Virus record (IMG/VR): IMGVR_UViG_3300031994_000020
From: a virus
Lineage: Duplodnaviria > Caudoviricetes
Direction: 5' to 3' (one strand)
DNA length: 64,000 nucleotides
Made by a program: the position numbers and the translations under genes
Shown: positions 1-64,000 of the stretch, piece after piece
How positions within the stretch are numbered: position 1 is the first letter of the stretch
Layout: every line of letters starts with the position of its first letter
The notes under the pieces: model-generated
Seen by the model: the letters and a program-made list of their open reading frames with translations, nothing else
What the model was told of the DNA's origin: nothing
The model's database searches: none

Positions 1-1055
1 GCGTGGCACGTTAACGCGTACCCATATGTAATTTGTCTAGGTAATATATCTCCAATTTTATTTATTAATCTACCTATTTGATAAGATACTCTCCAATCTA
101 CACAAGGTTTTTCCTCTAATAAGAAATCTTTATCAAAATTTATAGTACCAAATGAGGACCCTGATTCAGGTGTAAACTCTGCCATTATTGTAGGTATCTG
201 ATGCCGATCATTTTTAATATAATTTGGAATGTTAATAAAACTTTCAAATATATTATCAACAGTTCCAATAGTACCATTAACTAAGGCATCGCCTTCTTCA
301 TTTAAATCTTCCCAATAATTTCTTTTACAAATTACTTTCTCTCCAGATTGGAGTTCTCCAGTATAACCTAATAAATTTCTCATTTGATTATTCATACTGT
401 GTCGAGTTGCATTTGTAGCACATAATATAGTATCCGCCCAAGTTAAATGACCTGTTACTAATTCATTTTTGGGAATTACCATAACTTCATTTCCTTTCAT
501 ATAAGGAATATCTTCTCCATTACGAATCTTCATAGTGAGCTGAATGATTTCTGACTCAGCCGCTTGTCTCATAATCTGATCAAGAAATACATGAGGATGT
601 TCTAAAAGGTCGTGAGCTTCGTTCTTATCTATCATAGGAAGTTGTCCAGGGTCACCTAGAAACAAAATAAAAACTTTATGTCTCATAAGCATATCTATCA
701 TTGACTTAGGAACCATGGAACACTCGTCCACCACTACTATATCATATCCAAGTCTGGGTTTAGGTTTCCTAAAGAACCCTCCGCCAGGGCGCGGAATTGA
801 ATCATAAAGTAGTCTATGAAGAGTCATTGCATTTTTATTTCCTTTTTTACGAAGTACTTCTGCTGCTTTACCTGTAAATGTTGCATATGCGACCTTGTCT
901 TCGTCAACATTAATCGCGCTAATGATAAACCTTACTAAAGTACTTTTTCCAGTTCCTACTTAGGCATAGCCACTAATCACGACATATTTTTCATTATTTC
1001 TATATCGTGATATGGCTATATTAAGTCCTTGTTGCTGTTTTAATGTTAATTCCAT
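1..1055 (-). CDS. Dda/RecD-like SF1 helicase, runs off the window edge; in-frame TAA-GTA insertion inside Walker A
   Basis: Manual translation from ATG 1055: MELTLKQQQGL...VISGYA*VGTGKSTL...ATFTGKAA...VVVDECSMV...FLGDPGQLP...IMRQAAES. TAA at 960-962. Confidence 0.85.
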
Positions 1056-1183
1056 ATTAAATAGCAATCCCTTTCTTTAATTATTTAAATTTAATTCTTC
1101 TATATTCCATAAATTATCATGCAATTGTAAGTTCCATTTTTTGCTCCTTTTAATTTTCTTTATAATATATTATATCATATTTT

Positions 1184-1384
1184 TTATTTTATGTCAATAT
1201 CCATTCCTTTAAACGTCACTATAATAGTATTAGTTGGAGGAAAAGTTTTCTCTAAAATATGAAATACTTCACAAGCAGCATCTATATCCTATTTATCCGT
1301 ATCTATATTTAAAACAATAGTATCATCAGGTTTAACTGGAAATGATTTAAAATCAATTCCATCTAATAATTCTTTAGAAAACAT
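1184..1384 (-). CDS. Small hypothetical protein with one internal TAG
   Basis: MFSKELLDG...DTDK(TAG 1289-1291)DIDAACEVF...DIK-TAA; start overlaps the recJ stop. Confidence 0.6.
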
Positions 1385-3194
1385 AAGCACATTCTCCTAC
1401 TATTTCATAATCTTCAAGAAATAATTGTGGACTAATATTGCCATTCCATTCATTTTTATTACATTTGCAAATAGCATCTATTTCAATATATCCATTTTCA
1501 GATATAAGTTTCTCATATTCTTCATTAGGCATCCTAAATTTTATTAGAGCCACATTATGCGGGAGGGTGATTTTAACTGTATTGGACGCCATCATAGTTA
1601 TCATATCTTTGGTTATCTGTATTCCTTGAATGGCAACCAATGCTTCATCCATATCTTTCCCCCAATATTTATCCATATCTGCTATATCAAGTATTGCTGC
1701 GGGATCTACCTCCTGGGCTCTCCAGACATAGTCTACATAATATATAGGCTCAGATGACATATTTTTTAACATTTCATCAGTTTTATCTATAAACTGATAA
1801 ATATTTTCTCCATATACTTCGCCTTCAAATTCATCTAACTTACCCATTGTAATACCTAAACCAAAGGCTCCTTGATGGCCGACTGTATAATCACAAGCCC
1901 CGGTCGCCGCACATATATCTTTAAATTCAGTTACACCAACTTTATCGCAACCTCGTGCAGAACCTTGATAAGATACAACACCTTCACTATTTATTGTCTT
2001 AGTAAGCATACAGCATGGTCTTTGATACTTTGCCATTAACTTATTTGCAATTAATCCTCTTATTTCTGCCTTAATTGCATTTGGCTCAAGAAGGAATAAT
2101 AGCACTTTGTGATCCATCATATGATTCTCTTCTATAAGGTGTTCAACTAATTCAATACCAGCATCTTCCGCCCTGGTCTGTCTATTCTTTACATTAGTAC
2201 AAGTTCTTATAGCTTGGTCTACAACTCTTTCAGTTTCACCAACTTTATGTCCTCTTTTGTTAGAAGGTATCTGATTAAAAGCATGAAATTTTAACATTGA
2301 ATCAAAAATAAGTTGTTTCTCTTCAATAGTACCAGACCTTGTTATAGCATTAACAAGAGGTACAATATAAAATGTTGCGCCCCATGCGGAAGGTGCATCA
2401 CCTAACTTAAATTTGTTCTTCTGCCACATTTCATATATAAATGGATTAACTATTCTATCAGGGTCAAATCCTTTAAAGATAAGTTGTCTTGTTTCAAAAG
2501 ATTTAAGACTCATCATATCACCATCTAATCCGAGGGCTACTAAATCAAGATAATGGTCAGCATAATTATTATTAGTTACTCTATCTACATATCTACAAAA
2601 TTGATAGACAACTCCCGCACCAGATAAATCTTTATTAGGATATTTTGGAGATTGAGAATTAATTAAATATAAATGCGGGTGATACTCTGTACTCCAGAAA
2701 TCTACTTCCTCTACTTCATGGTGATCTAAGATAATAACATCTATATCATTATCTTCCAAATCTTGCAGCTGTTGTTTGTCATTACTTCCCGCATCTGGTA
2801 TGATTATAAGGTCAGGACCTATATCTTCAAGCCAAGTTGTACAATCCTGAAGTCCATGCTGTTTACCCTCATGCATAAACCAAAATACATGATTATCTAT
2901 CCATTCTTTATCTTTTAAATCAGATAAATAATTAATAAGGATTGCTGCACTTGTATATCCATCACAATCACAGTCTACTATAACTGCAATATGAGAATTT
3001 TTCTCAAGATGATTTAATAGACACTTTGTTGCTGTATCCATTAACTCTTCTCCAAAAGCAGACGGATCATTAATATCTTCATCAGTTAAATTCATATAAT
3101 GCACGAGGTCAGTTTCTTTTAATCCTCTATTAATTAAAATTTGTTGTTTTGCATTATATTTTAAATTGGGCTTATTTATTAATTCATATTTCAT
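1374..3194 (-). CDS. recJ: RecJ-like DHH ssDNA exonuclease
   Basis: DCDCDG, ILDHH, LGLDGDMM, GSARG and GHQGAFG motifs. Confidence 0.9.
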   Translation of the reverse strand: MKYELINKPNLKYNAKQQILINRGLKETDLVHYMNLTDEDINDPSAFGEELMDTATKCLLNHLEKNSHIAVIVDCDCDGYTSAAILINYLSDLKDKEWIDNHVFWFMHEGKQHGLQDCTTWLEDIGPDLIIIPDAGSNDKQQLQDLEDNDIDVIILDHHEVEEVDFWSTEYHPHLYLINSQSPKYPNKDLSGAGVVYQFCRYVDRVTNNNYADHYLDLVALGLDGDMMSLKSFETRQLIFKGFDPDRIVNPFIYEMWQKNKFKLGDAPSAWGATFYIVPLVNAITRSGTIEEKQLIFDSMLKFHAFNQIPSNKRGHKVGETERVVDQAIRTCTNVKNRQTRAEDAGIELVEHLIEENHMMDHKVLLFLLEPNAIKAEIRGLIANKLMAKYQRPCCMLTKTINSEGVVSYQGSARGCDKVGVTEFKDICAATGACDYTVGHQGAFGLGITMGKLDEFEGEVYGENIYQFIDKTDEMLKNMSSEPIYYVDYVWRAQEVDPAAILDIADMDKYWGKDMDEALVAIQGIQITKDMITMMASNTVKITLPHNVALIKFRMPNEEYEKLISENGYIEIDAICKCNKNEWNGNISPQLFLEDYEIVGECAYVF

Positions 3195-3222
3195 TAGTAT
3201 AATCTCCTATTTATTTTTTTAA

Positions 3223-3396
3223 AATGCAGGCAAGGATTTGCACCTTGCATACGGTCTTTATTCTCTATGATTTGAGTATATGTTCTCCAACTGGTTCCGC
3301 TTTTTCGGTGCGTAGTCTCATCTCTCGCATGACCGCCAACCGTCTGCTGAATCCTCACAGATTTGTATTTGCGTCTACCTATTCCGCCACTGCATT
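3223..3396 (-). ncRNA. tRNA-Leu-shell RNA with ~120-nt insert (copy 1)
   Basis: AATGCAG/CTGCATT acceptor stem, GGCGGAATAGGTAGACGC D-arm, GCAAGG-TGCAAAT-CCTTGC T-arm; no canonical anticodon arm. Confidence 0.75.
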
Positions 3397-3400
3397 ATAT

Positions 3401-4513
3401 TTAATATAAGTTGATACGATTTTTATAAAGGTCTAAAAAAATTTCTGGTGTTTTATCAATAGGTGAATCTTTATACCCTAATAAATTATTTTTATCCCAC
3501 ATAAAAGAAATAGTTATATATTTTCCATATTTTTTATGTATATTTTTTAAATTTTTTATAACTCTTTGTGCTTCTGCAGAAGATATATCTGTGAAGTCAT
3601 GATCAAGAGCAATAATAATTTCTTCCGCTCCTTGTTGAATTAAGAGCCAAGTCTGATAATTTATAAAACTAGATCCACATATTGCACAACTAATATCATT
3701 CTCTTCTCCAAAATAACTTCTGTATTTAAGGCAACTTTTTTCTGACTCAAATACAAATGCCTTCTTCATCTTTGCTATATTATTCTTACTATGATTAAGA
3801 TTATAGAGATTAAAACTTAAAGGATGGTTAAACATAGCTCCACCTATGAGTGCAGGACGATATTTGCCATATCTTTCTTCGTTCTCTAAAGCTAAAGCTC
3901 TTTCTCTAATCCCAACTAATCTATTATTTATATCTCTATGAGGAATAACAATCCCGCAGTTTTTCGGGTCAAAGCATATCTCTGCTGCCTTTATAACTTC
4001 TGGAGTAATACCTTCTGCTTCCCAAACTGCGATTCTTGGGTGCGGAAGATTGTTTAAAAACTTTCCATCATATTCTTTAAGTTCAACCTCTTGTGTATTT
4101 ATATTTATATTATTTATTCTATCATATCTATCAAGGAGAGTTAAGTCATCTTTAATATCTATTTCTTCTTCTTTTGTTTGAGTTGGCAAATAACCAAATC
4201 TTCTTGCTATATAATCAATAGCTTCTGGAAGATTCCATGCGGAATCCTCCCTAGGCTTCGGATGTTCTCGGCTCATGACCTTACGAGTTAGTTCAAAGAT
4301 ATCAAAAGTCTCACCACAGTCGGTATAACACTTGAACAAAGTAGTATTGGGATAGTAGTAGAGTTTATGACTCTGACCACAATGACACACAGTTTTAGAT
4401 ACTATTATCTCACCCCTCATCTCAGGCTCTGCATCAAAATCCATGAGAACTTCTTCTATTTGTTCAACTGTTAATTCATTCTTAATTTTATCTTTGTCAT
4501 ATTCGTAATTCAT
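3401..4513 (-). CDS. DNA primase (Zn-finger plus TOPRIM)
   Basis: CHC..H...C.TDCG zinc motif, FESEKS and ALDHD TOPRIM motifs; adjacent to the helicase. Confidence 0.8.
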   Translation of the reverse strand: MNYEYDKDKIKNELTVEQIEEVLMDFDAEPEMRGEIIVSKTVCHCGQSHKLYYYPNTTLFKCYTDCGETFDIFELTRKVMSREHPKPREDSAWNLPEAIDYIARRFGYLPTQTKEEEIDIKDDLTLLDRYDRINNININTQEVELKEYDGKFLNNLPHPRIAVWEAEGITPEVIKAAEICFDPKNCGIVIPHRDINNRLVGIRERALALENEERYGKYRPALIGGAMFNHPLSFNLYNLNHSKNNIAKMKKAFVFESEKSCLKYRSYFGEENDISCAICGSSFINYQTWLLIQQGAEEIIIALDHDFTDISSAEAQRVIKNLKNIHKKYGKYITISFMWDKNNLLGYKDSPIDKTPEIFLDLYKNRINLY

Positions 4514-4555
4514 TTACCATTACAACCTTTCTTGTTAGCTGTAGTTTAATAAAAA

Positions 4556-6103
4556 TTAAAATTGTGATTCATCCTGAATGTGTATTCTAAAATCTTCCAT
4601 TTCTACTAATTCATAATTCCATTTGGTAACGAACATAGGGTTTATTCTACATATACCTCTATCTGCTTTACACCAAAGATAAATACTTTTCCATCTTCCG
4701 CGTCTATTCTTATATACAGATATTTTTATATCCGGCATATCAAATCCGCCTTTAGCTATTATATCTTTTAAAGATTCTTTATCTTTCTGTGTGACTTCAA
4801 GCATTATCATACCCGCATCAATTTTATCTGCAATAGACTTTGCTCCTCTTAAAAGATTCTGATCCGGAGTTTCAGACTCTGTGTAATCTGAATTCAACTG
4901 TGTTGCAGATAAGATAAATACACCATACTGATTACATAAATCTTTTAATCTAATAGACATCATAAAGAGAATATTATCTTCGCGGAGACGCACCCCGCCG
5001 CTTCTTTTAGTTATCTCTTCAAGAATCTTCATACTTGTATGAATGTAATCAAGAAAGATATATTTTGTTCCATGCTCACGGATACCTCTAACAATAGTAT
5101 TCTCAATGTCTTTTAATGAGAAGTCTGGAAGCTGCTGAAAGAAGATAGGACTCTGTTTAATGAGTTGCTTTGCATGGACTACTCTTTCCCATTCTCCTTC
5201 AAAGTAAGTGCCGGTTAAGATATGTTCCTCATCTACCGCACTTAAAAATGCAACCATCATTGTTTGTATCTCTGTTAAATCTTGCTCTGTTGCTATATAC
5301 ATTACAGGTTCTGCTTTACCTGTGCTTATCCATTTCTTTTGTTCTTTATCATACATCTGATAACAACCTATGTAACATACATCTGCGGCGATGGCACGAG
5401 ACTTACCTACACCAGTTGCGGCAGATCTTAAGTAAAACTTCTTAAGACGAGCGCCACGTACCACTGTATTGATGTATGTGCCATAAAGCGGATACCCAAT
5501 CTCCGGAGTCTCCTTCAGTCCATCAATGTTCTCATCTATTCCTGCACCTGCCTGAATCCCGCACTCTACAAAATTGTCAATACACTCTGACTTAATTGAC
5601 ATAATCTTATCATCAATTAGCTGTGCAATATCAACAATAGATGTGTTATCAAGCCATTCTTCTTGCTCCTGTTTCTTCTTTGCATCAAAGATATTATCTG
5701 GATCATATAACCAAGATAAGTCCATTCCTACCACATCTTGATAAGAACGAAAAAATGTCATTTTTTTCATTCTATTGTAATAATAATCAAATGTAGTTAA
5801 TTTTGCATTTTCAGATGCTTTTAAAAGATACTCTACTCCCTTGTTTGTTTCAAATATAGCTTTCTTTTTAGGACGGGAGCTAAGATAATCATCAATCGCA
5901 TTAAGAGTTATTTCTGTTGCTCCTAATTGATGTAAATTAAAAAGACACTCAAAAACTATTTTGTGAAAATTATCCACAAAATCGTTTTCAGTGAAAAAAT
6001 ATTTATCAGTTGCTTCAAGCAACTTTGGATTTTTATATACATTCCCAATTACATTAGTTAATGCTGATATATCTATATATTTACTCATCTTCCACCTCGA
6101 CAT
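4556..6103 (-). CDS. dnaB: DnaB-like replicative helicase
   Basis: SAATGVGKS Walker A, IFLDYIH Walker B, SATQLN, KNRRG. Confidence 0.9.
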   Translation of the reverse strand: MSRWKMSKYIDISALTNVIGNVYKNPKLLEATDKYFFTENDFVDNFHKIVFECLFNLHQLGATEITLNAIDDYLSSRPKKKAIFETNKGVEYLLKASENAKLTTFDYYYNRMKKMTFFRSYQDVVGMDLSWLYDPDNIFDAKKKQEQEEWLDNTSIVDIAQLIDDKIMSIKSECIDNFVECGIQAGAGIDENIDGLKETPEIGYPLYGTYINTVVRGARLKKFYLRSAATGVGKSRAIAADVCYIGCYQMYDKEQKKWISTGKAEPVMYIATEQDLTEIQTMMVAFLSAVDEEHILTGTYFEGEWERVVHAKQLIKQSPIFFQQLPDFSLKDIENTIVRGIREHGTKYIFLDYIHTSMKILEEITKRSGGVRLREDNILFMMSIRLKDLCNQYGVFILSATQLNSDYTESETPDQNLLRGAKSIADKIDAGMIMLEVTQKDKESLKDIIAKGGFDMPDIKISVYKNRRGRWKSIYLWCKADRGICRINPMFVTKWNYELVEMEDFRIHIQDESQF

Positions 6104-6590
6104 TAAAGAATCGTTTTCGTAAAGTTATTTGCGGTATTGGGATGCTGATTTCTTTTACTTTAGAAGTAATCTCTTTAACATCCTTTTCTTGGTTTTGTAA
6201 ATTTGCTATATAAAGACTATAATAATAACGGTATGCGTCTTTATAAACAAAAGGTACAATGCCAATACCCCCATTAGCTTTCTCTCTGGAGTTTCCTTTT
6301 ACTTCATAAAAATATATCAGGCTTTTTAATATACCTGATAAAGTATAACCTTCAGCAACATAGTCTTTTATTTGTTTATTGACTCTTGCTTTGTTATAAT
6401 CTTCTCCTAAAAGCTGTTGGATATAATTTTCTAATTTTACTAAATCTTCATCTTTCTGAGGAAGTGGAACTATTTCTCCTTGCGGGAGACAGGTCTGATG
6501 TGCATAACGTCTAGCTCCAGATTTCACAGCTTGAATTTTGTCACGATCGAACCGAACGCCGCATACACTGCATATACAATAATGTGCCAT
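6081..6590 (-). CDS. Hypothetical Zn-binding protein in replication operon
   Basis: CSVC...HQTC N-terminus; overlaps dnaB start. Confidence 0.6.
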   Translation of the reverse strand: MAHYCICSVCGVRFDRDKIQAVKSGARRYAHQTCLPQGEIVPLPQKDEDLVKLENYIQQLLGEDYNKARVNKQIKDYVAEGYTLSGILKSLIYFYEVKGNSREKANGGIGIVPFVYKDAYRYYYSLYIANLQNQEKDVKEITSKVKEISIPIPQITLRKRFFNVEVEDE

Positions 6591-6683
6591 AGTTTTATCC
6601 TCTTTTTAATATTTTCTATATATATTATATCATATTTTTTTAAATAGCGCAAATGCGGAAGACTTTCGCCTCCCGCACTGTGT

Positions 6684-7712
6684 TTATTCTTTAACTAATT
6701 CTTTTAATTCTTCAAGTATAAGGTCTACTGCCTCAACCTGATCTCTTGTGACATCCTTCATTTTCTTTCCCTTGCCCAGATAACGTTCAATAATCTGAGA
6801 AATACGAGGCTGCCAATATTCTCTAAATTTAATACCATCATCAGTTTCGGCTTTAGCATCTGTAGAACCAGGAATATTAGCTATGATTTCGCTAAATTCT
6901 TTCATCATTTTATCAAAATCTAAATCTTTACTTGTGTCTATATAAAGATTATTTGATTTATCAGTAAAATATTCTGTTCCATCTTCTTTCATCTGCTTAT
7001 CAATAGCATCACTAATAGCTTTAACTAAATCATTATATGTAAAGTCTATATAATCTGGTGTATATTTGAAGCGGGAGCCAGCTACATATCGAGGAGTTCC
7101 ACGCATAAATAACTTGGTAGATGTTGCACCATCCGCAGTTTGCACTGATCTTGAATATGCTATAATATCGCACATACGAGATACTATATTTCTAGGGCGA
7201 GTTCCCAATGTAGGAACTATTTGGTTAAATTCTTTACCAGTTTCATCAGTAAAAGTCTTATCAGTAGCATGGCTTATAAGTACAAGACCATAATTCATTT
7301 GTACTATTGAACGAAGTGCTTCATCGAATTCCTTACCAACGAGAGCATATCCTTTTCCATATCCAATATCACCAATAGCATCAACATTATTATTAGCACA
7401 TATATATTTTTCACAATAATCATAAGCAATATCTGCGGTATCTATAATAATTGTTTCAAACTTAGACTGTACTTCAGGATCTTTTAATTGACGAAGTGCT
7501 CTCCTAAATTCACTCTATGAATTAATAGGTTGAGCCATTGCTCCGGGAATTGCATTGTAGCCTTTTTCAAATGCTAAAAGCAAATGATTAGGGAACTTAG
7601 TTGCAGTTGTTGTCTTTCCAGACTTAGGTTCTCCGTAGAAGAAGACTGAATATCCGCGCATATCACGACTTACTTGATGTGGTTTTATATCTAATAAATT
7701 AAAATCTGCCAT
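6684..7712 (-). CDS. Sak4-like AAA ATPase; one gene read through TAG 7515-7517
   Basis: YGEPKSGKTT...AQPINS(TAG)SEFRRALRQL...IIIDTAD...GYGKGY...LISHA; the two ORF-track fragments are in frame (343 codons). Confidence 0.85.
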
Positions 7713-7884
7713 TTCTATTCTCCTTTTTCGATTTAAAAAAATCCAAACTCATTTTTAATTCCTATGTTGCGGTCGCAAGCCGCCCATTAGACTTGTATTC
7801 CTTTTATTTAAATGAATAGCTCCTTAAAAATAGGTAAAAAATATCGGGGAGTAAATTGCACTCCCCTTTATTTTTATTCATTTA

Positions 7885-8853
7885 TCAGAAGTCAAATCCA
7901 CCCTCTGCAGCAGAAGCTGTTGCTTTTACAGGTTCTCCAAACGGAACACTGTCCGCAGCTGCCTTACTTGCTTTATAATCATCAGCTCTCTTCTTTACAT
8001 CTGCAAGATAAACTTCTCTATCTGCAAGAGCTTTCTTTATTTCATCCTGAGTGATACCGTTTTCACTATCGCCTATCTCATAAATAGACTCTTTCTTTGA
8101 AGTACCCTCAATAACCCATTCTTTTACAGTTCTGCTATACTCTTTTACAATAGGTTCACCAAATGCGGATTCCTCTTCTCTTGTAGTCTTTGTAACTTCA
8201 CTTATAATGTGTCCCCAAACCTTTGTGAATACAAGATTCTTAGGAGATATATCAAGTGATTCAAAATACTTAATTCCACCAGGACTCTTTACTTTGAACT
8301 CTACCGGAAGAATGGCTCCTCTGAAGTCAAATACGGCACCTTTTACAAGGAGATAATCCTTATCAATGTGTTTCTCTTCATCAGCCTCAACATACTGTGT
8401 TCCATTGATAAGCATATCACATTCAAAAGTATTGCGTGTGTTTTCTTCTCCAAGATTAGTCACAATTGATGCAAAACTTCCCGCATTTCTCTTTGCAGAT
8501 ACAAGAGTTTCCTCTCCATTTCTGTCAGTATAAAAATCATTAAGACCGAGTGAAGCATCAATCTTTACGCAAGTTGCATTATCCTTTCCATCATTAAGAA
8601 CTGTCTTTCCATTCTCAATAATATTCTTCAGTACGCCAAAAGTATTATTTTTCTTTCCAGCTTTTGTAGTTTCAGTTACATAAGTAAAATTAACCTGAAC
8701 AATATTTAAACACTCATTATCGGTAGCAATATCTATTGTACCGCCAATATATGTAGTTCCGGGAGCCTTAGATGTCTCTCCTGTTACCTTAATTGCAAGT
8801 GCATGCTCATAAATTTTTCCTGCTATAACTTCTCTGTTTAATGCTTTTCTCAT
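7885..8853 (-). CDS. Probable single-stranded DNA-binding protein
   Basis: Acidic/aromatic C-terminus (AEGGFDF), beta-rich, upstream of the Sak4-like ATPase. Confidence 0.55.
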   Translation of the reverse strand: MRKALNREVIAGKIYEHALAIKVTGETSKAPGTTYIGGTIDIATDNECLNIVQVNFTYVTETTKAGKKNNTFGVLKNIIENGKTVLNDGKDNATCVKIDASLGLNDFYTDRNGEETLVSAKRNAGSFASIVTNLGEENTRNTFECDMLINGTQYVEADEEKHIDKDYLLVKGAVFDFRGAILPVEFKVKSPGGIKYFESLDISPKNLVFTKVWGHIISEVTKTTREEESAFGEPIVKEYSRTVKEWVIEGTSKKESIYEIGDSENGITQDEIKKALADREVYLADVKKRADDYKASKAAADSVPFGEPVKATASAAEGGFDF

Positions 8854-8949
8854 TTATTTTTTCTCCTTATTATTTTTCTTTTTTTCATAAATTATTCTTG
8901 CAATTTATGTCTAATAATATTATAACACAAAATTTTTCAAAGCGCAAGT

Positions 8950-9333
8950 TTATTCTTCATCGAAGTTAGCTTTTTCGCCTTTCTCTGTTAAAATATATAC
9001 AGTAGGACTTCCGCCCACCTTTTCAACATATCCATCTGTTACAAGCTTTCTTAAAGCACCAGATACTGTTCTTGAAGAAACTGCAATTCTTTCACCTATA
9101 TCTTTTGCTTTAAAAAAATTATTAAAATCATCTTCAGAATCAATCATAAACTTCAAAACAAGTTTTCCATTTTCTGTAAACTTAGGTTTATCAGTTTCTC
9201 CTGTTGCTTTAAAAGCGTTCCAATAGTCAATAGCATCTGCCCACTGGGCTTTTAAATTATCATCCCATGCTTCGTAATTTGTTTTTGTTAACAATGTTTC
9301 TACAAGATTAATAAAATTATTTTTCTTTCCCAT
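8950..9333 (-). CDS. MarR-like winged-helix protein
   Basis: AKDIGERIAVSSRTVSGALRKLVTDGYVEK...YILTEKG. Confidence 0.75.
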   Translation of the reverse strand: MGKKNNFINLVETLLTKTNYEAWDDNLKAQWADAIDYWNAFKATGETDKPKFTENGKLVLKFMIDSEDDFNNFFKAKDIGERIAVSSRTVSGALRKLVTDGYVEKVGGSPTVYILTEKGEKANFDEE

Positions 9334-9389
9334 TTTTAACCTCTTTATTTTATTTTCTTTTTCATTATATAATAATTATAACATATTTT

Positions 9390-10184
9390 TTACTCATTGT
9401 CAAATACAATCAACTCATTAGCATACGGTAATGTTTTTATAAAATCACAAAACTGCCGCCATTCTGTAAGTTTATGATTTTTTCTCCATTTATATATATT
9501 GCGGAGCACCGCATAATCCGCAGTCCATGTACGTGTCTGGAGCCAGCTTTCTGGAAGTAAACGAATAAGCTCCTTCCAATATCTTATGTCTTTTGTTTCA
9601 AGATAGCGTTTCCTAAGACATTCACAATGACAAATTATATCATCCCATATATCATCAATATAAGCATCAGGATTATATGGTTCTTGATTATATACTAATA
9701 AAGAACTATCATAATCATCCATTTCAAAGCATTCTCTTGTAATAGGAGTTGATGCTAACTTATGCATGGTTGAAGTTGAATTAGTCGTAGTCCCAACTTT
9801 GTAGGTGTCAGCTTCTTTCTACCAAAATAATGGTGCTGTGATGTCTATACTAACAAAAATCTGGCGGAGGAACTTGTCATTAGGAGAACCAGCTTTAATC
9901 ATACGCTGCGCAAGATCAAGATCATTTTTCCCAATAAAAGCATATTCATTAGCGTATTTACCCCATTGAAGAATTCCTTTATCGTATAACTTATCTCTTT
10001 CTTCAACAATATTTTCAGGGTCTTCATTATAAGAATATATTACTTCATCAGCGACATTTATTAGCCACTCTTCATTTTCCGCAATACCAAATAAACTATC
10101 TGATTTAGCATAACTTTCCATAGGATGTCTTAATCCTCTGAAAGCATTTTCCCAATTACCTGTCCAAGCTTTTTTAAATTTCAT
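9390..10184 (-). CDS. ThyX-like (flavin-dependent thymidylate synthase-like) phage protein; read through TAG 9819-9821
   Basis: KFLRQI..SIDITAPLFW(TAG)KEADTYKVGTTTNSTSTMHKL...RKNHKLTEW; fragments in frame (265 codons). Confidence 0.7.
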
Positions 10185-10807
10185 ATAAATTCTCCTGTTA
10201 TCTCGTCTATAATTTTTTTCTCTAGAGCTTCTTCTGCGTCATACCATATATCTTCACGTTTAATTATTTTATATTCATCTTCATCAATAGCAGTATTTTC
10301 AATAACATGTTTCTTTAATTTCTCAAGAAGTTTCTTATAAAAAGCAGTATAATTTTCAAACTGCCCACTTGTTCCCTGGTTGCCGGTAGCTCCTTCATGG
10401 AAGAGATACGTAGAATGAGGATATCCAATTCTTTTATCGCAAGCTATTAAAATAAAGAAGCCACCTGAATATGCTGCACCCGTACAAATTCCAATAACAG
10501 GAGTCATACTCAATTTAATACTATCAATAATAGTAAATGTATCTGATAAGCTACCTCCACAAGAGTCAATATAAAGTTTAATAGGTTTTCTGTCTTCTGC
10601 TGGAATGTCTCTATCTTGCTGATTCCAATAACGAATATAAGCATCTACAGATGCGCCCAACCCATCAGTAATTTCACCTATAAGCAATTCTCTATTTACC
10701 GAGCCAGAAATATTAATAACATCATCAAAATTTTTTATATCTTCCTTTACATTACTAACCATTACATCTACAAGATCGTCTAAATCAATTTCTCTTATTT
10801 CATCCAT
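10181..10807 (-). CDS. clpP: ClpP-like peptidase subunit
   Basis: PIKLYIDSCGG, GAAYSGG (Ser), YLFHE (His), DIWYDAEEAL. Confidence 0.85.
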   Translation of the reverse strand: MDEIREIDLDDLVDVMVSNVKEDIKNFDDVINISGSVNRELLIGEITDGLGASVDAYIRYWNQQDRDIPAEDRKPIKLYIDSCGGSLSDTFTIIDSIKLSMTPVIGICTGAAYSGGFFILIACDKRIGYPHSTYLFHEGATGNQGTSGQFENYTAFYKKLLEKLKKHVIENTAIDEDEYKIIKREDIWYDAEEALEKKIIDEITGEFI

Positions 10808-11527
10808 TTATATTTCTCCTTTTATATCTTCATATATTTTTTTAATTTCTTCTTCTAAAGAAGTAAATTTATTAAATCTATAAAGAATAATATTATGTTC
10901 TTTACAATATATATTCTTTAAATTATCTATATATTGCAATCTTAAAAAATCATTTTGAGTTAATTTCTAATTTTCTTCATAATTAAAATGCTGTCTTCCA
11001 TCATATTCAATTAAACAATAAATTTTATTATTATGAAAAATTGCAAAATCAAAACGTGGATAACCTCCTTTATTAGTAATTAAATCTTTAAAACTAAATT
11101 CTTTTTTATATTCAATTTTATAAAAATTTAACTAATAAGAGATTTGAGTTTCTCCCTATGACGAAACACATCCACAACTTTTTGAATTTCCGTCTATTAA
11201 ACTACCTCTAAAAACCTCTTTTATTGTACCACAATTTTGACATTCACATATCTAAAAATTAGGTTTTTTAGCTTTATCAATTACTTTCTAAAAACCAAAA
11301 GTCTTTCCTATTAAATTATCTTTAATATGTAATGGTCTATCTTTAGCTGCACAACTTTTACATTTAGTTTTAAGATTATCTACTCTTACTGAACGAATAT
11401 TTCCACATTCTAAACATTTACATTTCTAATATCCGCGATGTTTTTCATTAGTTAAATCATTATCTTTTTCAATAATTTCATTAGTTCCAATAATTTGTCC
11501 TGGAGTAAAAATTAAAGATGCTGGCAT
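10808..11527 (-). CDS. Free-standing homing-type endonuclease (CxCxCG repeats plus PD-(D/E)XK/Vsr-like domain) with 5 internal TAG
   Basis: Missed by the ORF track. GY(TAG)KCKCLECG, GF(TAG)KV, NF(TAG)ICECQNCG, SCGC, RFDFAI, IEYDGRQHF; TAGs at 11426, 11288, 11252, 11156, 10967. Confidence 0.8.
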
Positions 11528-11528
11528 T

Positions 11529-12623
11529 TTATCCTATCCCCTTATTTCCATTTAAACCATAATTATATGTGTCATACAGTTCAATGTAATACTTTTCTTT
11601 TTCATCCAGTAATTTTGCATCACATTCTTCAAGAACTTCAAAAGCAAAATTAGATAAACCGCTTTCTCTCATAGCTTTATATAATTTATTTTCAGTAGTT
11701 ATATTACCTACTCCTAAAGCATTTTTACAATGCTGTTTCTATCTATCACAAATATCAACACTTTGACCTATATATGCAAGTCCTGTATTTAAATCTGTAA
11801 GTTTATATATTCCACAGGCAGTAGCTTTTCCTATAATCTGCGGGAACCGCACTTTCGCAATAGGTTGATAATAATTACTCTAAATTATTTTATCTATAAC
11901 AATAGCATTAGTAATTTGAGATTGAATTGATTTTAATAATTTTATATCTTTAAGATTAACTTCTGACATTTTTAATCTGAAGTTATCATTATTTTCTTTT
12001 ATTTCTTGCTCTCTTAATTGAGCTTTAAGTGCGGCGTCGCGGGTAGAACGAATCTTGTCAAGGACTCCTTGAGCCGCCGCGATTTCTTGATTAATTTTTT
12101 CTTTTTCTTCCTCTAACTATTTATTATTTTCTTCTTTTGTTAATTCTAAATTCTTTATTTCCCGCTCTTGTGCATCTGCATATGATTGATTTAATCTTTC
12201 AAGATTCTCATTATATTCTTTTTCTTTTTCTTCATAACTTTGAATAAGTGCATTACAATAATTTTCAAATGCTACTTGAGATAATTTTTTTTGATTATCA
12301 ACTGTATTTGTTACATTTTTCTGTAAATCTTCTAACTGTTGTTGTTTATTTTTTATATTAGAATCAATATGTTCTAATGTCATTTTTTGTTCATGTATAT
12401 CAAGTTTATATTGTTGAAGAGTCTGCTCATTTTGAGCAATTTCTTCATTTTTTTGTTCTATTAAAGAATCTAATTCATTACTTCGCTCTTGTTTTAAATC
12501 ATTAGCTTTATCTATTTCTGCATTTATTTGGTGAGTTTGCTTTTTAATTCTCCTTATCTAAACAGAACTAGACATAGCTAACATCAGTCCAATAAAAAAC
12601 ATTAATGCAGAAATCTATGTCAT
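11529..12623 (-). CDS. N-terminal TM helix, coiled coil and C-terminal GIY-YIG domain protein with 5 internal TAG
   Basis: MT(TAG)ISALMFFIGLML...KII(TAG)SNYYQP...CGIYKLT...AYIGQSVDICDR(TAG)KQH; 365 codons in frame. Confidence 0.8.
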
Positions 12624-12694
12624 ATAGTACTCCTTTTTATAAAAATAGGGGAGAGTTAATTCTCTCCCCCGATTTATTTTTTAATCAAAACTGA

Positions 12695-12982
12695 TTACTC
12701 AGCCTTAGCGTCCTCGGCCTTAGCTGCTTCATGATCATAAGCATAACCAGCTTCAGTAACCTTGATAAACTTAACAGTCTTATGAGTACCATCCTCAAGC
12801 TCGATTTCTGCGGGGATTCTCTCTGTAAGACCTTTCTTCTGAAGACCAGATGTAACAACACCATCAACTGACTTCTTAGTCATATCAAGTGCCTTTGCAA
12901 TATCCTCAGATGTTACGTTCTCATCGCCAATACCTCTAAGATAATCTAAAACTACTAAACTCTTTTCACTTACTGCTTTCAT
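12695..12982 (-). CDS. Small winged-helix DNA-binding protein
   Basis: VTSEDIAKALDMTKKSVDGVV...KKGLTER; own promoter upstream. Confidence 0.65.
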   Translation of the reverse strand: MKAVSEKSLVVLDYLRGIGDENVTSEDIAKALDMTKKSVDGVVTSGLQKKGLTERIPAEIELEDGTHKTVKFIKVTEAGYAYDHEAAKAEDAKAE

Positions 12983-13331
12983 TGAATTGTTCTCCTTTTT
13001 AATTCTTAATTTATTTTTATTTTTAATAAGTAGATAGACTTTTTATCTTTCACTTATATATAATATTATATCAAAAAATTTTCAAAAAGTCAAGTCTGTG
13101 CAGCTTATCATTTCATCAATTTTTATTAAATCTTCCAATGTTAATTTCTCTGCTATTTGCTCAATTTCTTTTAGATTATTTGATACATTTTCACCTTTTT
13201 GGCATTTTAGTTCCAGACTTTTTATTTGAGAAGCCAGTTTTTTTAATTCTGAATTTCTCATATCTATCTCCTTTATTAATTTCTATATATATTATATCAA
13301 AAATTTTTTCAAACGGCAAGTTAAATTCTTC

Positions 13332-13400
13332 TTATGATTTCATTTTTATATATTCCTCTTCGGTTATTATAGGAATATTTAATTTTGCAGCATCTTTATT
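13332..13400 (-). pseudogene. Orphaned former 3' end of ligA (BRCT tail)
   Basis: Encodes NKDAAKLNIPIITEEEYIKMKS-TAA, parallel to the current LigA end KAKQLKIKIISEEEYLKMKTS. Confidence 0.75.
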
Positions 13401-14289
13401 TTAAAACAAATTCACTTGTTTCTAATAATAAATCTTTAAGTGATATATTGTTTAAATGGATATAAGGTATTCTTATTATAGGTATGTTATGTTCTTTGCA
13501 ATATTGATTTTTAAAGTTGTCTCTTTGCTGTAATTTTTCAAAATTTTCTTTAGTACACCATCCATTATTTGTATAGGTAAAATGTTGTTCTCCATCATAT
13601 TCAATAATATATTTATTATTTATATAAAAATCAAACTTAGCTTTATTTTTTGTTTCTGGAAAAATACAATCTTCAAAACAATGTTGATATTTAAAAGGAA
13701 TATTATTTTCTTTTAAAATAGTAATAATTGTTAATTCTCCAAATGATTTTTGACATCCGCACGATTTTGTTAATCCTTGTATTAAACTAGATTTATTAAT
13801 AATTTTTTTATTACCGCATTTACATTGACATAACCACATAGTCCCATTTTCTGATGGAGCCTGCTCTAATACAGTTAATAGTCCATATTGATTTCCAGTA
13901 ATATCAATTGTTCTTTTTTTTGCACTAACTTTATTACCACAATCTTTACATTGTTTAATATATCCATTTTTTAAATTACTTGTTGTTACATATGTTATAT
14001 TACCACAATTACATTGACACTTCTATTTTCCATCATTAGTTCTTTCTAATACTGTTAATGAATTAAAAGTTTGCCCTAGTAAATTATCACATTTAGATTT
14101 TGCAGTATCATATCTAGAACATCCACAATTAGTAGATCTTCCTCCTTTTAAACTACTTGCTTCTACATATTTCTGAGTCCCGCATTCACATTGACAAAGC
14201 CAATGAATTTTATTCTTAATAGAAATATGTTTATCTAAAACAGTCCATTTACCATATTGTTGACCTGTTAAATCTATAAATTTTCCCAT
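13396..14289 (-). CDS. Homing-type endonuclease (three WxCxCxCG repeats plus PD-(D/E)XK domain); read through TAG 14023-14025
   Basis: HWLCQCECG, GK(TAG)KCQCNCG, MWLCQCKCG, KFDFYI, IEYDGEQHF. Confidence 0.85.
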
Positions 14290-14315
14290 TTTAAATTTCT
14301 CCTTAAAATTAAAAT

Positions 14316-16292
14316 TTAAGAGGTTTTCATTTTTAAATACTCCTCTTCTGATATTATTTTAATTTTAAGCTGTTTTGCTTTAAGTGTTTTACCCGATGTA
14401 GAATTAAAATCATTAGTTATAAGATAGTTTACTTTAGAAGAAATACTTCCTACTACTTTACCACCAAGAGATTCTATCTCTGCTTTTATAGAATCACGAG
14501 TGTAATTTACTAACTTACCTGTTACACAAAATATTTTATCTTTAATTGCGGCGGCCTCGGTCTGTTCTACACTAGGCTGGTCCTCCGCCCAAGTAAATAA
14601 TTTTACAATTTCGTCTGCTGCACTATAATCAAAGTTATTTATAGCTTTGCTTATTTCAGGTCCAAATCCTTCAAATTGACTCCAATCTCCTCCAATTGCT
14701 GTTTTAAAACTTTCCCAGCTTGGGTAGTATTTAACAATTTCTTTGGCAACCGTCCTGCCAACAAGAGGTATTCCAAGAGCAGATATAAATGATGAAAGCT
14801 GTACCCCATGTATCGAGGCATTAATAGCGTTAAGGATTTTTCCGACTGAAGCTGCTCCAAAACCTTCTTTTGAAACCCATTCAGTTTTATGCCCATCAAG
14901 TTTATATATGTCTCCAAGTTCATTTATCCATCCCCAATCTATTAACTTTCCTATTGTTGCTTTAGAAATTCCTTTTACATTAAGTCCCTTTATACCTAGA
15001 TAATGATCTACGCGATTCAAGAGTTTACCTTCACAAGACGGGTTCCCGCATATTATATTATAAACTCCACTTTCACTCTCAACTACTTCAGTAGGCTCGT
15101 TACAAATAGGACAACGAGTACAAAAGCCATTATCAAGAATATGGTCATGAAGAGTATCATTCCTATATTCTGCTCTTGTTATCTGTGGAATTATCATGTT
15201 CATTTTTGCTACCCATATTTTCTGTTTTTGTTCTGGATAGCGGCCAAGAATCTCCCGCATTACACTAAGATTGTGCATGGATGCGCGCTCTATAGTACTA
15301 ACTCCATCATCTACGGGCTTAAATACTGCGACCGGAGTAAGTATTCCTGTTCTTCCCATAGTCCAGTCTATATCTATCAACTCTGTCTCATATTCTTCAT
15401 CGTAGAATTTGAGAGCGATAGCTGAATTGAAGTGATGATCCGTACGACCTAGACTTTCGCCATATTTCTTTGACTCAAATTTAAATACATAACCATCAAT
15501 AGGGTATATTTTATGTTCATCCATTCTATCAAGAATATCAATAGCATCTTCTATTGTTTCTGCATCTCCAATTCTAGGGACTGTGGTAAAGCCCCAATCA
15601 TCAAGTTTCTCTAATCTCCAGAAATTAAAATCTTCATTTATACCTTCAATTAAATCCCAAGCAACAAAAGTAAGATTGCGTGAGGCAGATTCTTCTGAAT
15701 TAAGTAATCTAATACTGCCAGATGCAAAATTTCTAGGGTTTTTATATTCATTTTTAAAAGGCTCAAAATCTGGATAAGTACAAATTATTTCTCCATCAAT
15801 TATAACCCTATCTGCTATATCATAGATATGAGAACCACGATCTTTAGTGGGAATATGAAGAGGAATATTTTTTACTTGACATATATTATGCCAAATGTCT
15901 TCTCCTTCAACCCCATTTCCGCGAGTTTCTGCTCTAACTAACTCACCCTTTTCATAGGTTAAGGAAACGGTAAGCCCATCCATTTTAAACATCCCAAACC
16001 AATCATATCCTTTAACAAAAGAAGATATAATTGAAGGATCTTTAGTTTTATCTAATGATAACATAAGATGATTATGCTCTACTTTATTTAACTTTGAAAC
16101 TTCTTCAAAAAAGACTTTTTGAGTAGGTGAATCAGGATAAATAACGCCTGTTTCTTCCTCCATTTTCTTTAACTTAAAATATAAATCATCCCAAGCCTTA
16201 TCAGAAATCTTAGGTAGACCTTTATTATATGCTTTTGTATAATCATTTAATGTATCTATTAGTTCTCTTATATCTCTTGCTTTTTGATCCAT
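14316..16292 (-). CDS. ligA: NAD-dependent DNA ligase
   Basis: MLSLDK, KMDG adenylation motif, TRGNGVEGED, NPRNFASG, Zn finger, BRCT. Confidence 0.95.
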   Translation of the reverse strand: MDQKARDIRELIDTLNDYTKAYNKGLPKISDKAWDDLYFKLKKMEEETGVIYPDSPTQKVFFEEVSKLNKVEHNHLMLSLDKTKDPSIISSFVKGYDWFGMFKMDGLTVSLTYEKGELVRAETRGNGVEGEDIWHNICQVKNIPLHIPTKDRGSHIYDIADRVIIDGEIICTYPDFEPFKNEYKNPRNFASGSIRLLNSEESASRNLTFVAWDLIEGINEDFNFWRLEKLDDWGFTTVPRIGDAETIEDAIDILDRMDEHKIYPIDGYVFKFESKKYGESLGRTDHHFNSAIALKFYDEEYETELIDIDWTMGRTGILTPVAVFKPVDDGVSTIERASMHNLSVMREILGRYPEQKQKIWVAKMNMIIPQITRAEYRNDTLHDHILDNGFCTRCPICNEPTEVVESESGVYNIICGNPSCEGKLLNRVDHYLGIKGLNVKGISKATIGKLIDWGWINELGDIYKLDGHKTEWVSKEGFGAASVGKILNAINASIHGVQLSSFISALGIPLVGRTVAKEIVKYYPSWESFKTAIGGDWSQFEGFGPEISKAINNFDYSAADEIVKLFTWAEDQPSVEQTEAAAIKDKIFCVTGKLVNYTRDSIKAEIESLGGKVVGSISSKVNYLITNDFNSTSGKTLKAKQLKIKIISEEEYLKMKTS

Positions 16293-16388
16293 TTTATTTA
16301 TCCTTTTTTCATTTATTATATAAATATTATATCATATTTTTTTAAAAATGTCAAATAATAATGAAGAAAGGGACGTTAGCCCCTTTCT

Positions 16389-18755
16389 TCAAATCTTAGT
16401 TACAGATATTACTCTGTTATCTTTTATCATTATATTGCCTTCCGCACTCTTTGATGTGAGTGGAACGTCTGCCGCACCAAAGCATATGGAAGTTTTATTT
16501 CCTGATAATAATATATTATCTTCATCAGAAATCATTGCCGCACCTACAATATCTTTCTTCGAGACTATTGTTCCTTTGCCACCTCTTGTTTGAAGCGGGA
16601 AGTCAGCTAATGCAACTTTCTTTCCATATCCATCTGAAGTAAAGATACCAACATAATCAGTTGTTTTATGAACGGGAAGTGCAGCAACCACTTCATCATC
16701 TTCATTAAGTTTAATTCCTTTGACGCCCATGGTAGTTCTTCCAGTAGCTCCTACATCAGTAGACTTACATCTAATACTCATTCCTTTTTTAGTTATAATG
16801 ATTATATCTTCATTATCTTGGAATATTATATTTGATAATAAATCTCCTTCTTTTATTTTAAGAGCAGCGATTCCCGCATTTCTCTTTACTCCCATATATT
16901 CTGATAAGAAAGTCTTTTTAAACATACCCTGTTTAGTTATAAATATTGCAAACTGCGGAAGTGTCTTTCTATGTAATGAAGTTACTGCAATTACTTTTTC
17001 ATTAGGCTCTAATTGAACTAATGTATTAATTGGCACTCCTTTTGTTGTATTATTTCCATCAGGAATGTTATCTACTATTGTTCTATACATTTTACCTTCA
17101 TTAGTAAAGAACATGAGATAGTCAACTGTGTTTGTCTTAATGGTTGACATTATACAGTCATCCACGGACTTGATGCCCTTCCCGCCTTTCTTCTGCACTT
17201 TGAAGTTCGATACGGGGACTTTCTTTATTAATCCAGACTCTGTTGTTACTACTACAACATCAACAGGAACTACTTCCGCAATTTCCTTTTCCTCTGGCTT
17301 AATATCGATCTGAGTCAACTCAGTTCTTCTTGCGTCACCATACTTCTTGACAAGATTACCAAGTCTTTGTCTTATCACATCTACTTGCAGGCTCTCGTCA
17401 CTAACAATATTTTTCCATTTTGAAAGGTTATTTTCCAGTTCTGCTTTTTCTTTATTAAGCTCCACACCTTCCAATTTTGCAAGTGAAGAAAGTCGCATAG
17501 CCAAGATAGCTTTTGCTTGAGGCTCTGTAAACTCATATTTTTTCATCAGAGATTCTTTGGCGGCGGCTGATGATTCACTACCCTTGATAAGAGCTATAAT
17601 ATCATCAATGTTTGCTAATGCCTTGAGCAAACCGTCAACAATCTCTCTCCTTTCTTCTGCTTCTGCTATATCAAAGTTAAGTTCTTTAACCAAACACTCT
17701 TTATTATGTTTGATATAGATTTTAATACACTGCTCAAGATTTAACTCTGTTGGAGTTTTATCAACAAGAGCAACCTGATTGTACGAGATTGACGTCTGGA
17801 GATTAGTCTTGCTATACAGCTTTGCGGCGATTGAGTCTGGGTTTACGCCCTTCCCGCACTCTATAACAATTCTAATACCTTTCTTATTCGTCTCATCTTT
17901 GATCTCGGTGATACCCTCGATCTCTTTCTTCTCGCAGACCTCACCAATCTCTGTAAGTATTCCTTCTATTGTTTGACCGTACGGAATTTCATAGAAGATA
18001 ATCTTGTTCTTCTCCACTCTGTACTTTCCACGAACTCTTACAGAGCCATGACCTGTTTTCATGATGTTTGGGATGTCATTCTTATTTATGACGTAACCAC
18101 CTGTCGGGAAGTCCGGACCAGGAAGCATCGGCTCTTTGCCGTCCATATAATCGTAGATTGCCTGTGCAACCTCGTTCAAATTATGCGGGAGCCAGTTACA
18201 TGCGATCGCTACGCCAATTCCGCTGTTCGGATTACATAACAAGTTAGGGAAGATTGCTGGAAGTGTTTCTGGCTCTTTCTCTGTTTCATCATAGTTCGGA
18301 ATGAAGTTTACATTCTTCTTTTTGATTCCCGCAAGTAACCCTTCCTCTGCCAACTTTGATAGGCGGGACTCGGTGTAACGCATGGCAGCTGGTCCATCAC
18401 CTGACTGCGTACCATTATTTCCATGCCAGTCAATGAGGGGGTATCTCAAAGTCCAAGACTGAGACAAACGCACCATTGCGCAATATATACTCGTGTCACC
18501 ATGCGGATGGTAGAGACCCATTACATCACCGACAGAACGCGCACACTTCACATGAGGTTTGCTTGAAGAATATCCTTTCTCAAACATACCCCAAAGGATA
18601 CGCTTTGCAACCGGCTTTAAACCTGATGTTGAATCGGGAATAGCTCTGTCCTCATTAACGGCTGCTGCATACTCTATAAAATTTAATCCTAACTCTTGTT
18701 TTATATCATTCTGCATTTTATACCTCTCTATCTGCCCAATCGACTGTATTTTCAT
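16389..18755 (-). CDS. gyrA: Type IIA topoisomerase subunit A
   Basis: GLKPVAKRI, YHPHGD, AAMRYTE, QKKGGKG beta-pinwheel repeats. Confidence 0.95.
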   Translation of the reverse strand: MKIQSIGQIERYKMQNDIKQELGLNFIEYAAAVNEDRAIPDSTSGLKPVAKRILWGMFEKGYSSSKPHVKCARSVGDVMGLYHPHGDTSIYCAMVRLSQSWTLRYPLIDWHGNNGTQSGDGPAAMRYTESRLSKLAEEGLLAGIKKKNVNFIPNYDETEKEPETLPAIFPNLLCNPNSGIGVAIACNWLPHNLNEVAQAIYDYMDGKEPMLPGPDFPTGGYVINKNDIPNIMKTGHGSVRVRGKYRVEKNKIIFYEIPYGQTIEGILTEIGEVCEKKEIEGITEIKDETNKKGIRIVIECGKGVNPDSIAAKLYSKTNLQTSISYNQVALVDKTPTELNLEQCIKIYIKHNKECLVKELNFDIAEAEERREIVDGLLKALANIDDIIALIKGSESSAAAKESLMKKYEFTEPQAKAILAMRLSSLAKLEGVELNKEKAELENNLSKWKNIVSDESLQVDVIRQRLGNLVKKYGDARRTELTQIDIKPEEKEIAEVVPVDVVVVTTESGLIKKVPVSNFKVQKKGGKGIKSVDDCIMSTIKTNTVDYLMFFTNEGKMYRTIVDNIPDGNNTTKGVPINTLVQLEPNEKVIAVTSLHRKTLPQFAIFITKQGMFKKTFLSEYMGVKRNAGIAALKIKEGDLLSNIIFQDNEDIIIITKKGMSIRCKSTDVGATGRTTMGVKGIKLNEDDEVVAALPVHKTTDYVGIFTSDGYGKKVALADFPLQTRGGKGTIVSKKDIVGAAMISDEDNILLSGNKTSICFGAADVPLTSKSAEGNIMIKDNRVISVTKI

Positions 18756-19068
18756 TTATATACGTAAGTTCTTCTTCTGTTACAGGAGTTCTGCACTGTT
18801 CGGTACTAGGCCACTTCCCGGTACGGGTATCAGGCCAAGACATTAAATATATGTAAGTAAGAAAATCTATCCAGCAAGGACCTTCAGGTGTTGCAACAAG
18901 AACTTTATTTGCTTCAGGATCATATGTTAAATAGAGTGACCATTTAGTTTTTCCATATGGATCATAATCTGAAAGGATCCGTATAATTTTATACTTTTTT
19001 CCCCAATGAGGAAAATTACTCTCGTTCTGAACTATATGATGAGGAAAAAGATTCTCATTATTCTGCAT
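18718..19068 (-). CDS. Hypothetical protein between gyrB and gyrA
   Basis: ORF-track frame; start uncertain. Confidence 0.5.
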   Translation of the reverse strand: MQNNENLFPHHIVQNESNFPHWGKKYKIIRILSDYDPYGKTKWSLYLTYDPEANKVLVATPEGPCWIDFLTYIYLMSWPDTRTGKWPSTEQCRTPVTEEELTYINENTVDWADREV

Positions 19069-19251
19069 TGTACATACCTGCTTCCTTTGAATGTTCTTTG
19101 ATGTATGCTTTTCTCGCGGTAACACCTGTTCCCATTAACTGCTCAAAAAGAATATCAGTAGCCTTTGGGTCTTCCACAGTTATTTGTTTTATGATACGGT
19201 TCTCCGGATTTGTCAATGTTTCTTCTGTTTCTTCCACTGACATTTCTCCTA
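19058..19251 (-). CDS. gyrB: GyrB exon 2
   Basis: Spliced junction gives ...RMKG-L-GEMSVEETEETLTNPENR...LMG...RKAYI. Confidence 0.9.
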
Positions 19252-20289
19252 CGTGTTATTCCAATGTTGCCATTGGCACTGACTATTTCTTCTCTCCGGC
19301 TTACGCATTAACTGCCATCATAGAGACCACCTTTTCCAACTACGTATCAATAGTAGTTGTACTCTCCGACAAAGGAGATAGTCGATACAGGTTATACTAT
19401 AATATTTTTCCAATTTTGATATGACCAAATATTAGTAAAAGAACCTTTAGTAAGTTTATCTTTATAATCTTCATAAACGTCTTTTAATTGTTCACCATTT
19501 TTTCTTCTTAAACGAATTTGTTTAACATCTTCTTCTGTTAAACGAGTTCTTCCATTTTGAGAACCTTTATTTCCAGTATCGTGTAAATGGTATTCTTTGT
19601 TTTCTTTAGTATATACTTCAGGCATAACATTTTTCCATGTTTCACCTTTCCATATTTTATTAAAGCCAGACTCTCCAATTCTTTGATTATAAAGTAAATA
19701 AACTTCTTTTTTTCTTTCTAAATTTGCATATCTTGTTCTAATATCAATAACATCTTGCTCTGTTAATTTATGTCCTGGGTGATTATCTCCAAAATTTGTT
19801 TCTCCACCACTTGTGACATTATATCCATTGTTACATGAATTATAATATGTAATCCAATACTGCTCTTTAATATTTAATTGTTCTGGTTCACATTCTTCAA
19901 TTATTTCAAAAGTAAAATTTTCTATCCCATACTTTTGAAAAGCTAAATATAACGGTTTATTTTTTTCTCTTTCCCAATTATATTGAAGTTTATGTTCTTG
20001 CCATCTTTTTTCAATATGAATGCTTTGTCCAATGTAGCAATGATTATTGATATTATTAGTAATTTTATAAATTCCTATCATTTATTTATCTCCTTTATTT
20101 AATAGATTAGGAGATAATCTCATTTATTATAGTATATTCCCACGAGATTATCTTCAATATTATATAATTTTTATTCATTTCAGTCTGTCCTGAAATGTCC
20201 AAAAATTTTTGAAGACTACCTCGTTAGCCGCTTTTATTAGGCGACCCCGCTGATAAGCGGAAAAGTGGTTAAGGGCCAGACTACCTCGT
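19252..20289 (-). mobile_element. Group I intron in gyrB carrying a GIY-YIG endonuclease
   Basis: 5' exon ends AAAGGGT (U) and pairs with guide GCCCTT; intron ends ...AACACG (omega-G); P7-like GACTA/TAGTC; removal restores KGLGEM. Confidence 0.9.
19392..20081 (-). CDS. Intron-encoded GIY-YIG homing endonuclease
   Basis: MIGIYKITN...CYIGQS...RWQEH...GYN. Confidence 0.9.
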   Translation of the reverse strand: MIGIYKITNNINNHCYIGQSIHIEKRWQEHKLQYNWEREKNKPLYLAFQKYGIENFTFEIIEECEPEQLNIKEQYWITYYNSCNNGYNVTSGGETNFGDNHPGHKLTEQDVIDIRTRYANLERKKEVYLLYNQRIGESGFNKIWKGETWKNVMPEVYTKENKEYHLHDTGNKGSQNGRTRLTEEDVKQIRLRRKNGEQLKDVYEDYKDKLTKGSFTNIWSYQNWKNIIV

Positions 20290-22003
20290 ACCCTTTCATG
20301 CGATTAACTGTGTATTTCTTACCAATATTCTTCTGTCTAAACTCTTCAAGAGCTTCATCATTTTTGAGATACTTATATTCTTTTCCTATTGTTACTTTAT
20401 AAAGAGGTGGCACACCTGCGTAGACGTGTCCATCTTTAATCAGCTCCGGACAGAAGTTCCAAATAAACGTGTAGAACAGGTTCTTGATATGCGCGCCATC
20501 GACGTCCGCATCACTCATTATGATAATTTTGCCATATCTCAGGTCATCTTCATCATAAGTTACTTTCATAGATTTCGGATCTATATGCAAACCAAAAGCA
20601 TCGATCATTGTCATAATCTCTGCATTTTTTTGTATTTGCTGAAGAGTTGCTTTCTGCGTATTAAGAATTTTACCTCTTACCGGAAGCACTGCCTGGAACT
20701 CATTGTCACGAGCCAGCTTAATGTTACCCGATGCAGAATCACCCTCTGTGATGTAGATTTCACACTTTGATCTATCTTTTGAGAAACAGTCTGATAATTT
20801 ACTATCAAATTTCAGAACTTTCTCTTTCTTCTTCTTATCAGCTTCGCGGGCTGCGTCCCTAGCTTTCTTTGCTGCTTCTCGTGCCTTCCGCGCACTAATA
20901 GCTTTATCTGCAATTATTTTAACTTCTTTTTCATTAAACTGCAGCCATTGAGTAAATCCTTGAGAGAAAGCTGCTATTTCTGCTTTTGTATCTATTGCAG
21001 TTACTCTTGACTTTACCTGCGCATCATAAGCTACGCTTGGAGCTGTATAGTTAAATACAAGATATAACCCTTCTTGTATATCTTCACCTGTGAGATTCTC
21101 TTCGCTATCCTTAAGCCACTTTTTTTCTCTAAAAAACTTGTTCATTTCTCTTGTTAAACAAGTCTTTAACTGAGTGATATGTGCACCTGTGTCTGTAAGA
21201 CCAGTGTTTACATAAGCTATAATAGATGAAGAATAGTTGTTTGTATATGTCATAACTAAGTTAAGTTTGAACTTATCTTCACTATTGTTGATAATTAATC
21301 TATTATTAAGAATCTCTTTATCGCCTACTGCTTCATCAACAAGATCATTTAATCCATTTTTGGAACTGAACACTTCTTGTGTCCCATTATATGTAAGATT
21401 AATTATAAGACCAGAACATAAGCAGCTTATTGTCTTGAATAAAGAACGAACTTTATTTATTTCAACTTCTGTATGCTTAAAAAATTCTTCTGAAGGCTGC
21501 CATTGAACTAAAGTACCAGAAGATGTTTTATTTGCCATAGTTTTCTCAACTCGACCTTCAAATACACCCTCCTTAAAGCTAATAGCTTCCATCTTTCCAT
21601 CTCGCCATGTTCTAACCCTTAACCAATGACTAAGAAATGTTGTTATCTTACTACCAATACCAAATGAACCTAAACTTGTCCCTTCATAAGTTCCATCTTC
21701 ACGATACTTACCTGAAGTATTAAGCACACTAAATGCTGCCTCAAGGATGGTTTTTCCATCATCTCTAAAACTATTAGGAATGAACCCTTGTCCATGGTCT
21801 TCAACTGTAACAATATCTTTATCTATTGTTATATCAATCTGTGAGCCATGACCTGCATTATATTCATCAACACAGTTAGAGAAAATTTCTATTAAAAGTT
21901 GTGTAGAATAAGTACAATCACCTGCATACACCCCAGGACGAAGTCTAGTAAACTCAAGAGGGGATAATGACTCAATACTATCTTTATCGTATAATTTTCC
22001 CAT
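20290..22003 (-). CDS. gyrB: GyrB exon 1 (GHKL ATPase and TOPRIM)
   Basis: RPGVYAG, EIFSNCVDE, EGDSA, PVRGKILN, DADVDG. Confidence 0.95.
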
Positions 22004-22138
22004 TCTTTGTTCCTTTCTAATTTTTTCTTTTTCTATTTAAGCTCTTATTAATTATATAATAATTATAACATAATTTTTTATAAAGTGCAAGTACGTTGCG
22101 GATTTTCTTGGCTAAAAACTTTACAAAAGGAAAAAAAT

Positions 22139-22163
22139 AAAGGGAAGACCTAAGTCTTCCCTA
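22139..22163 (-). terminator. Intrinsic terminator after the endolysin
   Basis: AGGGAAGAC/GTCTTCCCT hairpin followed by a T-tract on the minus strand. Confidence 0.75.
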
Positions 22164-22170
22164 TAATTAA

Positions 22171-23484
22171 TTATGCTTTTTGAGTATATTTTAAATTAAT
22201 CTATCCAGCTCCTGATTTTAATTTACCCTATCCATTCTGCTCTTCAATTATAGTATATATTCCTTTATCTTTTATTGTTCCATTTACTTTATATCCTGCT
22301 CCAGGACCTTGTCGATAGTTAAGCGCACCCGCAGTTACTTTTACTATATAAGGTTTAAATGCGGGAGTCGCCTTTGGCGGAATAGGAGCTTCTTTCACAG
22401 GCTCTGTCTATGTAGGCTGTTTAATTATTGAAGCAGCAGATTCTCCTAAAGAAGCAGTTACTTTATCGGCTAATTCAGCCATTCTTGCCATCATCCAATC
22501 ACCAGGGCAACTTTTCTTTGCGAACTATCTATGTACAGTTAATTTCATTTCATTCTCTTTTGGATTATATGCAATAGCTTTATCTTTGTCAGCAATCCAA
22601 ATAAGTTTAGTTTTATTATATCGTTTACATATATCAATACATAAATCTATTAATTTATTATATACCTTGCTATTAAAAGCATATGGTGTTGTTTTATCTG
22701 ATGCACATTCAATAGTAATTGCTCTATTATCATTTGCAGCGTTTGATGAACACCATGATCTATTAATCTCGTCTACTATTAAACAAACACGACCTTCAGT
22801 TCCTATACCATAGTTACAAGAAGCTTGTCTCCCCTTCGGGAAACAACGACCTATGGCTTCCGCAGTTAATTGACCTACAACACAATGAGGTGTAATTGTA
22901 TCCACCGCATGATTACGTTTCCCGCTATGGTTAGGACTTTTTACTTCACAATCTATTAAAGGAGAATTTCCGCCGGAAGTGTTTCTTACTTCTACTTTTG
23001 TTGCAGTAGGAGTGGAAGTCGCCTGATCATATTTTGTTAAGTTATATGTTTTTACTACATTATATACATTATCAACATAATCCAAAGAAGTAGCATATTC
23101 TGCATCTTTAATAGCTTTAAGATAATCATAAGGATTATTTGCTTGTTTTACTTTTGCATAATTTGAAATATTTATAAATTGAAAATAACCTTCAACACCT
23201 TTTTCCATATTAGCAAAAGAAAACTAAGATGTAGAGATAGGTATATAATTACCATTAATTGTTTGTTCAGAACCAGTATCAGAAAATGTACCATTACTAC
23301 AAGTAACTCTATTAGGTCTATATTTTAAACCAAAATAATTATGATATGTTGCTTTTTTACTTGTTCCAAAAGCACTCTCTAAACATGCTTGAGCAATTGC
23401 GGCAGATGCTACTTTAAAGCCATATTGTTTTGAATACTTTTGACAATATGGAGCAATTGCTTCAATAAATTCTTGTTTAGTCAT
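22171..23484 (-). CDS. Multidomain endolysin (glucosaminidase, amidase_2, SH3b) with 5 internal TAG
   Basis: AQACLES, HNYFGLK, TPHCVVG, ITIECAS, LTVHR(TAG)FAKKSCPG, NG(TAG)GKLKSGAG(TAG)INLKY; TAGs at 23224, 22525, 22408, 22228, 22201; 438 codons in frame. Confidence 0.9.
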
Positions 23485-23496
23485 TTTGAATCCTCC

Positions 23497-23952
23497 TTAA
23501 CCTACAGTATTATCATCACTATCTATGTTATTAGTAATATTATGTATTGCTATATCATGTATTACTCCGCCTTCTGTATTTTCAGCTTTTGCTTTTAATG
23601 AGTATATACCATAAGATAATGTTTCTCCAATGACTGCTCCTATAAGAGTAATTAATGGAGTAAAATCTGGCATGAGTCCAGTTAAATTAGCAATTATAAG
23701 ACTTTGAACAGTAACCTATCCTGTAAATATTTCTAATACAGTAAAGTTTATAAATAAAAAAATTAGAAATAACTTACTCTATGAAGGAAACTTTATTCGT
23801 CTTTTTTCTAATTTTAATTCTTTTTTTTCTTTAGCAATTTTATTTAATGTCATTAAATGCAAATGAGCCTCATTCTAATAATTATATTTTAAATCAGCTT
23901 TTTTTTCAAGCCTTTTTAATTTAAAATCATAAATCATTTTTCTTATGCTCAT
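23497..23952 (-). CDS. Two-TM membrane protein, holin candidate, with 3 internal TAG
   Basis: Missed by the ORF track. FPS(TAG)SKLFLIFLFINFTVLEIFTG(TAG)VTV...PLITLIGAVIG...KAKAENTEGG; directly upstream of the endolysin. Confidence 0.7.
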
Positions 23953-23993
23953 AATATCTCCTCCCATAAAAAAGACCTTCAAATGAAGGTCTT

Positions 23994-25226
23994 TTAAAGC
24001 TTTTGTGCAAGTTTTGCTATTTCAGAACGATATATATTTTTTAATGCAATCTCTCCATAAAAAGAGGAACCTCTAAAAATTTTACTTACTCGTTTCATAC
24101 CATTATGACTTCCCGCATACATAGATAAATCAACCTGAGTATTATCATCGCCATCTATAATACAAATACTATCCTCGCCAATTCTTTGAAGAGCTAATCT
24201 CATAAGTTCTATATCAAGATTTTGTGCTTCTGATATGTATATTGCAGCATTCATACCAGTTGTATCATAACCTCTAATATCAGATAATGGTAATAACACT
24301 AATTGACCATCTGCTATAAGACGTTCTACCGCAATTTTATCTCCGATCTTACTCTCCAATAAGTTGCCTATTTGACTATCAAGCAATTTTTCGGTGCGGG
24401 AGCCAGGATAAAAGCCCAATTTAGCTGAACCCTTAGTTGCAACAGTATTACAAAAAATAATTATTTTATCTATTTTACCATCTTCAAGTAAAGAGAACAT
24501 ATGACCGAAAGCCAGGTATGACTTACCGGTTCCCGCAGGTCCTCGAAGCATAGTTATTTGATTGCAATTTAAACTATCTAAAGCAATTTGTTGATAAGGG
24601 TCTCCGTCTTTAGCGGTTATTTTCCCAAACATTTTAGACTGAGCTTTATAAAAAGGAACTTGCTCATAATGATCCTCTGCCCATTTATATTTATCAGTTA
24701 TTTTTCCATTAAATTTAATTAATAAATATTGACCAGAGTATAAATTATATTCATTTTTATCTGAATTAACAATAGAATTATAAAAGTTAGCTAATTCTAT
24801 TTCATTAAAATTTTTTTCTATATATCCTGTATATGAATCTTCTTCAATGCTTTTAGAGTAAATGGAATCTACCCCAATACTCTTTGCTATTGAATAGCAA
24901 GCTAAATCAGAAGTATAAAATATTACATCGCCACAATTATAAGCCTCCATAATGATTTTACTATCATTATTTTGAGGTAATGAAAAGTGTTTTATATCAT
25001 CATCTAAAGTAGTATGATATATTTTGCAACAGAATTGTTCAGGGTGTTCATTTAATAAATTTAATAAATGCCTTGCCGCATATTTAATTTCTTCATCTCT
25101 TGTTGAAGAATTTTTTATATCCTCTAACTCTGTTAATGTAATACTTGATATATAAAATGGTTCTTTGTCTTGAAATACTGCATCTTGCAAATCAAGTAAT
25201 GTAGATGTATCATAAAACTTTTTCAT
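23994..25226 (-). CDS. phoH: PIN-PhoH family protein
   Basis: FYDTS PIN N-terminus, GPAGTGKS, LGFYPG, SEAQN. Confidence 0.9.
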   Translation of the reverse strand: MKKFYDTSTLLDLQDAVFQDKEPFYISSITLTELEDIKNSSTRDEEIKYAARHLLNLLNEHPEQFCCKIYHTTLDDDIKHFSLPQNNDSKIIMEAYNCGDVIFYTSDLACYSIAKSIGVDSIYSKSIEEDSYTGYIEKNFNEIELANFYNSIVNSDKNEYNLYSGQYLLIKFNGKITDKYKWAEDHYEQVPFYKAQSKMFGKITAKDGDPYQQIALDSLNCNQITMLRGPAGTGKSYLAFGHMFSLLEDGKIDKIIIFCNTVATKGSAKLGFYPGSRTEKLLDSQIGNLLESKIGDKIAVERLIADGQLVLLPLSDIRGYDTTGMNAAIYISEAQNLDIELMRLALQRIGEDSICIIDGDDNTQVDLSMYAGSHNGMKRVSKIFRGSSFYGEIALKNIYRSEIAKLAQKL

Positions 25227-25282
25227 ATATATTTATTACCTTTCTATATATATTTTATAATATATATAAAAATAATTTAAAA

Positions 25283-25714
25283 TTAATTTTCCTTTTTTGA
25301 CTGTTTTTTATTATATGCTTTAAGTATTATATCTCTTCTTCTAATACTAACATCTAATAGTCTATAAAGGTCATTGATTTCATCAGCAAGATCATTTACT
25401 CTCTTAATTCTTTGATTAAGCTGTCTATACATAGCTTTTGCGGAAGGTGAATCCTTATCGAATTTAGAATATCCTTCGCAAGATTTTACAAAATCGAGAG
25501 CTTCATCAGATTTATTTTTAGCTATTTGACGCTCATATTTGAGAGCTTTAATTGTTGCTCTTATTTCTGCATAGTTGCATCCCGCAAATTCTGATTTTCT
25601 TTCAAATTCATCGGGATGTATTTTTGCAGTACCTTCAAATTTTTTCCCGAGATGCTGCATTACTACAGAAGAAGTTCCTTTCTCAGGATCGTAAGAGCTG
25701 CTTATAAATTTCAT
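25283..25714 (-). CDS. Hypothetical protein
   Basis: 143-aa ORF with RBS and upstream promoter. Confidence 0.6.
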   Translation of the reverse strand: MKFISSSYDPEKGTSSVVMQHLGKKFEGTAKIHPDEFERKSEFAGCNYAEIRATIKALKYERQIAKNKSDEALDFVKSCEGYSKFDKDSPSAKAMYRQLNQRIKRVNDLADEINDLYRLLDVSIRRRDIILKAYNKKQSKKEN

Positions 25715-25803
25715 ATTTTATTTTCCTTTCTTTTTTATTTTATTACTTTTATTATATCATATTTTTTTTGAAAAGTAAAGTCTGAGTAGACTTTACTCAG
25801 ACT

Positions 25804-26367
25804 TTAAAGTTGCTTTATACATTCATTGGCTTCTGTTTTTATATCATTTATAATAGTTTCAATATTTACCGGATAGCAATTATGAGAATCTACACCTACA
25901 TGATACATAAAAGGTATCCCATTATAAAAATTTGTTTGCTGATGTGTGTGAGCAAATAAATTAATTATATGCTGTTTTAAATAAGGTCCTTTTTCTAAAT
26001 TACTTGTCAAAGTAGGATAATGATTAAGATAAAAATGATAACCATTCCATTTAAAAAACTGACCTTCAGTAATTTCAACTATATTGTAACATTGATTATA
26101 TAACTCCATTCGTGTATCAGTATCGTGATTTCCTCTAATAACATGAAGCTGACCTTTGAGCTGTTTGATAGCAGCAATTCCCGCATCATTGTTATTAAGC
26201 ATTAAATCTCCAAGAACATATACATCGTCCTCTGGATTTACTACTTCATTGTAGCGAGTTATAATAGCCTTATTCATATCATATACGTTATCAAAACCAC
26301 GCGGTTTATATACAAATTCTCTATCATGGTAAAAATGCCAATCTGATGTAAACCATATATTTCCCAT
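25804..26367 (-). CDS. Calcineurin-like metallophosphoesterase
   Basis: SDWH, LGD, GNHD, HYP, AHTH, VGVD. Confidence 0.9.
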   Translation of the reverse strand: MGNIWFTSDWHFYHDREFVYKPRGFDNVYDMNKAIITRYNEVVNPEDDVYVLGDLMLNNNDAGIAAIKQLKGQLHVIRGNHDTDTRMELYNQCYNIVEITEGQFFKWNGYHFYLNHYPTLTSNLEKGPYLKQHIINLFAHTHQQTNFYNGIPFMYHVGVDSHNCYPVNIETIINDIKTEANECIKQL

Positions 26368-26879
26368 TATTTTATCTCCTCTCGAATCTTTACTTCTTTT
26401 CCTTCTTTATTGTATTCATAAATATATATCTTATCAAATCCTTCATTAAAAGAAGGAAGTGAAAACTGCGAGTACATATTTCTTATTGCAGTCTCAGGAA
26501 CTATTGATCGACCTTCTCGCAGATTATTTCTTGCTATTGCAAGTTCAACAGGAACCTTAATAACAAGAGCTATAACATTTATATCCTTTAATGAAGTTCC
26601 TAATGCTCTTAACAGCTTCCCGCGGGAACATTCATTTATATGAGTAGCATCAACAAAAGTAACATCATTATCTTTTAAAGATGCTTTTATTTCAGATATA
26701 AATTCATTAAAAACTGCTTTTTCTTTAGAGAAATAAGGCTCGTCTTCTGCAACCATTTTAAAACGAATTTCATCGCGGGAGACCACAGCATAGCTACCTT
26801 TTATTTTATTAATTTTATTTTTTATGAATGTAGATTTACCGGACCCCGGAATCCCCACCATCAGATACATTTTCTTCAT
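26367..26879 (-). CDS. AAA_33 polynucleotide-kinase-like protein
   Basis: VGIPGSGKST, SRDEIR, VDATH, RN..R lid motif. Confidence 0.85.
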   Translation of the reverse strand: MKKMYLMVGIPGSGKSTFIKNKINKIKGSYAVVSRDEIRFKMVAEDEPYFSKEKAVFNEFISEIKASLKDNDVTFVDATHINECSRGKLLRALGTSLKDINVIALVIKVPVELAIARNNLREGRSIVPETAIRNMYSQFSLPSFNEGFDKIYIYEYNKEGKEVKIREEIK

Positions 26880-27144
26880 TTTCTATCACGCTCCTTAATT
26901 GTTTATATGTCATTAATCTTTGCCCATCAGCACTAAAATTTTTATGTTCAAATTCAAAAATAAAATCTTCATAAGTATAATTATTATTACATTCAACATG
27001 ATTTGTTTCTTTTTGACAATTTAAACAAAAAATTTTTTTTAAATGACCTTTTTCGCGGGAGGCGTTCTTTTTTCTCCATATAGGAATTCCCTGGTTCCCG
27101 CACTGCGTACAATAAAAACTATTTAATATTGAGTTACCTTTCAT
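26836..27144 (-). CDS. Small Zn-ribbon protein
   Basis: CTQCG...CLNC. Confidence 0.6.
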   Translation of the reverse strand: MKGNSILNSFYCTQCGNQGIPIWRKKNASREKGHLKKIFCLNCQKETNHVECNNNYTYEDFIFEFEHKNFSADGQRLMTYKQLRSVIENEENVSDGGDSGVR

Positions 27145-27294
27145 TCATATCACTCACTCTTGTTCTTTTTCTCATTAATTATCATCTCCTTTTTATTTAT
27201 TATAAATATATTATATCATATTTTTTTAAAAAAGTCAAATAAATAAAAGGCTACCGCATATGCGATAGCCTTTAAGTAGCATTTAAATGTATTA

Positions 27295-28113
27295 TCAGCC
27301 GAGTAATGAAAGAATACTCTGGTTAGACTGATTGCTCTGTGCGAGCATCGCAGTTCCAGCCTGAATAAGGATCTGGTTGTTGCTATAGCTAACCATTTCT
27401 TTAGCCATATCGGTATCACGAATCTGGCTCTCAGCTGCGGTAGTATTCTCGACTACATTATCAAGATTGCTGATTGTGTGTTCGAGTCTGTTCTGAACAG
27501 CACCAAGATCAGATCTCTGCTCAGATACCTTTGCAAGAGCATCTTTAATCTTTGCGATAGCATCCTGTGCAGCGGTATTATCAGCACCAGCTACAGAAAT
27601 ACCACTTATACCAATACCGCTTGCAGACATTTTATCAATGGATATACCAATGAACTGTCCACTTTCAGCGCCAACCTGGAGATTCTTTGAAGTGAAAGAG
27701 CCATCAAGTAAGTTCTGCTCATTAAAAGTTGTAGTTGAAGCTACACGATTAATTTCGCTCTTGAGGGCCTGGATCTCACTATCGAGATAACCTCTATCAG
27801 TGCTGGTCATAGTATCATTTGAAGCCTGATTTGCGAGAACATTCATTCTCTGAAGCATATCATGTACTTCACCAAGTGCGCCTTCTGCTGTCTGTACACA
27901 TGAAATACCATCCTGTGCATTTGCGGAAGCCTGAGTTAAACCTTTAATCTGTCTACGCATTTTCTCACTTATAGCAAGACCTGCTGCGTCGTCAGCTGCA
28001 CGGTTTACTCTGTAGCCTGAAGATAACTTTTCAGTTGCCTTAGACTGTGTTTTGCTTGTTACACCAAGCATACGGTTGCTGTTCATAGCTCTAAGATTGT
28101 GTTGTACTACCAT
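27295..28113 (-). CDS. fliC: Flagellin (short, D0/D1 domains only)
   Basis: [55 protein letters not shown]. Confidence 0.97.
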
Positions 28114-28119
28114 GATAAA

Positions 28120-28156
28120 TTCCTCCTTGAATTAGATACTACGGCATCCTTGCCGC
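28120..28156 (-). promoter_or_regulatory. CsrA-type operator and RBS of the flagellin leader
   Basis: CGGC-AAGGAT-GCCG hairpin with GGA in the loop, then AAGGAGG, as in Firmicute hag leaders. Confidence 0.7.
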
Positions 28157-28186
28157 GTTTATATTTATACGGGGAACTTCCCCGAT

Positions 28187-28368
28187 AATGTGGGTAGGGA
28201 TTCGAACCCTACATGATGAGACACGAACTCTAAATTATGCGCTCCGATTGCACTGCGGGTTGAGGAGATGCTCCCGTTGCTCATCTTCTTATTTAATTGC
28301 CCCGCTTGTGTGGACTTGAACCACTCATCAATTCTCTTTTAAGCGTCTACCTATTCCGCCACCACATT
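28187..28368 (-). ncRNA. tRNA-Leu-shell RNA with ~130-nt insert (copy 2), upstream of flagellin
   Basis: AATGTGG/CCACATT acceptor, GGCGGAATAGGTAGACGC D-arm, GTAGGG-TTCGAAT-CCCTAC T-arm, internal second T-loop GTGG-TTCAAGT-CCAC. Confidence 0.75.
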
Positions 28369-28386
28369 TTATATTTTATTAAATAT

Positions 28387-28415
28387 ATTATAACATATTT
28401 TTTTTAAGTTGTCAA
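28387..28415 (-). promoter_or_regulatory. Consensus sigma-A promoter, representative of more than 20 similar copies
   Basis: TTGACA-17nt-TATAAT with extended TG; similar copies near 13060, 16325, 27210, 30195, 31295, 36557, 38645, 47090, 48215, 48290, 48740, 50090, 52530, 54775, 55890, 60730, 61990. Confidence 0.85.
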
Positions 28416-28449
28416 ATGCGGGATCCTATGACCGAATCCCGCATTTTTA

Positions 28450-29700
28450 TTACTGATGATATTTGAGGAGGAACTCAGGGTCTACACATTTGAAGCTATC
28501 GGTTCCATCCTGAGAACGGAATACTATACCTTCACGCATACCGCCATCTATCTTAGATTTCTCTCCATGAACAAATGCACGAAGTTCATCTATAGTGTCA
28601 GGAAGTACATACTCTTCTGCAAGTATAGGTACAGAAGGTATATCAACTTCATCGAGCATCTTCTTCATTTCTACAGTTCCAACTCTCCCGGTATCAGAGA
28701 AGATAAGGTTAAAAGCACGAAGTTCGCGGTCTTTCATTCCATAATCTCTTTTCTGAACTCCTGCACCGAAGGTCTCCGCCTGTACAGTTACCCATTCCGC
28801 AGTAGGATGAAGCATAAGGAGCATTTCAAGTTTATCTCTCATGTTATACTTTGCGTTCATTTCTACCCATATGTTTCCTATGGTATTTGTGTAATAGTTA
28901 TTATTTTCTTTCTCAGGAGTATTGAATACTACATTTCTGCTACATACAAAGTACTCAGCCTTATGACCAAATTTTCCTCTACGAAGATGAAAAGTAGAAG
29001 ATGAGCCATCTATTTTTTCAGTCGCAACCCACTTTATAGTCTTATCTTCAAGAGTCCGAGGTCTGTTCTCTATACGCTCTTCGTCAGTTTTACGCACTTC
29101 CGCAGGCCAGTCCTTTACGACATTTCTTCCAAAGAAAGCAAGAAATATCCATCTAAAAAATTTATTTTTCTTTATAAGTTTGCCATATTTCTTTGCTATT
29201 TTAGGATGTCTCTGAAGTGCGGCATTTATTTTCGCATCAGGATTGATTTTTGCTTTTCTCTTGTTATCCTCTTCAACAGAGTAAGTTACACCAAGATATT
29301 CAGTAAGGAAATCTCCTTCTGCAAAATAAGGAAAATTCTTATCTTTAGTTATCATTACAGGACCATCTCCTGCAAACTGACCTACAGGACCGAGTTCCCA
29401 ACCGAAAGCCTCTGCGGGAAGTGCAAGTCCCTGAGATATTACCTTAAACTTACCAAGCTTCATAGTCTTTACTTTATAATGCTTTGCAGCAAGAAACTCA
29501 GACCAATCCCGCTCAGGAAGTTTAGAGTCTATTTCAAAATAGACTGCAAGGTCACCTTCATGGAACTCTCCCTTTTTAGCTATACAAGTCCATCCATTTA
29601 CACCTACAAGCTCTATATTATCAGCGCCTTCAATAGGGCGAACCCACCCTATTTTAGCTACATATGCAAGTTCTCTTTGTCCAGTTTTAGGATTAAGCAT
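28450..29700 (-). CDS. ATP-dependent RNA ligase, DRB0094-like
   Basis: N-terminal PIEGADNIE OB-like domain, TEKIDGSS motif I, REGIVF, SFKCV. Confidence 0.9.
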   Translation of the reverse strand: MLNPKTGQRELAYVAKIGWVRPIEGADNIELVGVNGWTCIAKKGEFHEGDLAVYFEIDSKLPERDWSEFLAAKHYKVKTMKLGKFKVISQGLALPAEAFGWELGPVGQFAGDGPVMITKDKNFPYFAEGDFLTEYLGVTYSVEEDNKRKAKINPDAKINAALQRHPKIAKKYGKLIKKNKFFRWIFLAFFGRNVVKDWPAEVRKTDEERIENRPRTLEDKTIKWVATEKIDGSSSTFHLRRGKFGHKAEYFVCSRNVVFNTPEKENNNYYTNTIGNIWVEMNAKYNMRDKLEMLLMLHPTAEWVTVQAETFGAGVQKRDYGMKDRELRAFNLIFSDTGRVGTVEMKKMLDEVDIPSVPILAEEYVLPDTIDELRAFVHGEKSKIDGGMREGIVFRSQDGTDSFKCVDPEFLLKYHQ

Positions 29701-29724
29701 TTTAATAATCTCCTTTAAAAATTT

Positions 29725-30144
29725 TTAATAACTATCATAAAAGTATATATGAAAATCTTTATCAGTTACATCGTCTTCATTATCTGCACCCTCATCTATA
29801 TCATCATAAAAAAGATAAAGATTTTTTATTGCATTAGCTATACTAGCAACCTCTTCATACCAATTAAATATTAAAGAGGTTCTTCCATTGTATTCCCAAT
29901 GTTCTTTATCGAGAAAATACTCAAGAGTATTTATAATAGCAGGAATATCCTTGATTTTAAAAACTATTTTACATTTTTTTCTATTATAATTAAAATCATC
30001 AATAAATTTCTGACGAATATTCCAGCATTTTCTCCAATATCCGTATTCATATCCATTATCTTCTTTAAGATAATCAAAACGTGCAAGATAATCCATACCT
30101 TTTTTAGTTTTTGGTTCTATAATAATTCCATTATCAAGTCCCAT
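29725..30144 (-). CDS. Hypothetical phage protein (MGLD...YWRK...YDSY type)
   Basis: ORF with RBS and promoter. Confidence 0.6.
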   Translation of the reverse strand: MGLDNGIIIEPKTKKGMDYLARFDYLKEDNGYEYGYWRKCWNIRQKFIDDFNYNRKKCKIVFKIKDIPAIINTLEYFLDKEHWEYNGRTSLIFNWYEEVASIANAIKNLYLFYDDIDEGADNEDDVTDKDFHIYFYDSY

Positions 30145-30245
30145 ATTATTTCACCTCTTTTTCTTTTTTATTTCTTTTCTTATTTTCTAAAAATATTATA
30201 TCATATTTTTTAAAAAAAGTCAAGTGGGTTCAAAGAACCCACTTT

Positions 30246-30515
30246 TTATTTTCCAATAGGGATAATAGCATTTTCGCTATTCTGTGGAACGATATCTTCT
30301 CCTATTTGCCCATTTTCATCACATTCTTTAATGGATATTATAGTATTCTGCTTAAGATTACCAAAACCGCGAATAAATAAATCAAGTGCTTTCTTTGTAT
30401 CTTTGCTTGTGTCGCCTGTGGGTTTAGGTATCGAAATTTTATTAGTTCTTTCAATAAAACCTTTTCCCCAATTAGTAGAATTTTCATACCATTTAAAAAT
30501 ATAATATCTTGTCAT
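30246..30515 (-). CDS. Hypothetical protein
   Basis: Likely start MTRYY just after the phosphatase stop. Confidence 0.55.
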   Translation of the reverse strand: MTRYYIFKWYENSTNWGKGFIERTNKISIPKPTGDTSKDTKKALDLFIRGFGNLKQNTIISIKECDENGQIGEDIVPQNSENAIIPIGK

Positions 30516-30519
30516 TTTA

Positions 30520-31272
30520 TTACTCCTTATCAAAATAAATTTCCTCAAAAGTATCCAAATCAAGTAATGCTACTCTATCAGTTAATATACTACACATATC
30601 TATATCAATTTTATGTCCATTACAATAATGAAGAATAGTAGGTCTATAAACTGAATAGTCATCTACTTCATAGGCTTCTTTTTCTTTAAAATATTCTTCA
30701 TCTATAACTTTATCAACATAATCATAATAAAATCTTAAATATATAACTGGTGTATGTCCATGAACTATATAAACATTTTCTCCATCAGGCTCAAATTTAT
30801 CATTAAAATGATCTCTGTCCCAAAGAGAATCATGGGACCTGAATGGAAGACCCCAAGGGGTGAATCCCGCATGTTCAAGGATAATTTCATTTCCTTCTTT
30901 ATTAATATAACTTATACAAGTAGAAACCATATGTTTATCAAGACTTTCTATATAGTCTTTTATTTCTTCTTTTGTTAATTTCTGTCTCATGGTTTCCCAT
31001 GTGATATCTCCACCATTATGTCCAAGCCATAATGATTTTGACCGACCTCTAATAGCGTCTATCATCATTTGTTCATGATTTCCTTTAAGATAAATAACGC
31101 GGGGGTCATTTTTTAATCTATCCATTAATTCAAATCCATAAGGACCTCGATCTATCGCATCGCCAAGAAAATATAATTTATCATCAGGCTGAAGATAATC
31201 GAGTAATTTAAAAGCTACTTTATTTCCATGAAAATCGCTTGCCGCATATACTTTTCCCATAGTTTTATTCAC
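30520..31272 (-). CDS. PPP-family Ser/Thr phosphatase-like metallophosphoesterase
   Basis: SDFHG, LGDAIDRG, KGNHE, HAG, VHGHTP. Confidence 0.9.
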   Translation of the reverse strand: MNKTMGKVYAASDFHGNKVAFKLLDYLQPDDKLYFLGDAIDRGPYGFELMDRLKNDPRVIYLKGNHEQMMIDAIRGRSKSLWLGHNGGDITWETMRQKLTKEEIKDYIESLDKHMVSTCISYINKEGNEIILEHAGFTPWGLPFRSHDSLWDRDHFNDKFEPDGENVYIVHGHTPVIYLRFYYDYVDKVIDEEYFKEKEAYEVDDYSVYRPTILHYCNGHKIDIDMCSILTDRVALLDLDTFEEIYFDKE

Positions 31273-31446
31273 CCTCTTTCATTTTATTATAAATATATTA
31301 TATCATATTTTTTAAAAAATGTCAAATAAAAAAAAATTTGCATTTTTAAAAATTTTATGGTATAATATAATTAAGGAAGAATAGAAAATTTTAAAATATA
31401 ATAAGAAAAAGGATTTTTCTTAATTTTTTATACAAGGAGGTATAAT

Positions 31447-32820
31447 ATGAGTGTAACAAGAGTTATGGGTATTACATCTGGTATGGATACTGAAAGTATC
31501 ATTAAACAATATTCTTCTCGATATACCGCAAAGAAAGATAAAATTTGGAAACAGAAACAATCTTTGCAATATAAAGAAGATGCTTGGAAAGAATTGAATA
31601 AAGATATTTATAGTCTTTATACAAAACTTTCAACTAATAGGCTTTCCGGAACATATCAGAAATCAGAATTAACTTCTTCAAATGAAAAAGTAGCGATTGT
31701 ATCTGGTAATAAAGAGACTAGCTCTCAAGAATTAACAGTAAATCAAATTGCTACTCAAACTTTTATAACAGGTGGAGAAGTTGACAAGAAAGAGCCTATT
31801 GGCGTTAATGGCAATATAACCGTTGTTGTAGGCGGCCAGCACAAAGATTTAAATATTACTCCGGATATGTCTATGGAACAAGTAGCAAAGAAACTTAGTG
31901 AAGCGGGAATTGCTGCAAGTTTTGATGAAAATAATATGAGATTATTTTTATCTTCACAAAAAACAGGAGAAAATAGTGAATTTGATGTAATTGGTGATGC
32001 GGGAGTTCTTGCTGCATTAGGGTTAGGGTCCGCCGCAACAAAAACTAATGGTCAAGATGCTATGATAACTCTTAATGGAGTTCAATTTAAATCAGACAAT
32101 AATCACTTCGATATAAATGGTTATAGTATTGAGGCTAATTCAGTTGGTAGTACGACTATTAAGACTAAAACTGATGATAAGATTTTCGATACAATTAAAG
32201 ATTTTATTGAAACATATAATACTTTAATTAAGAAAATTGATACAGCTTATAATGCAAGTAATAAGGGCTATAAACCATTAACTGATGAAGAAAAAGAAGT
32301 TTTAAGTGAGAAACAAGTTGATGAATGGGAAAAAGTATTAAAAGATTCTGCTTTGTATAAAGATAGTTCTTTATATGAAATAAGTAACGTATTAAAGAAT
32401 ACTATGAGTACCACATCTATTGATGGAATGAGATTATCTACAATAGGAATTAATCTTGGTAATTATTTTACCACAGATAAAAATGAGCGTGGAGTCTATA
32501 CAATAGACGAAGATAAACTCAAAGAAGTTATTAATAAAGATCCGAATAAAGTAACTAATTTCATTACTAAACTATCAGCTAAATTATATGACAATATAGA
32601 CAAGAAAATGAAGTCTACAAATTATAGCAGTGTTTATACTGTATATAATGATAAACAGATTAAAGCTGATATTGAAGATTATGATAAAAAGATTAAAGAA
32701 TGGGAAAAGAAAATCGAGCAGATTGAGGATAAGTATTATAAGCAATTTGCTAAAATGGAAACACTTCTTTCTTCAAGTCAAAGTAAATCCAATTATTTCG
32801 CAAGTTATTTCGGAATGTAA
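31447..32820 (+). CDS. fliD: Flagellar filament cap protein
   Basis: RVMGITSGMDTESII, GQDAMITLNG, IKDFIETYNTLI, YKPLTDEEK..LSEKQVDEWE, YYKQFAKME. Confidence 0.93.
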   Translation: MSVTRVMGITSGMDTESIIKQYSSRYTAKKDKIWKQKQSLQYKEDAWKELNKDIYSLYTKLSTNRLSGTYQKSELTSSNEKVAIVSGNKETSSQELTVNQIATQTFITGGEVDKKEPIGVNGNITVVVGGQHKDLNITPDMSMEQVAKKLSEAGIAASFDENNMRLFLSSQKTGENSEFDVIGDAGVLAALGLGSAATKTNGQDAMITLNGVQFKSDNNHFDINGYSIEANSVGSTTIKTKTDDKIFDTIKDFIETYNTLIKKIDTAYNASNKGYKPLTDEEKEVLSEKQVDEWEKVLKDSALYKDSSLYEISNVLKNTMSTTSIDGMRLSTIGINLGNYFTTDKNERGVYTIDEDKLKEVINKDPNKVTNFITKLSAKLYDNIDKKMKSTNYSSVYTVYNDKQIKADIEDYDKKIKEWEKKIEQIEDKYYKQFAKMETLLSSSQSKSNYFASYFGM

Positions 32821-32826
32821 AAAAAT

Positions 32827-32861
32827 AAAGCGGGAGATGATTAATTTCATCTCCCGCTTTT
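32827..32861. terminator. Bidirectional terminator between convergent fliD and DUF2828 genes
   Basis: AAAGCGGGAGATGA/TCATCTCCCGCTTT inverted repeat. Confidence 0.85.
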
Positions 32862-32866
32862 CTATG

Positions 32867-34378
32867 TTATGCAGTTATGGCTTCGTATCTCTTACTGAGA
32901 AGTTTCTGAAGACAGAGTTCCCAGCCAGTCACACCAGTTATAACATTTTCAAAGATTACAGGTGAAGCACCACTTACGTAGGTTACACTTTCATCTTCAT
33001 CGAGGATTGTATTTTCTCTCGCCTGTACGTTCCAATAAATGAGCTTAGGCATCTTGTGACCGTGGCGTGCCCACTTCTCACGAACCTTAGCCATTTCTGT
33101 AGCTACAGGACGATTCTTATGTCTCCAACCATATGAGGTTCCCCAATCAGACATAGCATCAATTTCCATGTCAGAAATGACAACTATTTTCTCAGGTATA
33201 TCTTCTTCTTTTGTAGTAGGACGATCTGCTATTTCAAGAAGCATATCAAAAGTTCTTGTAAGGTCAGTATTCTCACAGAGGTTGGTTCTGTAGATACGTT
33301 CAACCTTATCAACGAAATCTGTTCCTCTTATCTCAATAAGCTGAGGTCTTGAGCTGAAGCTAATGTAGTGATTCTTAAAAGGACCTCCTGCTCTCTCAGC
33401 ACAGTACATACCAAGAGAGATAGCTATATTGATAGGAGCAGATGCTTCGTTACCGGTCATAGAACCTGAAGTATCTACAACGCAAAGCATATTGGACTGT
33501 TTTCCATTGAAATAATCCTTCTGATTATCCCAGTATTTCTCTATCATGGCTCTATCGGTTTCAGAAAGAGAAAAACTACTATTCCAATAGTCCATATGGC
33601 TTGTAGCCTTAGCCACGATCTCATAAGGATAGAGAGTAGCAGCATTTACAGTTGTACTTTCGCTCTTTGCAAACTCTTCATACTTCTTTGCTATGATGTC
33701 ACGTCTAGCAAATGCGTTCTTGTATATAAGTCCAGCCTTAGAGGGAATCTTATCAAATTCAATTTCATCCCATCTGTTTTCAGACATAAGTTTCTCTACT
33801 ATATTAATGCGGGCGCGCAGGTCTGAGAGAATTTTTCTATACTGTTTATGTGTAAGACCAAGGTAGTCCCGCACTTTATTACCCATAGCTATTGTTTCCT
33901 TAGAAGATGCGTTCTCTGAAGGAAGCCACTTTGCAAGTAAAGAAGGAGTCTTGCTTTCAAGATCAATAGCAAGCTGTTCCTTGATGAAATCAAGTGCATC
34001 CTTTTCAACCTTTGTGCCAAAGCAAGCATATACTACGTCATCCCAACGTCTATACTCAGGTATCTGCTTTATGAGTTTGCGGGCTACATTAGCGTACTTA
34101 TTAGCAAGCCAATTAAAGCATATTCTAAAATAGCGGCGTTCACCCTGACCACCACGACAGTCACCAAGATAAAAGAGGCACTTAAGAGCGAGATCTGCAT
34201 TTTCCTCATATGCTTCCTTGAAAAGCAGTATACAGTCCTCATTAGTTCTTGAACGATATGCTCCACCAAAAGCAAACATATCATAGACCTTCTTCATTGT
34301 TGAAGAAAGGGCTGTTCCTCCATTCTCAGTGAGCTTGTAATTTGCATCATTCTTCATTTCATTTAAAAAAGCGTTCAT
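32867..34378 (-). CDS. DUF2828-family (TROVE/Ro60-like helical plus vWA) protein
   Basis: LTENG, GQGERR, RWDD, AKWLPSE, VDTSGSM MIDAS, ISDMEID, IYWNV. Confidence 0.85.
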   Translation of the reverse strand: MNAFLNEMKNDANYKLTENGGTALSSTMKKVYDMFAFGGAYRSRTNEDCILLFKEAYEENADLALKCLFYLGDCRGGQGERRYFRICFNWLANKYANVARKLIKQIPEYRRWDDVVYACFGTKVEKDALDFIKEQLAIDLESKTPSLLAKWLPSENASSKETIAMGNKVRDYLGLTHKQYRKILSDLRARINIVEKLMSENRWDEIEFDKIPSKAGLIYKNAFARRDIIAKKYEEFAKSESTTVNAATLYPYEIVAKATSHMDYWNSSFSLSETDRAMIEKYWDNQKDYFNGKQSNMLCVVDTSGSMTGNEASAPINIAISLGMYCAERAGGPFKNHYISFSSRPQLIEIRGTDFVDKVERIYRTNLCENTDLTRTFDMLLEIADRPTTKEEDIPEKIVVISDMEIDAMSDWGTSYGWRHKNRPVATEMAKVREKWARHGHKMPKLIYWNVQARENTILDEDESVTYVSGASPVIFENVITGVTGWELCLQKLLSKRYEAITA

Positions 34379-34418
34379 TCCTTTTTTCTCCTTTTTAATC
34401 TTTATGATTAAGGTTATT

Positions 34419-34628
34419 TTACATAGCCTTTAATTGTCTTAATTTTTTATAATAAACTGTTTCTAATTCAGACCTACTTATAATAATTTTCTGAAGAATA
34501 TTAAAACATTCTCTATCAAATGTGTTATATCCAAAAATTTTAAAATATTTATTTTCAACTCGTTTTAAAATATCAATACTTTTTAAAATTTGATTACATT
34601 CTTCATTTAATATTTTTCTTTTTCTCAT
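34419..34628 (-). CDS. Hypothetical protein
   Basis: ORF track; coupled to the upstream ORF. Confidence 0.5.
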   Translation of the reverse strand: MRKRKILNEECNQILKSIDILKRVENKYFKIFGYNTFDRECFNILQKIIISRSELETVYYKKLRQLKAM

Positions 34629-34891
34629 TATCTATTCCTAATTAATTCATCGTAGGTAATAGTTCCGCAAGTTGTGGTTTCGAGATCCGAAGCCCGCATT
34701 TCATAAACTCCATAGTTACTGCATGCATTTGTTATCTCTATTCCAGCAAAAGGATCTCCTTCTTGCATCTTCCGCGCCATACTATACTCTGCGAATTTCT
34801 GCATAAAGAAATTAATCTCTTCTTTTGAATTAAACAAGATTATTTTTCCTTTATGATGTAAAAATACATTATCAAGAATTACTGCTAACAT
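34628..34891 (-). CDS. Hypothetical protein
   Basis: ORF track with RBS. Confidence 0.55.
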   Translation of the reverse strand: MLAVILDNVFLHHKGKIILFNSKEEINFFMQKFAEYSMARKMQEGDPFAGIEITNACSNYGVYEMRASDLETTTCGTITYDELIRNR

Positions 34892-34908
34892 AGTTTCTTC
34901 CTTTCATA

Positions 34909-34981
34909 AGGGGTAAATAGGATTCGAACCCATGATCCTGGAACTGCAGTCCAGAGCCTTACCAGACTTGGCTACTACCCC
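34909..34981 (-). tRNA. tRNA-Cys(GCA)
   Basis: CTGGA-CTGCAGT-TCCAG anticodon arm, U73. Confidence 0.9.
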
Positions 34982-35100
34982 AAAAATAATGCCCCCGCAA
35001 AAGCGTTATTATAGCAATGTGCGAGGGCGTTTGTTAAGTAAACTATAAATTTAAGCCGGTATATTTGCTTTCCGTTACTTCTCTTTTTCTTATTAGTCTA

Positions 35101-35191
35101 AGGGCAAGAAAAAGATTTTCATAATTTATAGTTTTCTTTACAAAGTTATAATTTTCTTCTTTATAAGACTTGAAAATTTGCTGTTTGCCCT
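35101..35191 (-). ncRNA. ACAGCAA stem RNA 1
   Basis: AGGGCAA-ACAGCAA...TTGCCCT. Confidence 0.65.
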
Positions 35192-35193
35192 AA

Positions 35194-35265
35194 AGCCCGT
35201 AACGGGAATTGAACCCGTATCCTCTGCTTGGAAGGCAGATATACTAGCCATTGTACTACACGGAC
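35194..35265 (-). tRNA. tRNA-Gly(TCC)
   Basis: TCTGC-CTTCCAA-GCAGA. Confidence 0.9.
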
Positions 35266-35478
35266 ATTGATGCCCTGTGGGAACCACCCTACGGCTCGGG
35301 GATCATTAGCCGGTATTTTTTATCTAGTCTTTGCATGACAAGTTGGCTGTTACTGTCGTGTTCAGCAGACGCTAATTCACTTTTGGAATTAGTAATGTCA
35401 CTCATATGACGGTGAGACCGAACAAAAGTTTCTGGTTAATGAGGCTTTGTCAGACCCAATATGCCAGCAACACAGGCA

Positions 35479-36207
35479 AGCCGCCGGAGGGACTTGAACC
35501 CCCAACCCGCTGATTTGATTCTCAACTTAAACAAATCTCCTTTCCCAAATAAATCCATAAGCAGTATGTCTTTCATTTTTTAATACTTGACATATATGAC
35601 TATTATCACCGTTTACGGCTTTTGCTGCTTCAGTGGCAGTATCATATTCTGCTATAAAATTATGATCTTTATCAAATTGATAAATTTTCATTTTTACTTT
35701 AGGCTCAGGTTGATTATTAATTAATCTACTTAAAGTTTTTTCAGCTGTATAATTTTCAATAAAATATACATCAGCTTGATTTATTTTTTGTTCTTTGAAA
35801 GATAATGTTCTATTTGCGCCTTGACAATCTTCAATTTTTATAAGATAACATTGCCCATTCCAAAAAGTAGCAAAATAATCAACTTCATCAATATACTTCT
35901 TAGATTGCAATGCATGAGTTGTGTTACTTCCTTGAGTTGATCTAGTTGCAAATTCTATTCCTGTTTTAGATTGATTTTCATGGCAAGTTTTTATTTGAAT
36001 TCTAATTAATTTACCATTTATATCAGCTATCATATCATAACGACAATCTTCTCCCAAAGGAATAGATACATTATATCCAAGTTGAGTTAAATAAGTTTGA
36101 CATTGTAATTCTGTTACCAAACCTTTTTGTTTTGTTTCGTTCATTTAACATTTTATTGTTATCCATTGAGAAACAAATCAGCCGCTCTACCATTGAGCCA
36201 CGACGGC
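35479..36207 (-). tRNA. tRNA-Thr(TGT) split by a 657-nt insert (35516-36172)
   Basis: 5' half GCCGTCG..GCTGATTTGT; 3' half AATCAGC..GGGGGTTCAAGTCCCTCCGGCGGC. Confidence 0.85.
35527..36144 (-). CDS. PD-(D/E)XK homing endonuclease (I-Ssp6803I-like) with NUMOD1-like tail, inside tRNA-Thr
   Basis: KGLVTE, GYNVSIP..EDCRYDMIAD...RIQIKT, VDYFA; C-terminal AKAVNG..SHICQV...TAYGFIW. Confidence 0.85.
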   Translation of the reverse strand: MNETKQKGLVTELQCQTYLTQLGYNVSIPLGEDCRYDMIADINGKLIRIQIKTCHENQSKTGIEFATRSTQGSNTTHALQSKKYIDEVDYFATFWNGQCYLIKIEDCQGANRTLSFKEQKINQADVYFIENYTAEKTLSRLINNQPEPKVKMKIYQFDKDHNFIAEYDTATEAAKAVNGDNSHICQVLKNERHTAYGFIWERRFV

Positions 36208-36217
36208 ATTTGGCGCC

Positions 36218-36526
36218 TTATGACGCCTGTTCAGTTACTTCAGTCTTTGCTTCCTGCTTCTTTGCAGCAGCTTCTCTATCTTTCTTTATTTTGATAGCCT
36301 GCTTAATAGATGTCTTACTTTTCAAGAGTTTATTGTCAAAAGCCCATAACAAATTCTCTTCTTTAGCAATTTTATCCTCATAAGCTTTATCACTTTCCGC
36401 TTTGAGACTATCAATAGATAAACTTTTTGTATTACGAATTGTGTTTTCAAAATGCTTTGTTACTTTTGTTGGTGTTGAAGGAGTTGTGTCCTTATTTGTG
36501 AAAATTGTTTTCCACCCTTTAGCCAT
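36218..36526 (-). CDS. Basic hypothetical protein
   Basis: ORF track with promoter and RBS. Confidence 0.6.
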   Translation of the reverse strand: MAKGWKTIFTNKDTTPSTPTKVTKHFENTIRNTKSLSIDSLKAESDKAYEDKIAKEENLLWAFDNKLLKSKTSIKQAIKIKKDREAAAKKQEAKTEVTEQAS

Positions 36527-36586
36527 ATATATTTCCTTTCTTTATCTTATATAAATATTATATCATATTTTTTTTAAAATGTCAAA

Positions 36587-36931
36587 TGGACTTGACGGGA
36601 GTCGAACCCGTGTCCGCGATTCCTATTCCAAATCAATTTTTTACGCAATAGTGTTTTAAAGTGTTCACTCACTGAGCCGACAGGTTATACCTGTTTAGTC
36701 CCACCACTTGTTTTTTCTAAAACAAGAAACTATATAGCCTTTCTTATAAGAGTGAGCATTGACTGGCAAAAGTATTACTCACAATTCCTAAACTCAAGCT
36801 GCAAGAGCAACTTTAGTAGGGAAAGAAACAATTTTCTTTGCGTTTATTTTAAATTAGTGATTGCATAACGCGCATATCATTTCGTGCGAATTGATTTTTT
36901 TATTGAACCTCGTCGAATACCTTACAAGCCC
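36587..36931 (-). ncRNA. ssrA: tmRNA
   Basis: GGGCTTG..TTCGAC 5' end, G3-U70 pair, T-arm ACGGG-TTCGACT-CCCGT; tag reading frame AKKIVSFPTKVALAA-TGA at 36794-36841. Confidence 0.93.
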
Positions 36932-37158
36932 TCAGATTCTTTAACAACTAATTGCTTATATATATCATGCAATATTGTTAATCTTTCATCAAATTTAGAT
37001 GTTAAAGTATTAAAATTGTTTCCTATAAGAGGCTCCCATTTAATATCAACATGACATCCAAGAAGTACTGCGGTTCTTATATCATTATATGATATAATCG
37101 CATTATTCAAAGCGTCAATTAATGTTTTTAAATTTTCAACTTCTAATTCTATTTTCAT
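36922..37158 (-). CDS. Hypothetical protein, 3' end overlaps the tmRNA 5' end
   Basis: ORF track. Confidence 0.55.
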   Translation of the reverse strand: MKIELEVENLKTLIDALNNAIISYNDIRTAVLLGCHVDIKWEPLIGNNFNTLTSKFDERLTILHDIYKQLVVKESEGL

Positions 37159-37316
37159 AGAAACTTATTTTAAAAATTACTTGCTAAGATTACGAATTTC
37201 TCTGCGTAGTTTCTGAACCACACCACCGCTCTTAATATTCTTAGGATTTTCCATGAGTTTATTAAGTCTGTCCTTCTTTAATGCAAGTTTCTCTTCTTTA
37301 GTCATATATATCTCCT

Positions 37317-37616
37317 TTATTTTCTTTTAAAATCTTTTTCCCATTCATTTATCTATTCTTCAAAAGCATAATAATCACTAGGAGAATACCATCTTCTGCG
37401 TTTATTATAATTCTCTATCCATTCTTCTTTAGTGCATCTATTTATCCAATCATGTATATCATAAGAACAGAATATTTTTTTATATGCTTTACCTTTTTTG
37501 GGTAATTCTTCAAAATTAGTATTACGAACTTTTTTATTCGCAAACTTTTTCATTTCTTTTGTTGTCCCAGGGCTTCCATCTGTAATTACGGGATTATGCT
37601 TATAACTTCTGCTCAT
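37317..37616 (-). CDS. Hypothetical protein (MSRSYK type), read through TAG 37353-37355
   Basis: ...YAFEE(TAG)INEWEKDFKRK-TAA. Confidence 0.7.
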
Positions 37617-37635
37617 ACTTTTATCCTCCTCTTAG

Positions 37636-37707
37636 CACAGGTACCGGGAATCGAACCCAGATCTAAGCATTAGAAGTGCCTTGTTCTCTCCATTAAACTA
37701 CACCTGC
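37636..37707 (-). tRNA. tRNA-Arg(TCT)
   Basis: AGGCA-CTTCTAA-TGCTT. Confidence 0.9.
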
Positions 37708-37710
37708 ATA

Positions 37711-37782
37711 CACTCCCAGCGGGATTCGAACCCACAATGTCTGGTTCGTAGCCAGATAGTTTCTCCATTAGCTTACAGGAGC
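37711..37782 (-). tRNA. tRNA-Arg(ACG)
   Basis: TCTGG-CTACGAA-CCAGA. Confidence 0.88.
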
Positions 37783-37928
37783 AAATGACAGCTTATCGAG
37801 AACTGTCGACGCTGTAGTGTGGCTATATGCCCAAAGGATCCGGACCCACTCTTTAAATGATGGCGCCTCTCGACCAGAGCTACATCCTACAGAATTTTTC
37901 TCTATGCAGAAATTTCTAACTCCTGCAA

Positions 37929-38047
37929 ATATGCGGGTGGGAATCGAACCCACATGTATTCAGAGAACCAATGGCTTCACGGAATCGAACCGTGTCTGAA
38001 TTCCTTTCATGCCCTTGATAGCGTCTACCCATTTCCGCCACCGCATA
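37929..38047 (-). ncRNA. tRNA-Leu-shell RNA (copy 3)
   Basis: TATGCGG/CCGCATA acceptor, GGCGGAAATGGGTAGACGC D-arm, internal T-loop CACGG-TTCGATT-CCGTG, terminal T-arm. Confidence 0.7.
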
Positions 38048-38049
38048 AA

Positions 38050-38121
38050 CTGAGGTGGCAGGATTCGAACCTGCGAATGACGGGATCAAAACCCGTTGCC
38101 TTACCACTTGGCGACACCCCA
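38050..38121 (-). tRNA. tRNA-Gln(TTG)
   Basis: U1-A72, ACGGG-TTTTGAT-CCCGT. Confidence 0.92.
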
Positions 38122-38473
38122 ATATATCTCAGACTTATTGCTGCACCCAAGGTAGATATTAGGATAAGTCTGAAATATTAACAATTAATAATAATTAATA
38201 ATTAATAATTAATACACAGCTTTTTCTAAATAATATTAAATCTACTATAAATACCAAATCTACCGTTAGTATCATAGCTCATTTAATAGATAATGAAAGA
38301 AAAAGTTTTTAGGCGGGTTATAATTTAATTCTGCTAAACCAGAATAAACTTTTTCTTTTCTATTAAACGAGATTATATTCCCGCACGTTTACAATAGTTG
38401 CCATGAGATTGTATTAAGTTTAGTAATATCAATCTTTTACCTTATCCTTATTTTAAGGAAATACTATGGTAAA

Positions 38474-38547
38474 TTGGAGTGGCGGGATTTGAACCCACGA
38501 TCTCTTGAACCCAAATCAAGCGCCTTACCGAACTAGGCTACACCCCA
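38474..38547 (-). tRNA. tRNA-Pro(TGG)
   Basis: CTTGA-TTTGGGT-TCAAG. Confidence 0.9.
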
Positions 38548-38553
38548 AAATAC

Positions 38554-38626
38554 AAGACACGCTACTATCTTTATCATTCTATAATATTGGCTGAATGTGA
38601 ATTAAAATTTTTGCTGTTTGTGTCTT
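38554..38626 (-). ncRNA. ACAGCAA stem RNA 2
   Basis: AAGACACAA-ACAGCAA...GTGTCTT, directly downstream of a promoter. Confidence 0.7.
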
Positions 38627-38676
38627 TTTTAACTTTCTATAAATATTATACCATATTTTTTTATAAAAGTCAAATA

Positions 38677-38988
38677 TTAAAAATAATCACTGATTTTTTC
38701 ATTACAATATTTTTCTATAAAACCTTGTGGATCTTTATAAATTTCATCATTAAGTTCGTTCAATGATTTAAAAGTTTCTTCTGTAAAAGGATAAACTTCA
38801 TATGCAACGTGTTCTTCGCAATTGTAATCTTCATCTTCATCCTCAAGAGCATAACTTTGCATAACATCATAACTCATTTGCTCTGCTATTATATTAGCAT
38901 CTTCTTCTGTTCCTTCTACAACAGCAAAAGAATTTATCCCATGAAGTCCTCCAAAAGTATCTTCATAAGCACAAATTGCATATAACAT
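38677..38988 (-). CDS. Acidic hypothetical protein
   Basis: ORF track with promoter and RBS. Confidence 0.6.
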   Translation of the reverse strand: MLYAICAYEDTFGGLHGINSFAVVEGTEEDANIIAEQMSYDVMQSYALEDEDEDYNCEEHVAYEVYPFTEETFKSLNELNDEIYKDPQGFIEKYCNEKISDYF

Positions 38989-39101
38989 ATTTATTATTTT
39001 CTCCTTTCTTAACTTTATATAAATATTATATCATAAATTTTTTAAAAAGTCAAGGGGCGGGAACGGACCCAATCCTAAAGATCTCAGAACCGGGTTCCCG
39101 C

Positions 39102-39515
39102 TTAATCAGGTTCACCGCTAGCATAGTCAACTTTCTAAATAAAACCTTTACTCAATCTCTCTGGATCTTTTACTTCAGATTTCTCATCATTAAAAGGTGC
39201 TTGAAAAGCAGTTACATTTATTTTTATATTTTTTTCTTCTGCATCATCATTAATATCTTTAAATACTTCTGGTTGAAATTCAAACATGCCTGTAGACCCT
39301 ATTTTAAATTCTAAATAATTTTTACTATTATTAAATTCTAAAAAAATAGGGTAATTTATTGCTCTATTTTCGCAGCAATAACCAAATTTATACACAGGGG
39401 TAGAAGGAAAAGTATATTGTTTATATGTAACAGCATGTTCTATTCCGTCAATAATAATATGTTCTTTTGTAATTTCCGTTCCTGAATCATAATTAGTTAT
39501 TTGAGATATATCCAT
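39102..39515 (-). CDS. Hypothetical protein, read through TAG 39135-39137
   Basis: ...KGFI(TAG)KVDYASGEPD-TAA. Confidence 0.6.
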
Positions 39516-39570
39516 TCATTATACCTCCTTTTATAGAATAAAAGAAAGGGAGATAAAATTTATCTCCCTA

Positions 39571-39795
39571 TCAGTTCTTACTTGTGTCTATTGTTATATT
39601 AAGAGTTGTGTTATTAACAATTTCAATTTTGGTTACTTCATCATCCTCAAGAAAGTCATCTAAACACTCATATCCTTTAAGAATAAAAGTGATAAGAAGT
39701 AAATCCTGTTCATCAAAAAGATTTACTTTTATATCTTTATCAGACTCTATAACGCTTAATAAACCTTTTAAAGTTATAAGTACATCATTTTCCAT
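39571..39795 (-). CDS. Hypothetical protein
   Basis: ORF track. Confidence 0.55.
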   Translation of the reverse strand: MENDVLITLKGLLSVIESDKDIKVNLFDEQDLLLITFILKGYECLDDFLEDDEVTKIEIVNNTTLNITIDTSKN

Positions 39796-39801
39796 AATTT
39801 A

Positions 39802-40053
39802 TTAACCTCCTTGTGATGTTTTATTAATACCAAAAAGAGTTAATGTGTCATTCTCATAAGTATAAGGTATCGCTTTAATAGCTATTTTTTCATTTCCATT
39901 TATTTCTAATGTATCATCATCAACTAAATCAAAATCAGATGTACTTTTATTTCCACCCAAAGATACATTATTTATTGAAGGTTTATCTTTTAATGCGTTA
40001 TAGCTATCATAGGTTCCTGAATAAGGAATACCATTTTTATAAATTGCTCCCAT
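39802..40053 (-). CDS. Small virion/tail-fibre-like protein
   Basis: YNALKDKPSINNVSLGGNKS motif typical of fibre accessory proteins. Confidence 0.5.
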   Translation of the reverse strand: MGAIYKNGIPYSGTYDSYNALKDKPSINNVSLGGNKSTSDFDLVDDDTLEINGNEKIAIKAIPYTYENDTLTLFGINKTSQGG

Positions 40054-40077
40054 ATGGACCCCTCCGTTTACTTTTTA

Positions 40078-41247
40078 TTATTCCTCTATTAAAGAAAAAT
40101 CTAAATTATTATATACACACACGCCGCAATCAATGTTATTCTGCATTAATTTTCTTGTTTCTGGATTTTCTTTCATTTTAGTCCAAATTTCATATATTTT
40201 ATTTTCATCATATTCTTCTGTATGAAGTTTGTCAAAAAATTCTTTTATTCCCATGCAAGGTATAATACCTATCATACTACCATCCTGATATTTTGCCATA
40301 GAAGCCATAGAAAACATTTCAGCAAGAGCTTCTTCTGAAATACCTTCTTCTATTTTTTTATAGCAAGTATGATAAAATTTCTTTACATATTCCCAGTTCT
40401 GCTCTGCAAATACAGGTTTCTTTGCATAGGTTTCAATCCAATAGTAATAAAGTTGGAGCATTACACTTGCTATTGTTTGCATAACATTCCCATCAAAAGG
40501 ACGTTTCTTTCTTACATTTTCAATAGCATAAATCATATTATCTGTCCAACCGCAGAAGCACTGATCAAGTGCATATTGTCCATCATTAATGCGGGTGATA
40601 GAATTGTTTTTGTTGTGCCATAAATATACTATATCTTGTAAAAATCTTATTTGTTCATTTGCATTAGAACATAATAATTGAACCCATTTATTATATCCAG
40701 TATCTTCATTAGCACGAGTTTCATTAAATTTAATTCCATAATCCTCAATAAATTTTCTACGATATAATTTACCAAACATCCAAACCATATCATTTAAATG
40801 CGGAAGCATCTGCTTAGTTTCTTCTCCAAGCTGCATAAAACCCGCGGAAACGCATTTAATTGAATCTGCGGGGAATTGAGGATTTTCTTGTTTCATGCCC
40901 TCCCGCATTATCTCTAATGACAATGCGGAAGAGAATGTATCATCTGCATCTATACAAGTAAAAAATTGATTTTTTCCTTCTTCAATACCCACCTGCCGCG
41001 CAACACCGGGTCCCGCATTTACTTCAAGTCTTTTAACAACTATATCAAGACCCAGATTTCTAAATTGGCAAGCTATTTTATCATATTCCTCTCTATTGTT
41101 AGGGGTAGCATCATCTACTATAATAACATGTAAATCATCTTTAATAGTTTGCATAAGTATTGATGCTAATGTTCTTCTTAATGTTCCCTGAGCTTTATAA
41201 GCTGGGATTATAATATCAATTTTATTATTTGTATTTTCTTTAGCCAT
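40078..41247 (-). CDS. Family 2 glycosyltransferase
   Basis: IIIPAYK, IIVDDAT, GPGVARQVG, CIDADD, NEDTG. Confidence 0.9.
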   Translation of the reverse strand: MAKENTNNKIDIIIPAYKAQGTLRRTLASILMQTIKDDLHVIIVDDATPNNREEYDKIACQFRNLGLDIVVKRLEVNAGPGVARQVGIEEGKNQFFTCIDADDTFSSALSLEIMREGMKQENPQFPADSIKCVSAGFMQLGEETKQMLPHLNDMVWMFGKLYRRKFIEDYGIKFNETRANEDTGYNKWVQLLCSNANEQIRFLQDIVYLWHNKNNSITRINDGQYALDQCFCGWTDNMIYAIENVRKKRPFDGNVMQTIASVMLQLYYYWIETYAKKPVFAEQNWEYVKKFYHTCYKKIEEGISEEALAEMFSMASMAKYQDGSMIGIIPCMGIKEFFDKLHTEEYDENKIYEIWTKMKENPETRKLMQNNIDCGVCVYNNLDFSLIEE

Positions 41248-41275
41248 AAGTTATTCTCCTTTTATCTCCTTTTGT

Positions 41276-43117
41276 TTATCTATCATTATATAGATATATA
41301 TTCTATGCTTCATTCTAAGCACAAACGTCATTTGTTGTCCATGTAATTGATGAGCTTACAAGTGAATGGCTACCTGAAGTTGACATTGCATTTTTCATAT
41401 TTCCGCCAATACCAAAATGGATCTCTTTTCTTTTTTCACCATTTGTTGATTGAAATAAACCATCCTAAGCATTAACATTCATACCCGTCATATTAGTAAT
41501 TGTAATAATATTTTCAAAATTTTTACAATTAGCAAGCATATATCCTACACTTGGACAATTAACTGGTATTGTTAATGGTTGATTAAAATTATAACAATTT
41601 GAAAAAGTAAATGTTAATCTAACGTTACTATTTGGTAATTTTATAGGTTGGTTAAATGAATGAGCACTATTAAACATACTTGTCATATCATAAACAGTAT
41701 CAGGTATATTAATAGGCTGATTAAATGACTAAGCATTATAAAACATGTTACTTGTATTAGTAATGTTATTAGGTATATTAAAAGGTTGGTTAAATGATCG
41801 AGCATTGTAAAACATCTATGTTACTGAACATCCGTTTCCATTATTATACTATTGTATATTTAATGAAGCATTAAATGGACTATTATCAAACATCCTTTCT
41901 GTATTCTGTGCATTTTCAATATATACAGAAGAATTTAAATTACTTGAACTAAAAATACCTGATAATCTTACTGGTTTATTAGAATAAATATTAACAGAAC
42001 TATTAAAATTGTAACAGTAACCAAATGCAGAAGAACAATCAGCCTATTCAAATTTTGAATTACAATAAAAATTCATGGGTTGATTAAAATTTCTACAATT
42101 CTAAAACATTTGATAAGCATTCATTGTTTCAACATAAACAGGACTATTAAAATTAATACAATTTGTAAAACAGTATTGACTCTAAGTAACATTTTTAATA
42201 TTAACAGGACTATTAAAATTAAAGCAGTTATAAAAACAATTAACTATACTTGAATTTAGATTAATATCATCAATAATTATATCTATAGGTTGATTAAAAT
42301 TATAAGCTTCTCTAAAACAATTTACCATATTAGTTACATTATGTGGTAAATTAAGAGGTTGATTAAAATTAAAACAATTTTGAAACGTCCCCATCATCTG
42401 TAAATAAATATTATTAGTAGCATTTGATAATATAGTTATAGATGAATTAAAATTTCTACAATCATAAAGCATATTTCCTATATTCTTAACATTTTCAGGT
42501 ATTGTAATAGGCTGATTAAAATTATTACAATATCCAAATGCAGCAAATAATGATGTGCAAGTTTCTGGAAAATTTACTCTTTGATTAAAACTTTCATATT
42601 GCTACATTAAATAATCCAAATTTGTAGCGTCTTCAGCTATTGTAATAGGCATATTATAAGCATTTTGAAAACGATTCATAGGGAATGTTCCACCTATAAT
42701 AGTATTATTAGTAAAAGATATTGAAAAATCTACACTTTCACTATAAATCTAAGATTTAATATATCCTGCACTGTGTTCTATATTACTTTTTAGCTAGGTG
42801 ACCCTCTAGGAAGTACCATAATAATCTATATTAAAAAAATTATCATAATTCACAGGATTATTTTTTAAATTTGAATAAAGATAATCCATAGATGATATTA
42901 AATTTTCATTAATATACTTTTCTACTGTTATACTAGCATCAGTACCACCTGTTGTTTTTGTTAATATATGATAACGATATACAGTAGAAGATCCACCGCC
43001 AGTATTTATGTTATTAATGGCGGCCGCCATTTCAGAAGGCTTATAAGTTGTTGCAACTCCCGCCTTGCTTCTTATACTATTTGCTATATCTAAAAAGATA
43101 TTTGTTAATGTACTCAT
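41276..43117 (-). CDS. BspA/DUF285-like repeat surface or fibre protein with 13 internal TAG
   Basis: One 614-codon frame joining three ORF-track fragments; repeats of MFxNCxxFNQPIxIP. Confidence 0.8.
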
Positions 43118-43135
43118 ATTAAATACCTCCCTTCA

Positions 43136-43891
43136 TCAGAAATAAGTATCTAATACTTGAGTTATTGCTATATTTATTTGCTGATCGGTATAATCATTTG
43201 CCGCATCAATTTGTGTATCAACATAACTCTTACTTACTTTATTTCCTAATTCTGTATTGACTTTAGAACTTGACCATACTTTACTAACATCAACAGAAGT
43301 ATCATCTATTTCTGCTGCAACAGCTACTGCATCTGTTATATAATATGTTGTTCCATTAAGTTTCTCTGATGCGGGAAGTGCGTCGTACTGAGCTTTGGTC
43401 AACTCCATTGAAGGATCTTGACGTTGAGGTACCCATTGAGTACCATCCCATAAATAAAAAATCCCATCTGCAATACAATAATACATTTTTCTATCAGCAG
43501 AAGTGAATCTAGGTGGAAGATCCTCTTCAGTAGCGACTATATCATAGTTACCATCGGGACTACCTATTTCATTCCATTTTGTATCATCAAAAACCATATC
43601 TTGGTTTTCTCTTATACAACGATAAAAACAAGAAGCATATATAGCCAAATCACCATACTTATAAGTATCTCCCGCAGTCCATTCATAAATAGGAGTACCA
43701 TCATTTACAAAAGCTTGACTTTCTCTTGTTTCCCCTTCATCATTCTTCTACTCGAATGTAATTATTGATTGACCATCTTGTTTAGTTATGGATTTTACTT
43801 TACATGGTGCGCCTTTAAGACCGCCAAATTGAGCCGCAGTTTCATCTGTGTACTTTTTGGCAAGCGCATAAGCTGTAACTGATAATCCCAT
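43136..43891 (-). CDS. Tail-fibre-like protein, read through TAG 43748-43750
   Basis: MGLSVTAYALAKKYTD...ITFE(TAG)KNDEG...FYLWDGTQW...LTKAQYDAL...KVWSSSKV. Confidence 0.7.
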
Positions 43892-43905
43892 GATTCAATC
43901 CCTCC

Positions 43906-44076
43906 TTATAATAAATGATACTCTTCATCATTTCCAAGCATCTATACTGAGCTATCTTCTAATACAATAGCAGTACTACCAACGCCAACATTGGTAGGGA
44001 GATCTTCTATATCTTCAAGGGAATCAGCGACTATTTCAACAGTTCCTGACTGTCCATTTGAAATTATTTTGAACAT
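43906..44076 (-). CDS. Small structural-type protein with one TAG
   Basis: ...DIEDLPT..GVGSTAIVLEDSSV(TAG)MLGND... Confidence 0.6.
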
Positions 44077-44295
44077 AGTTTTGCCCTCCTTTATAGTTCT
44101 ACAATATATAAAAAAATGCGGGAAATGAATATCCTATTTTGCCCTAAAAAAATTCCAAACACCTATTTTGTTCCCGGTAGCCCGATCGCTTGCCGCCCAG
44201 CAGATTATTTTTCCTTAAACTAAATAAACGCCGAAGATATAAAATCTTCGGCAAATAAAAAAGCCCCAATGAACTTAATCATCAAAGCTCCCCTA

Positions 44296-44383
44296 CGCGG
44301 ATCCAGGGACTCGAACCCCGATCGCCCTTTCGAGCTACAGCGGTTTTCAGGACCGCCCTCTTAGCCAATTAGAGTAAATCCGC
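44296..44383 (-). tRNA. tRNA-Ser(TGA)
   Basis: GCGGT-CCTGAAA-ACCGC, long variable arm, G73. Confidence 0.85.
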
Positions 44384-44390
44384 AAATTAC

Positions 44391-44498
44391 AAGACTTCCA
44401 TATTTGAGCCGGGGACTGGATTCGAACCAGTATCTTCTAATTTTGTTAGATGCACTACCTTTATACTACCCTGGAAATTATTTTGCTGATGAAGTCTT
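44391..44498 (-). ncRNA. ACAGCAA-type stem RNA 3 enclosing a tRNA-like cloverleaf with a 5-nt anticodon loop
   Basis: AAGACTTCA-TCAGCAA...GAAGTCTT; cargo TCTAA-CAAAA-TTAGA and ACTGG-TTCGAAT-CCAGT. Confidence 0.7.
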
Positions 44499-44501
44499 TA
44501 A

Positions 44502-44588
44502 CGTTCGGAGCAAGATTCGAACTTGCGGACCCCGAAAGGTCCCCACATTAGCAGTGTGGTGGTTTAAACCAGGCTCACCCATCCGAAC
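44502..44588 (-). tRNA. tRNA-Ser(GCT)
   Basis: CCACA-CTGCTAA-TGTGG, long variable arm. Confidence 0.9.
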
Positions 44589-44596
44589 AGTATTAC

Positions 44597-44662
44597 TAAG
44601 CACATTATTAGGTATATTGATTAAAAGTCAATGCCATATTTAAAATTTGCTGTATGTGCTTA
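44597..44662 (-). ncRNA. ACAGCAA stem RNA 4 displaying a tRNA-Lys(UUU) anticodon stem-loop
   Basis: TAAGCACAT-ACAGCAA...ATTGA-CTTTTAA-TCAAT...ATGTGCTTA. Confidence 0.75.
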
Positions 44663-44665
44663 AAG

Positions 44666-44747
44666 TGGGCAGGGCTGGACTCGAACCAGCGAAGGCTTGC
44701 GCCAATGGGTTTACAGCCCACCGCAATTGCCACTATGCGACCTACCC
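44666..44747 (-). tRNA. tRNA-Tyr(GTA)
   Basis: GTGGG-CTGTAAA-CCCAT, long variable arm. Confidence 0.92.
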
Positions 44748-44873
44748 ATATGCCGTGCGGAACGGAAGCTAAGTCGACTCGAACAGACCACGGCTATCTT
44801 ATATTATTGAGGTTTTTATATAAGACTTAAGTCGATTTTACTAGAGTTAACCTCAATACCTCTAGAGCGATAG

Positions 44874-44991
44874 ACGGAAGGACGAGACTCGAACTCGTAT
44901 CATCAGGCCCCCTAAGCATTATAATAATTGCTGTACAAGAATATATCTAATCTCTTTTATATACTGCGCTCTACCATTAAGCTACCTTCCG
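44874..44991 (-). ncRNA. tRNA body whose anticodon loop is replaced by an ACAGCAA module (RNA 5)
   Basis: CGGAAGG/CCTTCCG acceptor, normal D and T arms, insert ...AAGAGATTAGATATATTCTTGT-ACAGCAA... Confidence 0.7.
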
Positions 44992-44993
44992 CG

Positions 44994-45085
44994 CAGGAGC
45001 TGTAGGACTCGAACCCACACCCGAGGCTTTGGACACCTCTGTCCCGGTTTTAGAGACCGGTGTGCTGCCATTACACCAAGCTCCC
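44994..45085 (-). tRNA. Amber suppressor tRNA(CUA) derived from tRNA-Trp, with a 25-nt variable arm
   Basis: CCGGT-CTCTAAA-ACCGG (anticodon at 45051-45053); acceptor GGGAGCT/AGCTCCT-G73; T-arm identical to the neighbouring tRNA-Trp. Confidence 0.93.
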
Positions 45086-45094
45086 AATTAATAG

Positions 45095-45165
45095 CAGGAG
45101 TTGTAGGACTCGAACCCACCTCTCTGGTTTTGGAGACCAGGGCACAACCCCTATACCAAACTCCC
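45095..45165 (-). tRNA. tRNA-Trp(CCA)
   Basis: CTGGT-CTCCAAA-ACCAG; acceptor GGGAGTT/AACTCCT-G73. Confidence 0.92.
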
Positions 45166-45171
45166 ATAATC

Positions 45172-45281
45172 AAGACACTATATAAGTTTGGATTCGAACC
45201 AAAATCTTTAAACTTTTACATCTAATATTCTACCTTTAAACTACTCTCCCTTTGCGGAAGCAACATCGCTGTTAGTGTCTT
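45172..45281 (-). ncRNA. ACAGCAA-type stem RNA 6 enclosing a degenerate tRNA
   Basis: AAGACACTA-ACAGCGA...TAGTGTCTT; cargo with D-like arm and TTTGG-TTCGAAT-CCAAA. Confidence 0.7.
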
Positions 45282-45445
45282 AATAATAACGGCTCAACCC
45301 GTTTTGCAGAGGATCCCCTCTGGAGTTCCCCGGCTTCTGATTTTCACAAGTACCAGGTGGTGGACCAGGAATCATAGCTACTCAAGAACTAGGCTCCGCG
45401 CGCGGTTGTTTTACTAATTCAATTTTACTATGTTCAGCCACTTTA

Positions 45446-45516
45446 GGTGCCTAGTGGGAATTGAACCCACATATGCGGTACCACAAACCGCTGTTCTACC
45501 ATTAAACTATAGACAC
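45446..45516 (-). tRNA. tRNA-His(GTG)
   Basis: GCGGT-TTGTGGT-ACCGC, C73. Confidence 0.9.
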
Positions 45517-45518
45517 AG

Positions 45519-45591
45519 TACCCAAAGTAGGATTCGAACCTACAAAAACTACGTCCTTAGCGCAGTGCGTATGCCATTCCGCCATTTGGGC
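45519..45591 (-). tRNA. tRNA-Leu(AAG), short variable loop
   Basis: CTGCG-CTAAGGA-CGTAG, Leu-type D-arm, A73. Confidence 0.8.
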
Positions 45592-45672
45592 TTATCAGCG
45601 CCTTTCTTAACCTGTCCGAAAACAGAGGTTCCTTCACTGGCAGTCCGAAAACTTCAGAGGGCTTATTTTTAG

Positions 45673-45755
45673 TGCGGGAGGCGGGATTCGAACCCGCACG
45701 GAGTCACCTCCGGGGGATTTTAAGTCCCCTGCGGCTACCTTTACGCCACTCCCGC
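45673..45755 (-). tRNA. tRNA-Leu(TAA)
   Basis: GGGGA-CTTAAAA-TCCCC, long variable arm. Confidence 0.92.
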
Positions 45756-46002
45756 ATATATCTTAACTAGACCACTCGCATCCCACCATCTTGTTTTAAA
45801 ATCAATTAGAGGTATAACGATTAAAATCTCCCTCTCTTATCATTTAATCATATGCCTAAGCCTTGTCCGTCTGTTAAGAAATAGTAAGTGCGGAAGATTA
45901 ACCGCCTCCCGCCGCGGATCCATGTATTATTTCTCCCCAGGACATTTGGGATACTGTGAATTGATTATATAGAAACCCCGAAAGGAGGACTATATTCATT
46001 TC

Positions 46003-46116
46003 AAAGCACCTTTTTTCTTTGCCCTACCTACTAGGCGATCTGCGCTAAAGTGGCGCGCGGAGCTGGACTCGAACCAGCGAAACGAGAATTAATCTCCAAT
46101 TTGCTGTAGGTGCTTT
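46003..46116 (-). ncRNA. ACAGCAA stem RNA 7 enclosing a circularly permuted tRNA (YrlA-like topology)
   Basis: AAAGCACCT-ACAGCAA...T-arm GCTGG-TTCGAGT-CCAGC, TCCGCGC-GCCA, loop, GCGCAGA, D-arm...AGGTGCTTT. Confidence 0.8.
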
Positions 46117-46118
46117 AA

Positions 46119-46189
46119 TAGCGGATGCGGGATTCGAACCCGCGTCTTCTGCGTATGAGGCAGACAAGGAACCGCTCCTCTAATCCGCG
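46119..46189 (-). tRNA. tRNA-Met(CAT), initiator-like C1 mismatch
   Basis: TCTGC-CTCATAC-GCAGA; C1 opposite U72. Confidence 0.8.
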
Positions 46190-46262
46190 ATAATATGGGC
46201 GTTTGTTTCAAGGCGGACACCCAGCCGCCAGAAAAGAGGGGAAACGAATATTGACAAACTAA

Positions 46263-46335
46263 CAGCGAGTACGGGGATCGAACCCATATCTAGTCCTTGA
46301 AAGGGACTTATCCTTGCCGATTAGAAGAACTCGCC
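46263..46335 (-). tRNA. tRNA-Glu(TTC)
   Basis: AGTCC-CTTTCAA-GGACT. Confidence 0.88.
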
Positions 46336-46657
46336 AAAATACTAGTTTTTACCTAGGGAAACTAGCAAACCTTCCACCCCACCTATACGCTCTGGGTAAG
46401 CGGTTATTTGTTATGATTTATATACCGGTCGCAAACAGGTTTTCTCCGCAATACCCGGTTAAAAATCCACGATAGCCTGCCAAGGTGGGACGCCTAAATC
46501 CCCACTATCTCACTGATGCATCAATGCGAGATTCAACTATGACGATTTTTCTCTACTTGGTTATCTACCCTTTGTGGATAAATGGGGAGATAAACTTGAC
46601 GAAAACTAGTATTCATAGGACGTTTTTCGCCCATGTCGTCGTTTATCCCTATCCCAA

Positions 46658-46730
46658 TGACGGATATTGGATTCGAACCAATGTCGCCTGGCTGAGAACC
46701 AAGCATCCTAAACCGCTAGACGAATCCGCC
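46658..46730 (-). tRNA. tRNA-Glu(CTC)
   Basis: CTTGG-TTCTCAG-CCAGG. Confidence 0.88.
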
Positions 46731-46865
46731 ATAATTTTCATTTATATTCTTTAGACTCCCAAAAGAAACCCGTGCCCGTAAAACAAAATGGAGTTGCCGG
46801 CGGTTTTTGTGCGCTGAGGAAAAACCTTTAAAAACCTCATTTTTTATAATAAACTAGCCTTAACT

Positions 46866-46961
46866 TGCGTCCAACAAGGATTCGAACCTTGACCCCCTCT
46901 TACGCTATTCCGCAGCCCGCGGCCGTAAAGGTATGCTTGTGCCACTCACACTCTCGAACAC
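46866..46961 (-). ncRNA. tRNA-like RNA with an elongated, branched anticodon arm
   Basis: Acceptor GTGTTCGA/TTGGACGC, T-arm CAAGG-TTCGAAT-CCTTG, ~35-nt arm with no 7-nt loop. Confidence 0.6.
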
Positions 46962-47133
46962 CAACTAGTTATTATCATTCAGGTGGTAGGTATTTCAGAC
47001 TCTCACCGTTATTGATTAGCCTACTCTTTTATTTATCGGATTTCTGTCAACCCTATTATTTTTTATTGCTTTCTTAACTTTCTATAAATATTATATCATA
47101 TTTTTTTATAAAAGTCAAATATGATTTTTAAAC

Positions 47134-47197
47134 TAAGCACAGTGTTTTGCATTTATAATCCCAAATTATACGCTAAAAAGATTGCTGTATGTGCTTA
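47134..47197 (-). ncRNA. ACAGCAA stem RNA 8 displaying a tRNA-Pro(UGG) anticodon stem-loop
   Basis: TAAGCACAT-ACAGCAA...TATAA-TTTGGGA-TTATA...TGTGCTTA. Confidence 0.72.
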
Positions 47198-47198
47198 A

Positions 47199-47272
47199 CG
47201 GCGATGGAGGGAATTGAACCCTCGACCTCCAGGTTGACAGCCTGGCACTCTAACCATCTGAGCTACACCGTC
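47199..47272 (-). tRNA. tRNA-Asp(GTC)
   Basis: CCAGG-CTGTCAA-CCTGG, G73. Confidence 0.9.
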
Positions 47273-47482
47273 AAATATAAGAGTTAAAGACTAGGTGGGT
47301 GGTCATATTTCAGCCACACGCTTATACTACTCAAATTCGTAAACATTCACTTCCAAATGTTCAGGCGTAGACATTTTATACCCATTTGAACCATAGTCGA
47401 ACTAACATGATGTGGGAAACCAACCTCACTCTACCTCGCCTACCTAGTCGGACGATTGGACCTGATCCGTTTCAACTCTTAA

Positions 47483-47555
47483 TTCTCATTCTGGGAATCG
47501 AACCCAGTCTCCAACCCTCTTTAGGGTCGGGTGCTTCCCATCACACTCAATGAGA
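47483..47555 (-). ncRNA. tRNA-like RNA with an 8-bp anticodon arm capped by a tetraloop
   Basis: TCTCATT/AATGAGA acceptor, CCGACCCT-AAAG-AGGGTTGG, CTGGG-TTCGATT-CCCAG. Confidence 0.65.
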
Positions 47556-48001
47556 CCGTAACTTTGCTTTTGAAAGCTACCAAAGTCAAATCGCGTTTAA
47601 TGTCTGTGGACTCTCGACAACCGCTACATTTTAGGTCTGCAACTCGACCACCATCAGCAGTTCTTTAGTGGCGCTCAACCGGAAACTGCTTATCCGACCA
47701 CCTAGCCCCGTGTTGCCCTCGAGTACTCCACTTATGAGCCGTATGTTAGTCGCTAACCACATAGCCTACTTTGACAGATTTCCTCTCTGGGAAAAGTATC
47801 ATTTCGACTTCCCAATCTGTTTATAAAGCGAGGATTAGGCTACAACCGCTTCGCTTGCAAACTAGCTTACTTTTTTTGTTGCTTCCACAGCGACCGCAAC
47901 TGGACAAACATAGCTTAATTAAACCAACTGGCATTTCAGAGACTCTTTTTGAGTTCTTCGTACTCGGGTGAGGATCTGCAATGCTCTGCCGTCTCCCAAA
48001 C

Positions 48002-48074
48002 CGCTTACTCTATCTTTTACGTCCTAGTAAGAATGGACGCTTACTCTATCTTTTATGTCCCGGCAAGAATGGAC
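48002..48074 (-). repeat. Tandem 36-nt repeat, each copy a possible H-type pseudoknot
   Basis: GTCCATTCTTRCYRGGACRTAAAAGATAGAGTAAGC, two copies. Confidence 0.75.
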
Positions 48075-48103
48075 TTAAAATATATAATAAAACTTCCTTA
48101 TAT

Positions 48104-48181
48104 TGAGCCGTCAAGGACTCGAACCTTATCTCCCGATTAGCCCACAGGTGTCTTTTTACCGCAATTAGACGATCCAACCCC
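48104..48181 (-). pseudogene. Degenerate tRNA
   Basis: D-arm GTCT..AGAC and T-arm AAGG-TTCGAGT-CCTT; poor acceptor and anticodon arms. Confidence 0.5.
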
Positions 48182-48343
48182 AGAAGTCTTATTAACTTTT
48201 TATCTTATATAAATATTATATCATATTTTTTTAAGAAAGTCAAATTTTTTATTTTCTTTATTTTATTTTCCTTTCTTAACTTTCTATAAATATTATATCA
48301 TATTTTTTTATAAAAGTCAAATATGATTTTTTAATAAAGAATA

Positions 48344-48429
48344 CGGGTGCGATAGGATTCGAACCTACATGGAGTTTCCTCGCACTGACGGGTTAACAGC
48401 CCGCTGCCAAGCCTTTTGGCGACACACCC
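48344..48429 (-). tRNA. tRNA-Asn(GTT) with an unusual long variable arm
   Basis: GCGGG-CTGTTAA-CCCGT, 19-nt variable region, G73. Confidence 0.85.
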
Positions 48430-48557
48430 AATTAATAATGCAGACGTTACCACCGCTGCCACCAAAGAATAACTTTCCCAACCTCGTGCACAGGTTGCTC
48501 TGGCCCCCAACTATTAGTTGTTCAGAAAGTTTTTCATGCTACACTTACAAAAGCAAG

Positions 48558-48628
48558 TACGGGATGGTAGAATTGAACTACCTCAGCCACCTTATCAGAG
48601 TGGAAAGCTACCATTACATCAATCCCGC
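48558..48628 (-). tRNA. tRNA-Ile(GAT)
   Basis: CCACT-CTGATAA-GGTGG, A73. Confidence 0.85.
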
Positions 48629-48778
48629 AGATGCTGCGTTAGTTTAACGACCAACCCCGCAGCTAGTTGTCCAATCTACCGCGAAAATATAAGATAAATG
48701 AAAATATTTTATTTTCTTCTTTCTTTATCTTATATAAATATTATATCATATTTTTTTATAAAAGTCAAATAAAATCTT

Positions 48779-49384
48779 TTATTTAAAATAATGATCTTGT
48801 ATCTGCTTTTTAGGGTTCTTTACTGTCGTATTAAAATACAAATAAGAACTCATTTCAATATTTTCACCCTTATAAAACACACTTGTATTTCCATCCAAAA
48901 CATATTTTGCGGCATTTATGGCATCTTCAGGCAAGGTTCCCGCATCATACATTTTCAATGCCTTTGATAAACGCCCATTTGATGCAGGTCCAAATTGTCC
49001 TTTTTCATAAATCACATCTTTTATAGTGTCAGCAAAGTAAGTTTCGTGATTCACTCTGTTCAAAACTACAATCCCCACAGCTTGTTGACCAGCCTCACAC
49101 TGGTTTCCCGCCTCACTCTAAATGATAGAAGATAAATACCTTAAATCTTCTTCATCATAAATTTTCTCCATTTCAATAATTTCTTCTATTATTTCTTCCT
49201 CTTGTTCAACAATAGAACAATCTGAAACAGATACGGTATTAGTAGATACACCCTAATTCAAAATGATAGGGCTGCCATCATGCACTCCCTGATAATATCC
49301 TCTGTAATAAGACTCTCTTAAAACTATAATTGAAAGTGCTAAAATAGCTGTAATTACTAATACTGTTAAAATTTTCTTCTACAT
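48779..49384 (-). CDS. SleB/Hydrolase_2 cell wall hydrolase with N-terminal TM and 3 internal TAG
   Basis: M(TAG)KKILTVLVITAIL...YLSSII(TAG)SEAGNQ...VVLNRV...VIYEKGQF...HYF; 202 codons. Confidence 0.85.
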
Positions 49385-49475
49385 TATATAATTTCTCCCT
49401 TCTTGTATTATGGGAAGTACAAGTGATTATTTTATTTTATTTTTATCAAAGAGAAATTGTATTTTTCTGACCAAA

Positions 49476-49760
49476 TTATATTTGATAATTTGCTTTGCGA
49501 GCTTCCGCATTTATCCAATTTTTATAAAGTCTCATTTTGCTCTGATCATTCCACGACCATGTACAAAAACAAGTATCTTTACTATACATAAAATGGTCAG
49601 GCTTATATTTAGTTAACAAAAGCTCGATAAATTGCGCGGGAGATATTCCTAAAATGCGGGCGGGATGCCACCATGCACCAGAGCCTTTAGCTAAGTTATC
49701 CACACAATTAGCGTGCCATCCGCTTGTAGTTTCCCATTCAGTTGCTTTCCAAATAGCCAT
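49476..49760 (-). CDS. Hypothetical Trp-rich protein
   Basis: ORF track; all Trp encoded by TGG. Confidence 0.6.
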   Translation of the reverse strand: MAIWKATEWETTSGWHANCVDNLAKGSGAWWHPARILGISPAQFIELLLTKYKPDHFMYSKDTCFCTWSWNDQSKMRLYKNWINAEARKANYQI

Positions 49761-49775
49761 CTCCCGCGTTTCTCC

Positions 49776-50057
49776 TTATAGATTAAGTCTTTCCATTAAT
49801 GATGCAACTTCTTCTTTCTCTTCTTTTGTTATTTCTGTTGATGTAGTGTCTACTTTAGCTGTGCTTGTAGTCTGACTAGGAGCAACCCCTCCCGCATCTA
49901 CATTCACTTTCGCGCAAGTACAAGCTATTTTTATTTGTACTTCTTCCCCATTCTCTATGAAGGGAATCCTTACTTCTTTATCGTACTTAAAACTTCCTTC
50001 AAATGTATCAAGTATCTTCTTTATAATTTCTTCTTTAGCGATAGCGCCTTTAGCCAT
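49776..50057 (-). CDS. Hypothetical protein
   Basis: ORF track with promoter. Confidence 0.6.
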   Translation of the reverse strand: MAKGAIAKEEIIKKILDTFEGSFKYDKEVRIPFIENGEEVQIKIACTCAKVNVDAGGVAPSQTTSTAKVDTTSTEITKEEKEEVASLMERLNL

Positions 50058-50126
50058 TATTCTTCTTCCTTTCTTTATCTTATATAAATATTATATCATA
50101 AAATTTTTAAAAAGTCAAATGTTCCC

Positions 50127-51053
50127 TTAAAATGGCGGCGCCGGGGCCTGCTCTCCGCACATCTGTATTACACTACTATTAGTAGTAGCTGGATCATAAT
50201 ATGCTTTAAAACACTCATCGCATACACCATAATCGCCTATATCATTCTGCTCTCTAATTATTCTATCTCCTGTTTTTAACTGTTTTCCACATAGTAAACA
50301 AATATTATCAGAGAAAGAAAAACCCCAAGTATAATTTTGATTAGGTTTTGACCATGGAATATAAGTATAAGATTTCATTGTAGAACTTGCATCTAAAATC
50401 TTCCGCACTTTATCTAATGTAGCGTCTGTCCATTTACAATAAAGTCTTTCACATGGAGTATGTTCACACTTATAACCAACAGAAAGATTAACTGCCGCAA
50501 TTTTCCATGCGGGAGCTATAATACTTATATCAGAAAAAGTCCCATAATTAAACTCAAATCCAAAATCGCAGATATATTTTTCAAAATCATTATTATCACA
50601 TTCATAAAATACTGCATCATTATCATATGCTCTATCTAATTGTATAATAGCTCTACAATCAGCAAACGGACAATCTGGATAATCTGCAACTAAATGATGA
50701 GCGCCAACTCCGCCTACTTCTTCTCCTCTTGTAAAAATAATATTTGGAAAATAACCTTCTTTTAAAAGTTCCAAAATAATATAAACTCCCGCACGATCAT
50801 CAAAACCCGCACCTGAAGGACTCCATAATATTTCTTTCTCTGAGTCATAAAAAAACTCATGGGGTAACTGAGTAAAAACAGTATCAAGATGTGCTATCAA
50901 ACAGACAGGAAGGGCATTTTCATGTTCAGCTATTATATAATCTTCACTATATATAATTGTTGAATATCCTATCTCTTGTAATAATTTAATTAAATGTTCA
51001 TATAAAGTTTGTTCATTCGTTTTGCACAGCGTCTTTATCAGATTTAAATTCAT
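50127..51053 (-). CDS. M28/M20-like zinc peptidase
   Basis: AHLDTV, GFDDRAG, GEEVGG, QLDR, FSDI, GYKCEH. Confidence 0.8.
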   Translation of the reverse strand: MNLNLIKTLCKTNEQTLYEHLIKLLQEIGYSTIIYSEDYIIAEHENALPVCLIAHLDTVFTQLPHEFFYDSEKEILWSPSGAGFDDRAGVYIILELLKEGYFPNIIFTRGEEVGGVGAHHLVADYPDCPFADCRAIIQLDRAYDNDAVFYECDNNDFEKYICDFGFEFNYGTFSDISIIAPAWKIAAVNLSVGYKCEHTPCERLYCKWTDATLDKVRKILDASSTMKSYTYIPWSKPNQNYTWGFSFSDNICLLCGKQLKTGDRIIREQNDIGDYGVCDECFKAYYDPATTNSSVIQMCGEQAPAPPF

Positions 51054-51927
51054 TTACTCTATCCTTTAATTTTTTTAATATTTCTTCCGCTTCTTTAGGT
51101 GTTACTTCTGTTTTTTCTGAGAATTTATCTTTTAAAATTGAAAAATGTGCTTCTTTAAATTTCTTTGCAAATTTTTCTACCTCTGGACAATAGAAGCATT
51201 CTCCTATCATGCATCGCTTTCCACAATTTATTCTTCTTTGTCCAAAATGTGGATCAATGGCATCATTAGCTAAATCTAAATCATCTGCGGAAGATAATAA
51301 ATTTTTTAAATCGCCAAGCCATAATCTATCTTTATATACCTCATATACTACTGATTGTTGATCTGTTAAGTTAAATATCTCAAATATATCAACATATGGC
51401 TCATATTCTTCAGTATCTTCTGGTCTAATCCAAAATTTCTGAATTGCGGGGATCTCTTGACTAGTTCCGCGAGATGATTGACAAACATCAGGGAAGCATC
51501 GAACCTTGATTCCCGCATCTTTAAGAAACTGTAATGTTTTTAATTTAAAACCAAGTTCTTCAATAATATATACATCAGTAGGATTATATTTAAGTAATGT
51601 ATATAATAAATCATAATTATTTACAAAATTACTAAACATAATAGGTATATCATTATCTTTTAATATTTGTATCCAATCCTTTTGCATAAAGAAATCAAGC
51701 TGCACTACTATATTAGGGTGTTTTTCTTTTAAAGCATTTAGGTATGGAATAATATTTTCAATATATTCTATTTTTTCTATATTTATAACTGCTCTCTGCT
51801 CTTGTCTCTTTAACACTTGAGGTATAAATTCTACAATTTTATCAGAGCCAGTTTCATAATCAAAAATTACTTCGTCTATATCTTGAAAATGACGAAAGTC
51901 TCTTCTGTATTTTACCGCATATTTCAT
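51013..51927 (-). CDS. U32-peptidase-like protein
   Basis: FWIRPED motif and C-terminal RINCGKRC...CFYC cluster. Confidence 0.55.
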   Translation of the reverse strand: MKYAVKYRRDFRHFQDIDEVIFDYETGSDKIVEFIPQVLKRQEQRAVINIEKIEYIENIIPYLNALKEKHPNIVVQLDFFMQKDWIQILKDNDIPIMFSNFVNNYDLLYTLLKYNPTDVYIIEELGFKLKTLQFLKDAGIKVRCFPDVCQSSRGTSQEIPAIQKFWIRPEDTEEYEPYVDIFEIFNLTDQQSVVYEVYKDRLWLGDLKNLLSSADDLDLANDAIDPHFGQRRINCGKRCMIGECFYCPEVEKFAKKFKEAHFSILKDKFSEKTEVTPKEAEEILKKLKDRVNEFKSDKDAVQNE

Positions 51928-52034
51928 TTTATAATTCCTCCTTTATATAATTATAACATAATTTTTTTTATAACGCAAGAAAGACTCCTTTTTAAGGAGC
52001 CTTTCAAATAATCTACATTTTACTTTTATATGTA

Positions 52035-52469
52035 TTACTCTGCGTCTTCAGTCTCGGGAGCGGGACCTGCCGCATATGCTACAATCTTGCGACCTTCCTC
52101 AGTCTTAACGAATGTCTTATGAGCCTTACCAGCCTTAATGAGCTGAGCGATACGAGCTGTTACCTTACCGCGAGTAACATCCTCTCCCTCGATAGCATCA
52201 ACGATGTCAGCCACGGTCTGATACTCATCTGTAAGAGCTTCCTCTATAACCTTTGTAAGTTCATCGCCATCAGCTTTCTTCTTAGCCGCAGCTTCCTTAG
52301 CCTTTGTAGCCTTAGCATTGAGCTGCTCGATAGCGGTGTTTGCATACTCAAGGATGTCATCTGCGGTGATTTCTATACCATCAACCTCGATAGCTGCATC
52401 CTGCTCTGCAAAATAGTTAGTAATTGCTGTAAGTACCATTTTCTTTGTTTTCTTGATTTCAGTTGTCAT
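52035..52469 (-). CDS. Winged-helix-like protein, probably abundant
   Basis: QTVADIV...VTRGKVTARIAQLIKAG; biased codon usage, tandem promoters. Confidence 0.55.
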   Translation of the reverse strand: MTTEIKKTKKMVLTAITNYFAEQDAAIEVDGIEITADDILEYANTAIEQLNAKATKAKEAAAKKKADGDELTKVIEEALTDEYQTVADIVDAIEGEDVTRGKVTARIAQLIKAGKAHKTFVKTEEGRKIVAYAAGPAPETEDAE

Positions 52470-52622
52470 AATAATTTTCTCCTTTAATATTGTGTTTTAG
52501 TTTTTTATTTACTTTACTTTATGTATTTATTATATCATATTTTTTTAGGAAAGTCAAATTTTTTATTTTCCTTATTTTATTTTCCTTTCCTTACTTTCTA
52601 TAAATATTATAGCATAATTTTT

Positions 52623-54500
52623 TTAATATGTCAAAAATTTTATTTCATCAATTATTTTAGATGATTGACTTCTATTGAGCTTATATACATCTTCTGATGC
52701 ATATAATGATGTAAACATGTCTTTATTACTATTCTTCAAATTTATATATCTAAATTTCTCAACGTCATTAAATGACTTTGCACCTGGATTAAAAAATTCT
52801 ATTTTTATCTTTCTTTGAGTACCGAATTCATCTTTTTCAACAGTGCCAATTTGAAGAGCACCTTCTTCTTTTAGATGCTTTCCACATTCTTTACATATAT
52901 AAAGAGACTCTGCATTATCTTTATATAATTTTTCTGCTTTTTCTTGTCTTATTTCAACTCCGGATACACACCTAAAAAAATTATTTAAAGATAGCATTTC
53001 TGAATCTTTAATTAAATAAGGCGCGGTTCTAGTAATATATACATTATCAAAATCTTCTACCCATATAGAAGCTCCACAACAAGGGCAGATTTTAGCATAT
53101 CTTTCATAGCATTTTGAACATACTCTTATTTTTTTATCATCTACTATAATGTATTTATAATCTCGTAAAGGAGTTCCAGTGGAACAGCAGTGGCAAGTAA
53201 AATCCCTTGCACAAGATTCGCAAACTACAGATCCTGTATTTGCAAATCTATCATTATAATTAGGATAATCATAATCACAATCCCAAGTAATAATTTCTCC
53301 ATTGCATCTTACGCAATTACATTTTCCACTTACAGAGATAACTTTATTGCCTGTTACCTTATTTCTAACACACCAATATTCATAATCATTGTCATTAAGC
53401 ATATCATTATACATACCTTTAGTATCCCATATAATATTATGCTTATTTCCACCAAATCTAGCCCAATTTTTATTACGATCCATTCTATTAAAAGAGTTTA
53501 TATGGATCATATCCTTGTATCTCTCAATACCATATTTATATTCCCAATTTAAATTTTCTTTTGCCAGCTCCCGCGCAAAAGTAAGCAGTTCTTTACTAAC
53601 TTTTTCATTATAATAAGGATATGATTTACCTGTCATAATAATGTTTTTATTGGTATAAACTAACTGCCGCCATTTTTTATTATTCCAAGTTCTTTCTGCG
53701 GGATCTGATATATTTATGTTTTCACCTGAAGTACGATTTGCCTTGGTTATAAAATCCCATTCATCATTACCTTTTGAAGACATAATATATCCGCAAAGGA
53801 CATTATTAGAGTTCATCATTTCGACGGTCCCTACATGGTAGCATCCTTTTTCAATCCAAGACATACAAGAGGTCCAAGAGAGACCATTATCACTCATTGT
53901 CATATAATCAAGAGGATGTATAGAAAGACATAATTTCCCCTTAATTATTTTATCATTGAGAACTCTTGAATGAGCAAGTCTAAATTCTTCAAAATATTCA
54001 GGATGCCAATCCCATTCCTTATCAAAATAATTGATAATTTTCTGAAGTGCTTTCATAGGTTTCGTCCCTATAGGGATCTGAAGCATCTTTGCGAAAGGAT
54101 TTTTTCTATATTTTATTCCATAAGCTATCTTATCAGTAACAAAATTTTCTACGTCTGTTAAATGATTAAAGAAACGAACATCTTCATCAGAAAAAGACTT
54201 GGACTCTTTTACAAAATTCCAATAAAAACTCTTATAATCACTTCTAAAAGCACTTTCAAAATAGAGGTTATACATTTCCTGCTTAATAGCATCTAAAGGC
54301 TTTTCATAAAGATAGTCTTTTTCTGCAATTAATTTGTTACCAAGTAACTTATATAACTTCTGATTAGAATGACTCCACTGTTCAAGCCACTTCTCTAATC
54401 CAATAAAATTCTTCTTATTAATACTTGTAGTAAAAATATAGTTTTCTATTTTCTTCTTATCAACATCAGATAACTTGTCTATTAAATTAATATAAGCCAT
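52623..54500 (-). CDS. Large hypothetical protein with C-terminal Zn ribbons
   Basis: LSIHPLDYMTMSDN..SWTSCM motif, multiple CxxC. Confidence 0.7.
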   Translation of the reverse strand: MAYINLIDKLSDVDKKKIENYIFTTSINKKNFIGLEKWLEQWSHSNQKLYKLLGNKLIAEKDYLYEKPLDAIKQEMYNLYFESAFRSDYKSFYWNFVKESKSFSDEDVRFFNHLTDVENFVTDKIAYGIKYRKNPFAKMLQIPIGTKPMKALQKIINYFDKEWDWHPEYFEEFRLAHSRVLNDKIIKGKLCLSIHPLDYMTMSDNGLSWTSCMSWIEKGCYHVGTVEMMNSNNVLCGYIMSSKGNDEWDFITKANRTSGENINISDPAERTWNNKKWRQLVYTNKNIIMTGKSYPYYNEKVSKELLTFARELAKENLNWEYKYGIERYKDMIHINSFNRMDRNKNWARFGGNKHNIIWDTKGMYNDMLNDNDYEYWCVRNKVTGNKVISVSGKCNCVRCNGEIITWDCDYDYPNYNDRFANTGSVVCESCARDFTCHCCSTGTPLRDYKYIIVDDKKIRVCSKCYERYAKICPCCGASIWVEDFDNVYITRTAPYLIKDSEMLSLNNFFRCVSGVEIRQEKAEKLYKDNAESLYICKECGKHLKEEGALQIGTVEKDEFGTQRKIKIEFFNPGAKSFNDVEKFRYINLKNSNKDMFTSLYASEDVYKLNRSQSSKIIDEIKFLTY

Positions 54501-54744
54501 TATGTTTCCTCCGATAATAGTCTTCAATATTTTTATTTAGTATTCTTACATCTTCATCAAGTAAATCATCTTCATTTATATCAAGTTCCCGCAATACTTT
54601 AGATATAACAACATTAGGATCATATCCTTTATCTATATATTTGCGGAATTCCTTTATTAATCTGTCCCTGGCTGCCGCGGACGAAATCGCCATTGACTGG
54701 AAACCATTGCCAGGGTCCAAATTCATAAAATCTACATTAAACAT
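54487..54744 (-). CDS. Hypothetical protein
   Basis: Likely start MFNVDF after RBS. Confidence 0.55.
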   Translation of the reverse strand: MFNVDFMNLDPGNGFQSMAISSAAARDRLIKEFRKYIDKGYDPNVVISKVLRELDINEDDLLDEDVRILNKNIEDYYRRKHNGLY

Positions 54745-54824
54745 AATATTTCCCCTTTTTTCATTTTCTATAAATATTATATCATATTTTTTTATAAAAG
54801 TCAAAGTGGCTTAGCAAAGCCACT

Positions 54825-55700
54825 TTAAACTCTCTTTACTCTTGTTATTATTGTTACTTTTTCATCGTTATAGGTGTCATGAGATTTAATTGAAGCATCA
54901 ATATCTATCTCTTCACCCTCTTCCGCGGGAAATATTGAAGTTGTGAACCATGTAAGTTTATTTCCTTCAGGGGTCTCAAATTTGTATATATTGGTATAAC
55001 CCCATCTACCTTCAAACCCGCCTTTTCCTTTGACTATAACATGAGTAGGACCAAGTTTCTTTCCCTCATTTCCTATCCATTCGGAATTAGAAGGCTCTTC
55101 TTTCTCTTTAAGTAATGACTGGATAATATTATATGCGCCTTCTTTATATACACCCTTACCCCAAGCGGTAAATGTGAATATCTGGTCAACATGGACTTTA
55201 ATAACTCTATCTTCATAACCTGCGGGATCCGCCTTGTGCCACAAAAGGATTGTATCAAATTTCCAACCGGCATGCTTCAGTTCCTCTCTAATCGAATAAG
55301 AGTCACCTGTGATGATATAAGTAAATCCATCCTCATTAAACTCGTTTTTGTTGAGCCAATCTTCTTTATTCTTTGCAAAACTTGCTTCTATTTCTTCCTG
55401 ACGCTTTGCCTCTCTTCTTTCTCTGGCTCTTTTATTGGCTCTATCCATTTTTTCTCTTTCTTCGGGAGTATAGAGTCTTACTTCGTCATAAAGCCATCCC
55501 GCACCCATGCATTTAAGACATACTCCACCATATGCGGGATGTGGTTTTATCTGTCCATTCTCAACGCCGCATGCGAATACGCCATTCACGCATCTATCAC
55601 ACTTCTCTTTAATGCGGACATAGAGCTTGCCTTCCCGCTCGAAAGGTTTACTTATTCTTTCAGCATTTTCATATTTCTTTGCTGTTACATATTTATCCAT
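54825..55700 (-). CDS. Hypothetical protein with Zn finger and C-terminal OB-like domain
   Basis: CDRC...CLKCMGAG; C-terminal WFTTS...IKSH..Y...TIITR. Confidence 0.65.
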   Translation of the reverse strand: MDKYVTAKKYENAERISKPFEREGKLYVRIKEKCDRCVNGVFACGVENGQIKPHPAYGGVCLKCMGAGWLYDEVRLYTPEEREKMDRANKRARERREAKRQEEIEASFAKNKEDWLNKNEFNEDGFTYIITGDSYSIREELKHAGWKFDTILLWHKADPAGYEDRVIKVHVDQIFTFTAWGKGVYKEGAYNIIQSLLKEKEEPSNSEWIGNEGKKLGPTHVIVKGKGGFEGRWGYTNIYKFETPEGNKLTWFTTSIFPAEEGEEIDIDASIKSHDTYNDEKVTIITRVKRV

Positions 55701-55931
55701 TATTATACCTCTCTCCACTCCTCTGCATAATCTACAATCATCCAATTACCATTGCAAGTTCCTATTTCACCGAATTTCACATCATCTGTAATAATCATTT
55801 TTTTCTCTCCTGTTAAGAGATTTCTCAAGAAGTAGTACCGTATATATATCATTTCTACAACACCTTCTTTCTTTATCTTATATAAATATTATATCATAAA
55901 ATTTTTAATAAGTCAAAAAAGAAGGATGGTA

Positions 55932-58900
55932 TCAGAATAGATACCATCCTTTCTTATTTAATGCCTTTATTATAAGTACGCTTACGATAATTAATAATAT
56001 AAGTCCAAACTGAATGATTATAGGTGATAATACCCAAAACCATGACCAACTTATAACACCGGTAAGTTTAAGTATAACAAAAAGCATTGATAATACTACA
56101 CCAAATGAAAAATCAATCTTTATATTCATAATTTTCTCCTTTAACTTAATTTTTTTCCACAATTAGGACAATAGTTACTCCTTTGAGACCACTTCATTTT
56201 AGAAATACAGTATGGACAAACTGCATTATCTTCTACATCACCATCTCCCGCACTATGCTCCCTTAACCATAAACTATTAGGCGTGCGATAATCTCTCTGC
56301 ATCCATGCGAGCATTTTATCAGGAGATAAAAATACTTCTCCTATGTCAAAACCAAAAAGTTCTTTAAATTTTTCCCTATTTGTCATTCTTACTCTCCATT
56401 ATTCATTTTTCTACTCTTCGTTACTTTCTCTATCTCTTTTTTCTTTGCGTACTTCATAAATGAGATACTTAATACCCTCATTGCAGAAAGCTTCCTCTAT
56501 AATATCTAATTCTTCATTTGTAAAATCACTAAATCTTGTCATTTTTTTACATCCACTTCATTAACACTTTCGTCTTTTATAATAGGTGAAATGATAGAAT
56601 ATAGTTGTTTTTCATAACATTCCTCTGTGCAAAGAATATGAGGTATTTGATCTACATAGACCTTAATTGGCCTGTCATTGAATAGACTCCAAGCTTCTGC
56701 GCTACTTAAAACAATAAACTTAGTCATTCTTCTACCTCACATATTTTCAGCCCCTATCGGGCTTGTATTGTATGGCTCTGGTAATGGCATCCATGCTACT
56801 ACTTTTTCTTCAACAGCGCCATCTTTAAATGCATCAAAATCATTTGTTCCATATAATCCATAATAGTCATCTGTGACGTATTTGTCATCAAGACTTACTA
56901 ATACATGAGACTCTAGTTCTGGCGGATGCTCTGATATCGGAATCCAGCTTGTCTGCTCCCTCAATCGCTTGTAGTCTTTCAACCATTCGGCAAGCTGTCT
57001 ATATTCTTCGGCACATTTTCTACATTGTATGCTTTCAAGGCAGTTTTTATCAAACCATTCATTCTTTTCCGCAACTTCCTCTGCGTATTTAATTGCTTCA
57101 TCAAGTGTCATCTTTTTACCTCCTGCATCTTTGCACCACAGTGTGGACAGTATTTGCATAATGGGATGCTATCCTTTTTATCTTTGCTAACGCACTCCAC
57201 AATAACGCTCTTGCACTCTGAGCAACACCAGTCTCCCAATAATCTAGTATTAGGGTTATACGGTACCCATTCCCAATGTCCCATCATTTCATTCCTCACT
57301 TTCTGCTTTACTGCCCTCCACCCTATACCTGTCGATAATTTCAAACACATCATCGGGATCAAGACGTGGTATTCTTACTTCATCTGTCCCATCACAACTA
57401 ACAATAGCATCTTCCCAAACAGCCTGTTCTATCTCGGCTCTTATTTTGTCAAGTACATCTACGCTTATCAATTTACCAACTATTTTTTTTGGTTGAATAA
57501 AATCTATTTCCTTCATTCCTTTCCTCACTTTCGGCCTGTCCCCTAATATAGCGGGCAATCTGCGCCGCCGCCATCTGTAAACCTTCAATTCTCCCATTTT
57601 CCTTTGCTATTTTTATCCTGCAATCGGTTACATCATTATTAGTCTGTTCTGTCAGATATATCAACAGCTTATCTCTATCTTCTTTTGTCATTATTTATCC
57701 CTCGCTTTCCATCTTTGCTCCACAGTTAGGGCAATAATTTCTGAAACTGTCATATCCGTATTGTATCTCGCCACATTCAGAACATTCTTGACCACTTCCT
57801 GTGTCTCGCCAATGCCCTATCTTCTGCTCTATTGCATCTTGCTCTATTGTTTCAATGATCTTTTTTATTAACGGTTTGTAATAAAACGGTATATTCTCAG
57901 CCTTTAACAGATTATTCAAGTCGCTAATTGCACCACCTAATGTCATTCAATTACCCTCTTTCAGCGTTTTATTGCATTTTCAATCTCTGTTAAACGGATT
58001 CTTATATCCCATAACTTATCCATAATAGAAAAGCCTGCCATTAAAATTGCGTATGCAATTATAACCCCATCTGACACATTTGCTCTTTTTAAGACAAATA
58101 TTGATATAAAACCTATAACTATTATCGTCATTCAATTACCCTCTTTCTCTATACTATTTTCTGATACTGCTATTTTTTCATATCCAAACTCATGTGGTAC
58201 AGTTATGAAAAGAGCTATTATAACGCTCAAGAACACAAGTACACATATGAAACCAAGATGATATTCTTCATCTCTCCAAACTACACTGAGCATAAGTGAA
58301 GTTCCAATAAGGATAAGAGATATAAAAATAGCTAAACCGAAAACTGTAAAAACTGTCATTCTTCTTCCTCCATTTTTGCTCCACAGCTAGGGCAATATCT
58401 GAACAACATATACCGATTATCTTCAAAACCACATTCTGAACAACGCACCACTGATGTTACCCCATTTTCACCAATAGTTTTAATCCACCGCCCTGTCTTC
58501 GGCTCTTGCTTGATGGATGGTAATCTATCTATGCGGTCATATAAGTATTTCGTAGCGTTGCTATACTTGTATTCGCCATAAGTTATCCACTTTTCCAATT
58601 CAATGTGCATTGCCTGTCTGCTGATAGCATCCTCACAAGGCTCTTGCTCTTTGTTTGTCATACTTCCTCACTCTCCTTATCTGCTTCTATGATTGGCTCA
58701 ATAACAGATAAATCATATTTAGTAATCTCCATTGAATTACCATCCCAAAACATATCAATCAATGTTTCTATATCCACAATATCCCCGTGTCCTTTTGGAA
58801 GTGGTGTGCCGTTTAAAATTGCATTATACGATCCGTCTTTGTTATGTGATTTAAGATACTCATAATCTTCTTCGGGTATCTTAATAACTAACTCTATATC

Positions 58901-59421
58901 TGCCATATCATCCCTCACTTTCTTTATCTGCTTCTATGATTGGCAGCGCTGTATCTAGACACATACTTAATCTGTCCAGAAGTTCTTTATATGTTGGCTT
59001 ATTGGAATAAGACTCTAATTCTTTCCAAATACCATAAAATCTGTCGTTTATTTTATCCCTATCCACTAAATCTCCGTGTCCTTTAGGAAGCTGCTTGCCA
59101 CTCTCTATGTATCCTCTTAATTTGAATATATCAATATAAACAAGTCTTTTATATTCTTCTTTCGGTATATCAATTACTATCTGCATCTTTTCTTCCATTT
59201 TATTTATTCTTTTCTGCTATTGTTTCTATCTGTTTAAATGCATTCTTCAGCATTTTTATTCTTTCTTCGAGTTTTCTGTATTCACGTAACGGAACACAAA
59301 TGTCATAACCATCTTCGTCACTGTTATCTAATCCAAATTTCTCAGCCACTATTAAATCAGATGACTGTTTCCATTTTCTGATTTCATCATTTTTATCTAC
59401 ATAAATAACCGTATATATCAT
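55932..59421 (-). other. Array of about 14 small, translationally coupled early-type genes (Zn-ribbon, DUF551-like and membrane proteins)
   Basis: Repeated CSECG...YCPxCGAKM and IPxExY...LPKGHGD modules; WIPISEHPP...VVAWMPLPEPY. Confidence 0.75.
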
Positions 59422-59452
59422 TTTATTTTTATCTTCCTTAAAATATTATTTT

Positions 59453-59998
59453 TTATTTTATTGACTTTATCTTCGCATAGATATCACAGTATGTTCTATC
59501 GAAGCAATCATCTACTTTTTCAATAAACCACGGTTTATCTACTATTTCACGAAAATAATAAGACCAATTAGGACCGCCTATTCGAGAATGGATATATAAT
59601 ATATCATCTCGTCCAACATATTTATTCCATGTTTCATACTGTGAAGCTATACGCTTCTTTCTATTGTGAATAGCAAGCTTTAATCTTTTTCTCTTCCACC
59701 CATGTATGCGTTCCCATCTTACTTTTATTGGATCATGATCTTTATATTCCATAAAGAAATGTTTAAGATATTTAGTGTAATCATCGCTAATCCAATATTC
59801 AGGATGATTAGACCAAAATGGTGTAGCTTCGCATAAATCTTCGACACATTCTATATCTATATCCGTAAACATACCCGAATAGTCTATATGCTCTTCATTT
59901 TTCATAAGTCTATATCCACGCAAACGTGGAACTTCTATATTATTTTCCTTTGCGATTTCATCCAAATCATTAATTTGTATATAAGCTTCTAAATCCAT
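59453..59998 (-). CDS. Hypothetical phage protein
   Basis: ORF track (PRLRGYRLM, HSRIGG, TYCDIYAKI). Confidence 0.65.
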   Translation of the reverse strand: MDLEAYIQINDLDEIAKENNIEVPRLRGYRLMKNEEHIDYSGMFTDIDIECVEDLCEATPFWSNHPEYWISDDYTKYLKHFFMEYKDHDPIKVRWERIHGWKRKRLKLAIHNRKKRIASQYETWNKYVGRDDILYIHSRIGGPNWSYYFREIVDKPWFIEKVDDCFDRTYCDIYAKIKSIK

Positions 59999-60193
59999 AT
60001 TTTTATCCTATTTTACTTATTTATATAATTTTACTTTTTTACACTTGCATCTGCCGCATTATGATAAACTTTCTTTGAATGCCCGCATCTTGTGCAAATC
60101 TCAATATAATAAAGTCTATTATTTTCTACTCTAAAATATTTATGCCCAAATAATTTACATATAGGATTATCTTTTACAAACATAATTTTCTCC

Positions 60194-60694
60194 TTAATAA
60201 TTCTGAGCCACTTTAAGCGCAGCTCCGCAACATTTGCTACGATACATTTGAGGGTATTTAACAACATTTCCTGCCTTATAATAACAAGTTGCTATTTTTC
60301 CACATTCCGCACAACTTACTACATATTTATACTGGTTAGGAGTATCTGCTCTTTTACCCGAAGCACAACGGTTTCCCGCAATTCCCAACTTCTGACATTT
60401 CGCTTTGAAATAAGAGTCATGACCATGTTTCTGAAGTGTATCAATAGCAACAAGAGCATGAGCACATTCGTGAATTATTGTTTCGTCTATTTCCTTTTCG
60501 TCTCCTGACTCAAGCAATGCGCGGGAGATCTCTATCTTTGTAGGAGCTACCATTGTACCAACCGATACATAGTGGCATCTCCCAAGGGTCGCCCGCAAAC
60601 GACCATTAATTTTAACTTCAATATTTTTAAATTCCTTGCCATCTGCCGCGAATATCTCTCTGCATCTATCATATATCTGTTTTTCAGTCATCAT
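60194..60694 (-). CDS. SprT-like zinc metalloprotein
   Basis: GRLRATLG, IIHECAH, HGH..F, CAECG. Confidence 0.85.
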   Translation of the reverse strand: MMTEKQIYDRCREIFAADGKEFKNIEVKINGRLRATLGRCHYVSVGTMVAPTKIEISRALLESGDEKEIDETIIHECAHALVAIDTLQKHGHDSYFKAKCQKLGIAGNRCASGKRADTPNQYKYVVSCAECGKIATCYYKAGNVVKYPQMYRSKCCGAALKVAQNY

Positions 60695-60783
60695 ACTTTA
60701 TAACACCCTCTTTCTTTATCTTATATAATAATTATATCATAAAATTTTTAATAAGTCAAAAAGACTTCCTAAAAAGGAAGCCT

Positions 60784-61107
60784 TTATTTTTTATCAGGTA
60801 ATTCAGAGAGGAGTATTAAAACCATACCCGGAGAGTGTTTAAATTCTTCTCCCAAATCTTCTCGTATCATAATACATCCATCGACGGGAGCCTTATCATC
60901 ATATCCAAGATAATAATCAAGATAATACCAAGGAAGGTCGTATAAGGAACCGCTCCAAGAAGGACCATCTCCCGCATCCTCATCTTCTTCTTCTGTCCAT
61001 ACTACCACATTAACAATAGGATCGAATAAGCCTATGATATCTTTAAGCTGTAATCTCTTGGGATTATACTTTTTCATCTGTTTTACTTCTACATTTTTCA
61101 TATCCAT
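60784..61107 (-). CDS. Hypothetical protein
   Basis: ORF track with RBS. Confidence 0.55.
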   Translation of the reverse strand: MDMKNVEVKQMKKYNPKRLQLKDIIGLFDPIVNVVVWTEEEDEDAGDGPSWSGSLYDLPWYYLDYYLGYDDKAPVDGCIMIREDLGEEFKHSPGMVLILLSELPDKK

Positions 61108-61252
61108 TTCCTCCTTAATTAAAAGTTAAAGTCTTTGAATATATAAGTTTTTCCGCATCTTCGACAATAAAAACATTCTTTTTTATATATATTTTTATGT
61201 CCAAATATGCTGCAAATTAATCTACCTATTGTTTTCTGGAATATCTTTTTCA

Positions 61253-61966
61253 TTAATATGCCTCCTCTCCAAAATCTCCCCAGTCAAAAATCACGGGGGA
61301 ACCATCTTCACGGTAACCGAAGTTACCCCAATGCCAATCATAGAGTCTTTTTTCTTTGAGAAAAGCGAGAAAGTTCTCTACAAATTCTTCTCCATAACAT
61401 TCAACTGCGGAAGCCAGCCAATCTTCTTCAAAGTGCCTCCACATAAAGTCACCTTGGAACTCGCAGCGCTGCTTATGAACATAAGTATTAGACTTCTTGG
61501 AAGTTTTGATTTTTCCTCTTAATTCTTCACTAACGTCATCATAAGTTGCGGCGATCCTTTCCTGCAGGTAGGCATAGTGATTATGTCCGATGCTGCCTAA
61601 GACCTCCATTCCCGCAAAAATATCAGCAACTCCCGCTTCTTTTGCTTCTTCATAAATATCATAGCTTTTTTCTGCATAGTCAACAATATAATTCTGAAAT
61701 TCCGTAGTGCAATTATAATTACGATCACATTTATCGACAAACCAACCGAAAAATGGAACTTTAATTACCTTATCCCACTTATTGTTGATTATAACGAACT
61801 GAGAAATACCCCATTTTGTTTCGAGGGTATAGTCAAGTTGGTCGAAAACTTTTTCGATAGAGCTAGATACCACAGATTCGTCTTCCTCAAAGGGTCCGAA
61901 ATCCGCAGGAAATTCTATGTCTAAAATATCTTTATATTCATTAAAATGTCCCATATTTATATTCAC
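61253..61966 (-). CDS. Protein-kinase-like fold protein
   Basis: VIKVP, YLQE, LYDWHWGNFG catalytic loop, VIFDW. Confidence 0.7.
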   Translation of the reverse strand: MNINMGHFNEYKDILDIEFPADFGPFEEDESVVSSSIEKVFDQLDYTLETKWGISQFVIINNKWDKVIKVPFFGWFVDKCDRNYNCTTEFQNYIVDYAEKSYDIYEEAKEAGVADIFAGMEVLGSIGHNHYAYLQERIAATYDDVSEELRGKIKTSKKSNTYVHKQRCEFQGDFMWRHFEEDWLASAVECYGEEFVENFLAFLKEKRLYDWHWGNFGYREDGSPVIFDWGDFGEEAY

Positions 61967-62203
61967 CCTCTTCCTTTATCTTATATAAATATTATATCAT
62001 AAAAATTTAAAAAAGTCAAATGCGGGAAACGGATTAATTAAGAAGAGAAAAAGTGAGGCTTTTTTGTATATTTTTAATAAAAACCGTTTTGTCGACTTTT
62101 GCGATTTTTTACGAATTGCGGAAGATAAATATCTGCCGCATTTACTTGCTTTTGTTGAAAAAATATGTTATAATAATTATATAAAATATTAGGAGGTATA
62201 GAT

Positions 62204-62419
62204 ATGAGTATTTTAATAGATGTTTTATTTTTACTTTATGTAGGTGGAATGTCTGGATGGTGCGGTTATCTGTTAGGCAAAATGAGAGCTATGAACTTTT
62301 GGGAACAAAAGCAGATTGCAGAGTTCTATAAAGAGTATAAAGAGATGCCCGCAGAGCAGAAAAAGGCGTTTATGGAATGGTATATTGATGTAAAGAATAG
62401 AGAGGCGGGAAATGAGTAA
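62204..62419 (+). CDS. Small membrane protein
   Basis: N-terminal hydrophobic helix, RBS AGGAGG, divergent promoter. Confidence 0.6.
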   Translation: MSILIDVLFLLYVGGMSGWCGYLLGKMRAMNFWEQKQIAEFYKEYKEMPAEQKKAFMEWYIDVKNREAGNE

Positions 62420-62632
62420 ATGGATATAAAGTATATGTTTATTGAGACGCAGATCCAGAATATTGAGGATGAAATTACGCGGGCGGTGAAAGAAATGGAA
62501 TATAGTTCTTTGCCGGAAGAAGAGAAAGATAAATTTTTGAATAGGCTTTTTTATGTTTTAGAGGGACGGCTGATGAAATATACATGATGCGGCGAAGCTT
62601 GCTCTAATGATGCAGAGGAGCAAGGGTTCCCG

Positions 62633-62960
62633 CGTTAAAATTTTGTACGCCTAGAAAAATGTTAAAAAATTGTGTTAAAAATTTGTACATACAGCAAAAA
62701 TGTTAAAAAATTGTGTTAATTTTTTGTACGCATAGAATTTTGTTTATGATTTTTATATTTATAGATGAAAATGTTAAGATTACAGGCAGCATCAAAGCAA
62801 GGTTCCCGCATTAAATGATTTGTTCAAAAATTTCTATAGTTTTGTTCAAAAATTTCTAGTAAAATGTTTAAAAATTGTGTTTAAAAATTTCTATAGTTTT
62901 GTTTAAAAATTTCTAATGAAGTGTTTAAAAATTTCTATAGTTTTGTTTAAGATTTACAGG
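62633..62960. repeat. Iteron-like AT-rich direct repeats, origin candidate
   Basis: TGTTYAAAAATTTCTA five times, mostly at 22-nt spacing, plus AAAAATGTTAAAAAATTGTGTTAA twice. Confidence 0.75.
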
Positions 62961-62998
62961 ACAAGAATTGTAAATCGTGAACAGATTATTTTAATATA

Positions 62999-63655
62999 TT
63001 GATGAAAAGGAGGAGTGAAAATATGTTAAAAATACAATCTGATTCACGACAAGTGCCTAGTATAGAAAAATATACGGCAGATAAAAAATATCATGACCTT
63101 TTATATGGGGTATTGCAAGAAATGTCTTATGGTGAAAAACTTCCAAATGAAGATATCACAAATAGATATGTAAATAAAAAAGATTTTAGTTTTGAGACTT
63201 TAGGGGCTAAGATAGGATTAGCGAGGGTTACAACTTCAAAGTATTTTAAGAATTTAATTTCTCTTGGACTTATTGAAGAAGATAAAGAAAATAAGAGATA
63301 TAAATTAACTTATCTTGATAAAAGTATTGCTACTTTAATACCTTTTGAAACTTTAAGGAAGATTAATAACTCATTAAATCATAATTCAATATCCATTTAT
63401 GTTTATTTATTGAAAAGATATGTGGCGGCAGGAGAACAAGAGTTTATTTATACAAGAAGGCAATTAAAAAGTTTTTGTGGATTAGCTCCAGATACTAATG
63501 CAAATGATAATGTTATTTCTGATATACTTGAAGTTTTAGAATTATTGGGGCTAATTGAAAGAAGATATGTACAGGCGGAAGATAATAAAACGTTAACTTA
63601 TATAACGAAGGTAAGAAATCAAATTAAGGAACTTGGAGTTAAGCCGGGGATCTGA
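62999..63655 (+). CDS. Tandem winged-helix protein, replication initiator candidate
   Basis: LGAKIGLARVTTSKYFKNLISLGLIEE and a second wHTH; flanked by repeats; likely start MLKIQ. Confidence 0.6.
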   Translation: MMKRRSENMLKIQSDSRQVPSIEKYTADKKYHDLLYGVLQEMSYGEKLPNEDITNRYVNKKDFSFETLGAKIGLARVTTSKYFKNLISLGLIEEDKENKRYKLTYLDKSIATLIPFETLRKINNSLNHNSISIYVYLLKRYVAAGEQEFIYTRRQLKSFCGLAPDTNANDNVISDILEVLELLGLIERRYVQAEDNKTLTYITKVRNQIKELGVKPGI

Positions 63656-63663
63656 CAAACGAC

Positions 63664-63755
63664 AATTTTGTTCAAAAATTTCTAATGAAGTGTTTAAAAA
63701 TTTCGGCGGGCTTGTAAATAGTTTGTTCAAAAATTTCTATAGTTTTGTCTAAAAA
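63664..63755. repeat. Second block of the same iteron-like repeats
   Basis: TTGTTCAAAAATTTCTA twice plus variants. Confidence 0.7.
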
Positions 63756-64000
63756 ATAGGTATCTATTAAATAGAAATAGAGGGCATTGAATAGAAATAG
63801 TATAGACGAGATTAATGAAATGTCGCTTCGCTCCATTTCATTAATCTCTTAAAGAGTTGATGAGGGGGTAGGATCTAGTATTAGGGGCCTTCCCGCATAT
63901 TAGAGGGTATATTTTTGGTTAGGGGGTATAAAATATGGAAGATAATCGAGTTTTTAGAATGGATTGTGAAATTTTGGAACGGATGTTAAAAGAATGGGAA

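Follow-up and report, generated by a model that had tools for sequence, protein, structure and literature searches.

What amino acid, if any, is inserted where the amber codon TAG lies inside the genes of a phage is the question raised by the 64,000-nucleotide stretch of Caudoviricetes DNA analysed here (the window; IMG/VR record IMGVR_UViG_3300031994_000020). The earlier note counted 42 in-frame TAGs in 14 genes and read them as tryptophan; the count of 42 stands, spanning positions 6684-49384, and the genes that could be verified by homologues or a close relative number 12 (Table 1). All the motifs quoted in that note are present in the sequence. Three small ORFs with TAGs fall outside the verified set, and three of the four TAGs of ORF 1184-1525 lie in its 5′ overlap and are probably noncoding, as the relative has TAA at two of these positions.

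Table 1. TAG-bearing genes and tRNA genes of the window (codon positions within each gene).
Feature	Coordinates	Strand	In-frame TAGs	Remarks
Small ORF, outside verified set	1184-1525		4	
Sak4-like ssDNA-annealing ATPase	6684-7712	-	1 (codon 66, INS-TAG-SEF)	Pfam AAA_24, PHROG 124
264-residue protein (orf264), unknown family	9390-10184	-	1 (codon 122, LFW-TAG-KE)	
HNH-family homing nuclease (HNH1)	10808-11551	-	7	0 TGG; PHROG 559
GIY-YIG homing nuclease	11529-12623	-	5	0 TGG; Pfam GIY-YIG
Second HNH-type nuclease	13396-14289	-	1 (codon 89)	third copy of internal xW-C-C-CG repeat
Endolysin (glucosaminidase, amidase_2, SH3-like tail)	22171-23484	-	5	3 TGG; Pfam and PHROG
Small hydrophobic protein, putative holin	23497-23982	-	3	0 TGG; directly upstream of endolysin
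99-residue protein	37317-37616	-	1 (codon 88)	
137-residue protein	39102-39515	-	1 (codon 127)	then only 10 codons; sense or stop ambiguous
DUF285/BspA-like leucine-rich-repeat protein	41276-43117	-	13	1 TGG; Pfam DUF285, 8 stretches
Tail-fibre-like protein, 251 residues	43136-43891	-	1 (codon 48)	
Small ORFs, outside verified set	43842-44057; 44036-44269			with TAGs
Suppressor tRNA(CUA), 93 nt	44993-45085	-		ARAGORN; Rfam tRNA match 54.2 bits
tRNA-Trp(CCA), tandem paralogue	45094-45165	-		9 nt upstream of suppressor in transcription direction
SleB/CwlJ-like cell-wall hydrolase	48779-49384	-	3 (codons 2, 44, 89)	0 TGG; Pfam Hydrolase_2

Under code 11, the TAG-bearing genes are fragmented (orf264 becomes two ORFs); when TAG is taken as sense, the split minus-strand fragments fuse into single open frames. 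None of the 12 genes contains an internal TAA, TGA or frameshift, and Pfam and PHROG domains continue through the TAG positions. When TAG counted as sense, 84 ORFs were called, and their terminal stops were TAA (66) or TGA (18) and never TAG, in keeping with the earlier claim that intact genes end in TAA or TGA. Eighteen TAGs are retained as TAG in an independent assembly with ~86% nucleotide identity, and related genes from other samples also carry TAG at an identical conserved site, so assembly errors do not explain them. Coding density, fused-ORF counts and the like, as purely mechanical measures, separated TAG poorly from TAA or TGA, and it is homology rather than ORF length that establishes the in-frame TAGs as real. 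Judged from these comparisons, the in-frame TAGs are real, are read through and behave in evolution like Trp codons.

Five independent lines of evidence, all comparative, indicate that the phage very probably uses a code in which TAG is tryptophan and TAA and TGA are stops, the same as NCBI table 32. When homologue residues were tabulated at the TAG sites, the conserved columns were overwhelmingly W, and the log2-odds summed over 26 usable sites were +46.6 bits for W, −3.5 for Y, −20.5 for F and −34.2 for Q. The Sak4 column was W (TGG) in 80/80 viral relatives, that of orf264 in 77/79 relatives (TAG in one), GIY-YIG site 248 in 149/150 homologues and site 295 in 108/146, followed by hydrolase site 89 (79/119) and HNH1 site 100 (94/118). 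Several GIY-YIG database homologues stop exactly at residue 294 and are thus cut at a TAG, and the 'Q' entries in the hydrolase site-89 column are TAG codons that the database rendered as Gln. Among ~120 HNH1 homologues, whose median W content is 1.65%, W is also the most frequent residue at sites 42, 132 and 195, ties with L at site 88 and ranks third at site 140 (19/118). Relatives of the endolysin have W at sites 320, 419 and 428, and at site 87 near relatives have W and distant ones F. In the second HNH-type nuclease, paralogous repeats within the same protein carry W, and the homologue column at codon 89 holds 31 W and 20 Y. The standard-code relative G001 has W at 12 of the covered TAG sites, including codon 48 of the tail-fibre-like protein and 3/3 sites of the holin-like ORF. 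Codon composition points the same way: TGG makes up 0.20% of codons in genes with at least three TAGs versus 1.59% in TAG-free genes (Fisher 8e-9), and TGG and TAG together make up 1.98% in the former.

The comparison with a phage from cattle rumen, covering 9293 aligned codons at ~86% identity, supports the same assignment at the codon level. Window TAGs pair in this relative with TAG (18), TGG (8), TAT (2), TTA, TTC and TTG (one each), and TAG in the relative pairs once with a window TGG (codon 153 of the tail-fibre-like gene) and once with TTG. Counted in both directions, TAG exchanges with TGG nine times, with TAT twice and with CAG or CAA never. The TAG→TGG rate of 26% resembles those of synonymous pairs (CAG→CAA 25%, AAG→AAA 28%), and the TAG→TAT rate resembles that of TGG→TAT. 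TGG stands in the relative at orf264 codon 122, HNH1 site 140, GIY-YIG site 248, hydrolase site 44, endolysin sites 87, 359 and 428 and one holin-like site, another holin-like site being TAT; TAG is kept at Sak4 codon 66, codon 48 of the tail-fibre-like gene and codon 127 of the 137-residue protein. Codon 88 of the 99-residue protein is TAT in the relative, and the C-terminal KRK and stop are conserved past the TAG. A gene of the relative (L294:10001-11497) contains ten 41-residue tail repeats with three W columns; these invariant W columns hold 4/4 TAGs, and the invariant YY columns hold 0.

The window also encodes a candidate decoder, a tRNA with anticodon CUA lying beside a tRNA-Trp(CCA). 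Its body is of the tRNA-Trp type (G1.U72, G2-C71, G3-C70, G5-C68, G73), with an acceptor stem nearly identical and a T arm identical to those of the tRNA-Trp(CCA), which likewise has G73. The extra arm folds as a hairpin of 5 bp with a 7-nt loop, GUCCAAA, which matches in UCCAAA the anticodon loop CUCCAAA of tRNA-Trp in the phage and candidate hosts and is a copy of it. Three phages share the tRNA(CUA) and its arm. The window and the cattle relative have the loop GUCCAAA, the third phage (L325) has CUCCAAA, and the arm stems differ (GAGGU/GCCUC versus GACGGG/CCCGUC in L325) with 3/5 pairs changed on both sides. Over cloverleaf and arm together, 114/114 cells pair and 11 pairs are changed on both sides. 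We found no design with an extra arm copying the anticodon loop in the literature searched. The U35 and long arm of the tRNA also recall bacterial tRNA-Tyr. Because the amino acid that the arm predicts, Trp, was inferred independently from the protein alignments, each idea serves as a cross-check of the other.

Bacterial tRNA-Tyr is a class II tRNA and TyrRS reads U35, so decoding of TAG as tyrosine, or as a mixture of Trp and Tyr, would fit a tRNA that mixes a Tyr-like U35/A36 and long arm with a Trp-like acceptor end. The DUF285 gene, whose product is likely a host-recognition or surface protein, has all 13 TAGs outside W columns, in variable or Tyr columns instead: codons 601 and 605 fall on a strongly conserved Tyr-x3-Tyr motif (Y in 30/33 and 20/33 homologues), and Y is the most frequent residue at four more of its sites. 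With Y as the second-best residue overall and the two TAG-TAT pairs, these sites give the tyrosine reading its support. However, TAG occupies near-invariant W columns elsewhere and avoids the YY columns of the relative's repeats, Tyr codons are undepleted in TAG-rich genes in which TGG is nearly gone, TGG and TAT exchange at a similar rate, the tRNA has G73 as discriminator where the tRNA-Tyr of the phage itself has A73, and the arm loop is that of tRNA-Trp. We regard tyrosine or mixed decoding as unlikely and read codons 601 and 605, under TAG = Trp, as exceptional Tyr-to-Trp replacements.

Glutamine (code 15) is the commonest TAG recoding in phages, crAss-like, Lak and further recoded gut phages among them (bioRxiv 10.1101/2021.08.26.457843; PMC9523058), and public records translate the proteins of the window and its relatives with TAG as Q. 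E. coli tRNA-Trp with anticodon CUA was acylated with Gln (Yaniv 1974, cited in PMC2965240), 28/29 phage tRNA(CUA) inserted Gln and 0 inserted Trp in an E. coli extract (PMC12636597), and GlnRS is present in candidate hosts. Against this, Q scores −34 versus +47 bits for W, no TAG was found in any conserved Q column, 0/283 Gln codons stand opposite TAG in the cattle-relative alignment against nine TGG exchanges, Gln codons are undepleted in the TAG-rich genes that have lost TGG, and the extra arm bears a Trp rather than a Gln anticodon loop, making glutamine very unlikely. The earlier preference for Trp over Gln thus holds on columns, partner codons and TGG depletion.

Editing of mRNA, in which A-to-I conversion would turn UAG into UIG read as UGG by tRNA-Trp(CCA) and leave the tRNA(CUA) incidental, would also yield Trp at TAG and account for the TAG/TGG exchange, and at the protein level the tests made here do not separate it from tRNA suppression. 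It is nonetheless highly improbable, as three phages keep a dedicated tRNA(CUA) that shows compensatory changes and conserves the spare Trp loop, a non-exhaustive Pfam scan of the window ORFs revealed no deaminase family, and the flanks of the TAGs have no obvious common motif or hairpin. That the TAGs are true stops in broken, split or decaying genes, or sequencing or assembly errors for TGG, agrees with the fragmentation under code 11 and is almost certainly wrong, given 42 TAGs unaccompanied by other disruptions, protein conservation that persists downstream, the TAGs shared with other assemblies and samples, and a matching suppressor tRNA.

At the acceptor end, bacterial TrpRS recognizes G73, U72 in a weak 1-72 pair, G2-C71 and G3-C70; C35 is a major TrpRS mark and GlnRS favours U35. 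With tryptophan as the preferred reading, the decoder would be the phage's own tRNA(CUA), born by tandem duplication of its tRNA-Trp and retaining these acceptor-end marks of TrpRS, and the change from CCA to CUA would lose C35 and gain U35. Since that change removes the TrpRS mark and creates one favoured by GlnRS, a spare Trp anticodon hairpin in the variable region may allow the host TrpRS to go on charging the tRNA or may fend off GlnRS; the charging enzyme, the role of the arm and the timing of expression are inferred. The replication genes lack TAG and are thus read alike under either code, and the lysis, tail-fibre-like and most homing-nuclease genes would depend on the suppressor, in some cases as early as codon 2, 3 or 6, so that the tRNA, competing with host RF1, would gate their translation. 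The host is presumably a standard-code member of the Lachnospiraceae, as suggested by one host-like gene, a flagellin 85% identical to that of rumen Lachnospiraceae. Among candidate host genomes of this family, 5/5 encode RF1 and 4/5 a GlnRS-type domain; the idea of a host that lacks GlnRS to mischarge the tRNA was rejected, as the candidate hosts have GlnRS.

In phages with a code unlike that of their host, only TAG→Gln and TGA→Trp were seen in one survey (Borges et al., bioRxiv 10.1101/2021.08.26.457843), and the literature searched adds TGA→Gly (bioRxiv 10.1101/2021.08.26.457843); crAss-like, Lak, Garnet and Amethyst phages use TAG→Gln, and Agate, Jade and Sapphire phages TGA→Trp (bioRxiv 10.1101/2021.08.26.457843; PMC9523058, Peters et al.). 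A code with TAG as Trp is absent from the published phage surveys in the literature searched, and UAG→Trp was found there only in Balanophora plastids, NCBI table 32 (PMC13128298), in line with the earlier inference of a different phage genetic code. Like the recoded gut and rumen phages, this phage concentrates its in-frame stops in lysis and structural genes with code-neutral replication genes, and has a phage-encoded suppressor tRNA and presumably a standard-code host; unlike them, it pairs TAG with Trp rather than TAG with Gln or TGA with Trp. It shares with the Balanophora plastid the codon table and a duplicated tRNA-Trp with anticodon CCA→CUA, but the latter, an organelle of plants, imports a nuclear tRNA and has lost plastid RF1, whereas the phage is a virus of a bacterium whose family, for the inferred host, keeps RF1, and its tRNA has an extra hairpin copying the Trp anticodon loop, undescribed for Balanophora. 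As far as the account in PMC2965240 goes, E. coli su+7 (supU) is trpT with C35→U and reads UAG, and so resembles the phage tRNA in having a tRNA-Trp body with anticodon CUA; it is charged mainly with Gln, where the comparative evidence here indicates Trp, and the phage tRNA adds an arm with a spare CCA loop. If TAG is Trp, sequence databases mistranslate the TAG of this phage's genes as glutamine, and TAG would be the spelling of many tryptophans encoded by the lysis, tail-fibre-like and homing-nuclease genes of this rumen phage.

Reading TAG as a sense codon merged the minus-strand fragments called under code 11 into single frames with no TAA, TGA or frameshift inside, and Pfam and PHROG domains spanned the TAG positions, confirming that the in-frame TAGs are real. 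An earlier note had placed some 42 of them in 14 otherwise intact genes; the number of codons stood, but the genes verified were 12, with three small, unverified TAG-bearing ORFs excluded from the count. The accompanying statement that intact genes end in TAA or TGA was borne out, as the 84 ORFs obtained with TAG as sense terminated in TAA (66) or TGA (18) and never in TAG, the sole candidate for a TAG terminator being orf137, in which 10 codons follow the TAG. Coding density, which the note had proposed to compare across codes, rose from 73.1% under code 11 to 82.7% with TAG as sense, but also rose with TAA (80.8%) or TGA (77.1%) as sense, and the counts of ORFs fused over a single stop were alike for all three codons. 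These ORF-length controls do not discriminate in an AT-rich window and were set aside as evidence; because such mechanical statistics fail to set TAG apart, the case rests on homology.

The window (G+C 33%) is part of a 146,601-bp contig with no close relative among deposited phage genomes, and its phage genes lie nearly all on the minus strand, together with a 22-gene tRNA cluster and a tmRNA. It encodes replication and repair proteins (a RecJ-like DHH protein, DnaB, Sak4, Clp protease, NAD ligase and gyrase A/B) as well as lysis proteins, an RNA ligase, flagellin, FliD and a Ro60-like DUF2828 protein. TAG predominated in the DUF285 gene, in genes for lysis and tail-fibre-like proteins and, of the four homing nucleases, in all but one. 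Six TAG-rich genes carried 36 TAG versus 4 TGG, whereas 27 TAG-free genes, among them those for DnaB, gyrase, ligase and RecJ, carried no TAG versus ~155 TGG. The fourth homing nuclease, unlike the three TAG-bearing ones, uses TGG throughout and may be a newer arrival or early-expressed. Three genes have a TAG within their first six codons, each of which is TAG in the cattle relative too; without a suppressor, these codons would prevent even a truncated product.

Features of the window and of the cattle relative (stretches L292 and L294), with in-frame TAG codons per gene
Feature	Group	Location	Strand	TAGs	Remark
Sak4	replication/nucleases			1	
HNH nuclease	replication/nucleases		-	7	TAG at codon 6 (first base 11536)
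GIY-YIG nuclease	replication/nucleases		-	5	TAG at codon 3 (first base 12617)
Second HNH nuclease	replication/nucleases			1	
Endolysin	lysis			5	
Holin-like ORF	lysis	23497-23982	-	3	
SleB/CwlJ-like hydrolase	lysis		-	3	TAG at codon 2 (first base 49381)
orf264	others	9390-10184	-	1	
orf99	others	37317-37616	-	1	
orf137	others	39102-39515	-	1	
DUF285 protein	others			13	
orf251, tail-fibre-like	others	43136-43891	-	1	
Fourth homing nuclease (GIY-YIG)		19392-20081	-	0	7 TGG; motif YIGQSIHIEKRWQEH
RNA ligase, kinase and metallophosphoesterase cluster		25804-26879 and 28450-29700	-		
Flagellin, full-length		27295-28113	-		Flagellin_N + Flagellin_C
FliD cap protein		31447-32820	+		
Ro60-like DUF2828/DUF7788 protein		32867-34378	-		adjoins tRNA region
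tmRNA		36587-36931	-		tag AKKIVSFPTKVALAA
Suppressor tRNA(CUA)		44993-45085	-		
Odd tRNA genes		48343-48430, 45518-45591, 47483-47555, 44406-44475, 45179-45250	-		
NrdD in two pieces		L292:17872-20330			cattle relative
498-residue tail protein		L294:10001-11497		4	cattle relative; 28 TGG
Tail genes		L294:1-11497		50	cattle relative

With TAG translated as X, we tabulated the aligned residue in relatives. Trp, encoded by TGG, occupied codon 66 of Sak4 in 80 of 80 relatives, and codon 122 of orf264 was Trp in 77 of 79, with TAG in one. Endolysin codons 320, 419 and 428 corresponded to Trp in relatives, while codon 87 was Trp in near relatives and Phe in distant ones. The GIY-YIG nuclease had Trp at codon 248 in 149 of 150 homologues and at codon 295 in 108 of 146, the SleB/CwlJ-like hydrolase had it at codon 89 in 79 of 119, and in the HNH nuclease Trp was the commonest residue at sites 42, 100, 132 and 195 and tied with Leu at site 88. 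In G001, a 122-kb IMG/VR contig that uses the standard code, Trp stands opposite each of the three TAGs in the holin-like ORF and opposite the single TAG in orf251. Summed Codetta-style over 26 usable sites, the scores were +46.6 bits for Trp, −3.5 for Tyr, −20.5 for Phe and −34.2 for Gln, and thus the tabulation suggested in the earlier note came out for Trp and against Gln.

The cattle relative (ENA contig Cattle_ERR2019381_scaffold_760851; 143,131 bp, of which ~76 kb of sequence was covered), reached through a database protein 95% identical to the HNH nuclease, shares ~86% nucleotide identity with the window. Across 9293 aligned codons, window TAGs faced TAG 18 times, TGG 8 times, TAT twice, and TTA, TTC and TTG once each, and TAGs of the relative faced a window TGG once and TTG once. 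At 26%, the TAG-to-TGG rate equalled the rate at which ordinary synonymous codons exchange in this alignment. No TAG faced any of 283 Gln codons or of the window's 447 Tyr codons, and together these counts indicate that TAG acts as a synonym of TGG. Codon composition showed the complementary pattern, TGG making up 0.20% of codons in genes with at least three TAGs versus 1.59% in TAG-free genes (Fisher 8e-9), while TGG and TAG together reached 1.98% in the TAG-rich genes; neither Tyr (5.3% versus 4.9%) nor Gln (3.7% versus 3.1%) was depleted there relative to TAG-free genes. The HNH, GIY-YIG and hydrolase genes had no TGG at all, and their homologues contain 0.7-1.7% Trp.

A database-free control came from the tail genes of the cattle relative, where a 498-residue protein consists of ten 41-residue repeats with three Trp columns. 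All four of its TAGs fell in these columns (9 Trp + 1 TAG, 9 Trp + 1 TAG and 7 Trp + 2 TAG) and none in the invariant YY columns. The neighbouring partial tail gene had 19 TAG and 2 TGG in 419 codons, with TAG within the same W-TDG-x-IYY motif, and throughout these very Trp-rich tail genes TAG accounted for 50 of the 122 Trp codons (TAG + TGG). Homologue columns, exchange with TGG, TGG depletion and the repeat columns all support the Trp assignment made in the earlier note, and it is very probable from these comparisons that TAG encodes Trp and that TAA and TGA terminate, the codon mapping of NCBI table 32.

Reading TAG as Tyr, or as a mixture, is kept alive by the DUF285 gene, whose 13 TAGs lie mostly at variable repeat positions where Tyr is merely the commonest residue, but two of which, codons 601 and 605, belong to a C-terminal Y-N-x-x-Y-N-I-Y motif that is conserved, Tyr being present in 30 and 20 of 33 homologues. 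No close relatives of this gene were found in the viral or metagenome contigs searched. In the alignment with the cattle relative, TAG and TAT exchanged about as frequently as TGG and TAT. We interpret the DUF285 sites as replacements of Tyr by Trp, in each case a single transversion away from TAT, which may have been favoured if late genes are under selection for TAG. A Tyr or mixed reading seems very improbable. TAG as Gln (genetic code 15) is the assignment under which related records are translated, but it is contradicted by the strongly negative Gln score and by the lack of any exchange between Gln codons and TAG. Ser or Leu, which a long variable arm on the cognate tRNA might suggest, is out at −49 and −41 bits, respectively.

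The Trp reading has a candidate adaptor in the suppressor tRNA(CUA), which lies 9 nt after a tRNA-Trp(CCA) gene, shares its acceptor stem, T arm and G73, and scored 54 bits. The acceptor carries G73, G1.U72 (A1-U72 in both relatives), G2-C71, G3-C70 and G5-C68, the same type as in phage and candidate-host tRNA-Trp; in five candidate-host genomes, tRNA-Trp has A1-U72, G2-C71, G3-C70, G73 and the anticodon loop CUCCAAA. E. coli TrpRS recognises G73, the anticodon and the first acceptor pairs (PMC2965240). The suppressor has the anticodon CUA rather than CCA, with CCA placed instead in the loop of an extra arm, a 5-6-bp hairpin within a variable region of 25-26 nt that differs from the class I variable loop of 4-5 nt in bacterial tRNA-Trp. 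ARAGORN labelled the gene tRNA-Pyl; an ordinary cloverleaf with a long arm, in place of the compact Pyl-type core of 3-nt variable loop and short D loop, together with Trp rather than Lys-like or variable residues in the TAG columns, excludes this, and the label reflects the CUA anticodon only.

The suppressor of the cattle relative shows three differences, including A1 in place of G1 and, within the T stem, a compensatory replacement of U-A by C-G. A gapped pattern scan of metagenomes gave one true match, a third copy on a 144,572-bp contig (JAEEGL013603757.1) with a tail-fibre-like gene nearby that has three TAGs and no TGG. An exact pattern scan of IMG/VR returned no match, and the 30 matches of a gapped scan were all chance or ordinary tRNA-Trp. 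Across the three suppressors and two tRNA-Trp genes, 114 of 114 cloverleaf-plus-arm cells pair, and 11 pairs change on both sides.

The arm has a 5-bp stem GAGGU/GCCUC and loop GUCCAAA in the window and cattle relative, and a 6-bp stem GACGGG/CCCGUC and loop CUCCAAA in the third phage; three of five comparable stem pairs changed on both sides while U-CCA-AA was unchanged. The arm loop is a Trp anticodon loop, and it therefore predicts Trp independently of the protein evidence. We speculate that the arm is a functional spare anticodon, an idea we hold tentatively, at somewhat less than even chances. Host TrpRS would recognise the CCA loop displayed by the variable region, and the ribosome would use the true CUA anticodon, which would physically separate decoding from amino-acid identity on one tRNA; the arm could serve as a TrpRS handle, as a shield against GlnRS or LysRS, or as both. 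No description of variable-region arms copying an anticodon loop turned up in the literature searched.

The surrounding tRNA cluster holds other odd genes, namely a tRNA-Asn(GUU) with a long extra arm whose loop is not a copy of the Asn anticodon, a tRNA-Leu(AAG) without a long arm, one tRNA with an 8-nt anticodon loop and a degenerate 'Phe(AAA)'; one window tRNA matched Rfam and was missed by ARAGORN. At places corresponding to the odd tRNAs both relatives have tRNA(UCA)-like genes, and no in-frame TGA was seen in the relatives' genes. The phage tmRNA is kept in both relatives. Beside the cluster, an RNA ligase (PHA02142 OB + RNA_ligase), an AAA_33/KTI12-like kinase and a metallophosphoesterase look like a tRNA-repair set. 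The flagellin and FliD genes are unusual phage cargo. In the cattle relative, NrdD (anaerobic ribonucleotide reductase) was called in two parts separated by an HNH_3 nuclease gene, which suggests an insertion of intron or intein type.

The flagellin of the phage shares 85% identity with those encoded by rumen Lachnospiraceae MAGs, which hints at this family as the host. RF1 (prfA) was present in five of five such genomes, and a GlnRS-type C-terminal domain in four of the five, which removes the idea that Gln mischarging is avoided in a host lacking GlnRS. If the host is a Lachnospiraceae, the code of the phage would differ from that of its host, and the suppressor must compete with RF1 and escape GlnRS. 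Neither a release factor nor TrpRS was found among the scanned window ORFs or in five IMG/VR relatives, and these five have no suppressor tRNA. The base after TAG was A in 27 of 42 cases versus 62 of 180 after TGG in the window (P = 7e-4), possibly a context favouring suppression over RF1; the bias was not reproduced in the tail genes of the cattle relative, where repeat motifs confound. As in the recoded phages of Borges et al., a single kind of stop occurs in-frame inside conserved intact genes, a phage-encoded suppressor tRNA kept in two related phages matches it, and replication genes avoid the codon, which is enriched in genes for lysis and structure and never serves as a terminator. This distribution appears to match the gating of late genes that has been proposed in other recoded phages (bioRxiv 10.1101/2021.08.26.457843).

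Among phages with a code unlike the host's, Borges et al. reported only TAG to Gln and TGA to Trp (bioRxiv 10.1101/2021.08.26.457843), and of 29 phage tRNA(CUA) assayed in E. coli extract, 28 inserted Gln, one Ala and none Trp (PMC12636597). A literature search, most subscription journals lying outside it, found UAG-to-Trp only in Balanophora plastids, where it is attributed to a duplicated tRNA-Trp(CUA) together with the loss of RF1 from the plastid (PMC13128298). The phage shares with table 32 the codon table and not the lineage, since its genome, unlike the Balanophoraceae plastid, is that of a tailed phage and carries phage genes for replication, lysis and tRNAs. Records for the window hydrolase (P0241), the cattle-relative nuclease (P0121) and more distant hydrolases from three other samples (P0244 and P0252) translate only with TAG as Gln and place Gln where the family has Trp. 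Gene callers that detect TAG recoding apply table 15, and public records of this phage and its relatives consequently carry Gln at every one of these positions, which include tryptophans of catalytic and cell-wall-binding domains; TAG as Trp would thus extend to relatives down to ~50% protein identity that are currently mislabelled.

The biochemical question posed is how a tRNA-Trp with U35 in place of C35 could avoid GlnRS, keep Trp and compete with RF1. If the arm provides the answer, the hairpin would be a natural design for orthogonal suppressor tRNAs, arm loops would predict the meaning of recoded stops (Trp here, Gln or Trp elsewhere), and some phages now filed under code 15 would really use TAG as Trp. 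Known phage stop recoding is limited to TAG to Gln and TGA to Trp (or Gly); if true, TAG-to-Trp in a phage would add another natural genetic code to those of the bacterial world, one otherwise seen only in the plastid of a parasitic plant.

Follow-up and report, generated by a model that had tools for sequence, protein, structure and literature searches.

A mobile, ribozyme-less homing-endonuclease element splits phage tRNA-Thr(UGU) genes directly after the anticodon and is bounded by an RNA helix that pairs with it

The window analysed here, a 64,000-nucleotide stretch of IMG/VR virus record IMGVR_UViG_3300031994_000020, carries on its minus strand a tRNA-Thr(UGU) gene that is split in two (36207-35479). 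The 5′ exon (36173-36207, minus strand, 35 nt) supplies tRNA positions 1-36 and has the anticodon UGU at its end, and the 3′ exon (35479-35515, minus strand, 37 nt) supplies positions 37-73. When the two exons are joined, ARAGORN recognizes a canonical tRNA-Thr(UGU) of 72 nt. Between U36 and A37 lies an intron-like mobile element of 657 nt (35516-36172, minus strand), which starts with UU and ends with UCA and whose boundaries are set by uninterrupted tRNA-Thr(UGU) genes. The minus-strand reading and the ARAGORN result on the joined exons bear out the claim of an earlier, sequence-only reading that a 657-nt insert sits directly 3′ of the UGU anticodon of a tRNA-Thr, and its remark that the insert terminates in A rather than G was also correct. 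As that reading had likewise stated, an open reading frame (ORF; 36144-35527) fills the insert except for 28 nt before the ATG and 11 nt after the stop codon, 39 nt in total.

Neither ARAGORN nor Rfam, the two tRNA finders run on the window, called an intact gene at 35479-36207; split tRNA genes of this type escape standard tRNA finders. The UGU register was chosen because uninterrupted phage homologues fix it: 27 such tRNA-Thr(UGU) genes match the joined exons with up to 85% identity and have the same anticodon stem-loop. Two alternative splice registers proposed by the intron mode of ARAGORN, with the anticodons UCA ('SeC') and GUC ('Asp'), were rejected, the UGU register being the one that matches these 27 homologues. 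They are also disfavoured by the tRNA body, which carries G1-C72 and C2-G71.

The ORF (35527-36144, minus strand) encodes a homing endonuclease of 205 aa, in which a PD-(D/E)XK domain of the I-Ssp6803I family is followed by a C-terminal NUMOD1 DNA-binding module. The match to PF11645 (PDDEXK_5) has an E-value of 6.4e-21 and a score of 75.3 bits against a Pfam cut-off of 26.1, and the protein belongs to phrog_5018. Similarity to the structure of I-Ssp6803I (PDB 2OST) extends over residues 1-83 (E 1.3e-5), with the YD and QxK motifs aligned. The C-terminal matches to NUMOD1 and to the NUMOD-like part of I-HmuI are weaker, that to NUMOD1 scoring 22.5 bits against a cut-off of 22.8 bits. At E<=1e-10 we found 131 homologues of the endonuclease; a profile search of genome contigs with the endonuclease alignment yielded no relatives. 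The sequence-only reading had held that this family normally resides in group I introns. That is true of its founder, I-Ssp6803I (PMC1995217), but not of the relatives sampled here: all those inspected sit in ribozyme-less inserts, except for one (L319) at which a split tRNA could not be defined.

Protein-guided and pattern searches of IMG/VR contigs and of ENA, Logan and NCBI assemblies gathered 14 distinct phage or metagenome loci that share the split tRNA-Thr(UGU), with endonucleases 44-91% identical to that of the window. The insert follows U36 directly in 14/14 loci; it starts with U in all 14 and with UU in 12, and it ends with CA, mostly as UCA, in 13. The exon pairs fold as tRNA-Thr(UGU) with an intact cloverleaf in every one of the 14 loci, and the decayed tRNA halves in relatives that the sequence-only reading had considered as evidence against itself were not seen. 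Two loci have intact exons next to a damaged endonuclease gene, carrying a frameshift in L325 and a 13-nt loss plus stop codons in L326. In the inserts of L278 and L318, TAG stands in frame at 3-6 glutamine positions, implying that these inserts have long resided in phages with TAG recoding, and their tRNAs are perfect.

Sister inserts with related endonucleases occur in tRNA-Lys(UUU), in tRNA-Met(CAU) and in tRNA-Asn(GUU), the last in the cultured Enterococcus phage EFP01 (NC_047796.1, 105242-105777), whose split gene lacks an annotation and which has no second tRNA-Asn in reserve. In some phages, two different tRNAs are each interrupted by such an insert. No spare tRNA-Thr was found in the complete 133.9-kb genome G004, which has the same split tRNA, nor in the half-complete relatives G001 and G002. 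When mini-versions of the insert without an ORF (15-45 nt, with the same ends) were searched for, only three chance matches turned up, all in coding DNA. The region had no near match among INPHARED phages, an exact-pattern scan for the 5′ exon of the window gave no match, and no description of this class of element was found in the literature searched.

The ends of the insert pair with each other and with the anticodon arm to form an extended helix, as indicated by covariation, by the minimum-free-energy fold and by RNAalifold. Its 5′ strand (36166-36182, minus strand) comprises anticodon stem positions 27-31, loop positions 32-36 and insert bases +1 to +7; its 3′ strand (35509-35525, minus strand) comprises insert bases -10 to -1, the last three of which lie opposite the anticodon, followed by loop positions 37-38 and stem positions 39-43. 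Reading from the tRNA body, stem 27-31/39-43 is succeeded by U32 or C32 opposite A38, by the pair U33-A37, by U34 and G35, whose partners are the last two bases of the insert, by U36 opposite U, and then by six or more insert-to-insert pairs. In the window the helix has 17 positions with one U-U mismatch, U36 opposite insert base -3, and the minimum-free-energy fold predicted for the whole 730-nt precursor contains it. The earlier reading had described this 17-position helix at the junctions with its single mismatch (36182-36166 with 35525-35509) and had noted that it is not a bulge-helix-bulge; both points were confirmed, the helix being continuous but for the U-U mismatch. Of the two junctions, the 5′ one (36|+1) is on one strand and the 3′ one (-1|37) on the other, with three base pairs between them, and on the exon side the anticodon makes up a 3′ overhang.

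Comparison of the relatives showed that the helix recurs and covaries. At the variable positions +3 to +7, 51 of 60 cells were paired in 12 aligned relatives, compared with a mean of 32.5 and a maximum of 47 after shuffling, and none of 5000 shuffles reached the observed value. Slid registers of the helix gave 13-35 paired cells, against 51 in the true register. Across positions +1 to +6 and -4 to -9 of 12 loci, 69/72 cells were paired, and +3, +4 and +5 each show 4-5 types of pair. In 11-12 of 12 loci, insert bases -1 and -2 are the partners of positions 34 and 35, and in 10 of 12 U36 lies opposite U; the bases adjacent to the junctions are invariant while the rest of the helix covaries. The helix is also kept in L325 and L326. 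Moreover, the 3′ end of the insert tracks the anticodon of the interrupted tRNA, reading UCA or ACA for UGU, AAA for tRNA-Lys(UUU), AUG for tRNA-Met(CAU) and AGC for tRNA-Asn(GUU). Taken together, these results show the terminal helix to be genuine and no chance match.

Within the helix, G-U outnumbers A-C by 6 to 0 in the 12 aligned loci and by 7 to 1 when L325 and L326 are added. Since the mismatches are G-U rather than A-C, the helix forms, or is selected, in RNA of the tRNA sense strand and not in DNA. An explanation of the inverted ends at the DNA level, whether as terminal repeats like those of transposons or as paired sites for proteins, was rejected: there is no target-site duplication, and the sense-strand mismatches are G-T, not A-C.

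We looked for a ribozyme both inside and outside the ORF. Rfam models of group I, group II and small self-cleaving ribozymes had no match in the window at the gathering threshold, nor at E<=10 on the region, and the same classes had no match at E<=1 in 11 related loci. This holds for the group I catalytic core (RF00028), for which the sequence-only reading had proposed a cmsearch, so that no core overlapping the ORF was found. Synonymous-site identity among codon-aligned relatives is flat along the ORF (0.50-0.85), with no conserved block. In an RNAalifold analysis of nine full precursors, two-sided compensatory changes were confined, apart from isolated single pairs, to the four tRNA stems and the terminal insert helix. 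A group II intron is equally not indicated: domain V/VI has no Rfam match, and the ORF encodes a PD-(D/E)XK nuclease, not a reverse transcriptase. The covariance models, the covariation and the synonymous sites thus uphold the claim that a self-splicing core is lacking.

Two observations would nevertheless favour a cryptic self-splicing RNA, with a group I-like or other ribozyme core overlapping the ORF. The base before the 5′ junction, U36, which is also the third anticodon base, is a U in 14/14 loci, a feature of group I 5′ splice sites, and the founder of the endonuclease family resides in a group I intron (PMC1995217). We consider such a core very improbable, given that the models failed to match any of 12 sequences at the thresholds above, that the last base of the insert is A in 13/14 loci, U in 1/14 and G in none, that neither covarying internal helices nor a block of synonymous-site conservation is present, and that two recognized protein domains fill the 205 codons.

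The founder's own intron makes the contrast plain. The group I intron in the tRNA-fMet gene of Synechocystis PCC 6803 is 655 nt long with a 150-aa ORF for I-Ssp6803I (PMC1995217); it follows U33, ends in G and is assigned to class fMet.2Ug (bioRxiv 10.1101/2020.01.27.920355). Like the element described here, it is a mobile insert in the anticodon loop of a bacterial-type tRNA, it encodes an endonuclease of the same family (PF11645/PDB 2OST) and it has nearly the same length (655 versus 657 nt). There, however, about 200 nt are left for the ribozyme, whereas here the 205-aa ORF leaves 39 nt and no ribozyme is found. The present insert also differs in following position 36, in ending in A and in having a terminal helix that pairs with the anticodon.

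Several comparisons showed that the insert travels independently of its surroundings. Between the window and L311, identity is 92.4% for the insert and 83.6% for the exons, and the flanks cannot be aligned; between L317 and L318 it is 79.6% for the insert and 64% for the exons. An insert that is more conserved than its exons and flanks must be actively mobile, and the element spreads among phages that are unrelated to one another. Empty sites are known as well, both in the look-alike tRNA-Thr(UGU) genes and in 29 Schiekvirus relatives of EFP01, which is the only one of the cultured Enterococcus Schiekvirus phages (about 1 in 30 genomes) to carry the tRNA-Asn sister insert; EFDG1 is one relative in which the site is empty. 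The conservation contrast and the empty sites are indirect evidence that the element probably homes into intron-less alleles. Mobility weakens the argument from intact exons, whose condition may reflect youth or recent arrival of the insert. It also follows from the hopping of the element between unrelated tRNA-Thr genes that compensatory differences between exon sets predate insertion. We therefore dropped the argument that compensatory exon changes prove selection on the tRNA while interrupted, the insert being younger than its exons.

These observations bear directly on the close rival of protein splicing, which we hold only slightly less probable: that the RNA stays unspliced, a homing-endonuclease gene having entered a dispensable phage tRNA-Thr gene and put it out of action. 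That phages can often do without their tRNAs speaks for such disablement and against splicing. The terminal helix and the intact tRNA body would then serve the selfish element, giving a tRNA-shaped transcript with a long anticodon arm from which RNase P and 3′-end enzymes would release the endonuclease mRNA, its paired ends protected, out of the tRNA-array transcript; the exons would look intact because each insertion is young. The higher conservation of the insert than of its exons and flanks would fit such recent horizontal spread, as would the occurrence of the tRNA-Asn insert in EFP01 next to 29 relatives with an empty site. Yet all 14 exon pairs are intact, including two next to damaged endonuclease genes, and the tRNAs of L278 and L318 are perfect despite the long residence implied by their TAG codons. 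A helix that merely stabilizes the transcript needs neither base-for-base pairing with the anticodon nor retuning to the anticodon of each host tRNA, and it needs no invariant junction bases and no conserved U-U at the junctions. The lack of a spare tRNA-Thr in the complete genome argues in the same direction.

If the insert is removed by proteins, enzymes that cut, heal and seal RNA have to be available. The window, a piece of a large phage-like genome that is AT-rich and rich in tRNA genes, has 23 RNA genes called by ARAGORN and 23 by Rfam, a tmRNA included, and it encodes gyrase, DnaB, an NAD-dependent ligase, RecJ, PhoH and flagellin. Bacterial hosts are indicated by the tmRNA, the NAD-dependent ligase and the flagellin; several relatives encode CCA. 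A DUF2828/DUF7788 protein is also encoded in the window. The candidate sealing enzyme is an ATP-dependent RNA ligase of the Naegleria Rnl5 type with an N-terminal OB domain (28450-29700, minus strand; PF21189 and PF09414; PDB 5COT, 1e-24), and an ortholog 47% identical to it is encoded by G004. Known substrates of Rnl5 ligases are nicked RNA duplexes rather than anticodon loops. Candidate end-healing enzymes are a P-loop polynucleotide-kinase-like protein (AAA_33; 26367-26879, minus strand) and an adjoining calcineurin-like phosphoesterase (Metallophos_2; 25804-26367, minus strand), and a second calcineurin-like phosphoesterase (Metallophos; 30520-31272, minus strand) lies near the RNA ligase. 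The link of these four proteins to the insert is putative. The kinase, phosphoesterase and RNA ligase activities that the sequence-only reading had invoked are therefore all predicted in the window. RNA repair gene sets are, however, common in tRNA-rich large phages, where they counter host anticodon nucleases (PMC7824862), so that their presence here is weak evidence, permissive rather than specific.

A phage precedent for mending a tRNA comes from T4, in which an anticodon loop cut by PrrC is healed and sealed by Pnkp and Rnl1. That pathway resembles the present case in that three phage enzymes, a kinase, a phosphoesterase and an RNA ligase, can restore an anticodon loop that has been broken, and such a set is found in the window. 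It differs in that it mends a single host-inflicted nick and removes nothing, and the ligase here is of the Rnl5 type, not Rnl1. As for cutting enzymes, neither RtcB nor RNase III was found in the complete genome G004, and EndA (PF01974) was absent from G001, G002 and G004. That no cutting enzyme can be named among these is a further point in favour of a disabled tRNA.

Of the readings compared, removal of a ribozyme-less mobile intron by proteins appears the best, with a probability that we put at about 0.4; it is favoured because a junction-precise helix that tracks the anticodon and has invariant junction bases is hard to explain otherwise. Under protein splicing the terminal helix would be the splicing signal. 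A trans-acting endonuclease, of the host, of the phage or possibly encoded by the insert itself, would cut both junctions, while the tRNA body would hold the exon ends together. The ends would be healed if necessary, and an RNA ligase, for example the Rnl5-type enzyme of the phage, would seal the exons and restore a working tRNA-Thr. The topology would be that of archaeal protein-spliced introns without the bulges.

In archaea, bulge-helix-bulge introns, some of them with homing endonuclease genes, are spliced by EndA and an RNA ligase (tRNA review PMC4090602). The phage inserts and these introns are alike in lacking a ribozyme and in having splice sites set by a helix that forms between the intron's 3′ end and the anticodon region. 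In both, the 3′ site is the one nearer to the anticodon stem and the 5′ site the one farther from it, and a homing endonuclease gene can be present. They are unlike in that the phage helix has no 3-nt bulges and has 3 bp rather than 4 bp between the sites; in addition, the hosts here are bacterial by gene content, and EndA was not found in the complete phage genome. The intervening sequences that RNase III excises from bacterial rRNA offer a second comparison. Their fragments are not rejoined, and the duplex is longer (about two helical turns) and is cut with a 2-nt 3′ stagger, as RNase III leaves. Both kinds of insert lack a ribozyme and have ends that pair into a helix a host enzyme could cut. 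In contrast, the helix here has 16-17 positions and contains a mismatch, the stagger would be 3 nt and the 7-nt anticodon loop would require religation. We know of no bacterial or phage nuclease that cuts a plain helix with a 3-nt stagger, which counts against protein splicing.

In weighing protein splicing, we counted for it the missing ribozyme, the selection of the helix as RNA, an anti-anticodon that follows the host tRNA, and the 14/14 intact exon pairs. To these we added the lack of a spare tRNA-Thr in G004, the double inserts of some phages, and the ligase, kinase and phosphoesterases of the window. Counted against it were the higher conservation of the insert than of the exons, the failure to find an ORF-less mini-version of 15-45 nt, and the lack of EndA, RNase III and RtcB in G004. 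The occurrence of the sister insert in one of about 30 Schiekvirus genomes and the fact that repair cassettes are common for other reasons (PMC7824862) weigh on the same side. The two alternatives that the sequence-only reading had put forward, a protein-spliced intron or an inactivated tRNA, are the two that remain.

The geometry of the junctions suggests one variant of protein splicing, which we think unlikely: the PD-(D/E)XK enzyme of the insert would itself be the splicing endonuclease, with the phage RNA ligase resealing the tRNA. The RNA helix would copy one half-site and the central triplet of the enzyme's DNA target, both RNA strands would be cut with the same 3-nt, 3′-overhang stagger as in DNA, and the resulting 3′-OH and 5′-phosphate ends could be joined directly by the ligase. 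I-Ssp6803I reportedly cuts on either side of the anticodon triplet to leave 3-nt 3′ overhangs, as described by Bonocora and Shub in 2001; in the phage helix the junctions are separated by 3 bp, one on each strand, and the anticodon is the 3′ overhang. Starting from the last 2-3 insert bases, the 3′ strand of this helix has the same sequence as the bottom strand of the DNA target. No restriction-like PD-(D/E)XK enzyme, however, is known to cleave RNA duplexes. The distal half of the helix is unlike the second half-site, and L325 and L326 keep intact exons and helix despite a damaged endonuclease gene, although the enzyme could be supplied in trans by another copy. In favour of such a role, the endonuclease that splices archaeal tRNAs has the PD-(D/E)XK fold too (PMC3424549).

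The nearest published reports that we found are the ORF-less tRNA introns of Lak megaphages, described as 'enigmatic' and including one in a tRNA-Thr(TGT) (Devoto et al. 2019, PMC6784885). Like the inserts studied here, they occur in TAG-recoded, tRNA-rich phages and lie in anticodon loops without matching any Rfam intron class (PMC6784885). The Lak inserts, on the other hand, are short and ORF-less, one of them being tRNA-shaped, whereas those of the present family have a full endonuclease gene and an anticodon-pairing helix. What is firmly established is a mobile, ribozyme-less homing-endonuclease element that is specific for site 36|37 of phage tRNA-Thr(UGU) and has at its boundaries a selected, anticodon-pairing RNA helix.

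If the insert is not spliced, a selfish gene exploits a tRNA scaffold and phage tRNA inventories have been miscounted. All introns known to date from bacteria and their viruses are self-splicing, as group I or group II, and protein-dependent tRNA splicing is regarded as an archaeal and eukaryotic trait. Should the insert's own nuclease do the cutting, a single protein would be at work in the mobility of the DNA and in the splicing of the RNA, a parallel to the archaeal splicing endonuclease, which descends from the same fold. If the insert is spliced, bacteria or their phages would own an undescribed splicing route that combines an endonuclease with a ligase, and phage RNA ligases would gain a housekeeping role beyond repair.

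Inserts that encode an endonuclease of the PDDEXK_5 family are found in tRNA genes other than tRNA-Thr(UGU). In the cultured Enterococcus phage EFP01 (a Schiekvirus; NC_047796.1), an unannotated tRNA-Asn(GUU) gene at record positions 105242-105777 is interrupted immediately after U36. The insert is approximately 460 nt long, and the PDDEXK_5 endonuclease inside it is gp109, which carries the label 'hypothetical protein'. The tRNA-Asn gene is unbroken in 29 relatives of EFP01, and EFP01 itself has no spare tRNA-Asn. Close relatives harbor second PDDEXK_5 inserts, one in tRNA-Lys(UUU) at L311, positions 848-1402, and one in tRNA-Met(CAU) at L312, positions 2965-3500. Both lie after position 36 and share the helix design of the tRNA-Thr insert, their insert ends being AAA and AUG, respectively. 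In G004, the complete 133.9-kb phage genome that carries the same split tRNA-Thr, ARAGORN suggested that an additional tRNA gene, at positions 91103-91656, is split, its insert being 478 nt long.

At the related locus L319, ARAGORN called a type II tRNA, Leu(UAA), at positions 1093-1227, whose anticodon loop contains a 48-nt insert lacking an ORF. Located 300 nt downstream is a PDDEXK_5 gene, and after it comes a tRNA 3' half for which no matching 5' half was found.

The window holds several odd tRNA-like genes of its own, all on the minus strand. At 37929-38047, adjoining tRNA-Gln, lies a 119-nt RNA whose acceptor stem is good and which forms two GGTTCGATTCC hairpins that resemble T-arms; in intron mode, ARAGORN read it as Thr(ggt) interrupted by a 42-nt intron. 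The gene at 44873-44991 is shaped like a tRNA, its acceptor, D and T arms being good, but it has a surplus of approximately 45 nt in the anticodon/variable region. ARAGORN gave it the identity Phe(aaa) and a 34-nt intron; it may be a further interrupted or cargo-bearing tRNA. ARAGORN also assigned a four-base anticodon (aaag) to a tRNA at 47483-47555 and missed a weak tRNA at 45179-45250 that was detected with Rfam (36 bits).

Some genes of the window phage appear to be TAG-recoded. Gaps left by translation table 11 become long ORFs once TAG is read as a sense codon (minus strand, 41276-43117, 10808-12623 and 22171-23484), one such ORF having 613 aa and 13 TAGs. A 93-nt tRNA with anticodon CUA lies at 44993-45085; its body is like that of the adjacent tRNA-Trp(CCA), with a long extra arm added. 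In G004, the endonuclease gene (L278, 2030-2620) has TAG at positions that are Gln in relatives, and therefore TAG is read as Gln in this phage. ARAGORN also suggested that G004 has tRNAs for the anticodons CUA and UUA, neither of them interrupted.

Another homing-type element of the window's genome is a free-standing GIY-YIG endonuclease gene between gyrA and gyrB (19392-20081, minus strand). Interspersed with the RNA repair genes are a full-length flagellin gene with Flagellin_N and Flagellin_C (27295-28113, minus strand) and a FliD cap-protein gene (31447-32820, plus strand), unusual cargo for an apparent large phage. A DUF2828/DUF7788 protein gene (32867-34378, minus strand) adjoins the tRNA array and the RNA repair genes, and the same gene comes after the split tRNA-Thr at L311. 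Its product could belong to a Ro-like set for RNA quality control.

Follow-up and report, generated by a model that had tools for sequence, protein, structure and literature searches.

Within a tRNA cluster in the DNA of a rumen phage, the minus strand carries a small-RNA gene of about 62-68 nt, designated element D, whose product is, with a probability of roughly 0.85, a Y-RNA-like partner RNA bearing a selected mimic of the tRNA-Lys anticodon arm. From 5' to 3', D is composed of UUAAGCACAU, ACAGCAA, a 14-nt linker, the hairpin AUUGA-CUUUUAA-UCAAU, a 10-nt linker and AUGUGCUUAG, and these parts are located as follows in the window (the whole 64,000-nucleotide stretch of viral DNA that was analyzed).

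44596-44663 (model match 44597-44662), minus strand: whole element D, probably a rod-shaped, Y-RNA-like RNA with a Lys anticodon-arm mimic
44654-44663, minus strand: 5' strand of the terminal stem, UUAAGCACAU, pairing with 44596-44605
44647-44653, minus strand: ACAGCAA, an unpaired bulge on the 5' side, of which CAGCAA is invariant in alignments A1-A4
44633-44646, minus strand: linker 1, 14 nt in the minimum free energy (MFE) fold
44616-44632, minus strand: anticodon stem-loop mimic AUUGA-CUUUUAA-UCAAU, with a 5-bp stem and a 7-nt loop
44606-44615, minus strand: linker 2, 10 nt, comprising an AUA 3' bulge, the CC of the lower helix and then UAAUA
44596-44605, minus strand: 3' strand of the terminal stem, AUGUGCUUAG, closing a 10-bp stem

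The hairpin of D is made up of AUUGA (44632-44628), the loop CUUUUAA (44627-44621), in which the 'anticodon' UUU occupies 44625-44623, and UCAAU (44620-44616), and it shows the attributes of a tRNA-Lys anticodon arm, namely a 5-bp stem, a 7-nt loop, U33, a purine at position 37 and UUU. Of 28 distinct tRNA-Lys(UUU) genes called in related loci, 26 have an identical loop, and the hairpin 17-mer has one match in the window at up to two mismatches, compared with 0.05 predicted from shuffled sequences. The original prediction had placed this hairpin at 44616-44632 as an anticodon arm devoid of other tRNA arms, in a stretch of DNA with no intact tRNA-Lys gene, and these points stand: the coordinates are exact, with the RNA on the minus strand; D contains neither a D arm nor a T arm, and no tRNA is called at D by ARAGORN in its normal and low-threshold modes; a search of Rfam at E≤1 returns no tRNA, no Y_RNA or YrlA match and no known RNA family for D; and no tRNA-Lys is called by ARAGORN or Rfam among the approximately 25 tRNA genes of the window. 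The mitochondrial mode of ARAGORN does report an armless 'tRNA-Phe' on the opposite strand at D, which was rejected as an artefact of a permissive mode acting on an AT-rich hairpin. In the MFE fold, G44635 and G44634 can pair with C44612 and C44611 to give a weak lower helix, which in D itself comprises 2 bp only (GG/CC), and C44633 forms a 1-nt 5' bulge. As a single sequence, D folds unexceptionally (MFE -10.3 kcal/mol, z -0.99); the case for the RNA comes from comparing it with other phages.

The terminal stem and the ACAGCAA bulge together form a handle that is common to about 8 RNAs in the window and to hundreds elsewhere. A finder blind to the cargo, which seeks CAGC(A/G)A after a strand able to pair with a second strand 25-170 nt downstream, recovers 7 elements in the array of the window (at 47199, 46118, 45284, 44663, 44498, 38626 and 35191), and in 80 related IMG/VR loci, fetched through the neighbouring Ro60-like protein, it recovers 228 elements on the strand of the protein gene versus 19 on the opposite strand. 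A covariance model, R1, was built from 10 other phages with the sequence of D excluded; MAFFT alignments A1-A3 left the terminal stem's 3' strand unaligned, and R1 was seeded with the geometry-matched alignment A4. This model finds D at 44597-44662 on the minus strand with 49.2 bits (E 1.2e-7), and its 93 matches in all (D and 92 more) lie without exception on the strand of the Ro60-like gene. Family-wide, the inner seven pairs of the terminal stem are 98.6% paired, with compensatory changes at 7/7, as measured on an alignment that was fitted to R1 and is thus biased towards the structure. CAGCAA is unchanged across alignments A1-A4, and the ACAGCAA bulge is likely to be the protein-binding part of the handle. 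Also present in the window is a paralogue of D, element H, which has the same first 17 nt and a similar end but a different cargo hairpin.

47134-47197, minus strand: paralogue H, with the hairpin UAUAA-UUUGGGA-UUAUA (Pro UGG-type loop); R1 match of 24.8 bits

The siblings G, C and F in the window carry tRNA-like bodies of the acceptor/T/D type; the 'tRNA-Phe(AAA)' called by ARAGORN at 44406-44475 (minus strand) is really such a tRNA-like body within handle RNA C (44498-44391).

Handle RNAs are present in cultured phages (Tsamsa, Felix-O1-like phages of Salmonella and E. coli, and Klebsiella phage KP2025), which makes their biology experimentally reachable. Bacillus phage Tsamsa has five (AGACAC...ACAGC[AGT]A) in and around its tRNA array upstream of gp247, an 'RNA-binding protein' that is Ro-like; these lie at 9300-9345, 10232-10352, 10877-10955, 11456-11515 and 11845-11905 of its locus (L081), none is annotated in the record, and one holds a permuted tRNA-like body. 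A handle RNA of Salmonella phage SP116 (Felixounavirus; L320:10713-10779) displays UCUGA-AGGUAAA-UCGGA, whose loop is a Tyr(GUA)-like near-mimic with AG in place of CU at positions 32-33. A pattern scan of genome-bin contigs gave mostly chance matches; the 7 loci that remain after filtering with R1 all lie on gut or rumen genome-bin contigs, three of them of about 150 kb, and give no reliable host.

The cargo held by the handle was tallied over 81 distinct short-cargo handle RNAs from related phages, chosen without regard to the cargo. In 21 of the 81 there is a hairpin with 5 bp or more whose 7-nt loop fits Y-U-NNN-R-N (shuffled sequences: mean 1.9, maximum 5), the cargo loop is identical to a real tRNA anticodon loop of the same loci in 15 (0.1 for shuffled sequences, 0 for reverse complements), and CUUUUAA occurs in 8 (0.007 for shuffled sequences). 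Lys(UUU) accounts for 11 of the 25 anticodon-like hairpins versus 4% of the tRNA genes in the same loci (P 1e-9); other loop types are Pro (UGG, GGG, AGG), Asn(GUU), Thr(UGU), Cys(GCA), Tyr(GUA), Leu(UAA) and Ser(UGA), and an anticodon-like hairpin is absent from 43 of 80 handle RNAs. With relaxed stems, 14 distinct Lys-type elements are found among the relatives near a Ro60-like gene, displaying at least 10 anticodon stems under the invariant loop; Lys-type stems include AUUGA, UUCGA, AUAGA, UUUGA, GUAAA, UCGGA and AUCAA. The loops in homologues, for which the original prediction had left random and canonical sequences as the alternatives, are therefore non-random and correspond to natural anticodon loops with a strong Lys(UUU) bias. 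Judged by these sequence comparisons, D is neither a product of chance nor a decayed tRNA.

Lys-type elements were also sought across IMG/VR with the pattern ACAGCAA-N(8-30)-GACTTTTAATC, with no protein used to pick the loci, and at least 117 stretches were found. Among the matches listed, 68 of 82 (80 loci) combine an anticodon stem that reaches 4 bp or more with a terminal stem that reaches 6 bp or more, which gives at least 64 distinct Lys-type elements, carried on very diverse handles. A Ro60-like gene lies within about 9 kb (mean) in 34 of 62 two-stem loci among the matches listed, where tRNA genes also occur in 60 of the 62 pattern-found loci and about half of the elements lie no more than 16 nt from a tRNA. 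A genuine tRNA-Lys(UUU) is also kept in 24 of these 62 loci, again among the matches listed, which indicates that the Lys-type element accompanies tRNA-Lys rather than replacing it; a real tRNA-Lys(UUU) is likewise nearby in 9 of the 14 Lys-type relatives. The array neighbours of Lys-type elements, compared across loci, show no conservation.

The structure common to these elements is supported by covariation. Pairing in the anticodon stem reaches 94.7% across 54 Lys-type homologues, versus 73.9% in shuffled controls, and the covariation score is 0.438 versus 0.100, a level attained by 0 of 500 shuffles; in this test the search pattern fixed the two pairs nearest the loop. The loop is invariant while both the terminal stem and the anticodon stem covary. 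Linker-linker pairing gives a lower helix of at least 3 bp in 85% of the Lys-type elements, compared with 37% when the linker is shuffled, and directly beneath the 5-bp stem there is, in the modal case, an internal loop of 1 nt on the 5' side and 3 nt on the 3' side. The nucleotide preceding the stem resembles position 26 of tRNA-Lys: A occupies the former in 54 of 64 mimics and the latter in 28 of 28 true tRNA-Lys genes. The RNA forms one unbroken rod, from which ACAGCAA bulges on one side only, and its distal part appears to resemble an anticodon stem stacked on a D-stem-like helix. The mimic stems differ from the tRNA-Lys stems of the phages and of genome bins, the latter comparison being subject to an unreliable bin-based assignment of hosts.

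The presumed protein partner of the handle RNAs is encoded on the same strand as D, 10.2 kb downstream at the end of the array, and is followed by genes for a phosphoesterase, an RNA ligase, a P-loop kinase, a second phosphoesterase and a PIN-PhoH protein.

32867-34378, minus strand: Ro60-like protein gene (Pfam DUF2828 and DUF7788)
30520-31272, minus strand: second calcineurin-like phosphoesterase
28450-29700, minus strand: RNA ligase (PHA02142 OB fold and PF09414)
26367-26879, minus strand: P-loop kinase (AAA_33), a candidate RNA end-healing enzyme
25804-26367, minus strand: metallophosphoesterase, a candidate RNA end-healing enzyme

A search of PDB sequences with the Ro60-like protein gave no Ro60 match, and the relationship was found by fold search alone. 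The AlphaFold2 model (pLDDT 82, pTM 0.84) has as its top 12 Foldseek matches exclusively Ro60/Rsr/TROVE structures, over the full length and with a probability of 1.0 and a TM of about 0.5, among them Xenopus and human Ro60, Deinococcus Rsr and the Ro60 of Thermus phage phiLo; the partner is accordingly modelled with the Ro60 ring fold of HEAT repeats and a vWA domain. The DUF2828 protein family is found in 709 GenBank phages. Tsamsa, Felixounavirus SP116, Klebsiella phage KP2025 and Listeria phage AG20 all have the Ro60-like gene next to the tRNA array; the first three also contain handle RNAs, and AG20 gives no more than a weak R1 match but has RtcB and an RNA ligase beside the homologue. 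Phages that share the design of D have Ro60-like proteins that are only 50-68% identical. By analogy with the T4 Pnkp/Rnl1 paradigm, the kinase, phosphoesterases and ligase may constitute a set of tRNA break-repair enzymes; such genes lie within 10 kb of the Ro60-like homologue in only about a quarter of related loci. Located among the RNA-repair genes beside the Ro60-like gene are also a full-length flagellin (Flagellin_N and Flagellin_C) and a FliD-like flagellar cap protein (27295-28113, minus strand, and 31447-32820, plus strand), an arrangement shared by one or two related loci.

Element D lies within a 14-kb tRNA/tmRNA array (34909-48628) in which every gene is on the minus strand, starting 1-3 nt past tRNA-Tyr and ending 6-7 nt ahead of tRNA-Ser(GCU).

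47090-47118, minus strand: nearest strong promoter-like site upstream of D (TTGACT-17-TATAAT with TG), a consensus match only
44665-44747, minus strand: tRNA-Tyr(GUA), directly upstream of D
44501-44589, minus strand: tRNA-Ser(GCU), directly downstream of D
44229-44253, minus strand: terminator-like hairpin that would close the transcription unit of D, a consensus match only

These sites suggest that D is co-transcribed with about 15 tRNA-type genes from 47118, and from its position, the 5' end of D would be freed by 3' processing of tRNA-Tyr and its 3' side by the RNase P cut at tRNA-Ser(GCU). Metatranscriptome contigs from two runs are identical to parts of the array, with none over D; such contigs cannot reveal a 65-nt RNA. 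D is present in two DNA runs without a listed difference, where only about 2 differences would be expected, an exact 44-nt stretch of D has no match in IMG/VR, and close strains of the phage were found in sheep and goat gut runs only.

Several other features of the array were observed. A near-identical promoter cassette of about 35 nt (TTGACT, 17 nt, TG-extended TATAAT) is repeated at 48768-48740, 48320-48292, 48243-48215 and 47118-47090, with similar copies near 38650 and 36580, and these cassettes divide the array into several units; handle element B (38626-38554) begins directly after one copy, and Tsamsa has a like layout of promoter and then handle RNA. Long spacers between tRNA genes (46337-46656, 47274-47482, 45251-45445, 47556-48342 and 46732-47133) are rich in G+C (44% versus about 30% for the genome), have no match in Rfam and may be further structured RNAs; the metatranscriptome contigs with the highest depths in the array (45 and 72) are identical to 46383-46630 and 46779-47112. 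Between element E and tRNA-Tyr, the spacer (44748-44873, minus strand) contains a T-arm-like GGUCUGUUCGAGUCGAC within GCCGUG...CACGGC and is possibly another tRNA fragment or mini-helix RNA, one that lacks the ACAGCAA handle. ARAGORN calls a tRNA with a 4-base anticodon (AAAG) at 47483-47555 (minus strand). Three long minus-strand reading frames, 41276-43117, 10808-12623 and 22171-23484, are open only with TAG as a sense codon (13, 12 and 5 TAG codons, respectively); the window has an amber-reading tRNA at 44993-45085, and one handle RNA among the relatives carries CUCUAAA, which these recoded phages use as the anticodon loop of their amber-suppressor tRNAs.

As to what the Lys mimic does, we tentatively favor, at somewhat less than even odds, a function as bait for anticodon nucleases. 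The fullest account, in which a Y-RNA-like partner RNA is processed from the array, presented by the Ro60-like protein and used as nuclease bait, is held to be almost, though not quite, an even proposition. RNase P and tRNA 3'-end processing would release D from the tRNA-array transcript, and the Ro60-like protein would bind the handle, stabilize the RNA and present the anticodon arm, which would then engage proteins that read the anticodon arm of tRNA-Lys, the likeliest targets being defence nucleases of the host that cut tRNA, for example PrrC, RloC or PARIS AriB. D would act either as a decoy, in competition with genuine tRNA-Lys, or as a sacrificial fuse that is itself cut, working beside the phage tRNAs and the ligase, kinase and phosphoesterase repair genes. 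The decoy idea agrees with the lysine bias and with the anti-defence context. The original prediction of an RNA sponge had taken tRNA-Lys(UUU) to be a target of anti-phage nucleases, as is documented for AriB, which cleaves tRNA-Lys(UUU), Thr(UGU) and Asn(GUU) at UAAUC|A (PMC12409363); the part of that prediction which fares poorly is the free sponge, as D is probably not free-standing: its handle is the conserved one of RNAs that co-occur with a Ro60-like protein.

The bait reading is favored because the cargo leans towards Lys(UUU), which nucleases classically target, because the other AriB targets, Asn(GUU) and Thr(UGU), also occur as cargo, and because D carries the AriB cleavage-site sequence as U36-A-A-U-C|A41 (PMC12409363). 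It is favored, too, by the investment of the phage in tRNAs and repair enzymes, by the demonstration that a Felixounavirus Ro60-like protein is a counter-defence factor (bioRxiv 10.1101/2024.10.10.617714) and by the suggestion from the Wolin laboratory that YrlA might competitively inhibit an anticodon nuclease (PMC7790460). Against it, AriB also requires contacts with the D loop (PMC12409363), which D does not offer, and the mimic stem does not copy the tRNA-Lys stem of either the phage or the genome bins; the fuller account is further weakened by the absence of an anticodon-like hairpin from about half of the handle RNAs (the 43 of 80 above), by the weak lower helix of D and by the fact that no more than about a quarter of related loci have repair genes close to the Ro60-like gene. 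The Felixounavirus protein, gp130 of Bas63, is encoded beside tRNA genes and counters the Ppl defence, which is not known to cut tRNA, and it does so alone, from a plasmid or when moved into T7 (bioRxiv 10.1101/2024.10.10.617714), so that the Ro60-like protein may act without handle RNAs. An extension that we regard as rather doubtful is a programmable ribonucleoprotein counter-defence, in which one Ro60-like ring takes up handle RNAs with exchangeable anticodon-arm cargos, such as those for Lys, Pro, Asn, Thr, Cys and Tyr, each neutralizing a host nuclease directed against that tRNA; were it true, the cargo repertoire of a phage would report which tRNAs its hosts attack.

The main rival to the bait reading, itself unlikely, is that D serves as an adaptor, its anticodon arm recruiting to the Ro60-like ring a protein that recognizes the arm of tRNA-Lys, as in the Ro60-Y RNA-PNPase machine. 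The recruited protein could be lysyl-tRNA synthetase, an anticodon-loop modification enzyme or the phage healing and sealing enzymes, and the particle would then serve tRNA quality control or repair rather than nuclease inhibition. Consistent with such a tether are the predicted Ro60 fold of the partner, the binding of host PNPase by the Ro60 and Yrl RNAs of phage phiLo (PMC12135203), the recognition of YrlA modules by tRNA enzymes (PMC4201824) and the repair genes that adjoin the Ro60-like gene, as well as the A kept beneath the stem in the position of A26 and the 1-nt/3-nt internal loop above the lower helix, which recalls the junction of anticodon stem and D stem. However, repair enzymes recognize broken rather than intact loops, the many anticodon types would demand many recruited partners, and the strong lysine bias is explained less directly than by lysine-tRNA nucleases.

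Readings of D as a relic, a pseudogene or a promoter are weak. It is improbable that the handle alone matters and that the cargo is merely a stable spacer drawn from neighbouring tRNA fragments and kept by descent: the many handle RNAs with cargo other than an anticodon-like hairpin, and the whole or permuted tRNA bodies held by other family members, which imply frequent recruitment of tRNA pieces, do accord with this idea, but the 7-nt loop does not vary where linkers, terminal stem and anticodon stem show both divergence and covariation, Lys(UUU) is ten times as frequent as among tRNA genes, very different handles bear the Lys-type elements (at least 64 distinct ones), and D and H present different complete loops on one handle in one genome. 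Very improbable is a decayed tRNA-Lys pseudogene, or a minimal armless tRNA still decoding AAA, to which the lack of a tRNA-Lys gene in the window and the location of D in a tRNA array, with a closing stem and an anticodon arm, would lend themselves; D has no T or D arm and receives no sense-strand tRNA call in any ARAGORN mode, its closing stem is the family handle with ACAGCAA rather than an acceptor stem, a real tRNA-Lys(UUU) is kept nearby in many of the loci with Lys-type elements (the 24 of 62 pattern-found loci among the matches listed, and 9 of 14 relatives), and the design is conserved across phages whose Ro60-like proteins have diverged to 50-68% identity. Least credible of all is an internal promoter on the minus strand, in which the hairpin TTGACT, 16 nt and AATAAT would resemble the phage TTGACT-17-TATAAT promoters; 10 of 12 consensus positions do match (44631-44604), and TTGACTTTTA, which makes up the first 10 nt, is the same as the -35 region of the strong phage promoters, but TTGAC is intrinsic to the stem of D, homologues use AUAGA, UUAGA, UUCGA and others with no conserved -10, D lacks a TG-extended -10, and the conserved pairing points to RNA structure.

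Cleavage of tRNA is recognized as a common anti-phage strategy, employed by PrrC, RloC, PARIS and retron and Septu effectors. If the bait reading of D is true, mimicry would be a third phage answer to it, after replacement tRNAs and repair enzymes, and bacterial Ro60/Y-RNA biology would gain a concrete, testable role. Genes for handle RNAs at present either go without annotation or may be mistaken for tRNA pseudogenes, and in the literature searched no paper on ACAGCAA-handle RNAs or on anticodon-arm cargo was found.

Compared with the YrlA-type Y RNAs that partner Rsr/Ro60 (RF02553; Chen et al. 2014, PMC4201824), D is alike in that its 5' and 3' ends pair, a short conserved motif lies beside the stem, a tRNA-derived module is present, RNA-repair genes are often near, and a Ro60-fold protein is encoded nearby on the same strand. 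YrlA, however, mimics the acceptor/T/D part of tRNA with the Ro-binding stem in place of the anticodon arm (PMC4201824), whereas D shows the anticodon arm only. The motifs, ACAGCAA in D and GNCGAA(N)G in YrlA, are analogous in position and different in sequence; D is also shorter (62-68 nt versus 80-130 nt) and, unlike the YrlA partner, the window protein matches DUF2828/DUF7788 and not TROVE in Pfam. Both the bulged helix sequence that binds animal Ro and the bacterial GNCGAA(N)G are absent from D, which resembles a Y RNA yet fails the sequence tests for described Y-RNA families. In Thermus phage phiLo (PMC12135203; PDB 9KOP, 9L5Y), a phage Ro60-fold protein, whose structure is among the fold matches of the window protein, has the genes of its partner RNAs Yrl1 and Yrl2 upstream, and these RNAs share the stem-bulge-stem build of D; they carry a CGAA bulge, with no anticodon-arm mimic reported, and their proposed role is capture of host PNPase (PMC12135203). 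Bas63 gp130, compared by description, resembles the window protein in being a Ro60-like protein encoded directly beside phage tRNA genes, and Felixounavirus SP116 has both a DUF2828 homologue in a gp130-like position and handle RNAs; the experimental anti-defence evidence for gp130, in which the protein alone sufficed, differs from the RNA-displaying particle proposed here.

Phages are known to answer attack on tRNA-Lys with tRNA-Lys variants, in the case of T5 and PARIS AriB (PMC11464382, PMC12409363), or with repair by Pnkp and Rnl1, in the case of T4 and PrrC (PMC3014915). The window phage shares with these systems the focus on tRNA-Lys(UUU) and has a large tRNA set together with kinase, phosphoesterase and ligase genes; the T5 and T4 answers are, however, replacement tRNAs or repair enzymes, whereas D is unable to decode, and any action that it has would be through mimicry. 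A tRNA-like element in the HIV-1 genome mimics the anticodon arm of tRNA-Lys3 and binds lysyl-tRNA synthetase, serving primer placement. It is similar to D as a viral RNA that copies the tRNA-Lys anticodon arm to engage its reader, and unlike D in belonging to a eukaryotic retrovirus, in being part of the genomic RNA and in having no Ro60-type partner. D is placed here with the Ro60/Y-RNA kind, as a variant.

What the first reader, a model, noticed from the sequence alone, without database searches (positions are those of the whole stretch)
44874..46116. Two circular permutations of the same tRNA-plus-handle RNA
Seen: at 46003-46116 the order is handle, T-arm, 3' acceptor strand with GCCA, short loop, 5' acceptor strand, D-arm, closing stem. 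At 44874-44991 a normally ordered tRNA has its anticodon loop replaced by a closed stem followed by ACAGCAA. Both place the handle where the anticodon would be. Established: T-arm before D-arm with a looped acceptor is the YrlA Y-RNA topology. Inference: the 3D shape, not the linear order, is under selection.
Basis: partly seen in the sequence, partly recalled or inferred. Interest (0 to 1): 0.75.

Follow-up and report, generated by a model that had tools for sequence, protein, structure and literature searches.

The report
Two rotated tRNA-shaped phage Y-like RNAs
Two small RNA genes in a gut phage's tRNA cluster are tRNA-shaped bodies carrying the same short "handle", wired in two different linear orders; both orders recur next to a Ro60-like protein gene in many phages, so this looks like an uncatalogued relative of the Ro60/Y-RNA particle.

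Summary
Both elements are real, lie on the minus strand and are far beyond chance.

- **Permuted form, 46003-46116:** handle stem, ACAGCAA, small hairpin, T arm, 3' acceptor strand with GCCA, 5-nt loop, 5' acceptor strand, D arm, handle stem.
- **Normal-order form, 44874-44991:** a tRNA body with a weak hairpin plus ACAGCAA between the D arm and T arm.
- **Model scores:** covariance models built only from other phages score them 80.8 and 77.6 bits. Ordinary tRNAs in the window score 38 bits or less.
- **Spread:** both wirings are common in IMG/VR phage contigs. All four helices covary, and the tRNA 15-48 tertiary pair covaries in both wirings.
- **Link to DUF2828:** 38 of 80 independently sampled DUF2828 gene neighbourhoods hold one, always on the gene's strand. 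The window's DUF2828 protein (32867-34378) folds like Ro60.
- **Syntenic relative:** it keeps the permuted RNA with four compensatory changes but no CCA. It has a plain tRNA-Phe(GAA) where 44874 lies.

The best reading is Y-RNA-like tRNA mimics in two circular permutations. Binding to DUF2828 and the function are inferred, not shown. No Rfam family or paper covers this, but this scan has already met the same system in over 100 genomes.

The parts
46003..46116 (-). Permuted tRNA-like handle RNA (class A), whole gene
   Evidence: Fold. Class A model R2 scores it 80.8 bits, E 1.6e-14. Rfam YrlA gives 25.2 bits, below threshold.
46108..46116 (-). Handle: 5' strand of the closing stem (AAAGCACCU)
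   Evidence: Pairs with 46003-46011. The stem is identical in ortholog L337:9001-9108. Across the family all 7 stem pairs covary.
46101..46107 (-). Handle: unpaired ACAGCAA motif
   Evidence: Invariant in the RNA-selected family alignments. The ortholog has GCAGCAA.
46084..46096 (-). Small hairpin in the variable-arm position (GAGA-UUAAU-UCUC)
   Evidence: In the L337 ortholog one G-C pair is replaced by U-A.
46062..46078 (-). T arm (GCUGG-UUCGAGU-CCAGC)
   Evidence: Near-identical to the T arm of tRNA-Tyr at 44665-44747.
46039..46061 (-). Looped acceptor stem: 3' strand UCCGCGC, then GCCA, loop CUUUA, 5' strand GCGCAGA
   Evidence: The ortholog has three compensatory pairs, keeps the A.C mismatch, has a UUUU loop and no CCA.
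46021..46036 (-). D arm (GCCU-AGUAGGUA-GGGC)
   Evidence: G15 pairs with C48 (Levitt pair), read from the sequence and consistent.
46003..46011 (-). Handle: 3' strand of the closing stem (AGGUGCUUU)
44874..44991 (-). Normal-order tRNA body with internal handle (class B), whole gene
   Evidence: Rfam tRNA 45.9 bits with a 57-nt insert. Class B model R1 scores it 77.6 bits, E 1.5e-15. ARAGORN in intron mode calls it tRNA-Phe(AAA) with a 34-nt insert at position 37/38.
44937..44956 (-). Closed handle hairpin (AAGAG, 10-nt loop, UUCUU); weak
   Evidence: Read from the sequence. The R1 alignment shows 4 of 6 canonical pairs in the family register.
44928..44934 (-). ACAGCAA motif, 2 nt after the hairpin
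44968..44991 (-). 5' acceptor strand CGGAAGG, U8 A9, D arm GCUU-AAUGGUA-GAGC
44874..44898 (-). T arm ACGAG-UUCGAGU-CUCGU, 3' acceptor strand CCUUCCG, discriminator U; no encoded CCA
   Evidence: A15-U48 Levitt pair read from the sequence.
32867..34378 (-). DUF2828 + DUF7788/vWA protein, the candidate protein partner (Ro60-like fold)
   Evidence: Pfam. AlphaFold2 model with pLDDT 86.4. The top 11 Foldseek hits are all Ro60, E 3e-8 to 3e-6, TM up to 0.59.
44597..44662 (-). Sibling handle RNA, cargo is a hairpin (AAGCACAU / AUGUGCUU)
   Evidence: R2 scores it 26.5 bits.
47134..47197 (-). Sibling handle RNA (AAGCACA / UGUGCUU)
   Evidence: R2 scores it 23.7 bits.
44391..44500 (-). Sibling handle RNA whose cargo is a whole tRNA-like body (44406-44475)
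   Evidence: The ortholog in L337 carries tRNA-Cys as cargo.
45172..45285 (-). Sibling handle RNA (AAGACACUA / UAGUGUCUU, motif ACAGCGA) with a weak tRNA-like cargo
   Evidence: R2 scores it 15.2 bits.
38554..38626 (-). Sibling handle RNA (AAGACAC / GUGUCUU)
   Evidence: R2 scores it 26.8 bits.
35101..35190 (-). Sibling handle RNA (AGGGCAA / UUGCCCU), 0.7 kb upstream of the DUF2828 gene
47090..47118 (-). Strong sigma-70-like promoter upstream of the array that holds both RNAs
   Evidence: Matches 11 of 12 positions with an extended TG. Consensus match only.
44229..44253 (-). Terminator-like hairpin after the last tRNA of the array
   Evidence: Consensus match only.

Best explanation
Both loci are genes for small non-coding RNAs of one widespread phage family. 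They are probably co-transcribed with the tRNA array and cut out by the tRNA-processing enzymes.

Each RNA joins two modules:
- a tRNA-like body with acceptor stem, D arm, T arm and an intact elbow and core;
- a 'handle', a 5-9 bp helix of free sequence followed by single-stranded ACAGCAA, which projects from the anticodon end.

In 46003-46116 the RNA ends lie in the handle helix and the acceptor stem is capped by a loop. This is the YrlA-like, permuted wiring. In 44874-44991 the RNA ends lie in the acceptor stem and the handle helix is capped by a loop. This is the normal tRNA wiring. The two are circular permutations of one architecture.

The handle is most likely the docking site for the phage's Ro60-like ring protein (DUF2828-vWA, 32867-34378). 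The tRNA body then acts as the effector or decoy module, as in Rsr/YrlA particles. The particle most likely works in RNA surveillance, repair or anti-nuclease conflict over tRNAs.

Shown here: the structures, their covariation, the family, the linkage to the DUF2828 gene, and the protein's predicted fold. Inferred: transcription and processing, protein binding (about 0.6), and the biological role (below 0.4 for any single role).
For: 1. **Membership.** Models built without any window sequence score 46003 at 80.8 bits and 44874 at 77.6 bits. The best other hit in the window scores 38 bits.
2. **Family and covariation.** An IMG/VR pattern scan gave 50 distinct permuted and about 22 normal-order examples.
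   - On an unfitted MAFFT alignment of 38 permuted members, 92.3% of cells are paired against 63.3% in shuffles.
   - 252 cells carry double changes against 70 in shuffles.
   - The covariation score is 0.727 against 0.208 in shuffles and 0.14 or less when the partners are slid.
   - A closing stem of 7 bp or more occurs in 48 of 58 permuted hits against 49 of 290 decoy anchors.
3. **Tertiary fold.** The Levitt pair 15-48 covaries in both wirings, and U8 and A14 are near-invariant.
4. **Ortholog.** L337:9001-9108 keeps the stem, motif and closed acceptor with four compensatory changes.
5. **Partner.**
   - 35 of 117 loci found through the RNA hold a DUF2828 gene, often within 0.1-0.5 kb.
   - In 80 loci found through the protein alone, 38 hold a strong class A or class B hit, and every hit is on the gene's strand.
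   - The DUF2828 model matches Ro60 structures over its full length.
6. **Both wirings co-occur** in other contigs as well: L192 and L284.
7. **Context.** An RNA ligase gene, a tmRNA and a suppressor tRNA lie in the same region.
Against: - No expression, end-mapping or binding data exist.
- Here DUF2828 lies 10.5-11.6 kb from the two RNAs, not next to them.
- The handle hairpin of 44874 is weak and lacks the conserved AAG/CUU ends seen in other normal-order members.
- The syntenic relative has a plain tRNA-Phe at that position. So 44874 is a recent and perhaps unstable acquisition.
- The family samples used for covariation were pre-selected for paired stems by my own script.
- tRNA arrays are usually co-oriented with neighbouring genes, so the strand agreement alone is weak evidence.
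- Rfam YrlA does not reach its threshold (25.2 against 69 bits).
- DUF2828 shows no sequence-level match to solved Ro60 structures.
Confidence: 0.72

Rival explanations
1. 44874-44991 is a decoding tRNA-Phe gene interrupted by a short intron at position 37/38. The intron is spliced out, and the ACAGCAA match is incidental or part of the intron's own signals.
For: - ARAGORN in intron mode calls tRNA-Phe(AAA) with a 34-nt insert at the canonical 37/38 site. Removing the insert leaves a 5-bp stem, AGUAU / AUGCU.
- The syntenic relative has tRNA-Phe(GAA) at the same position, with a similar acceptor stem and the same U73.
- Another tRNA in the window carries a large insert with an endonuclease ORF.
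Against: - The resulting anticodon AAA is not a normal bacterial decoder, and a 16-nt extra region would remain.
- There is no room for a group I core, no bulge-helix-bulge motif was seen, and no splicing endonuclease gene was seen.
- The insert is the family handle at the family position, worth about 40 bits more than any ordinary tRNA.
- The same insert type is conserved beside DUF2828 genes in 22 of 80 independent loci. Conserved sequence inside an intron is not expected.
Confidence: 0.06
2. 46003-46116 is a dead relic or a search artefact of two adjacent tRNA genes: the T arm and 3' end of one, then the 5' end and D arm of the next. It has no function of its own.
For: - Its T arm plus the CUUUA spacer is almost identical to the 3' end and trailer of tRNA-Tyr.
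- It carries an encoded GCCA.
- Chen et al. 2014 warn that dimeric tRNAs mimic YrlA.
- A real Trp/CUA tRNA dimer in the window gives a partial hit of 38 bits.
Against: - The two acceptor strands are complementary to each other.
- A perfect 9-bp handle stem plus ACAGCAA encloses the unit.
- It scores 80.8 bits full length against 38 bits partial for the true dimer.
- The ortholog keeps the closed acceptor through three compensatory pairs and has replaced the CCA-containing loop by UUUU. That means purifying selection acts on the hairpin, not decay.
Confidence: 0.03
3. The handle is real, but it is not a DUF2828 docking site. It is either a processing or stability signal of the tRNA operon (a nuclease or RNase P/Z guide), or the site for a different protein. 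Its link to DUF2828 would then be indirect, because both travel with tRNA arrays.
For: - Handle RNAs start 1-4 nt after tRNA 3' ends in at least four cases.
- The two RNAs studied lie over 10 kb from the DUF2828 gene.
- Dictyostelid Class I RNAs, described with a very similar layout (AAG start, 6-bp covarying stem, adjacent conserved 11-nt motif, CUGU end), bind an RRM protein, Rnp1A (PMC7919456).
- No binding test was possible.
Against: - In many loci the RNAs directly abut the DUF2828 gene even where no long tRNA array was fetched.
- DUF2828 has the fold of the one protein family known to bind terminal-stem RNAs with tRNA-like cargo.
- A pure processing signal would not need to be kept as a closed hairpin inside a tRNA body.
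Confidence: 0.17

Closest known systems
YrlA-type Y RNAs with Rsr/Ro60 in bacteria and mycobacteriophages (Rfam RF02553; Chen et al. 2014, PMC4201824); phage phiLo Ro60 with Yrl1/Yrl2 (PMC12135203)
   Same: - A terminal stem formed by the RNA ends encloses a tRNA-like module in the order V, T arm, looped acceptor, D arm.
- The tRNA tertiary nucleotides are kept, including the 15-48 Levitt covariation.
- The genes lie on the same strand as, and near, a Ro60-fold protein gene.
- Some members carry or acquire a CCA at the acceptor.
   Different: - The protein is DUF2828+DUF7788, not a Pfam TROVE protein. It matches Ro60 only at fold level.
- The conserved single-stranded motif is ACAGCAA, not GNCGAAN0-1G.
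- The Rfam model scores only 25.2 bits against a threshold of 69.
- There are many paralogous RNAs per genome with swappable cargo.
- A second, normal-order wiring exists (44874), which the YrlA paper read here (Chen et al. 2014) does not describe.
Class I RNAs of dictyostelid amoebae (Kjellin et al. 2021, PMC7919456; Rfam RF01414)
   Same: According to the paper's text:
- the RNA starts with AAG;
- a short stem joins the ends, with covarying sequence;
- a conserved, unpaired 11-nt motif sits directly 3' of the 5' stem strand, with U, C, C, A, A fixed at positions 3, 6, 9, 10, 11;
- the 3' end is C-U-G-U;
- the interior is variable.

The phage handles read (A/U)AG-stem-ACAGCAA ... stem-CU(U/A)G or -CUGU.
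   Different: - No Rfam hit to RF01414 here, even at E up to 10 on a 91-nt search.
- The motif letters could not be read from the paper's text (it sits in figures). My recollection that it ends in ACAGCAA is unverified.
- The known Class I partner is an RRM protein.
- Class I RNAs carry no tRNA bodies.
Circularly permuted tRNA genes of red and green algae (from my own knowledge of Soma et al. 2007; not read here)
   Same: The 3' half of a tRNA is encoded upstream of the 5' half. The acceptor strands are joined by a short linker directly after the CCA position.
   Different: - The algal genes give decoding tRNAs after circularisation at a bulge-helix-bulge site.
- Here no anticodon loop would be restored and no bulge-helix-bulge motif was seen.
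- The ortholog has no CCA.
Canonical tRNA (Rfam RF00005)
   Same: 44874 passes the Rfam tRNA threshold (45.9 bits against 29). It has a 7-bp acceptor stem plus D and T arms. It probably descends from a tRNA-Phe gene.
   Different: It has no 7-nt anticodon loop. About 57 nt lie where 11 are expected. ARAGORN rejects it unless an intron is allowed.

Membership tests
YrlA (Rfam RF02553) | Terminal stem enclosing V, T arm, looped acceptor-like stem and D arm, in that order | tested here: met
   46003-46116. Order as described in PMC4201824. 44874 does not have this order.
YrlA (Rfam RF02553) | Reaches the Rfam gathering score (69 bits) | tested here: not met
   25.2 bits, full-length alignment, E 0.01-0.12.
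YrlA (Rfam RF02553) | Conserved GNCGAAN0-1G motif | tested here: not met
   No CGAA occurs in the 114-nt sequence outside the T-loop context (UUCGAG). ACAGCAA sits directly 3' of the closing stem's 5' strand.
YrlA (Rfam RF02553) | Encoded within about 4 kb of, and on the same strand as, a TROVE-domain Ro60 gene | tested here: not met
   There is no TROVE hit. The nearest Ro60-fold gene (DUF2828) is on the same strand but 11.6 kb away. Family-wide, the RNAs do abut DUF2828 genes.
YrlA (Rfam RF02553) | Bound by Ro60/Rsr in vivo | not testable with these tools
   Needs immunoprecipitation or gel shift.
Handle-tagged tRNA mimics, permuted wiring (uncatalogued; model R2) | 7-9 bp closing stem, 0-3 nt, ACAGCAA, T arm, closed 7-bp acceptor, D arm, spacer, closing stem | tested here: met
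   46003-46116 scores 80.8 bits with a model that excludes it.
Handle-tagged tRNA mimics, normal-order wiring (uncatalogued; model R1) | Open 7-bp acceptor, D arm, spacer, closed 5-8 bp hairpin, 0-3 nt, ACAGCAA, variable region, T arm | tested here: met
   44874-44991 scores 77.6 bits with a model that excludes it. The hairpin is only partly canonical.
Handle-tagged tRNA mimics (both wirings) | Conserved (A/U)AG ... CU(U/A)G ends of the handle helix | tested here: inconclusive
   46003 has AAAG...CUUUG, which fits. The hairpin apex of 44874 lacks the AAG/CUU signature seen in other normal-order members.
Decoding tRNA (RF00005 / ARAGORN) | Cloverleaf with a 5-bp anticodon stem and 7-nt loop | tested here: not met
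   ARAGORN default mode finds neither element. 44874 is called only with a 34-nt intron and the odd anticodon AAA.
Permuted tRNA genes (algal type) | Circularisation at a bulge-helix-bulge junction restores a normal anticodon arm | tested here: not met
   Joining the ends of 46003 would give a closed 9-bp helix next to ACAGCAA, not an anticodon stem-loop (read). No bulge-helix-bulge motif was seen.
Dictyostelid Class I RNA (RF01414) | Match to the Rfam covariance model | tested here: not met
   No hit at E up to 5 over 16 kb, or E up to 10 over 91 nt around the minimal sibling 44597-44662.
Ro60 / TROVE protein (for the partner) | HEAT-repeat ring plus vWA domain fold | tested here: met
   AlphaFold2 pLDDT 86.4, pTM 0.87. 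Foldseek ranks 1-11 are all Ro60, over about 560 aligned columns. Sequence level: Pfam gives DUF2828+DUF7788 with no TROVE hit, and there is no PDB phmmer hit.

The most novel reading that the evidence does not exclude
The two gene wirings may be two routes to one mature RNA form. The ends of the permuted precursor (46003 type) would be ligated at the handle helix by the phage RNA ligase. The resulting circle would then be opened at the acceptor by RNase P and 3' trimming down to the encoded CCA. That would give a normal-order, possibly chargeable, tRNA body with a closed handle hairpin, which is the 44874 type. It would be a phage version of the algal permuted-tRNA pathway feeding a Ro60-like particle.

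Hints for:
- GCCA sits exactly at the acceptor 3' end here, and NCCA does so in 13 of about 30 independently sampled permuted members.
- An RNA ligase gene lies nearby.
- Normal-order hairpin tips read like joined permuted ends, CU(U/A)G-N-(A/U)AG.

Against:
- The ortholog in the relative has a UUUU loop and no CCA.
Probability: 0.07. Interest if true: 0.85.

Novelty: new variant of a known kind. Interest (0 to 1): 0.7.

Why it matters
If the reading holds, phages carry a large class of Y-RNA-like particles that is not in Rfam and that I found in no paper. The class has three unusual properties:
- a Ro60-fold protein that Pfam files as a domain of unknown function;
- a tiny modular RNA handle;
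- tRNA-shaped cargo attached in either of two circular permutations.

This is a natural experiment showing that selection acts on the three-dimensional tRNA body plus the handle geometry, not on strand connectivity.

It makes two open questions testable in tractable phages. DUF2828 homologues occur in Felix O1-type, Listeria, Bacillus and cluster L mycobacteriophage records.
- What are the tRNA-like domains of Y RNAs for?
- What do Ro60-type rings do during infection, for example in conflicts over tRNA cleavage and repair?

The handle is also a candidate compact, portable protein-docking tag for RNA engineering.

Tried and rejected
- **Exact 26-mer of 46003 in IMG/VR:** no match.
- **Relatives via the 170-aa ORF at 43136-43648:** five loci at about 60% identity, none with tRNAs nearby.
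- **Distant relatives of this phage (IMG/VR 3300045988 contigs):** they hold five handle RNAs, but only with AT-rich cargo. They have no counterpart of either element.
- **Own genome:** not held.
- **Walking 20 kb upstream of the DUF2828 gene on the 145-kb contig of P0007:** dense coding sequence, no second array. That record cannot be searched whole.
- **An extra 'outer' helix enclosing the handle in normal-order members:** not enriched over shuffles. For 44874 the AGUAU / AUGCU pairing stays optional.
- **Rfam at permissive thresholds:** only the sub-threshold YrlA hit, and no Class I (RF01414) hit.
- **Search for the recalled Class I motif string in papers:** no hit.
- **PDB sequence search with DUF2828:** no Ro60 hit. 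Only the fold search shows the relation.
- **Folding of neighbouring unannotated spacers (44748-44873, 45592-45671, 45300-45445):** no stability beyond shuffles.
- **Complex prediction:** not used, because it does not take RNA.
Full report
**Setting.**
- The window carries two minus-strand tRNA arrays, at 34.9-38.5 kb and 44.3-48.6 kb. They hold 22 tRNAs, a tmRNA and a CUA suppressor tRNA.
- Phage-type genes surround them: an RNA ligase, a homing endonuclease and a glycosyltransferase.
- Strong sigma-70-like promoters (the nearest at 47118-47090) and a terminator-like hairpin (44253-44229) bracket the stretch that holds both elements. These are consensus matches only.

**The observation, 46003-46116.**
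- a 9-bp closing stem;
- ACAGCAA;
- a 4-bp hairpin;
- a T arm;
- a 3' acceptor strand followed by GCCA;
- a 5-nt loop;
- a 5' acceptor strand (6 of 7 pairs);
- a D arm, an A-rich spacer and the 3' strand of the closing stem.

The fold is more stable than shuffles (z = -2.3).

**The observation, 44874-44991.**
- Rfam scores it as a tRNA at 45.9 bits, with 57 nt where the model expects 11 nt of the anticodon arm.
- ARAGORN misses it by default. In intron mode it calls a tRNA-Phe(AAA) with a 34-nt insert at position 37/38.
- The insert holds a weak hairpin (AAGAG / UUCUU), two bases, then ACAGCAA.
- The whole RNA is not more stable than shuffles (z = -0.26). On its own this element would not be convincing.

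**The handle is a family feature.**
- The 10-mer UACAGCAAWU occurs four times exactly in the window, all on the minus strand.
- At least six further small elements between tRNAs share a 7-9 bp closing stem of differing, mutually compensating sequence followed by (A)CAGC(A/G)A.
- Several of them begin 1-4 nt after a tRNA 3' end. That suggests release by the tRNA-processing enzymes. This is an inference.

**Comparative evidence.** I scanned IMG/VR for ACAGCAA, 12-40 nt, a T-loop and CCA. Sorting the matches by script gave:
- 50 distinct sequences with the full permuted architecture;
- about 22 with the normal-order architecture: open acceptor, D arm, spacer, closed hairpin, ACAGCAA, variable region, T arm, acceptor, CCA.

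So both wirings are common and occur in many unrelated contigs. Two contigs hold both, L192 and L284.

*Closing stem.* A closing stem of 7 bp or more is present in 48 of 58 permuted hits against 49 of 290 decoy anchors.

*Covariation.* This was counted on an unfitted MAFFT alignment of 38 permuted members:
- 92.3% of cells pair, against 63.3% in shuffles.
- 252 cells carry changes on both sides, against 70 in shuffles.
- The covariation score is 0.727, against 0.208 in shuffles and 0.14 or less when the partners are slid.
- All pairs of the closing stem, acceptor and D stem, and 3 of 5 T-stem pairs, show compensatory changes.

Caveat: my script pre-selected sequences with paired closing and acceptor stems. 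The percentage paired is therefore partly built in. The diversity of pair types and the decoy control are not.

**Membership tests.** I built two covariance models that exclude the window.
- The permuted model (R2) hits 46003-46116 end to end at 80.8 bits. The next hit, 38 bits and partial, is the genuine Trp/CUA tRNA dimer, which is the known artefact type. The sibling handle RNAs follow at 15-27 bits.
- The normal-order model (R1) scores 44874-44991 at 77.6 bits, against 36 bits or less for every ordinary tRNA in the window.

The roughly 40 extra bits for 44874 come from the handle region. In that alignment ACAGCAAU matches exactly, and 4 of 6 hairpin pairs are canonical.

**Is the three-dimensional tRNA shape selected?**
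- U8 and A14 are near-invariant in both classes.
- The tertiary Levitt pair 15-48 covaries in both. In the permuted class 31 of 38 are G-C or A-U (18.5 expected if independent). In the normal-order class 16 of 18 are (9.3 expected).
- In the permuted class these two positions lie on opposite sides of the rotated join.
- The window's elements obey the rule: G15-C48 in 46003 and A15-U48 in 44874.
- Both keep the D-loop GG and a UUCGAGU T-loop.

**Orthologs.** A syntenic contig, L337, was found through the M28-like neighbour at 68% identity. It has the same tRNA order.

Directly after tRNA-Met it holds the ortholog of 46003 (57.6 bits). Compared with the window copy:
- the closing stem is identical;
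- the motif is GCAGCAA;
- one G-C pair of the small hairpin is U-A;
- three acceptor pairs are changed on both sides;
- the single A.C mismatch is retained;
- the loop is UUUU, with no CCA.

So the closed acceptor hairpin is under selection and the encoded CCA is not. In an independent sample, NCCA follows the acceptor in 13 of about 30 permuted members.

At the position of 44874, directly after the CUA suppressor tRNA, L337 has an ordinary tRNA-Phe(GAA) with a similar acceptor stem and the same U73. The normal-order model finds no handle-bearing tRNA in L337. Hence 44874 most likely arose recently, when a tRNA-Phe gene was converted. The window shows no other tRNA-Phe(GAA).

**The partner.**
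- The ORF at 32867-34378 is DUF2828+DUF7788/vWA.
- It has thousands of homologues, found in 709 phage records. Some mycobacteriophage records annotate them 'Ro-like RNA binding protein'.
- Sequence search against solved structures finds nothing.
- A confident AlphaFold2 model (pLDDT 86.4) matches Ro60 from frog, human, Deinococcus and Thermus phage phiLo as its top 11 Foldseek hits. These have E 3e-8 to 3e-6 and TM up to 0.59, over about 560 aligned columns.
- 35 of the 117 RNA-selected loci contain a DUF2828 gene, often 0.1-0.5 kb from the RNA.
- In 80 loci selected through the protein alone, the permuted model finds 42 hits and the normal-order model finds 170 hits, ordinary tRNAs included. 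Every hit is on the gene's strand. Counting only strong hits, 18 loci hold a permuted member and 22 a normal-order member, which makes 38 of 80 loci in all.

Binding itself is untested.

**Comparison with known systems.**
- *YrlA/Rsr.* The permuted element works like YrlA (PMC4201824), but it fails three membership features. Its Rfam score is 25.2 bits against 69. It lacks the GNCGAA motif. It has no TROVE-annotated neighbour.
- *Normal-order wiring.* It is absent from the YrlA paper I read (Chen et al. 2014) and from Rfam. Earlier notes of this scan describe it in other genomes, and in one giant virus with a true Ro60.
- *Dictyostelid Class I RNAs.* The handle resembles the published description of these RNAs (PMC7919456). 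The Rfam Class I model does not match here, and I could not verify the motif letters.
- *Literature.* My searches found no paper on DUF2828-associated RNAs.

**Earlier notes of this scan.** The scan has already reported the handle/DUF2828 system in over 100 genomes, and the circular-permutation reading in several. I treated those notes as leads. I re-derived the family, the linkage and the fold independently here.

**Verdict.**
- Function and binding remain inferred.
- Relative to public knowledge, this is a new variant of the Ro60/Y-RNA kind.

Noticed in passing
window 44391-44500 (-) and L337:10896-11009: The sibling handle RNA between the two tRNA-Ser genes carries a whole tRNA-like cargo. 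In the relative the cargo is tRNA-Cys(GCA). In the window the anticodon loop has become A-rich (ACAAAAU, called Phe-AAA). The scaffold is kept and the anticodon loop is not.
   Followed up: partly
window 44597-44662 (-): A minimal sibling handle RNA whose cargo is a 5-bp stem with loop CUUUUAA, the shape of a tRNA-Lys(UUU) anticodon arm. Another first-reader note also flagged it.
   Followed up: no
L301 (IMGVR_UViG_3300045988_146757, 146,601 bp), 4453-4706 and 5001-6533: This contig has exactly the length recorded for the window's own longest contig. It carries a second DUF2828 paralogue (37% identity) with two normal-order handle tRNA mimics directly upstream (74.8 and 63.8 bits). A DNA search of the record with the window's array region (44600-46200) gave only one weak 49-nt match. 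Whether it is the same genome is unproven.
   Followed up: partly
window 45048-45119 (-): The adjacent tRNA-Trp and CUA suppressor tRNA are tandem paralogues with complementary acceptor strands. They give a partial 38-bit 'permuted' pseudo-hit. This shows how a tandem duplication plus truncation could create the permuted wiring.
   Followed up: partly
window 44748-44873 (-): The spacer between 44874 and tRNA-Tyr has nested inverted repeats (a 10-bp UUGAGGUU.../...AACCUCAA helix) and a T-loop-like GUUCGAGUC. Its folding energy is no better than shuffles (z = -0.38).
   Followed up: partly
window 47483-47555 (-): A tRNA-like gene that ARAGORN reads with a four-base anticodon (AAAG). Rfam tRNA scores it 36 bits.
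   Followed up: no
window 45251-45445 and 45756-46002 (-): Two long gene-free stretches inside the tRNA array, with GC-rich hairpins (for example 45890-45912). They match nothing in Rfam at E up to 5.
   Followed up: no
L302, L304, L306, L317, L286 (IMG/VR DUF2828 loci): Normal-order handle tRNA mimics occur as tandem arrays of three to five copies directly before or after the DUF2828 gene.
   Followed up: no
window 28450-29700 (-); L254:14283-17821: An RNA ligase (PHA02142 OB fold plus RNA_ligase) lies a few kb from the DUF2828 gene. In the relative, a KTI12/AAA_33 kinase-like gene and metallophosphatase genes lie there too. Together these form an RNA-repair-type gene neighbourhood.
   Followed up: no
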